DNA of 32,000 nucleotides. It comes from Cupriavidus necator. GTDB taxonomy: Bacteria; Pseudomonadota; Gammaproteobacteria; Burkholderiales; Burkholderiaceae. Shown here in pieces: positions 1 through 32,000 of the stretch. How positions within the stretch are numbered: the stretch's first letter is position 1; each line of letters starts with the position of its first letter. A program made the translations under genes and the position numbers. The stretch lies in contig NZ_CP066019.1 of assembly GCF_016127575.1 (NCBI RefSeq), positions 1,860,001-1,892,000 on the forward strand, read 5' to 3'. Below the pieces are notes generated by a model. The model searched no databases. It saw only the letters and a program-made list of their open reading frames with translations, and was not told the DNA's origin.

Positions 1-274
1 AGTGGTGGTAGAAGGTGGCGACTTCATAGACCTCGGTCATCGACAGCCGCAGTTCGCTGGCCAGCGCCACCAGGTGCGGCATCGCCAGCTGGCCGTAGCG
101 GTCGTTGATGCAGTGCAGGTGTTCGATCAGCAAGTCGCGCCGGCGGGGCATGTCGCCCAGCGCCACGCGCACTTCGGCCAGCGCGGCCGCGTCTACCTGC
201 CGGCCCTTGGGCTGGCGGCGCTTGCGCTGCCGGCCGAGCCCCGTCGCCTCGAGAGGAATGACAACCTGGTTCAT
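1..274 (-). CDS. NuoE/FdsG-like [2Fe-2S] subunit of a soluble NAD-linked formate dehydrogenase-type complex, N-terminal part (runs off left edge)
   Basis: Absent from the ORF track because there is no stop in the window. Minus-strand ATG at 274..272 opens MNQVVIPLEATGLGRQRKRRQPKGRQVDAAALAEVRVALGDMPRRRDLLIEHLHCINDRYGQLAMPHLVALASELRLSMTEVYEVATFYHH. This ends in the EVxxVATFYhhF-type signature of the NuoE/24-kDa family, with high third-position GC. Confidence 0.55.
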   Translation of the reverse strand, partial: MNQVVIPLEATGLGRQRKRRQPKGRQVDAAALAEVRVALGDMPRRRDLLIEHLHCINDRYGQLAMPHLVALASELRLSMTEVYEVATFYHH

Positions 275-454
275 GGCGTGCCTGGATTCTGTTTGTGGGT
301 ATCCGATGTGCGATCAGGAAGGCGCCCGGCGGGCCGCCTCCCTGTCGCTCTTTCTATTTTTCGTATTGTGCTACCGGGCGCGGCGCCTGTGCACGCATCG
401 CAGCCGCCACGTCCGGATCCTGCCGGCGCCGGAGGCGCCGTACTGCTTTCTTCA

Positions 455-1774
455 TCAGGTCAGGTCTTCCGGCACGGTACGGTAGCCCATCGGTGCCGAG
501 GCATTGGCATGCACATACTTGCGGGCATGGGCCTCGCGCATCGGCTTGAGCACGAACAGCGCCATCACCGCGGTCAATGCCGCCATGCCGGAGGCCACCA
601 TGAAGACCGCATGCCAGCTGCCGGTGGCAGTGGTGATCACGCTGGAGAACGGCACCAGCAGCGCGGCCGTGCCCTTGGCGGTGTACAGCAGGCCCGCGTT
701 GGTGGCGGCAAACTTCGGCCCGAAGGTGTCGCCGCAGGTGGCAGGGAACAGGCTGTAGATCTCACCCCAGGCAAAGAACACCACGCCTGTCAGCACCACG
801 AAGGCAACCGGATGGTGGCCGTACTTGGACAGCAGCAGGATGCCGATGGCCTCGACCCCGAAGGCAAAGAACATGGTGCGTTCACGGCCGATATGATCGG
901 AGATCCAGCCGAAGAACGGGCGCGTCAGGCCATTGAGCACGCGGTCGATGGTCAGTGCGAAGGTCAGCGCCGGCAAGGTCAGGCCGAGGATCGAGATCGG
1001 GGCGTCGTGCAGGCCGAAGTCCTTGGCGATCGGGCCGAGCTGGGCGGTGGCCATCAGGCCGCCGGCGGCCATCATCACGAACATCGCGTACATGACCCAG
1101 AAGATCGGCGACTTCAGCACCTCGCGCGGCGAAGCGTTGTAGGTTGCGGCAGCCTTCAGCGTGGACTTGACCTCGCTCAGGATCTTGGCCGACGGCGGGT
1201 ACAGGGCCATGCCCAGGATGAACACGATCAGGCCCTGGCCAAGACCGAACCACAGGAACGCAGCCTCATAGCCCGAAGTCTTGATCATGTTGGCAATGGG
1301 CACCACGGTCAGCGCCGAGCCCGCGCCGAAACCGGCTGCGGTAATCCCCGCTGCCAGGCCCCGGCGATTGGGAAACCATTTCAGCGCGTTGCCCACGCAG
1401 GTGCCATACACAGCGCCCGCGCCCAGGCCGCCGATCGCCGCCGCGAAGTAAAGCATGGGCAGCGAGGACGCCACCGAGTTCAGGGCCCAGGCAATGGCGC
1501 ACAGCAGGCCGCCGCCCACCACTACCGGACGCGGGCCGTACTTGTCGACCAGATAGCCTTCAATCGGGACCAGCCAGGTTTCCGTCACGACGAAGATGGT
1601 GAAGGCCACCTGGATCGCGGTGCGGCCCCAGTGGTACTTGTCGTCGATCGGGTTGACGAACAGCGTCCAGCCGTATTGCATGTTGGCGATCATCGCCATG
1701 CAGATCACGCCGAATACCAGTTGCACCCACGGCGACGCAAAGCGCGACGTGGACTCCCTCTGCTGCAATTCCAT
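455..1774 (-). CDS. oxlT: MFS oxalate:formate antiporter family transporter (OxlT-like), copy 1
   Basis: 439-aa ORF with SD AAGGAGA 5 nt before the ATG. Has multiple TM segments and OFA-family motifs (YGWTLF, VDKYGPR, KWFPNRRGLAAG, FGRERTM) that align with my recollection of Oxalobacter OxlT. Paralogous to 13020..14363. Confidence 0.88.
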   Translation of the reverse strand: MELQQRESTSRFASPWVQLVFGVICMAMIANMQYGWTLFVNPIDDKYHWGRTAIQVAFTIFVVTETWLVPIEGYLVDKYGPRPVVVGGGLLCAIAWALNSVASSLPMLYFAAAIGGLGAGAVYGTCVGNALKWFPNRRGLAAGITAAGFGAGSALTVVPIANMIKTSGYEAAFLWFGLGQGLIVFILGMALYPPSAKILSEVKSTLKAAATYNASPREVLKSPIFWVMYAMFVMMAAGGLMATAQLGPIAKDFGLHDAPISILGLTLPALTFALTIDRVLNGLTRPFFGWISDHIGRERTMFFAFGVEAIGILLLSKYGHHPVAFVVLTGVVFFAWGEIYSLFPATCGDTFGPKFAATNAGLLYTAKGTAALLVPFSSVITTATGSWHAVFMVASGMAALTAVMALFVLKPMREAHARKYVHANASAPMGYRTVPEDLT

Positions 1775-1879
1775 GATGTCTCCTTATAGCGGCGTGCCGC
1801 CAAGGTGGAAGATGGGCGCCTGTAGACGCCTCTGCGTGACTCTCAGTCAAAGAACAGCTGAGCCGTTCTAGTGCTATAC

Positions 1880-1895
1880 GGTATGTGATATATCA
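1880..1895 (-). promoter_or_regulatory. Box 1 of the 16-nt GGTATGTGATATATCA motif (16/16), about 105 nt upstream of the oxlT copy 1 ATG
   Basis: Read directly. ATACGGTATGTGATATATCAG (1876..1896) is identical in boxes 1, 3 and 4. Confidence 0.7.
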
Positions 1896-2453
1896 GGTAA
1901 GTCAAGCGTATTCGTCGCGGCTCTGCAGCATGGGACCGCGGTGAGTGACGCCTGGGTGGCCGTTGCTGCAGTGCGACTGGTGCGCACACTGCATCAATGG
2001 CCGGTCCGACAGCATCCGGAGTCGTTGGAAATCAAGCAGTTGCCATGCATCGGCACATTAATCGGCCGACTGATGGCATCCGCAAGAATGCCGGGGATCG
2101 CGCCCCGGAAAAATCGGGAAAACGATGAATTGGGGAAAGTCCCTAGATGCATACATTAATGTCTGATGACGCGCGTATGGCTTGGGAACGACGCCGGAAG
2201 CGGCGTTAAAGACACAGCAGGGAGCCTGCCGGCCTGGAACCGGGGCGCAGGAAGAGGGGTCGTGCCGGGCGATCGCTGGCAGCGATCGGGGAGGAAGATG
2301 GTGGCGGCCGCAGGTTCGTGCAGAACCCTGCCCTGGCTCGCGGCGAATGCCGCAGATCAGGTATCAACCGAGGTACTGCCACAAGGGGTGCCGGCCGCTA
2401 CAACCCTTGCTGGTTGCGCGGTTCAGCGCGATGGCGCATGGCGCCGGCGCGCA

Positions 2454-2672
2454 TTACGCGTAGGCCAGCTCACCGGCAGCGGGCACAATGCGCGACGGGC
2501 TGGCACGGCCCACGCCATCGCCTTCCTGGTTCGAGCCCAGGCCGGCGAAGCGACCGTGCTCCTGCGCGGTCACCAGCACGTCCATCGGCAGGCGCGTGGC
2601 CAGCAGCGTGGTCACGCCGGCACCGGCAGCAATCAGGCCCAGGCCAAGAGCGAAGAGAAGAGCGACTTCCAT
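2454..2672 (-). CDS. Small (72 aa) hypothetical membrane-anchored or secreted protein
   Basis: ORF MEVALLFALGLGLIAAGAGVTTLLATRLP... has a hydrophobic N-terminus and a GGAG SD 7 nt before the ATG. Third codon positions are mostly G/C. Box 2 lies about 70 nt upstream. I recognise no homologue. Confidence 0.5.
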   Translation of the reverse strand: MEVALLFALGLGLIAAGAGVTTLLATRLPMDVLVTAQEHGRFAGLGSNQEGDGVGRASPSRIVPAAGELAYA

Positions 2673-2742
2673 TTGAAAACTCCAATAGCGTTGTGATCAG
2701 GAGTTTTCATTATATGCTGCACCGCACTATGTGTAAATATCC

Positions 2743-2758
2743 TGTATGTGATATATCA
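2743..2758 (-). promoter_or_regulatory. Box 2 (TGTATGTGATATATCA, 15/16) upstream of the 72-aa ORF
   Basis: Read directly. Same orientation relative to the downstream minus-strand gene as boxes 1, 3 and 4. Confidence 0.6.
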
Positions 2759-2820
2759 ATAGAAGTTTTGCACTAATACAACGAATGCCCGCCCCATGCC
2801 CCCCTGATGAGCCGATTGCC

Positions 2821-3744
2821 TCACACCATGGTGGTTTTTCGATGCACCACCGGCGACTCCTGATATTCCTGGCCACGCAAGGCATCCCAGATTGCCGCGG
2901 CATTGGGCTTGAGCGAGCGGCTCTTGCGCCGAACCAGCATCACCGTGGAAGTCACCTGCGGACGCAGCGGCCGCATCACTGCCGCCGGATTCATGCCGCC
3001 CACCTGGGCACGCGACGGCACCACGCCGATGCCAAGGCCCAGCGCCACCATGCCGAACACTGCGGCAAAGTGGCCGAGCAACTGCAGCGAGCCCGCGCGC
3101 ACGTGATAGCTGCTGAGCGCCTTCTCCACCGCGGGCTGCATGCCGCACTGCTGGTCCAGGGCCAGCACGCGGGCATCGCTCAGGTCGCCCCACCCTACCG
3201 CGTCGCGCATCGCCAGCGGGTGCTGGGCGGGCAGGACGGCGTGGTAGGCATCGACGCACAGCGGTTCACAATAGAGGTCGTCGGTTGGCTTCGGATCGGT
3301 GGCAATGCCGAAGTCCACCTCGCCGCTGCGCACGCTTTGCAGCACCGACTCCTGCGAGCGGTCCTTCAGGTGGATGGCAATCGCCGGCCACGCTTGCCGG
3401 CAGCCGGCCAGCCACGTCGGCACCGACATCGAGCTGAGCACCGGATCCGAAGCGATCTGCACCAGGCCCTGGCACGGACGGCTGGCGCTCTGGCTGTCGC
3501 GCAGGGTCTGCTCGACCTCTTCGATCAGGTGGCAGATGCGCTGCGACAGGTGCTGGCCGGCATCGGTCAGTTCCACCTGGCGCGTGGTACGGTCGAACAG
3601 GCGCTGGTCGATCTCTTCTTCCAGTTCACGCACGCTGCGGCTGACCGCGGATTGCGTCAGGCCCAGTTCAACCGAGGCACGCGTAAAGCTCTTGTGCCGC
3701 GCCACTGCGGCGAAGGCCTTCAGTTGGGGGAGCGAGATATTCAC
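2821..3744 (-). CDS. LysR-family transcriptional regulator
   Basis: 307-aa ORF with GTG start. N-terminal wHTH (LPQLKAFAAVARHKSFTRASVELGLTQSAVSRSVRELE) followed by a LysR substrate-binding-type C-terminus. Confidence 0.85.
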   Translation of the reverse strand: MNISLPQLKAFAAVARHKSFTRASVELGLTQSAVSRSVRELEEEIDQRLFDRTTRQVELTDAGQHLSQRICHLIEEVEQTLRDSQSASRPCQGLVQIASDPVLSSMSVPTWLAGCRQAWPAIAIHLKDRSQESVLQSVRSGEVDFGIATDPKPTDDLYCEPLCVDAYHAVLPAQHPLAMRDAVGWGDLSDARVLALDQQCGMQPAVEKALSSYHVRAGSLQLLGHFAAVFGMVALGLGIGVVPSRAQVGGMNPAAVMRPLRPQVTSTVMLVRRKSRSLKPNAAAIWDALRGQEYQESPVVHRKTTMV

Positions 3745-3973
3745 GACCTGCCCCCCTGCCCCGCATCGGCGTGGCTGCGACGGGCCTCTTCAGGCATGGC
3801 GGGGTGCCGCGTTGCACGCACCGTTGCATTCAGTCCGGTCACGGTAGTCTCCTTGTGTATTTTTTGTCGTGGCTGTAGGCAGCCATCGTTGTTATCGGCC
3901 ATGCTTGTGGCCATTGGCGGGCTCCTGGCGCAAGCCGGAGAGCCGGATTCGGGGCGGGGCAGGCAAATCCGAC

Positions 3974-4053
3974 GATTGATGCTACTTGAATCTAAGATCA
4001 GCACTGCATAAAGTTTTTTATCGTTTATATAGCCAATCGTTTATATATTGCAC
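3974..4053. promoter_or_regulatory. 80-bp conserved block A (LysR-type operator candidate) immediately upstream of the CbbR-like regulator
   Basis: Hand ungapped alignment with 14477..14556 gives 59/80 identities. Perfect sub-blocks are GATTGATGCTAC, TAAAGTTTTTTATCGTTT and ATCGTTTATATAT. Contains ATCGTTTATATA twice, 16 bp apart (4020 and 4036). Confidence 0.55.
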
Positions 4054-4062
4054 GGGACGAGG

Positions 4063-5004
4063 ATGAGGAACGCCACACTGCGGCAGTTGAAGGTCTTTGA
4101 GACCGTTGCCCGCCATATGAGCTTTTCACGCGCTGCCGAGGAACTGCACCTGACGCAGCCCGCGGTATCGACCCAGGTGCGCCAGCTGGAGCACCACGTG
4201 GGGCTGCCCCTGTTCGAGCAGTTGGGCAAGAAGATCTACCTGACCCCGGCGGGCCACGAGATGCTGCATTACAGTCGCAGCATCATCCAGCAGTTCCGCG
4301 AGGCCGAAGACGCCATGTCCCAGCTCAAGGGCATCTCCGGCGGCCGGCTCAACGTGGCGGTGATCAGCGCCGGCGACTATTTCTTTCCGCGCCTGCTGGC
4401 CGAGTTCATGAACCGCCATGAAGGCGTGACGCTGAACCTTGCCGTGCATAACCGCGAGGAATTGCTGCACCAGCTGGCCGGCAACCTGACCGACCTGGCG
4501 GTGATGGTGCGTCCGCCCGAAGGCATGGACACCATCAACGAGGCCTTCGCCCCCCATCCCTATGTCATCGTGGCTGCGCCCACCCACCCGCTGGTCGGAC
4601 AGCGCAATATCCCGCTGGCCGAGCTGGCTGATGAAGCCTTCGTTTCACGCGAGAAAGGCTCGGATACCTGGAATTCAATGCAGGAGGGCTTTGCCGGGCG
4701 TCTGTCGAACATGCGCATCGCGATGGAGATCAAGAGCACCGAGACCATCAAGCAGGCCGTGATCGCCAATATGGGCATCGCCTTCCTGTCGGCGCACACG
4801 GTCGGCCTGGAATTGCAGGCCGGCAAGCTCGCGGTGCTGGACATCGAGGGCTTCCCGGTGATGCTCAACTGGTATGTGGTGCACCGCAAGAACAAGCGGC
4901 TGCCACCGGTGGCGCTGGCGTTCAAGCAGTTCCTGATGGAGGAAGGCGCGGGACTGATCGAGCGGATTACCGGGGTGGAAGGTTTGATCAGTCAGAATGC
5001 ATAA
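4063..5004 (+). CDS. LysR-family regulator, CbbR-like
   Basis: The ORF track starts at TTG 4048; I prefer ATG 4063 (MRNATLRQLKVFETVARHMSFSRAAEELHLTQPAVSTQVRQLE...). The HTH and the IKQAV..GMGI..LS.HT.GLEL segment closely resemble CbbR as I remember it. Confidence 0.85.
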   Translation: MRNATLRQLKVFETVARHMSFSRAAEELHLTQPAVSTQVRQLEHHVGLPLFEQLGKKIYLTPAGHEMLHYSRSIIQQFREAEDAMSQLKGISGGRLNVAVISAGDYFFPRLLAEFMNRHEGVTLNLAVHNREELLHQLAGNLTDLAVMVRPPEGMDTINEAFAPHPYVIVAAPTHPLVGQRNIPLAELADEAFVSREKGSDTWNSMQEGFAGRLSNMRIAMEIKSTETIKQAVIANMGIAFLSAHTVGLELQAGKLAVLDIEGFPVMLNWYVVHRKNKRLPPVALAFKQFLMEEGAGLIERITGVEGLISQNA

Positions 5005-5027
5005 ACAATTGATTATGGTTTCGCTAT

Positions 5028-5050
5028 GAAACTTTAATTATCGTAAATCA
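5028..5050 (+). promoter_or_regulatory. Third, weaker copy of the TTATCGT(A/T)(A/T)AT box, upstream of the CbbY-like mini-ORF
   Basis: GAAACTTTAATTATCGTAAATCA resembles AAAGTTTTTTATCGTTTAT from blocks A and B. Confidence 0.3.
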
Positions 5051-5108
5051 TCCGCGGTCCCTATGCTTGTCTCAACCCAACCGCTACAGCGCATCTGAGG
5101 AGACGAGC

Positions 5109-5414
5109 ATGAACCAGGTCCAGCAGGAAAGCAGCCAGGCTGCCATCACGGTCGGCACCGATAACCAACCCATTCCGCGCGACACCCAGCTCGCCGCCTA
5201 CAACGCCGCGTTTATCGAGCTGGGCCTGCGCTTCCGCTGGGACGCCGAGATGTATGAATGGCTGTGCGGCATCGAATGCGAGAAGGCGCGCGTGGCCCGC
5301 TATATCGAAGAACACCACGCGCACCTGCTGGCCGCCTATGACGCCGCCTTTCTGAGCGCGCTGATCTTCGAGAAGAAGAACGAATACCTGCGCGCGGTCG
5401 GTCATCTCAACTGA
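5109..5414 (+). CDS. Small (101 aa) CbbY/HAD-like remnant protein lacking the catalytic DxDG motif
   Basis: Strong SD GAGGAG 6 nt before ATG 5109 (the track ORF starts at 5067). LAAYNAAFIELGLRFRWDAEMYEWL...EKARVARYIE resembles the CbbY segment [30 protein letters not shown]. The region where DxDGT should be reads ITVGTDNQ. Followed by a terminator. Confidence 0.5.
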   Translation: MNQVQQESSQAAITVGTDNQPIPRDTQLAAYNAAFIELGLRFRWDAEMYEWLCGIECEKARVARYIEEHHAHLLAAYDAAFLSALIFEKKNEYLRAVGHLN

Positions 5415-5431
5415 AGGGCCGCTCGGTTCAC

Positions 5432-5461
5432 GGCGAGGCGCGCGAGCGGCCTCGCCTTTTT
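5432..5461 (+). terminator. Rho-independent terminator
   Basis: GGCGAGGC (5432..5439) pairs with GCCTCGCC (5449..5456), followed by TTTTT. Confidence 0.6.
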
Positions 5462-5479
5462 GCCTGGCCCGCATGTCCC

Positions 5480-5797
5480 TCAGGCGAGGTCGGCCTCCGC
5501 TGCCTTACCTGCGGGGCGGGGCAGCCGTTTGATGCGCTTGCGCGGCCTTTGCGCCGCGACCCAGAGGTCGTATGCCATCTGCATGCCGCCCCACATCTCG
5601 CGGCTCGCGCCCAGGGCTCCTTCCAGGCGAATGGCAATATCCGGCGTGATCGATGCATGACCATTCAGGATGCGCGAGAGCGTTGCGCGCGTCACGCTGA
5701 TGTGCGCGGCGAACGCCGTAATGGTCATATCGTCCATGCCAGCGAGCCAATCGGCCAGCACCGCGCCGGGGTGCGGCGGGTTGTGCATGCGCGTCAT
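5480..5797 (-). CDS. higA: HigA-family antitoxin (Xre-type HTH)
   Basis: Internal ATG at 5797 of the 195-aa track ORF gives MTRMHNPPHPGAVLADWLAGMDDMTITAFAAHISVTRATLSRILNGHASITPDIAIRLEGALG, a typical HigA/VapI N-terminus. It starts 11 nt after the reconstructed higB stop. Confidence 0.8.
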   Translation of the reverse strand: MTRMHNPPHPGAVLADWLAGMDDMTITAFAAHISVTRATLSRILNGHASITPDIAIRLEGALGASREMWGGMQMAYDLWVAAQRPRKRIKRLPRPAGKAAEADLA

Positions 5798-5808
5798 GAT
5801 GAAGTCCT

Positions 5809-6086
5809 TCAGTGGTAGTCCTGGTAATCGACGACGATGACGTCGATGCCGTCGAACATGAATGTCAGCCGCCAGTTGCCATTGACGCTGACAGACCAGG
5901 GCCGGACATGTCGCCGCCCAGTTGATGCAGCTTCCAACCTGGCACCCCCATGTCCCGGGGTCTCGTGGCGTGATCCAGCGCACCGAGCTGATTGCGCAAT
6001 CTCTGCGCGTGATGCGGCTGGATTCCCGCCTTGGAGCCAGTCTCGAAGAAACGTTTGAGGCCCGCATGGGCGAAACTCTTGATCAT
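5809..6086 (-). pseudogene. higB: HigB-family toxin gene with a 1-nt frameshift
   Basis: MIKSFAHAGLKRFFETGSKAGIQPHHAQRLRNQLGALD...WKLHQLGGDMSGP then leaves frame. The adjacent frame reads WSVSVNGNWRLTFMFDGIDVIVVDYQDYH* with its stop at 5809..5811. The span is 278 nt (not a multiple of 3). The shift maps to the G/C run CCAGGGCC at 5897..5904. Confidence 0.65.
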
Positions 6087-6339
6087 CGATTTCCAGGTAG
6101 CAAAGAATGTATAAGCGTTAGAAGCTTGCTTGCGTTGCCGGGGACGGACTCTATCACCTGAAGCGCACTGGGAAACCAGTCGGCGGCTGCTTTTGAGCCA
6201 TTACTCATTCCGCGCCTGGGGGAGCTGGCGATGTGCCGGCCGGCATGGATCCATTGCCATGCCGGCCCGGGCGCAGTCGTCGTAAGATTCGGCATCAACA
6301 CTCACGCGCCCGCCACTTGCCCGGCTTGCCACCCGTTTC

Positions 6340-6945
6340 ATGCCGACTCGACGCACCGACGAAGAATTTGCCCACGAACTGACCCGGCTGCTGAGCACCG
6401 AAGGCGTGTCGTCGCTGACCATCGGCGAGATTGCCCGACGCATGCGCTGCTCACGGCGGCGCCTGTACGAGATCGCGCCGACCAAGGAAGCGCTATTCGT
6501 CGGCATCTGCCGCGACGTGCTCGCTGACAACCTGGAAAGGGGCTTTGCCGCGGCGCGCCGCGAAAGCGATGCGGCGCGGGCAGTGTCCGCCTACCTGCAT
6601 GCCGCGCTCAACACATCGGGACTGAGCAAGGCCGCGCTGGCGGACCTGGATGCGATCGACAGCGGCCGGGCGGCATTCGACGACTACCAGCTGGCGCGCG
6701 TGCGCGGGCTTGAGAGCCTGCTCGAGGCAGGCATGCGGCAAGGGCTGATGGCGCCGCACAATCCGCGGCTGGTTTCCGAAGCGATCCTGGGCGCCGCGCA
6801 CCGGCTGCGCAACCAGCAGTTCCTGAAGGAAACCGGCCTGAAGATCGGCGATGCCTTCAGCGAGTTCTACGAGATCATCCTGAACGGCCTGCTGTGCCGC
6901 GCGGACACCGGCGCGCGCTCGTCCCAGCCGCACGCCGGAAGGTAA
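6340..6945 (+). CDS. TetR-family transcriptional regulator
   Basis: 201-aa ORF with an N-terminal HTH (LTIGEIARRMRCSRRRLYEIAPTKEALF) and an all-helical C-terminus. Confidence 0.75.
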   Translation: MPTRRTDEEFAHELTRLLSTEGVSSLTIGEIARRMRCSRRRLYEIAPTKEALFVGICRDVLADNLERGFAAARRESDAARAVSAYLHAALNTSGLSKAALADLDAIDSGRAAFDDYQLARVRGLESLLEAGMRQGLMAPHNPRLVSEAILGAAHRLRNQQFLKETGLKIGDAFSEFYEIILNGLLCRADTGARSSQPHAGR

Positions 6946-6951
6946 CCGCGC

Positions 6952-8529
6952 TCAGGCCACCTGCCTCTCCTGGCCGCCCCAGTAGCGGCCGCGGATGGCC
7001 TTGCGGTCGATCTTGCCCAGCGCGGTCAGCGGCAGCTCATCCACGAACACCACCTGCTTGGGCGCATTGACCACGCCCTTGTGCTGCGTCACGTGGCCGA
7101 TCACGTCGGCCTCGGTAAGCGCGGCACCGGGCCGTGCCACGACCACGGCGGTGACCGCCTCGCCCCACTTGGGGTCGGGGATGCCGATCACCGCGGACAT
7201 GGCGATGGCCGGGTGCAGCGCCAGGCAATGCTCCACCTCGCTCGGGTACACGTTGAAGCCGCCGCTGATGATCATGTCCTTGGCGCGGTCGACGATGTAC
7301 AGGAAGCCCTCGCTGTCGCAACGGGCCATGTCGCCGGTATGCAGCCAGTCGCCGGCAAAGACCTTGGCGTCTTCCTCGGGCCGGTTCAGGTAGCCTTCCA
7401 TCACCAGCGGACCGCGCACGCACAGCTCGCCCACCTCGCCCGGCGCGACTTCACGCAGGTCGGGGTCCAGCAGCTTGACCTGGTTGCCCGGGATCACCTT
7501 GCCGCACGAGCGCAGGCGCTCGGGGTTGTCCGGATCGTGGTCGCGCTGGCTCAGGTAGCTGATGCACATCGGCACTTCAGCCTGGCCATAGACCTGTCCG
7601 AACACCGGGCCGATGCGGCGCAGCGCGTCAGCGAGACGCACCGGCGCGATCGGCGCCGCGCCGTAGAGCACCAGCTCCAGGCTGGACAGGTCGGCCGCGT
7701 CCAGCCCGTCGCAATCGAGCAGGCCATAGATCTGCGTGGGCACCAAAAAGGTCAGGTTGATCCGTTGTTCGGCCACGCGTCGCAGGAAATCGGCGGGACT
7801 GAACTTGTCGCACACGTAGATGGTGCCGCCGCGCAGCAGCGTCGGCAGGAACAGGCTGCCGGACGCATGCGAGATCGGCGTGGTCACCAGATAGCGGATC
7901 TGCGCCGGCCATTCGTAGCTGGCCAGCATGTACTGCAGCACCGTCACCGTGGTCCGGTGCGTATGCAGGATGCCCTTGGAACGGCCAGTGGTGCCGCCGG
8001 TATAGGCCAGCCGGCTGATTTCCGTGGGGTCGTCGCCGGGAACCACGGGCGTGTCATCGAACGCAGCCGCCGCATTGGCCAGGCCAGGCCCGAACTCGCC
8101 ATCGTCCAGCGGCAGGACCTGCAGGCCGGCGCCAGCTGCCAGCACGCGCGCGCGCTCGGTGAAGCGGGCGTTGTCCACCACCAGCGCCCGCACCCCGGCA
8201 TCCTGCAGCACGAAGGCGTGATCCGCTTCCGATGCCATCGGATGCAGCGACACATTCTTCAGCCCGGCCAGCTGCGCGGCGATGATGGCGGCGACCGCTT
8301 CGGCGCGGTTGCCCACCAGGAAGGCCACGGCATCCTGGCGCGCCAGGCCGCGGGCGGCAAACAGCCGCGCGACGCGCGCGCACTGCCGCGCGAGCGCCTC
8401 ATAGCTCAGCGTGGTGTCGTCGCCGACGATGGCGGGCACGCCGGGCCTGGCACGCAGCGCGGCCGCATAGAGCTGGCCCACCGTAGCGCCGCCATGGACT
8501 ACCGCAGCGGCCGAAGCTTGACGGCTCAT
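6952..8529 (-). CDS. AMP-dependent acyl-CoA synthetase/ligase
   Basis: 525-aa ORF with SD GAGGAGA. Has the AMP-binding motif YTGGTTGRSKG, then GELCVRGP, WLHTGD and the C-terminal GKIDRK. Confidence 0.88.
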   Translation of the reverse strand: MSRQASAAAVVHGGATVGQLYAAALRARPGVPAIVGDDTTLSYEALARQCARVARLFAARGLARQDAVAFLVGNRAEAVAAIIAAQLAGLKNVSLHPMASEADHAFVLQDAGVRALVVDNARFTERARVLAAGAGLQVLPLDDGEFGPGLANAAAAFDDTPVVPGDDPTEISRLAYTGGTTGRSKGILHTHRTTVTVLQYMLASYEWPAQIRYLVTTPISHASGSLFLPTLLRGGTIYVCDKFSPADFLRRVAEQRINLTFLVPTQIYGLLDCDGLDAADLSSLELVLYGAAPIAPVRLADALRRIGPVFGQVYGQAEVPMCISYLSQRDHDPDNPERLRSCGKVIPGNQVKLLDPDLREVAPGEVGELCVRGPLVMEGYLNRPEEDAKVFAGDWLHTGDMARCDSEGFLYIVDRAKDMIISGGFNVYPSEVEHCLALHPAIAMSAVIGIPDPKWGEAVTAVVVARPGAALTEADVIGHVTQHKGVVNAPKQVVFVDELPLTALGKIDRKAIRGRYWGGQERQVA

Positions 8530-8808
8530 GTTGTCTCCTCGGATCTGTCTTTGTCAGGGCTCCCAATGTAGGAGGCATTCGGTACTCAGTCAACGATTTT
8601 GGTACCGAAAAGACCACGATCGGCTACGCCAAAGCGGCGCTGGAAGTGCATGCCGGCCACCTATTCGGGAAAACTCGGGGGACAATCGAGACCTGCGCGG
8701 CGGCCCCGGCCGGGGCCGCCGCGCAAACAGGAAACGGCCAGGACCAGGCCTGGCCACCGGGCCGACGCGCTGCGCGGCTGGTCCGGGATCACGGAAATGG
8801 CACGCGCC

Positions 8809-9246
8809 TCAGGCCTGTTCCTTGACCTGGTTTTCCAGCTCCACCAGCCGCTTCTTCAGCGCCCGCTCCTCCTGGAAGCGCACGGTCTCGTCGCGGATCA
8901 CGGCGACGATGCCGGTGATGGCGCCCGCATCATCCTTGAGCAGCGCCACGGTGAAGGCGATCGACATGGCCTTGCCGTCCTTGTCGACCGCGGGCACCTT
9001 GAGCAGGTCGTGGCCGTAGCGCGTGATGCCGGTCGCCATGGTCTTGCCGTAGCCCTCCCAGTGCCGCCCGCGCAGGCGCTCAGGGATGATCAGGTCGAGC
9101 GACTTGCCCATGGCCTCGGCCTGGGTAAAGCCGAACATGCGCTCGGCGGCGGGATTCCATAGCGTGATGGCGCCCTTGGCGTCGGAGATGATGATGGCGT
9201 CGCCGATGGCGGACACCAGTTGCGCGTAATCGATCTGGTCTGTCAT
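8809..9246 (-). CDS. Stand-alone PAS-domain protein with a C-terminal coiled coil (FixL-like PAS)
   Basis: ATG 9246 with SD GAGGGA (the track ORF starts at 9330). ITLWNPAAERMFGFTQAEAMGKSLDLIIPERLRGRHWEGYGKTMATG parallels the FixL heme-PAS stretch FGY...G.[23 protein letters not shown]. No output domain. Confidence 0.75.
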   Translation of the reverse strand: MTDQIDYAQLVSAIGDAIIISDAKGAITLWNPAAERMFGFTQAEAMGKSLDLIIPERLRGRHWEGYGKTMATGITRYGHDLLKVPAVDKDGKAMSIAFTVALLKDDAGAITGIVAVIRDETVRFQEERALKKRLVELENQVKEQA

Positions 9247-9332
9247 GGGGATTCCCTCGTTATTCCCAGGGCCGGTCGGCGCCAGCCTGTCATGGCCATC
9301 AAGGTAGCGTGCCACATGGCCACGCTGCAAGC

Positions 9333-9370
9333 AAAAACGCCGGGGCCCGCTATGCGCGAGACCCCGGCGT
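9333..9370 (-). terminator. Probable rho-independent terminator after frc
   Basis: Minus strand reads ACGCCGGGG...CCCCGGCG followed by TTTTT. It lies 32 nt past the frc stop. Confidence 0.5.
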
Positions 9371-9401
9371 ACACTCCGGCCACAAGTGCCGGCGGGCAGC
9401 G

Positions 9402-10652
9402 TCAGATCACCTGGGACTCGCGCAGGCGCTTGATGTCGTCCGCGCCGTAGCCCAGGCCGGCCAGCACCTCTTCGCTATGCTCGCCCAGCAGTGGCGACCC
9501 GGTGATCTCCGGCTTGAGGTCGGAGAACTTGATCGGGCTGCCCACCGTCAGGTAGGTACCGCGCTCCTTGTGCGGCACCTCGGTGATGCTGCCGCTGGCG
9601 CGCAGCGACGGATCGGCGGCGATTTCCTTCATCGACAGCACCGGCGAGCACGGGATGTCGAACTTGCGCAGGATGTCCACGGCCTCGTACTTGGTCTTGT
9701 CGGCCAGCCATTCCTCGATGGTGTTGAAGATATCGAAGATATGCGGCTGGCGAGCCTTGGCGGTGGCGTAGTTGGGATCGGAAATCCATTCCGGCTTGCC
9801 CAGCGCCTTGCAGATCGGCTCCCAGGCATGGCCCTGGATGGTGAAGTAGATATAGGCGTTGGGGTCGGTTTCCCACCCCTTGCACTTCAGCACCCAGCCC
9901 GGCTGGCCGCCGCCGCCCGCGTTGCCGCCGCGCGGCACCACGTCGCTGAAGCTGCCGTGCGGATACTGCGGGTACTCCTCCAGGTAGCCCAGGCGGTCCA
10001 GGCGCTGCTGGTCGCGCAGCTTGACCCGGCACAGGTTCAGCACCGCATCCTGCATCGACACAGCCACCTTCTGGCCCTTGCCGGTCTTGTCGCGGCCGAT
10101 CAGCGCGGTGAGGATGCCGATGGCCAGGTGCATGCCGGTGTTGGAATCGCCCAGCGCCGCGGCGGACACCGTCGGCGGGCCATCCCAGAAGCCGGTGGTC
10201 GAGGCCGCGCCGCCGGCGCACTGGGCCACGTTCTCGTAGACCTTCAGGTCTTCATAGTGGTGGCCGTCGCTGAAGCCCTTGACCGAAGCCACGATCATCT
10301 TCGGGTTCAGTTCGTTGATGCGTTCCCACGAGAACCCCATGCGGTCCAGCGCGCCCGGGCCGAAGTTCTCGACCAGCACGTCCGACTCGCGGATCAGCTG
10401 CTCCAGGATCTTCTTGCCTTCCGGCTTCTTGGTATCCAGCGTCAGGCTGCGCTTGTTGCTGTTGAGCATGGTGAAGTACAGGGCATCGACATCCGGGATG
10501 TCGCGCAGCTGGGTGCGCGTCACGTCGCCGGAACCGGGGCGCTCGACCTTGATCACGTCCGCACCGAACCACGCGAGAAGCTGCGTGCAGGCGGGACCGG
10601 CCTGGACGTGCGTGAAGTCGATGATCTTGATGCCGTTGAGTGGGAGGTTCAC
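9402..10652 (-). CDS. frc: Formyl-CoA:oxalate CoA-transferase
   Basis: 416 aa, GTG start with SD AGGAGAA. Near-colinear with my recollection of O. formigenes Frc ([74 protein letters not shown]). Confidence 0.92.
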
Positions 10653-10694
10653 TTTCGTTCTCCTATTGGATCAGAGGGGTGAAATTCGGGTGAA

Positions 10695-12434
10695 TTACTT
10701 CTTGGCCGAGCTTTGCGGATTCAGATTGGTCAGACGACCGCTTTCCGTGCCAGCAGCCGGATCGATGACAGCGTTGACCAGCGTGGGCTTGCCCGAGCGC
10801 AGGGCTTCGTTCACCGCAGCCTCGAGTTCCGCCGGCGTGGTGACGTTGCGGCCGACGCCACCGAACGCTTCCATCATCTTGTCGTAGCGCGCGCCCGGGA
10901 CGAACGTCGTGACCGCCGGATCCTTGCCGCCGGTCGGATTCACGTCGATGCCCTTGTAGACGCCGTTGTTGTTGAAAATGACGATGCAGACCGGCAGGTT
11001 GTAACGGCAGATCGTCTCGACTTCCATGCCCGAGAAACCGAACGCACTGTCACCGCACAGCGCCAGCACCGGCTTGCTGGTCTCGACCGCCGCGGCGACC
11101 GCGTAGCCCATGCCCACGCCCATCACGCCCCAGGTGCCTACGTCCAGGCGCTTGCGCGGCTCGTACATGTCGATCACGGCACGGGCGTAGTCCAGCGTGT
11201 TGGCGCCTTCGTTGACGAACGAGATGCCCGGGTTGGCCTTGACCACATCCTTCAGCACGTTCAGCGCGCCGTGGAAGTTCATCGGCGAGACATCCTTGGA
11301 CCTGGCCAGGGTCTCGGCCATCTTCGCCAGGTTCGTGTCCCTGCGGTCGGCCACCGCGTTCAGCCACTCGGCGCCCGGCTTGGCAAAGTCATTGCCGACC
11401 TTGTCGAGGATCGCCGACACGCACGAACCAATGTCACCCACTACCGGCGCGGCGATGGCGACGTTGCTGTCCATCTCGGTCGCCGCGATGTCGATCTGGA
11501 TGAATTGCTTCGGCTTGCCCCAGGTCTTGCCCTTGCCATGCGACAGCAGCCAGTTCAGGCGGGCGCCGACCAGCAACACCACGTCAGCTTCAGCCAGCAC
11601 ATACGAGCGTGCGGCCGAGGCCGATTGCGGATGCGTATCGGGCAGCAGGCCCTTGGCCATCGACATCGGCAGGTACGGAATGCCCGTCTTCTCGACCAGC
11701 GTGCGGATATCCGCTTCGGCGCGTGCGTACGCGGCACCCTTGCCCAGCAGGATCAGCGGGCGCTTGGCGCTCTTCAGCAGCGCGACGGCACGGTCGATCG
11801 AGTCCGGTGCAGGCAGTTGGCGCGGGGCCGGATCCACCACCTTGATCAGCGACTTGCGGCCCTTCTCGGCTTCCATCGACTGGCCCAGCAGCTTGGCCGG
11901 CAGGTCCAGGTACACACCGCCCGGACGGCCCGACACGGCGGCACGAATGGCACGCGCAATCCCGACACCAATGTCTTCAGCGTGCAGCACGCGGAAGGCA
12001 GCCTTGGCGTGCGGACGGGCGATGGCCAGCTGGTCCATCTCTTCGTAGTCACCCTGCTGCAAATCGACGATCTCGCGCTCGCTCGAGCCGCTGATCAGGA
12101 TCATCGGGAAGCAGTTGGTGGTCGCATGCGCCAGCGCCGTCAGCCCGTTCAGGAAGCCCGGCGCAGAAACGGTCAGGCAAACGCCCGGCTTTTGGGTGAG
12201 AAAGCCGGCAATCGCTGCTGCGTTGCCTGCGTTCTGCTCGTGACGGAAGCTGATGACGCGCATGCCGTTGGCCTGTGCCAGACGGGCCAGATCGGTGACC
12301 GGAATGCCGGGCAGACCGTAGATGTTCTCGATGCCGTTCAGCTTCAGCGCGTCGATGACCAGATGAAAACCATCGGTTTGTGCCTGATGTTCTTCCGTGG
12401 CGTGACGCTGCAGTTCGTTTCCGACTTCTGCCAT
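10695..12434 (-). CDS. oxc: Oxalyl-CoA decarboxylase (ThDP-dependent)
   Basis: 579 aa with SD GAAGGAA. Has the ThDP-enzyme architecture and the [27 protein letters not shown] ThDP motif. Sits 42 nt upstream of frc. Confidence 0.9.
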
Positions 12435-12657
12435 GGTTGATTCCTTCTATACAAATTGACTGGGGTTGGAATTCTTCTAATTCAGGGTGTCTTCCGCGTG
12501 GTGCTCCCGACCCGCTTGGCTTCGACGACTTCGGACATGTCTTGGTCTCCTCGTTGAACTCTTTACGGGGCGGGGCACTCTCGCCTTCTCGCCCTTCGCT
12601 GTTGCTACCCGTATGCCTTGCGGCGCCCGATCGTTTCACTCGATCTTGATGACATAC

Positions 12658-12673
12658 GGTATGTGATATATCA
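12658..12673 (-). promoter_or_regulatory. Box 3 (16/16), about 223 nt upstream of the oxc ATG
   Basis: Read directly. Embedded in a 32-nt stretch (12645..12676) identical to 19963..19994. Confidence 0.7.
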
Positions 12674-12849
12674 GAACGAAGCAAGAAGAATTTCCCCTAG
12701 CCCTTCAAGTTTCGTGGATGCGGCGCAGCAATTTTGCAGGCAATTACGGCTAAATCAGCGTAATTTCTGAAAGCACGCGATTCATGCGCAATCGGCACAG
12801 ATTTCCGGGCCATGTCGAAGCCTGGAAATCTCGCCGGGATTACGCATGA

Positions 12850-12865
12850 AGATATACTACATACC
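12850..12865 (+). promoter_or_regulatory. Box 8, degenerate and inverted (AGATATACTACATACC, 13/16)
   Basis: Read directly. Opposite orientation to box 3, with centres about 192 bp apart. Confidence 0.35.
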
Positions 12866-13019
12866 AAAAATTCCAGCGGCTTTATGGCTCTCTGGAACAC
12901 ATTGCCGCGCACTGGCGTCCTCCGCGAACACCAGCGCGCCCACTAATGGGAATGTCCTGCCCCCGCTCCGGAAGCCCGGCAGCCTACGCCAGGCTCCCCC
13001 TCTACCGTTCAGCCCGGGA

Positions 13020-14363
13020 TTACTCCCCCTGACGCGGCGAAATGCCAGCCAGGAACGCGGTGTCGGACACGCGCACTGCCTCGGCATGCCCGGTGATAAA
13101 GCGCTTGCGCACGGGCGCCAGCAACACCTTGGCCGAGATCCCTGCCGCAATCGTCACCACCGCCGCCACCGAGAACACGGCTCCCCAGCCGCCATGCGCC
13201 GACAGGATCGATGCCAGCGGCACCACCATCGCCGCCGTGCCCTTCGCCGTGTACAGGGTGCCGGCATTGGCCGCGGCGAATTTGCTGCCGAAGGTATCGG
13301 CGCACAAGGCCGGGAAAATCGAGAAGATCTCGCCCCAGAACAGGAAGGTCAGCGCCGCGAAGAACATGAACCAGTACGGGTTGTGCCCCATCTGCATCAG
13401 CCCGAGCAGCGCCAGCCCCTCGCCGACGAAGATCACGAACATGGTGTTCTCGCGCCCGAACTTGTCCGACAGGAAACCGCACAAGGGCCGCGTAAAGCCA
13501 TTGCACAGGTTGTCGATCGACAAGGTCATGGTCAGCAGCGGCAGCGTCATGCCCAGCATCGTCACCGGCATCGAGGCGAAGCCATAGTCCTTGGCGATGG
13601 GCCCGAGCTGCGCCGTCGCCATGATCCCCCCCGCCGCCACCGCGACAAAGCTCACGTAGATCAGCCAGAACACCGGCGTCTTCACCATCTGCCCCGGCGA
13701 GAACTCGACCGGGTTGGTCAGTACCGCCTTGGCCGCCACCGCGCCCTTGGGCGGCCTGGGCTTCACCAGCAGCAGTGCCAGCACGAAGATGCACACGCCC
13801 TGCAGGATGCCGAAGGTCAGGAAGGCCTTTTCATAGCCCGAGCTCTGGATCATGTTGGCGATGGGGATCACCGTAATGGCCGCGCCCGCGCCGAAACCCG
13901 CCGCCGTCAGTCCGGCCGCGAGGCCGCGCTTGTCCGGGAACCACTTCAGCGCGTTGCCGACGCAGGTCCCATAGACACCGCCCGCGCCGATGCCGGCAAT
14001 CACCGCGGCCGCATACAGTTCCGGCAGCGTGGTCGCATAGGCATTCATCACCCATGCCAGGCCCGCGCAGATCGCCCCGCCCGCCACTACCGGGCGCGGG
14101 CCAAACTTGTCCACCAGCCAGCCCTCCAGCGGCACCAGCCAGGTTTCCGTCACGATGAAAATGGAGAATGCCACCTGGATGGCGGACGCGCCCCAGTGAT
14201 GCTTGGCGTCCATCGGTGACACGAAGAGGGTCCAGCCGTATTGCAAATTCGCCACCAGCCCCATGCACACCACGCCAATTGCAAGCTGGATCCAACGGTT
14301 CTGCAGGCCGCGCCCGTTCACGTTGCCGTGACCGGCCGGGGCCGATACTTCAAATTGCGCCAT
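13020..14363 (-). CDS. oxlT: MFS oxalate:formate antiporter family transporter (OxlT-like), copy 2
   Basis: 447 aa with SD AGGAGA. Same OFA-family motifs as copy 1 (YGWTLF, VDKFGPR, KWFPDKRGLAAG, FGRENTM). Confidence 0.88.
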   Translation of the reverse strand: MAQFEVSAPAGHGNVNGRGLQNRWIQLAIGVVCMGLVANLQYGWTLFVSPMDAKHHWGASAIQVAFSIFIVTETWLVPLEGWLVDKFGPRPVVAGGAICAGLAWVMNAYATTLPELYAAAVIAGIGAGGVYGTCVGNALKWFPDKRGLAAGLTAAGFGAGAAITVIPIANMIQSSGYEKAFLTFGILQGVCIFVLALLLVKPRPPKGAVAAKAVLTNPVEFSPGQMVKTPVFWLIYVSFVAVAAGGIMATAQLGPIAKDYGFASMPVTMLGMTLPLLTMTLSIDNLCNGFTRPLCGFLSDKFGRENTMFVIFVGEGLALLGLMQMGHNPYWFMFFAALTFLFWGEIFSIFPALCADTFGSKFAAANAGTLYTAKGTAAMVVPLASILSAHGGWGAVFSVAAVVTIAAGISAKVLLAPVRKRFITGHAEAVRVSDTAFLAGISPRQGE

Positions 14364-14476
14364 CTGTCTTGTCTCCTGGTACTGTTTGTTTGTGCCTCGA
14401 CTGGCACAACAGGGCTTTGTGGGTTGCCCTTCTCACAACTAGACCGGCGCCTGGCATTGCGGCACATGAAGTCGTG

Positions 14477-14556
14477 GATTGATGCTACCTGAAGCTTAAT
14501 TTGACTAGTCTTAAAGTTTTTTATCGTTTCTATTTGCGATCGTTTATATATCGCGG
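14477..14556. promoter_or_regulatory. 80-bp conserved block B upstream of oxlT copy 2
   Basis: See block A. ATCGTTTCTATT and ATCGTTTATATA lie 16 bp apart (14523 and 14539). Confidence 0.55.
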
Positions 14557-14614
14557 AGCTGGCATGAATCGCCCGCCGGGCTTCCATAACAGGTTGTCTA
14601 TGGGCCCATCCAGA

Positions 14615-14660
14615 CAACAAAAGCCACCGCCGCCCCGACAAACGCGGGGCGGCGGTGGCT
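14615..14660 (-). terminator. Rho-independent terminator after pntB
   Basis: Near-perfect hairpin GCCACCGCCGCCCCG / CGGGGCGGCGGTGGC (14623..14659). On the minus strand it is followed by TTTTGTTG. Confidence 0.75.
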
Positions 14661-14707
14661 TCGCGGCCGCCTGAACTGCTCAGCTTGGAGACCTCGACTC
14701 GACCAAC

Positions 14708-16105
14708 TCAGGCCGGCGCTTCCTCCAGCTGCCTCAGCAGGGCATCGACACTGCCCTTGGCGTCGCCGAACCACATCCGCGTGTTGTCCTTGTAGAACAA
14801 CGGGTTGTCCACGCCCGCATAGCCCGCCGCCATGCTGCGCTTGGACACCACCACGGTGCGGGCCTTCCAGACTTCCAGCACCGGCATGCCGGCAATGGGG
14901 CTGCCCGGGTCTTCCAGCGCACCGGGGTTGACGATGTCGTTGGCGCCCACCACCAGCACCACGTCGGCCTTCTCGAAGTCGTCGTTGATCTCTTCCATCT
15001 CCAGCACGATGTCGTACGGCACGCGCGCCTCGGCCAGCAGCACGTTCATGTGCCCGGGCAGGCGGCCTGCGACCGGGTGGATGCCGAAGCGCACGGTGAC
15101 GCCCTGCGCCCGCAGCCGCCGCGCGATCTCGCTGATGGTGCCCTGCGCCTGCGCCACCGCCATGCCGTAGCCCGGCACGATGATCACGTCGCTGGCGTCC
15201 TTGAGCAGGTTGCCGACTTCCTCGCTGGACACCGGCAGCACCTCGCCCTGCTCGGTCGCCGCGCCCTGTGCCTGCACCGCGCCGAAGCCGCCCAGGATCA
15301 CCGACAGGAACTTGCGGTTCATCGCCTTGCACATGATGTAGCTGAGGATGGCGCCGCTCGATCCCACCAGCGCCCCGGTGATGATCAGCAGGTCGTTGCC
15401 CAGCATGAAGCCGGTGGCCGCCGCGGCCCAGCCGGAGTAGCTGTTGAGCATCGAAACCACCACCGGCATGTCGGCGCCGCCGATGGCCAGCACCAGGTGC
15501 GCGCCGACCAGCAGCGCAATCACCGTCATCGCCGCCAGCGGCACCAGCCCCTGCTGCGCGTCGGGCGCGCTCAGGAAGGCATAGCCCAGCCACACGCAAA
15601 CCAGCAGCGCGATGGCATTCAAGGCATGCCGCCCGGGCAGCAGCATCGGCTTGCCGCCCATGGTGCCCTGCAGCTTCAGGAAGGCGATGATCGAGCCCGT
15701 GAACGTGACCGCGCCGATCAGGATGCCAAGGTAGGTTTCCACTTCATGGATGGCCTTCTCCGCGCCGGTCAGCGCATGGCTATCCAGGTAGTTGGCATAA
15801 CCCACCAGCACCGCGGCCAGGCCGACGAAGCTGTGCAGCACCGCCACCAACTGCGGCATCTGCGTCATTTCCACGCGCCTGGCCAGCATGGCACCGGCGA
15901 TGCCGCCCACCAGCATCGCGCCGATGATGATGGCGATGCCGTCCGGGCTGCCCGCCAGCACGGTGGTCAGCACCGCGATCACCATGCCGGCGATGCCCAG
16001 CAGGTTGCCGCGGCGCGCGGTGCCGGGGTGGCTCAGCCCGCTCAGGCTGAGGATGAAGAGCGCGCTGGCGCCCAGGTAAGCGATATTGCTGATTCCGGAT
16101 GGCAT
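14708..16105 (-). CDS. pntB: NAD(P) transhydrogenase subunit beta
   Basis: 465 aa with an N-terminal polytopic membrane domain and a C-terminal dIII NADP(H) domain ([44 protein letters not shown]). Confidence 0.92.
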
Positions 16106-16121
16106 CCCTGTCTCCCCGTCT

Positions 16122-17684
16122 CTAGTCCCGCTGGAACATCTTGAGCATGCGCTGCGTCACCAGGAAGCCGCCGGCGATATTGATGGTGGCCAGCAGCACC
16201 GCGCTGCCGGCAATCACCGCCGTCAGCAGCGACGGCTTGCCCAGCTGCACCAGCGCGCCCACCACGATGATCCCGCTGATGGCATTGGTCACGCTCATCA
16301 GTGGCGTATGCAGCGCGGCGGTGACGTTCCACACCACCTGGTAGCCGACAAAGATCGCCAGCACGAACACCGTGAAATGCGCCATGAAGGCCGGCGGCGC
16401 GACCGCGCCCAGGCCCAGCAGCGCCGCCGCCGCGATGGCCAGCGCGATCAGCGTCGCGCCGGTGCGGCTGCGCGGCGGCTCGGCCTCGGCCTGCACCGGC
16501 GGCGGCGCGGCCGGCGCCTGCTGCTGCGGGATCGCCACCGTCAGCGGCGGCGGTGGCCAGGTCACCGTGCCCTGGTGCAGCACCGTGGCACCGCGGATCA
16601 TCTCGTCGTCCATGTCGACCACGAGCTGGCCGTCCTTGCCCGGCGTCAGCTCCGTCAGCAGGTGGCGGATATTGGTGCCATAGAGCTGGCTGGCCTGCGC
16701 CGCCATGCGGCTGGGCAGGTCGGTGTAGCCGATGATGGTGACGCCGTGCTGCCGCACCGCCTCGCCCGGAACGGTCAGCACGCAGTTGCCGCCCTGCTCA
16801 GCAGCCAGGTCGACCACCACGCTGCCGGCGCGCATCAGGCCCACCGTGCCGGCCTCGAGCAGCTTGGGAGCGGGCCTGCCCGGGATCAGCGCGGTGGTGA
16901 TGATGATGTCGACCTCGCGCGCCTGTTCGGCAAAGAGACGCATCTCGGCTTCGATAAAGGCCGGGCTCATCTCCTTGGCATAGCCGCCGCTGCCGCTGCC
17001 GTCCTCTTCGATCTCGACGGTCAGGAACTCGGCGCCCAGGCTTTCGATCTGCTGGCGCACCACCGGCCGCGTATCGAAGGCGCGCACCACCGCACCCAGG
17101 CTGCGCGCCGCGCCGATGGCCGCCAGCCCCGCCACGCCCGCGCCGATCACCAGCACGCGCGCCGGCGGGATCTTGCCCGCGGCCGTGATCTGCCCGGCAA
17201 AGGGCCGCCCGAACGCATGCGCGGCTTCGATCACCGCGCGGTAGCCCGCCATATTGGCCATCGAGCTGAGCGCGTCCAGCTTCTGCGCGCGCGAGATGCG
17301 CGGCACGCAGTCCATCGCCAGCACGGTTGCGCCGCGCTGCGTCAGCCGCTCCAGCATCGCCATCTGCTGCGCCGGCCAGACAAAGCCGATCAGCGTGGCA
17401 TGCTTCTTCAGCAGCGCCGCCTCTTCCACGCCCAGGCTGGGATGGACCTGCGGCGGGCGCACCTTGATCACCACATCGACCGAAGCCCACAGGCTGGCCG
17501 CGTCGACAATGGCCGCACCGGCGGCGCTGTAGTCAGCGTCGGAGAACGACGCTTCCTGGCCGGCGCCGGTCTCCACCACCACCTGGTAGCCCAGCTTGAG
17601 CAGTTCCCTGACCGAGTCGGGCGTGGCGGCAACGCGCCGCTCGCCCGGGTGGACTTCGCGTGGCACACCGATCGTCATTGGCAT
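16122..17684 (-). CDS. pntA: NAD(P) transhydrogenase subunit alpha (fused dI + dII-N)
   Basis: Start chosen at [11 protein letters not shown] (ATG 17684; ATG 17678 is also possible), whereas the track ORF starts at 17783 and overlaps the upstream gene. Has the Ala-dehydrogenase-like dI fold ([14 protein letters not shown]) and C-terminal TM helices. Confidence 0.9.
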
Positions 17685-17721
17685 GGCATTCACCGTTTTA
17701 TGGAAGGAATCAGGCGCCGGC

Positions 17722-18504
17722 TCAGCCGCGCACGTGGTTGACCAGCGAGCCGATGCCCGCGATCGCCACCTCGACCACCGCACCGTCCTTCATCGACCCC
17801 ACGCCGATCGAGGTGCCGCACGCAATCACGTCGCCGGGCATCAGCGTCAGGTCCTGCGAGATCCGGCTGACCTGTTCCTCGGGCGAGAAGACCATGTCCG
17901 ACAGCGGGTAGTTCTGCCGCTCGACGCCATCGAGCCGCGTGATGACGCTGGCGGCTTTCCAGTTGAAGCCGCAGACAATGGCCGGGCCGATGCAGCCGAA
18001 GGTGTCGAAGCCCTTGGCGCGCGTCCACTGCGGGAAGTTGGGGTCGGCCGTGATCAGCTCGGCCGCGGTCACGTCGTTGACGACGGTGTAGCCAAAGATA
18101 TGCGCGCCGGCCTCGGCCACCGACACATTGCGCGCCTTGCTGCCGATCACGATGCCCAGCTCGCCCTCATAGACGATCTTGCCGTCGTAGCTCTTGGGGC
18201 GCAGCACGGCATCGCCCGGCCCGGCCAGCGACGAGGCCGGCTTGAGCAGGAACAGCGGATGCGTGGGCACGGGCTTTTCCAGCTTGCGCGCGAGTGCGTG
18301 GAAGTTGTTCCACAGTGCCACCACCTTGCCCGGCGCACAGGGCGCGAGCAGCGTCAGCGACGCGCGCTCATGCACGGCGCCGGTGGGGGCGGGGTCGTTG
18401 AAACCGTCGCCGTCATATTCGACGACACGGTTGCCATCGGCTTCGTCGATGCGGCCATGGCCGATGCTGCCGTCAGCGCGGCGAAAGCGTATCCAGGTTT
18501 GCAC
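17722..18504 (-). CDS. Fumarylacetoacetate hydrolase (FAH)-family protein, substrate unknown
   Basis: 260 aa, GTG start 6 nt after SD AAGGAG. FAH-fold motifs are present ([33 protein letters not shown]-like [11 protein letters not shown]). Confidence 0.85.
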
Positions 18505-18602
18505 AGCATGCTCCTTGCGCAGGCAAAGCGGGCCCTGCCTGCTCCGATGTCGGTTGCAGGATCTTGGAAGAAATGGGATCGTGGGCGGCTCGCGCCCGGA
18601 TT

Positions 18603-18630
18603 CGTCATTCCCGCACAGGCGGGAATGACG
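18603..18630. repeat. Perfect 12-bp-stem palindrome (REP-like) between frc2 and the FAH gene
   Basis: CGTCATTCCCGC acag GCGGGAATGACG, with no U-tract on either strand. Confidence 0.6.
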
Positions 18631-18641
18631 TCAGGCTTGCG

Positions 18642-19874
18642 TCATACCGCGCCGGCCAGCTTCATCGCGGCGATCTGCGCGGGCGAGCGCCCCAGCCACT
18701 CGAGAATCTCTTCGGTATGCTCGCCCAGCAGCGGCGAACGCTCGATCTCCACCGGCGATGCCGAGAGCGTGATCGGGCAGCCCAGCTGCACGTAGCTGCC
18801 GCGCTGCGGGTGCTCCAGCGCCTTCAGGTAGCCGCGCTGGTACAGCGACTCGTCCTCGATCAGGTCCTTCATCGACAGGATCGGGCCGCACGGAACATCG
18901 ACCTCGTTGAGCGCCGCCATCACGTCGAACTTGCTGCGGCCACCGGTCCATTTCTCGATCACGGCGAAGCAGTCGGCCAGGTGCTTGAGGCGTGCTTCTG
19001 GCGTGGCGTAGTCCGGATTGGTGATCAGGTCCTCGCGCCCGCACAGGCGCATCAGCGGCTCCCAGCCTTGCGGCTGGATGATGACGTAGACATAGTCGTT
19101 GGGGCCGCCCGGCGCGCAGCGCAGCGCCGCGCCCGGCTGGCCGCCGCCCGAGGCATTGCCGGCGCGCGGCACGTGGTCGCCGAACTCTTCGTTCGGGTAC
19201 TCGCGCAGCGGGCCGTTGGCCAGGCGCTGCTGGTCGCGCAGCTTGACGCGGCACAGGTTCAGCACCGCGTCCTGCATCGCCACTTCCACGCGCTGGCCGC
19301 GGCCGGTGTGCTCGCGCTGCAGCAGCGCGGCCAGGATGCCGACCACGCAATGCACGCCCGTGCCCGAATCACCGATCTGCGCGCCGGTGACAGTGGGCAC
19401 GCCCTCGGCATCGCCCGTGGTGGAGGCCGAACCGCCCATGCACTGGGCCACGTTCTCATACGCCTTGCAGTCCGCGTACGGCCCCGGGCCGAAGCCCTTG
19501 ATCGAGGCATAGACCAGCCGCGGGTTCAGGTCCTGCAGGTGGTCCCAGTCAAAGCCCGCGCGCTCGAGCACGCCCGGCCCGAAGTTCTCGATCAGCACGT
19601 CGCTGCGCTGGACCAGGTCTTCGAGCAGCGCCTTGCCTTCGGGCGTCTTCATGTTCAGCGTCAGGCTGCGCTTGTTGCTGTTGAGCATGGTGAAGTACAG
19701 GCTGTCGGCATTGGGCACGTCGCGCAGCTGGCTGCGGGTGATGTCCCCGCGGCCGGGCATTTCCACCTTGATCACGTCCGCGCCCAGCCACGCCATCAGC
19801 TGCGTGGCCGAGGGGCCCGCCTGGACGTGGGTCATGTCCAGGATGCGAACGCCTTGCAGTGCCTTGGTTTCCAT
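18642..19874 (-). CDS. Formyl-CoA transferase paralogue (class III CoA-transferase)
   Basis: I place the start at [25 protein letters not shown] (ATG 19874, SD GGAGA). The track ORF start at 19973 would overlap box 4. Colinear with Frc but divergent in the central insertion ([27 protein letters not shown]). Confidence 0.85.
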
Positions 19875-19975
19875 TTCGGATGTCTCCTCGGACGATGGTT
19901 TCACTTGTATATGGTCTGTTCCTGGTGCTCGGCGCGTACTCGCTCGCGTCCGTTCCGGCCCTCTTGATGACATAC

Positions 19976-19991
19976 GGTATGTGATATATCA
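19976..19991 (-). promoter_or_regulatory. Box 4 (16/16), about 101 nt upstream of the frc2 ATG
   Basis: Read directly. Confidence 0.7.
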
Positions 19992-20124
19992 GAAGAGAGC
20001 AAGAGGAGTTTGCCCGATGCAACACAAATTTCGACGATGCAATGCAGCAATCGGCCTGCTTTGCTTGCCCGAAGTGGGAAACCCAGTGAAATCCCGAATC
20101 AGTCAGCCAGCATCTTTTTCGCAT

Positions 20125-20140
20125 TGATATATCACATACC
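20125..20140 (+). promoter_or_regulatory. Box 5 (16/16), inverted relative to box 4
   Basis: TGATATATCACATACC on the plus strand. Centres of boxes 4 and 5 are about 149 bp apart. It lies between the frc2 promoter and the gntR terminator. Confidence 0.6.
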
Positions 20141-20174
20141 ATAACGCGAAAAGCTCGCGCGTCATCCGGGAACG

Positions 20175-20212
20175 TACAAAAGCAAAACGGCGGACCAAGG
20201 TCCGCCGTTTTG
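20175..20212 (-). terminator. Rho-independent terminator after the GntR gene
   Basis: AAAACGGCGGA ccaagg TCCGCCGTTTT. The minus strand continues with TTTTGCTTTTG. Confidence 0.75.
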
Positions 20213-20232
20213 CCGCCCTACCCCGCCCGCCT

Positions 20233-20952
20233 TCAGTCGAGGAAGTCGCAGTGCCGTTCCACGTAGTCAGCCAGATCCAGCGAATGCTGCCGCACCAGCC
20301 GCTCGGCCAGCTCGGTATCGCGTTTCTCCAGCGCCTCGATGATGCGCAGGTGGTCCACGATGGAGCGTGCCGCCCGGTCGCTCTGCGAGATCGTCATCTT
20401 CCGGATCGCGCGCACGTGGATAAAGATATTGCGGATCGTGTCCATGATGATGTGCGACTTGGACAGCTGCACGATCGCCTGGTGGAAGGCGATATTGGCG
20501 TCGGAATACTCTTCGATATGCTCGGCCGGAGTGGAATCGCGGAAGCTGTCGAACATGCTGCGCAGCTGCGCGATCTCGGCATCGGTGGCGTTCTCGGTGG
20601 CCAGCCGCGCGGCCATGCTTTCCAGCGCGGCCCACATCTGGATCATCTCCACGATCTCGCGCTTGGTCTTGCGCATGATGTAGATGCCGCGCCGGGGCAC
20701 GGTGCGCAGGAAGCCCTCCTGCTCCAGCAGCGTCATGGCTTCGCGGATGGGCGTGCGGCTGACACCCATGGCCTCGCTCAGTACCCGCTCATCGAGGCGG
20801 ATCTCGTCGCGCGACTGGTAGATGTCAGCGTCGGCGATGGCCTGGCGCAACATGGCGTAGGCCTGGTCGCGCAGGCTCGCGCCGGCATTGATCGGTTGCA
20901 CGGACAAGGCCAGCCCGTTGGGCTGGACGATGGATTGGCTTTGCGCAGACAT
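20233..20952 (-). CDS. GntR-family regulator, FadR subfamily (wHTH + FCD domain); candidate regulator of the 16-nt box
   Basis: Start preferred at MSAQSQ (ATG 20952); the track uses GTG 21015. HTH is LDERVLSEAMGVSRTPIREAMTLLEQEGFL, and the all-helical FCD-type C-terminus carries conserved His residues (FHQAIV, DHLRII). Confidence 0.85.
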   Translation of the reverse strand: MSAQSQSIVQPNGLALSVQPINAGASLRDQAYAMLRQAIADADIYQSRDEIRLDERVLSEAMGVSRTPIREAMTLLEQEGFLRTVPRRGIYIMRKTKREIVEMIQMWAALESMAARLATENATDAEIAQLRSMFDSFRDSTPAEHIEEYSDANIAFHQAIVQLSKSHIIMDTIRNIFIHVRAIRKMTISQSDRAARSIVDHLRIIEALEKRDTELAERLVRQHSLDLADYVERHCDFLD

Positions 20953-21104
20953 GAATGAGCTCGTGTGAGACCAGCGGCAGGGTGGCCGGAATGGCTGCCC
21001 CCCGCATTGCCGCACAGCTTAGCAAAAACGCCGGACCCATTACGAAAACGCATCAAACAATGCGTTGTTGTCATGCATCGGCACAGTAGCGGTGCGCGGT
21101 CTGT

Positions 21105-21120
21105 CGTATATGGTATATCA
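21105..21120 (-). promoter_or_regulatory. Box 6 (CGTATATGGTATATCA, 13/16), about 153 nt upstream of the GntR gene
   Basis: Read directly. Same orientation as boxes 1-4. Confidence 0.45.
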
Positions 21121-21228
21121 CTATCGCCTGCCTTTCTCGCTTCGCAAGCCCGGCCAACGCTACCTTGGCGCGCCTGGCGTGCGCCAGGGGATACCTGACC
21201 CGGCGGTATCCCCTGTTCCCAGCCGCGC

Positions 21229-22206
21229 TCAGGCGGCCAGCTTGGCCATCGTGTCGCGCTGCTTGATCAGACCCAGCACGGCATCGCACATCGGCGTGGG
21301 CTGCGCGACCAGACGTCCCATTTCCTGCACCACGGTCAGCAGCGGGTCGATTTCCATGGCCCGCCCGGCCTCCAGGTCCTGCAGCATCGAGGTCTTGTGC
21401 GCGCCCACGGCACCGGCGCCGTCGATGCGCCGCTCCACGTCGACGCGGAATTTCACCCCGAAGCGCTCGGCGATGCCCTGCGCCTCAACCATCATCTGGC
21501 GCGACAGCGCCCGCGTGGCCGGGTCGGCGGTGATGACGTCGAGCGTGGCATGCGTGAGCGCGCTGATCGGGTTGAAGCACAGGTTGCCCCACAGCTTGAG
21601 CCAGATCTCGTCGCGGATATTGTCGCGCACCGGGGCGTCCAGGTCGGCGGCCATCATCATTTCGCTGAGCCGGGTCACGCGCGCCGAGCGGCTGCCATCC
21701 GGCTCGCCCAGCGGAAACTTCTTGCCGTAGACGTGCTTGATCACGCCCGGCGCAACGATCTCAGCCGCGGGATAGACCACGCAGCCGATCGCCCGCTCCG
21801 GCCCCAGGCCCTTCCATTGGCGCCCGCCGGGATCGACGCTTTCCAGCGTGCTGCCGGCCAAGTCGCCGCCATGCTTGTAGAAATACCAGTACGGAATGCC
21901 GTTGACGCCGGTGACGACCGCGGTTTCCGGCCCCAGCAGCGGCTGCATCTGGTCCACCACGCCCGGCACGGAATGCGCCTTGAGGGTGATGAACACATAG
22001 TCCTGGTGTCCGAGCTCGCGCGGATCGCTGGTGCAGCGCACCTTGGCCACGCGCTCCTCGCCGTCGATCAGCAGCCTGACACCATGTTCCTGCATTGCCG
22101 CGAGATGGGGGCCGCGCGCGACGAAGCTGACCTCCGCCCCCGCGCGCGCCAGCTGCGCCCCGACATAGCCGCCGATCGCGCCTGCGCCGTAGATACACAC
22201 TTTCAT
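21229..22206 (-). CDS. Ketopantoate reductase (PanE/ApbA)-family oxidoreductase; candidate oxalyl-CoA reductase
   Basis: 325 aa. Has an N-terminal Rossmann motif (MKVCIYGAGAIGGYVGAQLARAG) and the PanE C-terminal helical domain (KTSMLQDLE.GR..EID). Confidence 0.8.
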   Translation of the reverse strand: MKVCIYGAGAIGGYVGAQLARAGAEVSFVARGPHLAAMQEHGVRLLIDGEERVAKVRCTSDPRELGHQDYVFITLKAHSVPGVVDQMQPLLGPETAVVTGVNGIPYWYFYKHGGDLAGSTLESVDPGGRQWKGLGPERAIGCVVYPAAEIVAPGVIKHVYGKKFPLGEPDGSRSARVTRLSEMMMAADLDAPVRDNIRDEIWLKLWGNLCFNPISALTHATLDVITADPATRALSRQMMVEAQGIAERFGVKFRVDVERRIDGAGAVGAHKTSMLQDLEAGRAMEIDPLLTVVQEMGRLVAQPTPMCDAVLGLIKQRDTMAKLAA

Positions 22207-22239
22207 TGCTGTCTCCTTGATGGCTCGATTTGGATCTTT

Positions 22240-22255
22240 TGATATATCACATACT
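22240..22255 (+). promoter_or_regulatory. Box 7 (TGATATATCACATACT, 15/16) in the panE-like / terC divergent intergenic region
   Basis: Read directly. It lies about 33 nt from the panE-like ATG and 158 nt from the terC ATG. Confidence 0.55.
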
Positions 22256-22412
22256 ATATTCCATCGAGGCGCATGGCAACCGCGTAGAACAACCTTTATC
22301 TTTCCGGATCACACGGCGCGGGCAAGCGGCGCTGCGCTAACATGACGCCTGCATGTGCCCCGGGCGGACCACCGTCCGGCGCCGAGTTGCAACCTGACAC
22401 CCGGAGCCCCCC

Positions 22413-23165
22413 ATGGAAGCGTCGTTGGCATTGCTGCAGGACCCCGCCGCGTGGGCGGCACTGGCCACCCTGGTGGCCATGGAAATCGTGCTGGGGATCG
22501 ACAACCTGATCTTCATCTCGATCCTGACCAACAAGCTGCCTGAAGCCATGCGCGAGAAGGCGCGCAAGGTCGGCATCAGCCTGGCGCTGGTGATGCGCCT
22601 GGGCCTGCTGGCCACCATCGCCTTCATCGTCAAGCTCACCGAGCCGGTGTTCACCATCCTGGGCCAGGGGCTGTCGTGGCGCGACATCATCCTGATCGCG
22701 GGCGGCGCCTTCCTGGTCTGGAAGGCCACGCGCGAAATCCACCACCACGTCACCGCCGCCGAAGAAGGCGAGGAAGGCGGCACGGCCAAGGCGGTGCAGA
22801 GCTTTGCCGCGGCCATCGGCCAGATCCTGGTGCTCGACCTGGTGTTCTCGATCGACAGCATCATCACCGCGGTCGGCATGACCGAGCATGTGCAGATCAT
22901 GTTCGTGGCGGTGATCGCCGCGGTGATGGCGATGCTGTTCGCGGCCACGCCGCTGGCCAACTTCATCAACCGCAACCCGACCATCGTGATGCTGGCGCTG
23001 GCCTTCCTGATGATGATCGGCATGACGCTGATCGCGGAGGGCCTCGGCACCCATGTGCCCAAGGGCTATATCTATACGGCGATGGCGTTCTCGGCCGCGG
23101 TCGAGGGGCTGAACATGCTGGCGCGGCAACGGCGCCAGCGGCGCCGGGCCAGCGGGCAGGCCTGA
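22413..23165 (+). CDS. TerC-family integral membrane protein
   Basis: 250 aa with the hallmark LGIDNLIFI and [11 protein letters not shown] repeats and multiple TM helices. Confidence 0.85.
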
Positions 23166-23298
23166 TGTGCGGCGGCGGCCGCTTGCAGCCGGGCTGCGGG
23201 CGGCCGCCTGTAACAGAGGGTGTCCGAACTTTTCGCGGACGGCGGCGTCTCTTACAGTTCTGCACAACCCCCGGACAATAAAAGGACGCTTTCGCCAC

Positions 23299-24912
23299 AT
23301 GATGAACCGCCGAACCCTGCTGGTCTCCGCCACTGCCTCCGCCGCGCTCGCCGCACTGGGCATTACCCCGTCGGTGCTGGCAGCCAGCCGGATCAAACTC
23401 GGCGACGCCCAGCCATTCGGTTTCGACGCCCTGATCGAACGCGCCCGCGCACTGGCCGGCAAGCCCTACGCGCCGCCGCCGTCACCGCCCGCGGACGTGC
23501 TGTCCCGCATCGACTACGACGCCCACGGCAAGATCCGCTTCCGCACCGACGACGCGCTCTTTGCCAGTGGCCCAGGCCAGTTCCCGGTCACCTTCTTCCA
23601 CCTCGGCACGTACTTCCGCACGCCGGTGCGCATGCACGTGATCGAACGCGCCAAGGGCGGCCCCGGCAAGGCCCGCGAGATCGTCTACGACGACGCCTAC
23701 TTCGACATGCCGGCCGACAGCCCCGCGCACAAGCTGCCGCCGGGCAGCGGCTTTGCCGGCTTCCGCTTCCAGGAAAGCCGCCTCGGCGACCAGAAGACAC
23801 GCGACTGGCGCAAGAACGACTGGGTTGCCTTCCTCGGCGCGTCGTATTTCCGCGCCATCGGCGACCTGTACCAGTACGGGCTGTCCGCGCGCGGCATCGC
23901 CATCGACGTGGCCGAAGCCGGCAAGTCCGAGGAATTCCCGGCCTTCACCCATTTCTGGTTCGAGACGCCCGAGGGCAACGGCGATACCGTCACGGTCTAT
24001 GCCCTGCTGGATGGCCCCAGCATCGCCGGCGCCTACCGCTTCGTCATGCAGCGTGGCAAGGCCGTGATCATGGATGTGGAGTGCGCGCTGTTCCTGCGCA
24101 AGGATGTGGGCCGGCTGGGGCTGGCGCCGCTGACCTCGATGTTCTGGTTCTCTGAGGGCATCAAAGGCACCGCCGTCGACTGGCGCCCGGAGGTGCATGA
24201 CTCCGACGGCCTGGCGCTGTGGAACGGCGCCGGCGAGCATATCTGGCGCCCGCTGAACAACCCGCCGCAGACCACGGCCTCGGCGTTTTCCGACGATAAC
24301 CCCAAGGGCTTCGGGCTGCTGCAGCGCGACCGCCTGTTCGACCACTACCAGGACGGCGTCAACTATGAACGCCGCCCGAGCCTGTGGGTCGAGCCGCGCG
24401 ACGGCTGGGGCGCCGGTTCGGTGCAGCTGGTTGAGCTGCGCACCGATGACGAGATCCACGACAACATTGTCGCCATGTGGGTGCCCAAGGCCCCGGCCAA
24501 GGCCGGCAGCACCTACCGCCTGCGCTACCGGCTGCACTGGCAGGCCGACGAGCCCTTCCCCTCGCCGCTGGCGCGCTGCGTGGCCACGCGCCTGGGCAAT
24601 GGCGGTCAGCCGGGCCAGCCGCGGCCCAAGGGCGTGCGCAAGTTCATGGTCGAGTTCAAGGGCGCGCCGCTGGAGAAACTGCCCTTCGGCGTCAAACCTG
24701 AAGCCGTACTGACCGCATCTCGCGGCAGCTTCTCCTACGTCTTCACAGAAGCCGTGCCCAACAATGTGCCGGGCCACTGGCGTGCACAATTTGACCTGAC
24801 CGCCGACGGCAACCAGCCGGTCGATATCCGCCTGTTCCTGAGGCTCAACGGCAAGCCGCTGTCGGAGACCTGGCTCTATCAATACCATCCGTTCCAGTCG
24901 CCGGCGGGCTGA
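23299..24912 (+). CDS. opgD: Periplasmic glucan biosynthesis protein, OpgD/MdoD-like (Tat signal)
   Basis: Start at MMNRRTLLVSATASAALAALG, a twin-arginine signal. Typical MdoG/MdoD family length and motifs (FRAIGDLYQYGLSARG, DSDG, FGLLQRDR). Confidence 0.85.
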   Translation: MMNRRTLLVSATASAALAALGITPSVLAASRIKLGDAQPFGFDALIERARALAGKPYAPPPSPPADVLSRIDYDAHGKIRFRTDDALFASGPGQFPVTFFHLGTYFRTPVRMHVIERAKGGPGKAREIVYDDAYFDMPADSPAHKLPPGSGFAGFRFQESRLGDQKTRDWRKNDWVAFLGASYFRAIGDLYQYGLSARGIAIDVAEAGKSEEFPAFTHFWFETPEGNGDTVTVYALLDGPSIAGAYRFVMQRGKAVIMDVECALFLRKDVGRLGLAPLTSMFWFSEGIKGTAVDWRPEVHDSDGLALWNGAGEHIWRPLNNPPQTTASAFSDDNPKGFGLLQRDRLFDHYQDGVNYERRPSLWVEPRDGWGAGSVQLVELRTDDEIHDNIVAMWVPKAPAKAGSTYRLRYRLHWQADEPFPSPLARCVATRLGNGGQPGQPRPKGVRKFMVEFKGAPLEKLPFGVKPEAVLTASRGSFSYVFTEAVPNNVPGHWRAQFDLTADGNQPVDIRLFLRLNGKPLSETWLYQYHPFQSPAG

Positions 24913-25029
24913 GGTGCCCACGGCCGCGCGCCTGGCCCTTTACACCATATTGCGTCGCCGTGATGTCAGGCGCGCACGAGCGGGTATGATGACTGGCTAC
25001 GACAGTCCAACTGCATCAGCCAGCCTCAC

Positions 25030-25722
25030 ATGATTTCTCAAGAGTTCGCCGGCGCCGCCGAGAGTGGCCAGGCCGCATCGCTCCCGCGCTCGGAGCGCGC
25101 CTACCAGCAACTGCGCGCCGCCATCCAGGCCGGCCAGCTGCCCCCCGGCACGCGGCTGCGCGAGGTGGAACTGGCCGAATCCCTGGGCCTGTCGCGCACG
25201 CCGGTGCGTGAAGCGCTGTCGCGGCTGGAGTCCGAAGGGCTGGTCGTCAACGAGCCCAACCGCGGCATGATGGTCACCCAGCTCGACGCCAGCATGGTCA
25301 GCGAGCTGTACGTCATGCGCGAAGTGCTGGAAGGCACCGCCGCCGCGCTGGCCGCGCGCCATGCCACCGACGTGGAGATCTCGCTTCTGCGCGATATCGT
25401 CGAGCGCGACCTGGCCATCGCCGACGACCCCGACCGGCTCGCGCTGAACAACCGGCTGTTCCACGAAACCCTGCACCGCTGCGCCCACAACCGCTACCTG
25501 CTGAAGACGCTGCGCTCGCTGCATGAGTCGATGGCACTGCTGGGACGCACCACGCTGGCGGTACCAGGGCGCGCGCGCAGCTCCTACGAAGAACACATCT
25601 CGCTGGTCGAGGCGCTGGAAAAGCGCGACCCGGCACTGGCCGAACAGATCGCGCGCCGGCATATCCAGCAGGCCTACAAGGTGCGGCTGTCGCTCTGGAT
25701 CCAGGAACAGTCGGGCAGTTGA
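25030..25722 (+). CDS. GntR-family regulator (FadR subfamily), second copy
   Basis: 230 aa with HTH EVELAESLGLSRTPVREALSRLESEGLV and an FCD-type C-terminus. Confidence 0.8.
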   Translation: MISQEFAGAAESGQAASLPRSERAYQQLRAAIQAGQLPPGTRLREVELAESLGLSRTPVREALSRLESEGLVVNEPNRGMMVTQLDASMVSELYVMREVLEGTAAALAARHATDVEISLLRDIVERDLAIADDPDRLALNNRLFHETLHRCAHNRYLLKTLRSLHESMALLGRTTLAVPGRARSSYEEHISLVEALEKRDPALAEQIARRHIQQAYKVRLSLWIQEQSGS

Positions 25723-25746
25723 TCTGCCCGGCAGCAGTCGGCCGTA

Positions 25747-26649
25747 TCAGGCCGCCTGGGCCCGCGCCGTGCGCAGCGTGCCCAGGCTAAGCACGGCCAG
25801 CGCCACCAGGATCAGCATCACGGCACCCAGCGTCTGCGGCGCGATCTGCTCGCCGCCCAGCCATGCGCCCATCGCCAGCGCCACCGGCGGGTTTACATAG
25901 ACATAGCTGGCCGACAACGTCTGGCTGACAGTGGACACCAGGTACATGTAGGCAGAGAACGCCACCAGCGACCCCGCCACCACCAGGTAGACCCAGGCCC
26001 AGCCGGCCTGCGCGCTGACCGATGCCGGCCACGGCTCCTGCCGCAGCGCCGACAGCACCATCAGCACCACGCCGCCGATCAGCATCTCCGCGGCAAATGC
26101 CGCGGCGCCTTGGGGCAGCTCCATCCGGCGCGCCAGCTGCGAGCCGAATGACCAGCTCGCCACTGCCAGCATCAGCGCCACCACGCCCCCGGTACTGACG
26201 CGGAATTCCGCCCCCGCGGTCAGCACCAGGATGCCCAGGCTGCCGATTGCGATCGCCACGTACTCATACCATTTCGGCCGGTTGCCGAAGCAGGCACTCC
26301 AGACCAGCGCGAAGATCGGCATCGACCCGATCATCACCGTGGTGGCACCGGAAGAAATCGTCTGCTCGGCAATCGCTGTCAGGCCCATGCCGCCCACCAG
26401 CAGGAACAGCGCCGGCACCGCGCAGTTGCGCAACAGCCGCCACGACGGCATCGGCGTGCCCCGCCACGCCAGCCAGGCGGCCAGCAGCAGGCCCGCGCAC
26501 AGGAAGCGCGTGCCCATCATGAACAGCGGCGGAAAGCTCTCCAGCGTAAAGCGGATCGCCAGGTAGGTCGTGCCCCAGACCACATAGGTGATCAGCAGGC
26601 ACAGCAGGACAAGCGGGGGCATGGTCGGGAAGGCATATTGCGAAGGCAT
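25747..26649 (-). CDS. EamA/DMT-family transporter
   Basis: Ten predicted hydrophobic segments forming two EamA halves. Start uncertain: ATG 26649 is preferred for its G-rich SD; the track uses 26697. Confidence 0.8.
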   Translation of the reverse strand: MPSQYAFPTMPPLVLLCLLITYVVWGTTYLAIRFTLESFPPLFMMGTRFLCAGLLLAAWLAWRGTPMPSWRLLRNCAVPALFLLVGGMGLTAIAEQTISSGATTVMIGSMPIFALVWSACFGNRPKWYEYVAIAIGSLGILVLTAGAEFRVSTGGVVALMLAVASWSFGSQLARRMELPQGAAAFAAEMLIGGVVLMVLSALRQEPWPASVSAQAGWAWVYLVVAGSLVAFSAYMYLVSTVSQTLSASYVYVNPPVALAMGAWLGGEQIAPQTLGAVMLILVALAVLSLGTLRTARAQAA

Positions 26650-26737
26650 CCACGATAGCCCCCTGCCACGTCCCGGCCAAACGAAAAGGTCTGGCAAGCC
26701 TTGCGAAAGTTATTCACAAAGCACGCAAGAACCGCGG

Positions 26738-26788
26738 GCAAAACAAAACCGGCCGCGCCTGCCCGGGCGGGCGCACGTATGGCCGGTT
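26738..26788 (-). terminator. Probable terminator after the 61-aa ORF
   Basis: AACCGGCC...GGCCGGTT with a GC-rich inner stem, followed on the minus strand by TTTGTTTTG. Confidence 0.45.
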
Positions 26789-26838
26789 CTACAACGCAGC
26801 CCGCAACGGGCCACAACTACTCTGCTGCAAACAACTCT

Positions 26839-27024
26839 TTAGCCGTTGGCGTAGACCACGTGGGCCTTGCGGGCCTGGGTCTGCAGGCGCTCGATCGCGC
26901 TCTGGACGAAGGCGATGGCGCGCTTCACGTCGTGGGCGAAGCCCAGGCTTTGCGTACCGAGTTCACGGTCGATCAGTTCGCGTTCGAGTTGGTCAGTCAG
27001 CTTGATATCGGATTGGGTGTTCAT
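26839..27024 (-). CDS. Small (61 aa) hypothetical protein
   Basis: MNTQSDIKLTDQLERELIDRELGTQSLGFAHDVKRAIAFVQSAIERLQTQARKAHVVYANG, with SD GGAAGGA 4 nt before ATG 27024. No family recognised. Confidence 0.45.
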   Translation of the reverse strand: MNTQSDIKLTDQLERELIDRELGTQSLGFAHDVKRAIAFVQSAIERLQTQARKAHVVYANG

Positions 27025-27196
27025 GGCGTCCTTCCTTTCGGGATTACCCTTATGGGGTTTTCCCTGATTGTAGCAGAGGAATTGTGGCAATGCAGCATTA
27101 GGTGAAAGTACGTATGTGGGAGAGCAACCATGAGTGGGAAATTAGCCAATTCATGGCTTAAGTGCCACGTTATGCTTGCAGGGAAGAACAGCCACA

Positions 27197-27638
27197 TTAC
27201 GCTTGCCGACCTTCCGGCATCATACAAAGTATGCTTTGAAGCACCCGAGTCATCCCCAAGCGCTCCCAGCCTTCGATCTTCGCTGCACGCATAATCGCGG
27301 CGTAAGTAAATTCTTCCCCGCTTCCGAGCACGGTCTCAATCGCGCTGAGGAGCCGGTTTGTTTTTGCTTCGAGAGCTTGGTCAAGCGACACAGCTATATA
27401 CTTGTGCGGTGACGATTTGTGGCCACAGTGGCGGATAATGCGTTGCCAGGAAGCGTCGGTTCACGCCCAGCTGCCGACAAACCGTAGCACCCGAGTCGGC
27501 GCATATGTTGATAGAGCGATATTTTTCTGCAAGGCGTTCAATTTTTGCCTCCAGCATGTCGTCGCGCTTCCAAGAGGGCTCTACGCGATCGAGCAAGGGC
27601 AAGAGACTGCATCCTAGTGCTTGACGGCAACGGCTCAC
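27197..27638 (-). pseudogene. Two out-of-frame ORF fragments of an unidentified (possibly transposition-accessory) gene
   Basis: Frames 27381..27638 and 27197..27391 join into one reading if a shift is allowed. Local GC is lower and the fragment abuts the IS21 remnant. The function call is weak. Confidence 0.3.
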
Positions 27639-28016
27639 CTCGAAAGACGCTCAGAAGGCTCACTTCGCAGTAGGCCGCCATGGCCAGTAGTCCGTACTGA
27701 TCGACGAGATCTTGGTGTGGTAGATCGCCGTGGCGTTCCGATGCAGTTGCACCTGGGCTCGCACAAACTCCTGGTATGGCGCGCACGCCGACAATTGATG
27801 TGCGCCAGTTGCCGGTGGTCGGGGTGGGGGAATTTGCGGCTCAGAGCCGGTGGTCACCGTGGGGGACTTTGCCTGCTGCGCGGCGGCAAATTGCGCTTGA
27901 TACCCCCGAATCGTCTTGCGGTCGACGCCAGTGATCCGGGCGATCTCCCGCTGACCCTTGCCAGCGGCGATTAGCGTAGCGATGGTGGTCTGTAGATGCG
28001 GCTTCAAGACGTTCAC
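27538..28016 (-). pseudogene. istA: IS21-family istA N-terminal fragment, frameshifted and truncated
   Basis: MNVLKPHLQTTIATLIAAGKGQREIARITGVDRKTIRGYQ...SACAPYQEFVRAQVQLHRNATAIY continues in another frame as QDLVDQYG. This is the IstA HTH-region pattern. Only about 150 codons remain. Confidence 0.6.
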
Positions 28017-28076
28017 TCCGGTAACCCCTCTGCTTTATTCGAGGGGAACAAGGTAACGTCCTGCCTGGCGCTCACA

Positions 28077-28500
28077 TCACTTGAAGCGCCCCTTCAGGTG
28101 GGGAGTTTGAGGTGACCACAGGTGGGGGAATCTGGCCGACCATCGGGGCAGAGCCGTCGGCCCGTGGACTGCGGACGATCCCAAACAGTGGTGCAGCGTG
28201 GCCGCCGGCACGGCGTGTTTGACCGCTGCGAGCATTTGCGCCTGGTAGGCGGAAAAGGCATGCTGCGCCATGTCGGTAAGCTGGCGCTGGCCGGGAATGA
28301 GGCAGCAGCGATCGTAGAGCCATCGCTGAGCGGTGGTGTCCAGCAAAGCGGTCTGGCTGGCGACATCGAACGGCTTGATGCCAAGGGGCTCCTTGACCCA
28401 TTGTTGATGCTCGTACAACGTCGGACTTCGTTGGGCGGGCAGACAACTCTTCCCTGCCAACGTCGGGATACGCAAATGCCGACATCTACACTTTCGGAGT
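28077..28500 (-). pseudogene. tnpA: Tn3-family transposase N-terminal (DUF4158-like) fragment
   Basis: ...RSPTLYEHQQWVKEPLGIKPFDVASQTALLDTTAQRWLYDRCCLIPGQRQLTDMAQHAFSAYQAQM fits the T..eH...I...LGyr.F ... r.ilLPG...L pattern. Truncated at both ends. Confidence 0.4.
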
Positions 28501-28754
28501 GTCGTTAGGGGCAAAACTGTACGATAAATGCTCGGATGGCCGCAAAGGTCAAGCTAATGGCTTGAAACGCGACCGCAACAAGGGACTCGGTTACAACCGT
28601 ATCAATCTGCAGAGAAAGGACGATCCCCTTCGCTTTCGGATCATGGGTCGGCAAGTCGCATCTACTGGAACCGCAGTTTTGCAATCTTGGGAATAAGCCG
28701 CGTCGCCGTTCGTTTACCTTGTAACCGTGAACCCTGCCTTGGCTGTTCCGCCCC

Positions 28755-29273
28755 ATGGACAAAGACTTTACAGATGATGCGCTGCGCGAAATGATCCCGA
28801 GAATGCGCCGCTTTGCGATATCGCTAACGCGCAACGACGCCACTGCCGACGATCTGGTTCAGGCGTGCTTGGAGCGCGCGCTGGTGCGTCGGACTTCTCG
28901 ACAGGATGCCGGCGACTTACGCGCCTGGCTGTTTTCAATCCTCTACCGTCTCTTTCTTGACGGCCAGCGTCGCGCCAAGCGGTATGCACTGGTGTTGTCG
29001 CTGTTTGGCGTTGGCAGTGACGAAGACAGCGCACCATCGGCCGAAGACATGGTTGTGGCAAGATCGGCCCTCGAGAGTTTCAACAAATTGTCTGCCGAGC
29101 AACGCGCGCTGTTGATCCTGGTGACGGTGGAAGGCCTGAGTTACCGGGAGGCCGCCGATGCGCTGGACGTGCCGATCGGCACCATCATGTCGCGCATATC
29201 GCGGGCCCGGAAGACGCTGCGCGAATTTTCCGAAGGCAGGGTCGTCCCTCCCTCCATGCAGGTCCTCAAATGA
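28755..29273 (+). CDS. ECF (group IV) sigma-70 factor
   Basis: 172 aa with region 2 (DDLVQACLERAL, WLFSILYRLFLD) and region 4 (LSYREAADALDVPIGTIMSRISRARKTL). Confidence 0.88.
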   Translation: MDKDFTDDALREMIPRMRRFAISLTRNDATADDLVQACLERALVRRTSRQDAGDLRAWLFSILYRLFLDGQRRAKRYALVLSLFGVGSDEDSAPSAEDMVVARSALESFNKLSAEQRALLILVTVEGLSYREAADALDVPIGTIMSRISRARKTLREFSEGRVVPPSMQVLK

Positions 29274-30028
29274 AGATGCTCATTCCCACCGAACCCGAAC
29301 TCCATGCCTATGTCGATGGCGAGCTGGATGAAACGCGGAGACGGCAGATCGAGAGCCTGATAGCCAGCCAGCCCGAATTGGCGCGGCAAGCTGAGCAGAT
29401 CCGGCAGGAGTCACAGCGATTGCGCGCAAGCATGGAGCCTCCGCCGGCCGATACGCCAGTACGGCTCGATCCATTCCGTATTCGTCGCGAGTTGCGCGAT
29501 CGCATGCGGCACCGGGTGGCCGTAGCGGCGTCCCTGGTGCTGGCCTTGACCGTGGGTGGTATGGGTGGCTGGCAAACGCGTGAGATCGCCTTCCAGCAGA
29601 ACTATCTGCCAATGGCCGACGCGATGTCGGCCTACCGGCTGTTCGCTGTCAGCGACACACCGCAGATGGTGGACGTGAAGACCAGTGATCCACGTCAGTT
29701 GCAGACCTGGCTGGACCAGCATTTCGTGCAGCCGGCACCGTTGCCCGATTTCTCATCATACGGATTTCGGCCGGTCAGTGGTCGCCTGATGTCATCGGAA
29801 CAGGGCACGGCGGCAATGATCCTCTACCAGAACCAGAAGATGGAGTCGATCGTCTACTACGTACGGCCGCCCGGCAATCTGCTGCATTTCAGCAACGGCG
29901 CGCGCAAGGAGGGGAACCTGCTCGCCCAGTACTGGCGTAACGGCCGCTATTTCTATGCGGTGGTTAGCGCCACCGATACACCGACGACATTGCCGGTACA
30001 GCGCGCCCTCGAGCCGGGCAGGATCTGA
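29270..30028 (+). CDS. Membrane-spanning anti-sigma factor
   Basis: ATGA overlap with the sigma gene. Has an N-terminal anti-sigma motif (LHAYVDGELD), one TM helix (VAVAASLVLALTVGGMGGW) and a periplasmic C-terminal domain. Confidence 0.8.
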   Translation: MKMLIPTEPELHAYVDGELDETRRRQIESLIASQPELARQAEQIRQESQRLRASMEPPPADTPVRLDPFRIRRELRDRMRHRVAVAASLVLALTVGGMGGWQTREIAFQQNYLPMADAMSAYRLFAVSDTPQMVDVKTSDPRQLQTWLDQHFVQPAPLPDFSSYGFRPVSGRLMSSEQGTAAMILYQNQKMESIVYYVRPPGNLLHFSNGARKEGNLLAQYWRNGRYFYAVVSATDTPTTLPVQRALEPGRI

Positions 30029-30131
30029 AAAATGTTGATGGCGACGGAATAACGACCCTGGCATGTTCGTCTGACTGGAACACAACGCATGACTGCTCCA
30101 TGCATGTGATCTCAAACTGAAAGGATCGAAC

Positions 30132-30998
30132 ATGAAACTGAACCACTCGCTGCTGGCCGCCATGGCCTCCTTCGCCGCACTGACGTTTGCACAGGCCGCC
30201 ATGGCGCAGGAAAGCGCTGTCACCCGAGCTGGCCCGATCAAGAACATCGTATTGGTTCACGGTCTCTATGCCGATGGCTCTAGCTGGGAGAAAGTCATTC
30301 CGCTGTTGCAGGCGCAGGGGTTGCACGTGACATCCGTGCAGAACCCGACAACATCGCTAGATGCCGATGTCGATGCGGTCAAGCGCGCCTTGGCGCAGGA
30401 GGACGGCCCGACGCTGCTAGTGGCCCACTCCTACGGCGGAATGGTGATCTCGCAGGCCGGTGACGATCCAAAGGTGGCGGGCCTTGTCTATATCGCCGCA
30501 CGCGCGCCGGACGCGGGCGAGGATTATCCGGCGCTGACGCGCAAGTTTCCGGCGGCGCCGGCCTCCGCTGGACTGCTATGGTCGGCCGATGGCTTTGGCA
30601 AGCTGTCCATGCAAGCCTTCTTGAACGATTTCGCCGGTGACCTTCCACGGAAGGAGGCCGCGACCTACTACGCGGTGCAACAGCCGATGGGCAAGGCGAT
30701 CACGATGGCCAAGACTACGGTTGCGGCATGGCGTAGCAAGCCCACGTGGTATGCCGTTTCGACCGAAGACCGCACTATCAATCCCGATCTTCAGCGATTC
30801 ATGGCTAAGCGCATGGGTGCCGAAACGATTGAAATCCCTTCCAGCCATGTCTCGCTGATCTCCCGCCCCAAGCAAGTCGCAAATCTGATTCTTCAGGCGG
30901 CCGGCAACCAGCAGGGTACCCGTGCGGCGCAAGCGCGGACTTTCTCGAACCATTATGCCGTGACTACCGCTCGCGACCCGTACACCGATGGTGTGTGA
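30132..30998 (+). CDS. Secreted alpha/beta-fold hydrolase
   Basis: Signal peptide MKLNHSLLAAMASFAALTFAQAAMA, then NIVLVHG, the nucleophile elbow AHSYGG and a late His (SSHVS). Confidence 0.8.
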   Translation: MKLNHSLLAAMASFAALTFAQAAMAQESAVTRAGPIKNIVLVHGLYADGSSWEKVIPLLQAQGLHVTSVQNPTTSLDADVDAVKRALAQEDGPTLLVAHSYGGMVISQAGDDPKVAGLVYIAARAPDAGEDYPALTRKFPAAPASAGLLWSADGFGKLSMQAFLNDFAGDLPRKEAATYYAVQQPMGKAITMAKTTVAAWRSKPTWYAVSTEDRTINPDLQRFMAKRMGAETIEIPSSHVSLISRPKQVANLILQAAGNQQGTRAAQARTFSNHYAVTTARDPYTDGV

Positions 30999-31132
30999 CA
31001 CCGGGGAACCGCGCACGCTTCAGCCACCGGCTTTGGGCGACCGCATTGGCGGCGCCTCGATGCTCTCGCAGGAACTGGCACCGCTCCCTTACCGCTCGGT
31101 GTTCGGCTGGTCCGGCATAGCGCCACTGCGTA

Positions 31133-31313
31133 TTTCGGGGCGCGTGATCAGCGATTTCGGGGGAACGTGATCACCTGTTTCGGCGGGAAGCTGATCGCTG
31201 GTTTCGGCGGAACGTGATCACTTCGGCGACGCTGCCGAAATCGGTGATCATGATCCCGAAACGAGTGATCACGTTGCCGAAACGGACGATCAAGCAGCCG
31301 AAACGGGTGATCA
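31133..31313. repeat. Imperfect palindromic array of eight CCGAAA-N4-TGATCA units (4 inverted + 4 direct) upstream of istA
   Basis: GTGATCA-like heptamers start at 31144, 31167, 31191, 31214 | 31244, 31265, 31286, 31307. TTTCGG at 31133, 31155, 31178, 31202 mirrors CCGAAA at 31235, 31256, 31277, 31298. Confidence 0.8.
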
Positions 31314-31410
31314 AGCACCGTAATGAGGCCGGGCAAGGGCTGGGGGTGGGACTGCGCATGGACTAGAACGCCGGCGATACGCTGCTTCCCTTTTGCAAGG
31401 AAGCAAGCTG

Positions 31411-31520
31411 ATGCCGGCCAACCGGATGACCATGCGCAAGATCAAGGAAGTGCTTCGCCTGAAGTGGGCGTGTGGCCTTTCGCACCGGCAGATCGCTAGG
31501 GCGACGGGTGTGAGTGTTGG
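31411..31520 (+). pseudogene. istA: IS21-family istA, 5' end only, interrupted by an IS3-family insertion
   Basis: MPANRMTMRKIKEVLRLKWACGLSHRQIARATGVSVG is an IstA-type HTH N-terminus. The reading frame is broken exactly where TGAACCGCCCC begins (31521). Confidence 0.65.

Positions 31521-32000
<480 letters not shown>

Follow-up and report, generated by a model that had tools for sequence, protein, structure and literature searches.

Which regulator governs the oxalate genes of Cupriavidus necator, and through which DNA site? Growth of C. necator on oxalate requires apbA2 and frc-oxc (PMC7486775), and the regulation of oxc/frc genes was described as understudied in a 2024 review (PMC13409138). 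Neither a published regulator of this oxalate system nor a dedicated oxalate-responsive regulator of oxc/frc was found in the literature. The window analyzed here, a stretch of 32,000 nt, encodes two oxalate/formate antiporters, oxc, two frc genes, a FAH-family gene, pntAB and a GntR regulator with an FCD domain (gntR). An ECF sigma factor is also encoded in the window.

Scanning of the window with GGTATGTGATATATCA at up to three mismatches returned exactly eight sites (Table 1), confirming in position and match level the eight boxes that an earlier note on this DNA had described; 0.04 matches were expected by chance, as estimated from shuffles, and 0/100 shuffles gave eight. As that note had stated, all boxes (8/8) were intergenic when ORFs were judged by GC3, Pfam and NCBIfam, on which the gene calls in the window are based. 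Two overlaps with coding sequence were only apparent: the ORFs overlapped by the box at 12850 are all spurious, and the box at 19976 lies 3 nt beyond the longest frc2 ORF, the true start of which is the ATG at 19874, preceded by a GAGGAGA ribosome-binding site. The distances of 70-225 nt reported for five start codons were reproduced (105, 70, 223, 101 and 152 nt). A common orientation relative to the gene, also claimed, applies to five boxes, whereas three are inverted, so that orientation is not fixed: the boxes at 12850 and 20125 are distal members of mirrored pairs, and that at 22240 faces panE. The latter had been left without a gene and was assigned here to panE/apbA2.

Table 1. Boxes and genes of the window. 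Mismatches are counted against GGTATGTGATATATCA; distance is from the box to the start codon.
Feature	Position	Strand	Mismatches	Distance (nt)	Description
Box 1	1880..1895	+	0	105	proximal putative operator of oxlT-1
Box 2	2743..2758	+	1	70	putative operator adjoining the -35 of the orf72 promoter
Box 3	12658..12673	+	0	223 (oxc)	proximal putative operator of the oxc-frc-PAS operon; kept in Cupriavidus loci
Box 4	12850..12865	-	3		distal mirrored putative operator of oxc; 13/16 positions match
Box 5	19976..19991	+	0	101 (frc2)	proximal putative operator of frc2-FAH-pntAB
Box 6	20125..20140	-	0		distal mirrored putative operator of frc2; between gntR terminator and frc2 promoter
Box 7	21105..21120	+	3	152	putative autoregulatory site CGTATATGGTATATCA upstream of gntR ATG 20952
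Box 8	22240..22255	-	1	33	putative operator of panE/apbA2
oxlT-1	455..1774	-			oxalate/formate MFS antiporter; Pfam MFS_1
orf72	2454..2672	-			72-aa ORF; conserved small single-pass membrane protein, motif HGRF.GL
LysR1	2821-3744				
LysR2	4048-5004				
oxc-frc-PAS operon	8809..12434	-			oxc 10695-12434, frc 9402-10652, PAS-domain gene 8809-9330; Pfam
frc2-FAH-pntAB operon	14708..19874	-			frc2 18642-19874, FAH-family 17722-18504, pntA 16122-17783 (longest ORF), pntB 14708-16105; Pfam, NCBIfam
gntR	20233..20952	-			proposed regulator; GntR winged helix-turn-helix PF00392, FCD PF07729
panE/apbA2 homolog	21229..22206	-			Pfam ApbA and ApbA_C; NCBIfam NF005089
Second FCD-GntR gene	25030-25722				no box at its own promoter

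The invariant part of the box is GTAT.T..TATATCA, with variable positions 8 and 9, and the putatively recognized element comprises ~15 nt (GTAT-G-T-[GA][AG]-TATATCA). Sequence likeness between promoters ends after ~15-21 nt, except for the paralogous frc2 and oxc promoters, which share a 54-nt stretch around box 5 (repeat D14). Judged by its letters, the box permits two readings: a 10-bp dyad, TGATATATCA, extended 5' by the arm GTATG, or a tandem of two GTATRTN heptamers, the second of which appears to describe the autoregulatory sites better. The palindrome with a one-sided extension proposed earlier therefore fits some of the sites, not all of them. As only the right half of the dyad (TATATCA) is invariant, a plain model of a symmetric dimer does not fully account for the site.

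Next to the boxes, oxlT-1 scored 629.5 bits against NCBIfam TIGR04259 (cut-off 335), and TIGR03254 and TIGR03253 both exceeded their cut-offs at the oxc/frc genes. The panE/apbA2 homolog is likely an oxalyl-CoA reductase (CoA-acylating glyoxylate dehydrogenase); in C. necator apbA2 encodes the oxalyl-CoA reductase and is needed for normal growth on oxalate (PMC7486775). For orf72 no family was obtained in Pfam or NCBIfam; in genera other than Cupriavidus its homolog immediately precedes gntR and is co-transcribed with it. The gene order oxc-frc-PAS is identical in seven loci and frc2-FAH-pntAB is shared by 16, the latter operon being closed by an intrinsic terminator (14620-14662). A second intrinsic terminator follows gntR at ~20175-20211. 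Autoregulation of gntR had been ascribed to box 6, but this box is situated past the stop codon and terminator of gntR and is a putative distal frc2 operator; the conserved candidate for autoregulation is the box at 21105.

In ~80 genomes of Cupriavidus, Paraburkholderia, Pandoraea and Caballeronia, each with a gntR ortholog, the box is nearly unchanged at the same promoters, where it forms islands of conservation inside otherwise variable intergenic DNA. In 84 sequences 296 sites were detected, nearly all of them in front of gntR, orf72, panE, frc/frc2, oxc or oxlT-1, and ~75 of these sequences have one ahead of the regulator gene or of the orf72-gntR pair. No match to the 15-mer with up to two mismatches was found in 573,527 nt of flanking DNA outside the cluster spans, which for this DNA speaks against a dispersed repeat. 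Positions are conserved as well. Box 1 has an ortholog upstream of the MFS1 homolog in seven loci, and the distance from box 2 to the ATG, 70-71 nt in Cupriavidus, is mostly 71 nt (range 67-94) in ~45 loci of Paraburkholderia, Pandoraea and relatives. The core centres of boxes 3 and 4 are 186 nt apart, with the box 4 ortholog 183-186 nt distant in 15 related Cupriavidus loci, and those of boxes 5 and 6 are 143 nt apart. The identical variant of box 7 recurs at the corresponding position in 22 Cupriavidus loci, and in 36 loci panE is preceded by its box at 26-49 nt (median 35), irrespective of whether TerC or MdoG is the divergent gene. Loci of C. gilardii and C. cauae that are reduced to panE and gntR still carry the autoregulatory site. 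Among metagenomes, 14 of 21 high-GC contigs bearing the 15-mer have oxalate-cluster genes, and four unrelated FCD-GntR genes have a perfect copy of the 15-mer in front of their own start, at 10-150 nt.

The gntR orthologs are 80-99% identical across Burkholderiaceae, with helix alpha2 and the recognition helix nearly invariant, and database homologs have 239 aa. As this conservation parallels that of the box, it was counted as support for the operator reading. Alphaproteobacterial orthologs (Skermanella, Azospirillum, Phyllobacterium, Paracoccus, Methylobacterium) are 52-63% identical and adjoin oxc, oxlT or formate dehydrogenase (fdh) genes. Whereas the orthologous promoters of Burkholderiaceae carry the box itself, these loci have upstream a related site, GTATNTGGYATACCA, the core of which fits the TKGT/ACMA operator consensus of the FadR subfamily (PMC4494728). 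This fit, like the 15-mer in front of the four metagenomic FCD-GntR genes, supports classing the sequence as a GntR/FCD type of operator. In Caballeronia and in a second paralog in locus L070, the regulator helix reads RLDEKELTE instead of RLDERVLSE, and the promoters paired with these regulators carry TTGTATATCA-type boxes; helix and box thus appear to covary, a pattern that comes from what is essentially a single lineage of regulators, that with RLDEKELTE. At the level of sequence, the comparisons establish that the site exists, is specific and conserved, and co-occurs and covaries with gntR. Orthologous promoters, co-occurrence from beta- to alphaproteobacteria, covariation and absence from the flanks all support its reading as an operator, and support the predicted union of oxalate genes, pntAB and gntR in one regulon.

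The earlier note had called the regulator FadR-type. Its FCD domain has six helices (AlphaFold2 model; Foldseek hits), placing the gntR product in the VanR group of FCD regulators, not in the FadR type proper; its predicted role as the protein that binds the box is supported by the comparisons. The closest solved structure by sequence is PmiR of Pseudomonas aeruginosa (PDB 7xp0, 7xp1; E = 1e-19, 28% identity), which has the same domain architecture and conserved FCD pocket motifs (D..FH, H..I, H) but governs a different regulon, the methylcitrate cycle. Target enzymes are the same for oxc/frc of Lactobacillus and Bifidobacterium and for yfdXWUVE of E. coli, yet these respond to acid stress, by acid/pH induction in the former and under EvgAS control in the latter. 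Also among the closest structures is Atu1419 of Agrobacterium fabrum (PDB 6z74, 6za3), a VanR-group repressor with the same winged helix-turn-helix and six-helix FCD fold but only ~24% identity. Atu1419 controls a catabolic cluster, for hydroxycinnamate degradation, and its own gene, and binds 10-bp AT-rich palindromes overlapping the -10, two sites ~190 bp apart being looped (PMC7797058). Its palindrome is ATGTATACAT, as opposed to TGATATATCA with the 5' GTATG arm, and its tetramer and looping were demonstrated experimentally, whereas the arrangement described here is known from sequence and has variable spacing. The sialic-acid repressor NanR of E. coli (FadR subfamily) uses tandem GGTATA-type repeats (TGGTATAW; PMC4494728), a unit contained in our autoregulatory sites (GTATATG-GTATATC), and shares an N-terminal extension ahead of the winged helix-turn-helix. 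However, the NanR operator repeats its unit three times, every 8-9 nt, whereas here two units recur at 7 nt and are merged with a dyad, and similarity is weak (NCBIfam NF003011: 64.8 bits, cut-off 260). Canonical FadR-subfamily operators (FadR, PdhR, LldR, GlcC, UxuR/ExuR; TKGT-N(2-3)-ACMA) are likewise AT-rich dyads for winged helix-turn-helix dimers, usually overlapping promoters and autoregulatory. The alphaproteobacterial sites TGGYATACCA match them, whereas the Burkholderiaceae core shows symmetric G-to-A and C-to-T changes, a one-sided conserved arm and invariance of the right half alone; this deviation of TGAT..ATCA from the canonical GT..AC pattern counts against the operator reading.

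In our view the box probably serves as operator for the neighbouring gntR, whose product would govern an oxalate-assimilation regulon, most likely by repression. It would control uptake (oxlT-1), activation and decarboxylation (frc, frc2, oxc), reduction of oxalyl-CoA to glyoxylate (panE/apbA2), NADPH supply through pntAB by operon membership, orf72 and its own gene. At panE the box covers the start region and the predicted -10 (TAGTAT 22251-22256 or TATAGT; -35 TTGCCA 22274-22279, all - strand). In the promoters of oxlT-1, frc2 and oxc the core sits in the spacer that separates a -35-like from a -10-like hexamer, at oxlT-1 TTGACT (1900-1905, -) and TACCGT (1878-1883, -), and at the near-consensus orf72 promoter the box adjoins the -35. 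Since boxes are placed on such core promoter elements, repression is the most likely mode: the gntR product would act as a repressor on them and be released by an oxalate-derived ligand (oxalate, oxalyl-CoA, formyl-CoA or glyoxylate). The mirrored second box 143-186 nt upstream at frc2 and oxc could permit cooperative binding or looping; pair spacing varies (99-272 nt) without helical phasing, so that looping gains no positive support. That the gntR product binds the box is our inference, as are whether it represses or activates, its oligomeric state and its effector.

Some FadR-subfamily members, FadR and GlcC, activate transcription. It is possible, though unlikely, that the same GntR acts on the box mainly as an activator, or dually like these, recruiting RNA polymerase to weak frc2/oxc promoters with an oxalate-derived ligand. 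The orf72 box, spanning about -56 to -41, immediately precedes the -35, a location typical of class I/class II activators, and no good -10/-35 pair, in particular no convincing sigma-70 -10, was found for the proximal frc2 and oxc promoters. However, the orf72 promoter is near consensus (-35 TTTACA 2732-2737, -10 TATAAT 2709-2714, both - strand) and should need no activator, the panE box covers -10 and start site, the Caballeronia-type core overlaps a clear TTGACT-16-TATTGT promoter, and the closest characterized relatives are repressors (PMC7797058).

It is quite improbable that LysR1, LysR2 or the second FCD-GntR, a gene which the earlier note had not considered, binds the box with gntR as a mere passenger. 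In most Burkholderiaceae loci both LysR genes are kept in synteny with the cluster, but they are absent from the C. gilardii and alphaproteobacterial loci that retain box and gntR. In loci with an identical box, conservation of LysR1 amounts to only 41-49%; the box does not have the T-N11-A form of a LysR motif, and none of the LysR2-oxlT-2 intergenic regions contains it; LysR2 has its own repeated element, common to the oxlT-2 upstream region (repeat D18), and oxlT-2 is part of a separate LysR circuit outside the box regulon. For the second GntR speaks a metagenomic FCD regulator (L144) with the same 15-mer, the winged helix-turn-helix of which is closer to the second (54%) than to the first (42%); against it, its own promoter lacks the box, it was not found in Paraburkholderia loci, and it is not co-conserved with the box. 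That the box is an alternative-sigma promoter element, a REP/MITE repeat or a transcribed RNA motif is hardly credible: TAnnnT hexamers in its left flank in both orientations and the ECF sigma factor would fit the first, but it occurs in both orientations at variable gene distances, conservation is limited to ~15 nt with flanks differing by promoter class, Rfam and 573 kb of flanking DNA gave no match, and the metagenome contigs bearing it mostly carry oxalate-cluster genes.

Taken together, binding of the box by the gntR product, if true, would provide a testable account of how soil bacteria turn oxalate use on and off.

A mismatch-tolerant search of the window recovered exactly eight copies of GGTATGTGATATATCA, against 0.04 expected in shuffled sequence, and thereby re-found the boxes of the earlier note on the same strands and at the same positions (1880, 2743, 12658, 12850, 19976, 20125, 21105 and 22240). 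True genes were told from spurious ORFs by codon-position G+C, Pfam and NCBIfam (overall G+C 64%). Once the spurious ORFs had been removed, 8/8 boxes lay outside genes, as the note had held. NCBIfam equivalog cut-offs were passed by both MFS genes (oxalate/formate antiporter), both frc genes (formyl-CoA transferase) and oxc (oxalyl-CoA decarboxylase), while no RNA family of Rfam was matched across the whole window. Between LysR2 and PAS-frc-oxc lie XRE, TetR and AMP-dependent ligase genes for which three related Cupriavidus chromids have no counterpart, and this block looks like an insertion into the oxalate cluster. Third-position G+C is lower in 26700-32000 than elsewhere in the window, a stretch that is probably acquired DNA.

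Genes and gene blocks of the window, with positions and strands
Feature	Position	Strand
oxlT-1	455-1774	-
orf72 (72-aa ORF)	2454-2672	-
LysR1 (LysR gene)	2821-3744	-
LysR2 (LysR gene)	4048-5004	+
XRE, TetR, AMP-ligase genes	5480-8529	mixed
PAS gene, frc, oxc	8809-12434	-
oxlT-2	13020-14363	-
pntB, pntA, FAH gene, frc2	14708-19874	-
gntR (GntR + FCD)	20233-20952	-
panE/apbA	21229-22206	-
terC, mdoG	22413-24912	+
second GntR + FCD gene	25030-25722	+
ECF sigma factor	28755-29273	
possible anti-sigma gene	29270-30028	
alpha/beta hydrolase	30132-30998	
truncated rve-type integrase, at window end	31560-32000	

In three Cupriavidus chromids from a plasmid collection, the box precedes the same genes as in the window. 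In addition, 80 loci were fetched around gntR orthologs of Cupriavidus, Paraburkholderia, Caballeronia, Pandoraea, Candidimonas and Paralcaligenes. With at most three mismatches, 296 non-overlapping sites were detected in 84 sequences (1.67 Mb). All but approximately 15 of these were located within a few hundred nt 5' of gntR, panE, frc/frc2, oxc or oxlT-1, and the remainder were found at orf72 or at contig ends, apart from two chance matches within terC. In promoter-class alignments the box formed a conserved island surrounded by variable DNA. Recurrence at orthologous promoters had been named in the earlier note as a check on its proposal, and the box is indeed present at the same genes in related genomes. 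Positions 2-16 of the box, searched as a 15-mer with up to two mismatches, gave 327 strand-reads within the cluster spans and no match in 573,527 nt outside them. A high-copy dispersed repeat of the REP or MITE kind is ruled out, because the box is conserved at orthologous promoters and absent from this flanking DNA; moreover, the similarity extends over only ~15 nt.

Several lines of evidence from sequence comparison point to the gntR product as the regulator of the predicted box operator. A site is located 5' of gntR, or of the orf72-gntR pair, in nearly all loci, including those of C. gilardii and C. cauae, in which only panE and gntR are left; such a conserved candidate site 5' of the regulator's own gene across genomes is the mark of a local autoregulated system. 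Across genera with an unchanged box the gntR product is 80-99% identical and its helix-turn-helix nearly invariant. Changes in helix alpha2 and in the box go together, in what is essentially one regulator lineage: RLDEKELTE replaces RLDERVLSE in three Caballeronia loci and in the second tandem paralog of L070 (a locus of Paraburkholderia sp. GAS448), and the promoters of these regulators carry variant boxes with the core TTGTATATCA, versus TGATATATCA paired with RLDERVLSE. By a by-eye alignment, the Arg-to-Lys change presumably matches the base-contacting Arg35 of FadR. The two tandem gntR paralogs of L070 (9983-12262; 78% and 70% identical) differ in helix alpha2 and are each preceded by their own box variant, while the oxc gene behind them carries a Caballeronia-type box. 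This locus is a natural test case of operator specificity.

Alphaproteobacterial oxc-frc loci were fetched as negative controls, and orthologs with 55-60% identity were found adjoining oxc. Since these loci carry both regulator orthologs and a related motif, they were counted as positive evidence. A plasmid protein search further yielded orthologs (52-63%) in Azospirillum, Skermanella, Phyllobacterium, Methylobacterium and Paracoccus. The ortholog adjoins oxc, oxlT or formate dehydrogenase genes in four of the five fetched alphaproteobacterial loci and in the two control loci, and GTAT(G/C)TGG(T/C)ATACCA sites are located 5' of the regulator gene and of its oxc, oxlT and formate dehydrogenase neighbours.

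A metagenome scan gave 120 contigs with the exact 15-mer, of which 99 were low-GC chance matches, so that the scan was useful only after GC filtering. Oxalate-cluster genes were present on 14 of the 21 high-GC contigs, and one further contig represented an orf72 promoter. The exact 15-mer GTATGTGATATATCA was also found 10-150 nt 5' of the start of four unrelated GntR+FCD genes (25-42% identical to gntR of the window), which are neighboured by SHMT-like, FAD-oxidoreductase and branched-chain ABC-transporter genes (metagenome sites L099 8328, L144 420, L146 567 and L160 877, the last a full 20-bp palindrome). By chance, 0.1-0.5 contigs combining GntR+FCD and the 15-mer would be expected, an estimate based on how densely the helix-turn-helix signature occurs in the background. 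This excess argues for the 15-mer sequence type as a predicted GntR/FCD operator, and distinct FCD lineages seem to draw on one operator sequence.

Other regulators of the window were considered as binders of the box and proved weaker candidates. The second FCD-GntR belongs to the same domain class, and its own promoter is without a box and it is not co-conserved with the box. It is 34% identical to the first GntR, adjoins an EamA-family transporter gene (25747-26697, -) and does not figure in the earlier note. For a LysR-type operator one would look for a T-N11-A dyad within the divergent promoter of the regulator itself; the boxes are absent there, with none in the LysR2-oxlT-2 intergenic regions of any locus compared, and these regions are marked by a different repeat. 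Where the box is identical, LysR1 shows only 41-49% conservation, and the boxes of C. gilardii and of alphaproteobacteria occur without either LysR1 or LysR2. Related loci do not conserve the XRE, TetR and AMP-ligase genes, and the PAS protein is without a DNA-binding domain.

The gntR product combines an N-terminal GntR winged helix-turn-helix (PF00392, E = 3.9e-12) with a C-terminal all-helical FCD domain (PF07729, E = 1e-26). In the AlphaFold2 model (pLDDT 81.5) the N-terminal 21 residues are disordered, residues 27-92 form the three helices and two-strand wing of the winged helix-turn-helix, and the C-terminal helices span residues 97-121, 124-140, 146-163, 167-188, 191-209 and 213-234. 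Members of the VanR group have six C-terminal helices versus seven in FadR proper (PMC7797058), and the six helices of the model indicate that the protein belongs to the VanR group within FCD. All top Foldseek matches were FCD regulators, the best being a Brucella GntR, PmiR (PDB 7xp0, named from Foldseek), Atu1419 and McbR. For the putative metal-dependent FCD ligand pocket, in which Asp and His residues would hold a divalent metal, the motifs D..FH, DH..I and H can be aligned to PmiR; FCD signature residues are retained, and histidines 145, 157, 179, 201 and 223 are invariant. The closest GntR sequences came from C. necator- and C. taiwanensis-like strains. Among the named regulator families of NCBIfam none scored above cut-off; phnR_burk was best with 106.6 bits versus 271.5, and the NanR, LldR, GlcC and PdhR models stayed far below their cut-offs. 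Candidates for the effector are oxalate, oxalyl-CoA, formyl-CoA and glyoxylate.

Class-specific consensus sequences revealed that positions 2-16 of the box are common to six different promoter contexts. A leftward extension, ATAYnGTAT, appeared in the pooled site profile and was dropped; the bases left of the 15-mer differ by promoter class and were therefore not counted as operator. GTAT and TATATCA are invariant, whereas positions 8 and 9 vary (GA, GG, AG, AA), so that the 10-bp palindrome described in the earlier note as the core is perfect in part of the sites but imperfect elsewhere. Full palindromes of 20-22 bp occur at a few sites, such as CGTATGTGATATATCACATACG in locus L034. The autoregulatory sites (CGTATATGGTATATCA in Cupriavidus, GTATGTAGTATATCA in Paraburkholderia) read better as two tandem GTATRTN heptamers. 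A unit of the GTATRTN type is bound by NanR as direct repeats TGGTATAW, listed as a FadR-subfamily exception in the GntR motif survey (PMC4494728). The Burkholderiaceae box does not fit the canonical GntR/FadR operator (NyGT-Nx-AC-Ny, TKGT/ACMA), since it reads TGAT..ATCA and AC is absent on the box strand; the orthologous alphaproteobacterial sites, TGGYATACCA, do fit TKGT/ACMA.

The membership of the candidate regulon was partly revised. Box 22240 belongs to panE, as it is found 26-49 nt upstream of this gene (median 35) in 36 loci, whether the divergent gene is terC or mdoG. The panE homolog apbA2, near frc-oxc in C. necator, was proposed to encode a CoA-acylating glyoxylate dehydrogenase (oxalyl-CoA reductase); on oxalate, its deletion slows growth and deletion of frc-oxc abolishes it (PMC7486775). 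The inclusion of pntAB holds in that both genes are part of a frc2-FAH-pntA-pntB operon, but they are linked to the box by operon structure only. With PntAB for NADPH, the box-linked genes form a coherent set for oxalate uptake, oxidation and assimilation. The frc2-FAH-pntA-pntB order terminates at a strong terminator (14620-14662), and oxlT-2, which lies beyond it and has no box, falls outside the regulon. Two copies of a 43-nt direct repeat, 86% identical and organised around ATCGTTTATATA units, are present just 5' of LysR2 (4009-4051) and 5' of oxlT-2 (14512-14554). As LysR2 is divergent from oxlT-2 in relatives, this repeat is probably the LysR2 operator, and because oxlT-2 lacks a box and has the repeat in common with LysR2, oxalate transport seems to have a second, LysR-type control that is independent of the box. 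In L209, a metagenome contig of 64% G+C, a box (2457-2471) is located just 5' of fdsG-like (NuoE-type) and fdsB-like (Complex1_51K) genes, and thus the regulon may include NAD-dependent formate dehydrogenase in some bacteria. The gntR-oxc cluster of Skermanella and Azospirillum also holds fdh genes.

Promoters were assigned by consensus. A sigma-70 consensus scan yielded only the promoter-like site of panE (TTGCCA, 17 nt, TAGTAT), where the box has the -10 on its left edge and its core coincides with the start site. In Caballeronia-type promoters a clear TTGACT-16-TATTGT overlaps the box core, and at orf72 the box ends 5 nt 5' of a near-consensus promoter (TTGATT/TTGACG/TTTACA, 17 nt, TATGAT/TATAAT). 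The proximal boxes of oxlT-1, frc, frc2 and oxc have a conserved CTTGnn 4-5 nt before the core and TACCGT after it, so positioned that the core would fill the promoter spacer; for the proximal boxes of frc2 and oxc, no convincing -10 emerged from a search by hand. Given these positions on promoter elements, the layout is most simply read as repression, in which GntR would occlude the promoter.

Second boxes are present at frc2, oxc and Paraburkholderia frc; of 66 pairs, 65 are arranged as mirror images, with modal spacings of 152, 185 and 157 nt and a core-to-core range of 99-272 nt. The pairs fit the layout of Atu1419-like looping repressors, in which one promoter region holds two operators at a distance of 100-200 bp. 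Atu1419 binds 10-bp palindromes overlapping the -10 and, as a tetramer, loops a pair of them separated by 190 bp (PMC7797058), which by analogy may serve as a precedent for the paired boxes. No 10.5-bp helical phasing was seen in the spacings (99-272 nt), which is neutral to weakly negative for looping.

Two further elements were observed at these promoters. In the paralogous promoters of frc2 and oxc in Cupriavidus loci, TTGCTGC(A/G)nnGCAnCGnCGAAA is conserved ~45-75 nt 5' of the proximal box (in the window 12690-12760 and 20010-20060, -). CTGCAnTGCAG-like strings in Caballeronia and Paracoccus promoters resemble this element, which another factor may bind; the TGCTGCA region, read as a sigma-54 site, was a misfit by eye. 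The oxc leader contains, between box 12658 and the start codon, an 18-codon upstream ORF (MSEVVEAKRVGSTTRKTP; 12482-12538, -) with a strong GAGGAGA ribosome-binding site. Thirteen (13) Cupriavidus species share the ORF, this site and the N-terminus MSEVVAKR, whereas the C-terminus varies. The ORF could encode a leader peptide or act as an attenuator.

The 72-aa ORF orf72 is a real gene. Its product is 100% identical to a C. necator protein, contains one hydrophobic (transmembrane) helix and a conserved HGRF.GL motif, and matched no Pfam or NCBIfam family. A homolog is located directly 5' of gntR, and presumably co-transcribed with it, in every non-Cupriavidus locus, whereas the two genes are unlinked in Cupriavidus. 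The box is positioned ~71 nt (67-94) 5' of the orf72 ATG in nearly all non-Cupriavidus loci and at the same spacing in Cupriavidus, and in Caballeronia a variant box is found at a similar distance. From this adjacency and the shared spacing, box-orf72-gntR looks like the ancestral unit. Small ORFs near oxlT in Phyllobacterium and Paracoccus proved not to be orf72 homologs. In the Cupriavidus orf72 5'UTR, GAAAACTCC can pair with GGAGTTTTC (2675-2683 / 2700-2708), with wobble-compatible changes in locus L003, and this pairing would sequester the ribosome-binding site. In Paraburkholderia (loci L034-L083) the -10 of orf72 is followed, ~40-70 nt 5' of the ATG, by a palindrome that reaches up to 23 bp, ATTGAGTCATT-C-AATGACTCAAT. 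Some species show compensatory changes in this palindrome, which may form an RNA hairpin or serve as a second operator. That Orf72 acts as a partner of the GntR or the antiporter, for example as a membrane-anchored co-sensor, with the mirrored boxes clamped in a GntR-tetramer loop, we regard as improbable; if true, it would be a transport-coupled, looping GntR switch, new for the FCD/GntR family.

A local FCD/GntR regulator of an organic-acid pathway is of a well-known kind. Worth testing are the non-canonical asymmetric predicted operator, the mirrored operator pairs and the small, conserved membrane protein encoded in one operon with the regulator, which, if the reading is true, is flagged as an unannotated part of the system. 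The regulation of oxc/frc was called understudied in a 2024 review (PMC13409138), oxalate is not mentioned in the GntR motif survey (PMC4494728), and our literature search found no paper tying a GntR regulator to these oxalate genes. Oxalotrophy contributes to the oxalate-carbonate pathway of soils and aids root colonisation by plant-associated Burkholderiaceae, and oxalate degradation is also medically relevant. A candidate regulator, a predicted operator and target promoters are now named for C. necator, a genetically tractable biotechnology host, and if true would offer an oxalate-responsive regulator/promoter pair for biosensors or inducible expression. One regulator family goes with oxalate genes from Burkholderiaceae to Azospirillum, Methylobacterium and Paracoccus, and its control of these promoters, if true, would account for the timing of oxalyl-CoA route expression that was left open in PMC7486775.

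Follow-up and report, generated by a model that had tools for sequence, protein, structure and literature searches.

Why do genes for the transhydrogenase PntAB lie among the oxalate genes of Cupriavidus necator H16? In the window, the whole 32,000-nucleotide stretch of H16 chromosome 2 that was analyzed, pntA and pntB follow a formyl-CoA:oxalate CoA-transferase paralogue (frc2) and a gene of the FAH family (H16_B1717 to B1714). An initial annotation had described the four genes as co-directional and separated by short gaps, with a strong terminator after pntB, and each of these points is borne out. The genes lie on the minus strand at coordinates that agree with the GenBank AM260480.1 gene calls, the gaps measure 137, 37, and 16 nt, and in the terminator an 18-bp stem containing 14 G-C pairs precedes a T-rich tail.

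18642..19874, minus strand: frc2 (H16_B1717), first in the unit (TIGR03253 oxalate_frc, 628 bits against a cut-off of 504 in a profile search; Pfam CoA_transf_3)
17722..18504, minus strand: FAH-family gene (H16_B1716; Pfam FAA_hydrolase and Rv2993c-like_N)
16122..17684, minus strand: pntA (H16_B1715), transhydrogenase alpha subunit (NCBIfam PntA equivalog NF006942, 799 bits against a cut-off of 383; Pfam AlaDh_PNT_N, AlaDh_PNT_C, and PNTB_4TM)
14708..16105, minus strand: pntB (H16_B1714), transhydrogenase beta subunit (NCBIfam PntB equivalog NF006974, 692 bits against a cut-off of 689; Pfam PNTB, covering 2-455/456)
14620..14662, minus strand: intrinsic terminator (hairpin and T-rich tail) closing the probable four-gene unit
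18604..18629, minus strand: REP-like perfect hairpin in the frc2-FAH gap, without a T-tract
20176..20213, minus strand: terminator-like hairpin and T-run between a GntR-type regulator gene and frc2, read directly from the sequence (GCAAAACGGCGGACC..GGTCCGCCGTTTTGC then TTTTGT)

The frc2 product retains the GDS and GGGQ motifs and is 55% identical to that of frc1, the second such gene in the window. For the FAH protein, the FAA_hydrolase domain spans 1-214/214 and the closest solved structures are HpcE/Cg1458-like proteins (E 1e-36 to 1e-39), while the NCBIfam profile search placed it below every equivalog cut-off. PntA, with a dI domain and four transmembrane helices, and PntB both exceed their equivalog cut-offs and share the two-subunit architecture of E. 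coli PntAB (alpha ~510 aa, beta ~462 aa). The E. coli pntAB genes form a free-standing two-gene operon, whereas in H16 they would be the last genes of a catabolic operon with a pathway-specific operator.

Such an operon is the most likely reading of the gene arrangement, with frc2, FAH, pntA, and pntB forming one transcription unit. Scans of the three gaps found no terminator-like or promoter-like site and no copy of the palindromic box described below. Counted against a single unit is the strong RNA structure of the frc2-FAH gap (fold z = -3.18), which could attenuate or process the transcript. The REP-like hairpin there is present in only some strains.

The box to which the four genes had been tied is real: a search for ATGTGATATATCA with at most 2 mismatches finds 7 distinct sites, where shuffled sequence predicts 0.10. 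It precedes the frc2 unit, oxc-frc1, apbA2, an FCD-type GntR gene, and an OxlT-like gene with formate dehydrogenase genes downstream. Upstream of frc2 there are two copies, at 19979-19994 and 20125-20137. An identical 33-nt box block precedes oxc and frc2 inside a common promoter core of ~95 nt, and both promoters carry two box sites, ~146 and ~188 bp apart.

19962..19994, minus strand: proximal box block upstream of frc2, TTCTGATATATCACATACCGTATGTCATCAAGA (box search)
20125..20140, minus strand: distal box upstream of frc2, GGTATGTGATATATCA (box search; kept in orthologous loci)
12644-12676: oxc box (box search), with a more degenerate one at ~12848-12865
20233..20952, minus strand: FCD-type GntR regulator gene (H16_B1718; Pfam GntR and FCD), its product the candidate box-binding protein

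The H16_B1718 protein is a plausible candidate to bind the box. Its gene has its own degenerate copy at 21108-21120 and adjoins frc2 orthologues even in Alphaproteobacteria. The protein combines GntR winged-helix and FCD domains as FadR/FCD-subfamily regulators do, and, as with their operators, the H16 box is palindromic and A/T-rich, overlaps promoters, and recurs upstream of the regulator's own gene. The H16 arrangement differs from those systems in having two sites at each of two main promoters. Box positions are constant across Cupriavidus, including C. oxalaticus, and the box is also found in Pandoraea and P. xenovorans; in none of the loci compared from these three groups does it fall within the frc2-pntA interval.

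With its remaining members, this putative regulon covers the full series of steps that the idea calls for: a pair of OxlT-type antiporter genes, oxc, both frc genes, an NAD-type formate dehydrogenase, pntAB, and the PanE2 homologue apbA2.

21229..22206, minus strand: apbA2 (H16_B1719), PanE-family probable oxalyl-CoA reductase (NF005089, 541 bits)
22240..22279, minus strand: promoter-like site of apbA2, TTGCCA-17-TAGTAT, overlapped by the box
13020..14363, minus strand: OxlT-type oxalate/formate antiporter gene between pntB and oxc (TIGR04259, 663 bits, cut-off 335)
10695..12434, minus strand: oxc (H16_B1712), oxalyl-CoA decarboxylase (TIGR03254, 1046 bits)
9402..10652, minus strand: frc1 (H16_B1711; Pfam CoA_transf_3; locus tag from the PMC7486775 supplement)
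455..1774, minus strand: second OxlT-type antiporter gene (TIGR04259, 630 bits), with a box upstream at 1883-1900
2..274, minus strand: 5' end of a NuoE/NuoF-type (FdsG/FdsB-like) formate dehydrogenase subunit gene (full-genome comparison)

The PanE-family gene indeed has its own box, at 22240-22252. A single sigma-70-like promoter match occurs in the region, and the box overlaps its -10 element. The "FdsG-like" gene at the window's edge is the minus-strand 5' end of a larger NuoE+NuoF-type gene. In the full genome, NAD-type formate dehydrogenase genes follow the second OxlT-type gene, encoding a 569-aa NuoE+NuoF-type protein and then a 938-aa molybdopterin subunit.

These elements suggest how PntAB may be used. 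The promoter upstream of frc2 would be controlled by the FCD-type GntR regulator through the palindromic operator, and the same operator would place oxc-frc1, apbA2, the GntR gene, and the OxlT-like gene with the formate dehydrogenase genes under common control. The frc2-FAH-pntA-pntB unit is predicted to be induced by oxalate. During growth on oxalate, almost all reducing power enters as NADH, by formate oxidation, while the oxalyl-CoA reductase route of assimilation would require NADPH. Co-expressed, proton-driven PntAB would transfer hydride from NADH onto NADP+, supplying ApbA2 as well as general biosynthesis. ApbA2 probably prefers NADPH: Arg31 is located after strand beta-2, and in ketopantoate reductases the residue at this position contacts the 2'-phosphate of NADPH. 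M. extorquens PanE2 uses NADP(H), as does the glyoxylate dehydrogenase (acylating), EC 1.2.1.17, of Pseudomonas (Cupriavidus) oxalaticus. The conversion of formate-derived NADH to NADPH had been proposed in the initial annotation, and on sequence evidence it is supported, with all computational tests capable of refuting it having come out favorably. We hold this regulated unit and its role in NADPH supply to be right with slightly better than even confidence; it is the explanation that fits the locus best, yet one that we infer. If true, oxalate assimilation in H16 has a built-in supply of NADPH.

Part of this picture is already known, namely that ApbA2 and frc-oxc matter for growth of H16 on oxalate. 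The PanE2 background given in the initial annotation was right. ApbA2, 51% identical to M. extorquens PanE2, was identified in H16 through that protein; H16 lacking ApbA2 grows more slowly on oxalate, and deletion of frc-oxc (H16_B1711-1712) abolishes this growth (PMC7486775, Claassens et al. 2020). That study, on the same locus and strain, makes no mention of frc2, its FAH neighbor, pntAB, the GntR regulator, or the box; "NADPH" occurs 0 times in its text and the question of NADPH versus NADH as cofactor is not discussed. The literature search found no paper tying pntAB to oxalate genes, in line with the initial annotation, which knew of no description of this regulon-level coupling, and H16_B1714-B1719 are not named in the main text of any paper found. 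The frc-oxc(-oxlT) clusters of Oxalobacter, E. coli (yfdXWUVE), lactobacilli, and Paraburkholderia phytofirmans PsJN have oxc, frc, and an OxlT-type transporter in common with H16. The published description of the PsJN cluster comprises just three genes (PMC3886118), and a review that calls the regulation of frc-oxc genes understudied names neither a GntR regulator nor a transhydrogenase (PMC13409138). The pathway logic of H16 is that of the PanE-type oxalate system. In a 2012 J Bacteriol study of that system, oxalyl-CoA reportedly has two fates, decarboxylation to formyl-CoA and reduction to glyoxylate, the latter by a PanE-family enzyme. No transhydrogenase is known to us to share an operon or regulon with that pathway.

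Synteny in other oxalotrophs had been suggested as a check, and in five Burkholderiaceae genera FAH-pntA-pntB remains linked to oxalate genes. The gene before it, within oxalate clusters, is either an Frc paralogue or a small PAS gene in Cupriavidus (C. oxalaticus among them), Pandoraea thiooxydans, Paraburkholderia terricola, Trinickia, and Caballeronia. The FAH-pntA gap, 1 to 85 nt over all five, is the tightest and most constant junction, and in Caballeronia an ApbA2 orthologue (79% identical) begins 17 nt after the pntB stop codon. Several observations count against the NADPH reading. The pntAB genes are absent from 24 of the 42 frc2-FAH loci with enough downstream sequence, many of them still with apbA2 and the box, and P. 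xenovorans retains only a pntB remnant. H16 also has further pnt loci on chromosome 1 (PMC5649130; PMC7486775 supplement), and the copy at the oxalate locus may thus be redundant. The closest partner of pntA is FAH, not apbA2, and the FAH enzyme, a member of the unit, is left without a role in the model.

A possible, though rather unlikely, alternative is that PntAB is co-expressed with the oxalate genes as a general source of biosynthetic NADPH with no specific tie to oxalyl-CoA reductase, since PntAB would be called for in any regime where reductant enters only as NADH. Close PntA homologues (67-69% identical) do sit in other NADH-generating, H2- or C1-using modules, one inside a NiFe-hydrogenase/hyp cluster and another adjoining fae, folD, glycerate kinase, and formamidase genes. 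Further, Paraburkholderia terricola and Trinickia have no apbA gene in the examined sequence around pntAB, and many Cupriavidus species have apbA2 and the box without local pntAB. The position of apbA2 directly after pntB in Caballeronia, and the box that it shares in Cupriavidus and Pandoraea, speak for the tie to ApbA2. It should be noted that general supply and the feeding of ApbA2 overlap and are hard to separate.

The constancy of the FAH-pntA junction and the wide occurrence of frc2-FAH, at 43 of 75 loci and far beyond that of pntAB, could instead mean that PntAB serves the FAH enzyme and Frc paralogue, in a separate branch needing or producing NADPH to which oxalyl-CoA reduction is incidental. 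An oxaloacetate decarboxylase or acylpyruvase step tied to glyoxylate or 2-hydroxyacyl-CoA metabolism is a candidate. An HACL-like TPP enzyme takes the place of a true oxc behind the box in Pandoraea, Cupriavidus sp. D39, and the C. gilardii group, where the string additionally has an ADP-forming acyl-CoA ligase in the last of these. We nevertheless consider such a branch improbable: FAH-family enzymes use no pyridine nucleotide and thus would not need PntAB directly, the profile score of frc2 is that of a true Frc equivalog, and FAH is kept in the 24 loci without pntAB. Least credible, and very improbable, is that the adjacency has little physiological meaning, with pntAB transcribed from its own promoter inside FAH or the frc2-FAH gap, or that PntAB runs in reverse as a valve for NADPH from glyoxylate oxidation by ApbA2 on glycolate. 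The structured 137-nt gap could hide a promoter or processing site, an oxidative direction of ApbA2 has been proposed for growth on glycolate (PMC7486775), and the further pnt loci of H16 point the same way. Set against this, the gaps of the unit yielded no promoter-like site, and the gene order is stable across five genera though the flanks are rearranged, with gaps down to 1 nt and 17 nt. PntAB at the oxalate locus probably runs towards NADPH, the direction in which proton-motive force drives it in respiring cells.

Among two-carbon substrates oxalate is the most oxidised; energy enters as NADH from formate, and assimilation requires NADPH. PntAB draws on the proton gradient to push NADH and NADP+ towards NADPH. 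The proposal of the initial annotation, that the PntAB encoded among the oxalate genes converts formate-derived NADH to NADPH for oxalyl-CoA reduction, is supported by comparative genomics, and the NADPH would serve both ApbA2 (a probable oxalyl-CoA reductase) and biosynthesis. Computation established the identities of the genes, their order, a shared conserved box, and an arrangement conserved across five genera. The transhydrogenase genes are the last two members of a four-gene unit.

Genes of the unit (window positions)
18642-19874, minus strand: frc2 (H16_B1717), class III CoA-transferase passing the Frc equivalog model TIGR03253 (628 bits, cut-off 504)
17722-18504, minus strand: FAH-family gene (H16_B1716), full FAA_hydrolase domain and Rv2993c-like N-terminal domain
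16122-17684, minus strand: pntA (H16_B1715), above the PntA equivalog cut-off
14708-16105, minus strand: pntB (H16_B1714), above the PntB equivalog cut-off

GenBank AM260480.1 (chromosome 2 of C. necator, or Ralstonia eutropha, H16) encodes the identical frc2 protein at ~1.94-1.96 Mb, and the four locus tags, together with B1718 for the GntR gene that adjoins frc2, were assigned by position; in the supplement of Claassens et al. (PMC7486775) the tags are H16_B1711-1712 for frc-oxc and H16_B1719 for apbA2. Gene calls confirmed the initial reading of the four genes as co-directional with short gaps (137 nt for frc2-FAH, 37 nt for FAH-pntA and 16 nt for pntA-pntB), and the terminator said to close the unit was recovered as an 18-bp stem 46 nt 3' of pntB. 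Immediately 3' of the upstream GntR gene comes a hairpin with a T-run behind it, and a consensus scan, which is weak evidence, detected neither terminator-like nor promoter-like sites in the gaps inside the unit. A common direction, short gaps, flanking terminators, no internal terminator and a conserved order are all properties of an operon, and frc2-FAH-pntA-pntB would be expressed as a single oxalate-induced transcript. A weak point of the single-transcript reading is the frc2-FAH gap (18505-18641), which has a strong predicted RNA structure (z = -3.18). Part of this gap is a REP-like hairpin (GTCATTCCCGC...GCGGGAATGAC, 18604-18629) that is found in some strains only and was rejected as a conserved regulatory element, being a strain-variable REP-like insertion. 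In all Cupriavidus loci examined (L005-L051, handles for loci in relatives' genomes), a second GC-rich hairpin lies directly against the ribosome-binding site of FAH, with a sequence that varies between clades. The hairpins of the gap may influence mRNA processing, stability or translation; when the entire window was scanned with Rfam, no known RNA element was returned.

Both transhydrogenase subunits are recognisable from their domains. PntA carries PF05222, PF01262 and PF12769, corresponding to the AlaDh_PNT_N/AlaDh_PNT_C dI NAD(H) domain and a C-terminal 4-TM region, and scores 799 bits on NF006942 against a cut-off of 383. PntB, encoded directly downstream of the alpha subunit, is spanned by PF02233 (2-455/456; TM domain and dIII NADP(H) domain) and barely exceeds its NF006974 cut-off (692 bits vs 689). 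The frc2 product reaches only 187 bits, against a cut-off of 522, on the YfdE-type CoA:oxalate transferase model, and pairwise alignment places a GDS motif and a GGGQ loop in both frc2 and frc1, which we take, from O. formigenes Frc, to be the catalytic Asp and the glycine loop.

The box, ATGTGATATATCA, is one half of the palindrome GTATGTGATATATCACATAC, a candidate operator, and at two or fewer mismatches it occurs at 7 distinct sites in the window against an expectation of 0.10.

Sites of the box (window positions)
1883: upstream of the OxlT-type gene
2746-2758: perfect box, upstream of a 72-codon ORF
12661: upstream of oxc
19979 and 20125: two boxes, upstream of frc2
21108: upstream of the GntR gene
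22240: upstream of apbA2, overlapping the -10 of a TTGCCA-17-TAGTAT promoter match

Two of the seven sites bear out the shared box that had been placed ahead of the unit, with others before oxc, apbA2 and the OxlT-type gene, and the site overlapping the apbA2 promoter match does the same for the box assigned to the PanE-family gene. The upstream regions of frc2 and oxc have in common a core of ~95 nt that includes an identical 33-nt box block, with a distal site in each. Box positions are kept across Cupriavidus and the box is also found in Pandoraea and P. xenovorans; in relatives the box or a variant stands only at the head of a gene string or at H16-equivalent positions, and never before pntA. 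The GntR gene adjoins frc2 orthologues even in Alphaproteobacteria, and its product combines PF00392 (GntR helix-turn-helix) with PF07729 (FCD ligand domain). This adjacent FCD-type GntR protein is the likeliest candidate for the factor that would bind the box.

Two small ORFs accompany the boxes. An 18-codon ORF in the oxc leader (MSEVVEAKRVGSTTRKTP and a stop; 12482-12538, minus strand) has a start codon and ribosome-binding site that align with the frc2 start in the promoter alignment, so the oxc and frc2 promoter regions look duplicated, and the ORF could be a relic or a leader peptide. The 72-codon ORF (2454-2672, minus strand) lies just downstream of the perfect box behind a GGAG ribosome-binding site, encodes a small hydrophobic protein (MEVALLFALGLGLIAAGAG...), and is also an annotated gene in the H16 record. 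Its product had no match in a family profile scan, and similar ORFs of 67-74 codons occur near the GntR gene in Pandoraea, Paraburkholderia terricola and P. xenovorans.

The identities of the genes in the regulon place the box before functions for uptake, activation, decarboxylation, formate oxidation, transhydrogenation and PanE-type reduction. Both MFS genes in the window score as OxlT-type oxalate/formate antiporters, and Oxc is unambiguous (1046 bits). Downstream of the box-preceded OxlT gene (455-1774), the full genome carries genes for two subunits of a formate dehydrogenase: one product (569 aa) is of the NuoE+NuoF type, the other (938 aa) is a molybdopterin subunit, and as a pair they resemble an NAD-type enzyme; soluble formate dehydrogenases of the NuoE/NuoF type reduce NAD+. 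The gene at 1..274, initially described as FdsG-like, does belong to a formate dehydrogenase subunit, but it is the minus-strand 5' end of the 569-aa NuoE+NuoF-type gene. Oxalyl-CoA reductase (EC 1.2.1.17, PanE2) uses NADPH. ApbA2 (21229-22206) contains PF02558 and PF08546 (PanE/ApbA fold), and its Arg31, after strand beta-2, is consistent with NADPH binding. A BLAST search with M. extorquens PanE2 had led to ApbA2, which is 51% identical to it; cells deleted for apbA2 doubled every 10 h on oxalate instead of every 6.5 h, deletion of frc-oxc abolished growth on oxalate, and normal oxalate growth of H16 needs ApbA2, frc and oxc (PMC7486775). The slower growth of the apbA2 deletion and Arg31 are indirect support for ApbA2 as a probable NADPH-dependent oxalyl-CoA reductase.

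Several further genes of the oxalate island lie between or beside these functions. Beyond oxc-frc1, and in the same orientation, come a stand-alone gene for a PAS-domain protein and one for an acyl-CoA ligase, between them occupying 6952-8529 and 8809-9246 (both minus strand), and C. oxalaticus has the same order of oxc-frc1, PAS gene and acyl-CoA ligase gene. The ligase is FadD8-like, below cut-off, and could be an oxalate-CoA ligase; in Paraburkholderia and Trinickia the PAS gene is found between two frc genes. Between the two halves of the island lie a HigA-type antitoxin gene and an adjacent family-less ORF (5480-6067 and 5061-5474, both minus strand), together with two LysR genes and one TetR gene. 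The LysR genes adjoin an OxlT-type gene in many genomes, with their position kept.

The distribution of the unit in relatives bears on the NADPH-supply reading from both sides. A scan for frc2 in one genome per species yielded 75 loci, onto all of which the window proteins were mapped. The FAH gene lies downstream of frc2 in 43 of the 75, and pntA-pntB directly follows it in 18 of those 43 (the C. necator clade, several other Cupriavidus species and one Pandoraea MAG). Searches from PntA and FAH homologues placed FAH-pntA-pntB inside oxalate strings in Pandoraea thiooxydans, Paraburkholderia terricola, Trinickia, Cupriavidus sp. D39, C. oxalaticus and Caballeronia, so that the synteny in other oxalotrophs that the initial annotation proposed to check is kept in five genera. 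Only 1 nt separates FAH from pntA in Paraburkholderia and Trinickia, and the Caballeronia string runs oxc-frc-PAS-FAH-pntA-pntB-apbA2, with an ApbA2 orthologue (79% identical) that starts 17 nt past the pntB stop codon. As weak points, H16 has other pnt loci besides the window copy, and pntAB is dispensable in many related clusters. It is missing from 24 of the 42 FAH-bearing loci with room for it and from all alphaproteobacterial frc2 loci, which rules it out as a universal part of the cluster, and in a group including C. pauculus and C. plantarum frc2-FAH is followed directly by the box and oxc-frc1. In Paraburkholderia xenovorans (L093, 9918-10583), all that follows GntR-frc-FAH is an ORF of 221 aa that matches PNTB weakly; pntA is absent, and the transhydrogenase genes seem to have decayed in this lineage.

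PntA homologues sharing 67-69% identity occur both in a hydrogenase cluster and in a C1-metabolism neighbourhood, and the idea that all close PntA relatives are oxalate-linked was therefore discarded. Of the closest PntAB relatives outside oxalate clusters (loci L087 and L088/L089), one is encoded in a NiFe-hydrogenase/hyp cluster and the other beside fae, folD, glycerate kinase and formamidase genes, which suggests repeated recruitment of one PntAB lineage to modules using H2 or C1 compounds as reductant.

A search of a literature collection with few subscription journals returned nothing relevant on a link between pntAB or transhydrogenase and oxalate genes, and no mention of H16_B1714-B1719 in the main texts searched; within that scope, the regulon-level coupling does appear to be undescribed, as had been supposed. 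Claassens et al. (PMC7486775) make no reference to pntAB, frc2, FAH, the regulator or NADPH, the Paraburkholderia PsJN oxalate cluster has been described as three genes (PMC3886118), and a 2024 review called oxalate gene regulation understudied (PMC13409138). Already known for H16 are ApbA2 as a PanE2 homologue and the essential role of frc-oxc in oxalate growth, while the membership of pntAB and the FAH enzyme in a conserved, putatively box-controlled oxalate module is new, as are the candidate regulator and operator now supplied for the oxalate genes. If the transhydrogenase is wired into the oxalate regulon, this would show how oxalate users solve the NADH/NADPH mismatch. Additionally, the conserved FAH-family enzyme is flagged as a member of the oxalate module, and for the engineering of C. 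necator on CO2-derived formate or oxalate, H16_B1714 to B1718 are named as candidates for NADPH supply and oxalate-inducible expression.

The most constant neighbour of pntA is the FAH gene, and a further weak point is that its product fits no characterised subfamily. PF01557 covers 1-214/214 of the domain (E 3.5e-59), and the protein has an E113-x-E115, D144, K164 pattern, presumably the metal ligands as in FAHD1. It could be assigned to no characterised subfamily, falling below every equivalog cut-off among those tested (HpaG/HpcE, rhamnonate hydrolase and FAHD1/Cg1458 oxaloacetate decarboxylase), with best scores of 116 bits vs 276 and 113 bits vs 500; the top PDB match is an uncharacterised protein (E 5e-39). 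A broader reading, which we consider improbable, is that the Frc paralogue, FAH, PntA and PntB (with ApbA2 in Caballeronia) constitute a distinct assimilatory/redox module of Burkholderiaceae oxalotrophy, in which FAH would perform an unrecognised oxalate/glyoxylate step and which some lineages would pair with a HACL-like TPP enzyme replacing the classical Oxc. Candidate FAH steps would then be oxaloacetate decarboxylation/tautomerisation closing a glyoxylate-oxidising dicarboxylate cycle, or the removal of 2,4-dioxo-acid by-products.

A TPP enzyme only 26-29% identical to Oxc stands behind the box in the C. gilardii group, Pandoraea thiooxydans and Cupriavidus sp. D39 (L029 7949-9976, L080 5857-7611 and L084 about 4224-5795). 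For the L029 enzyme, the only copy scanned, an acetolactate synthase model and 2-hydroxyacyl-CoA lyase give the best family matches, neither of which reaches its cut-off. These enzymes may decarboxylate oxalyl-CoA in place of Oxc, or belong to a 2-hydroxyacyl-CoA pathway governed by the same regulator. They are followed by an Frc-type gene, and the C. gilardii group adds an ADP-forming acyl-CoA ligase before FAH.
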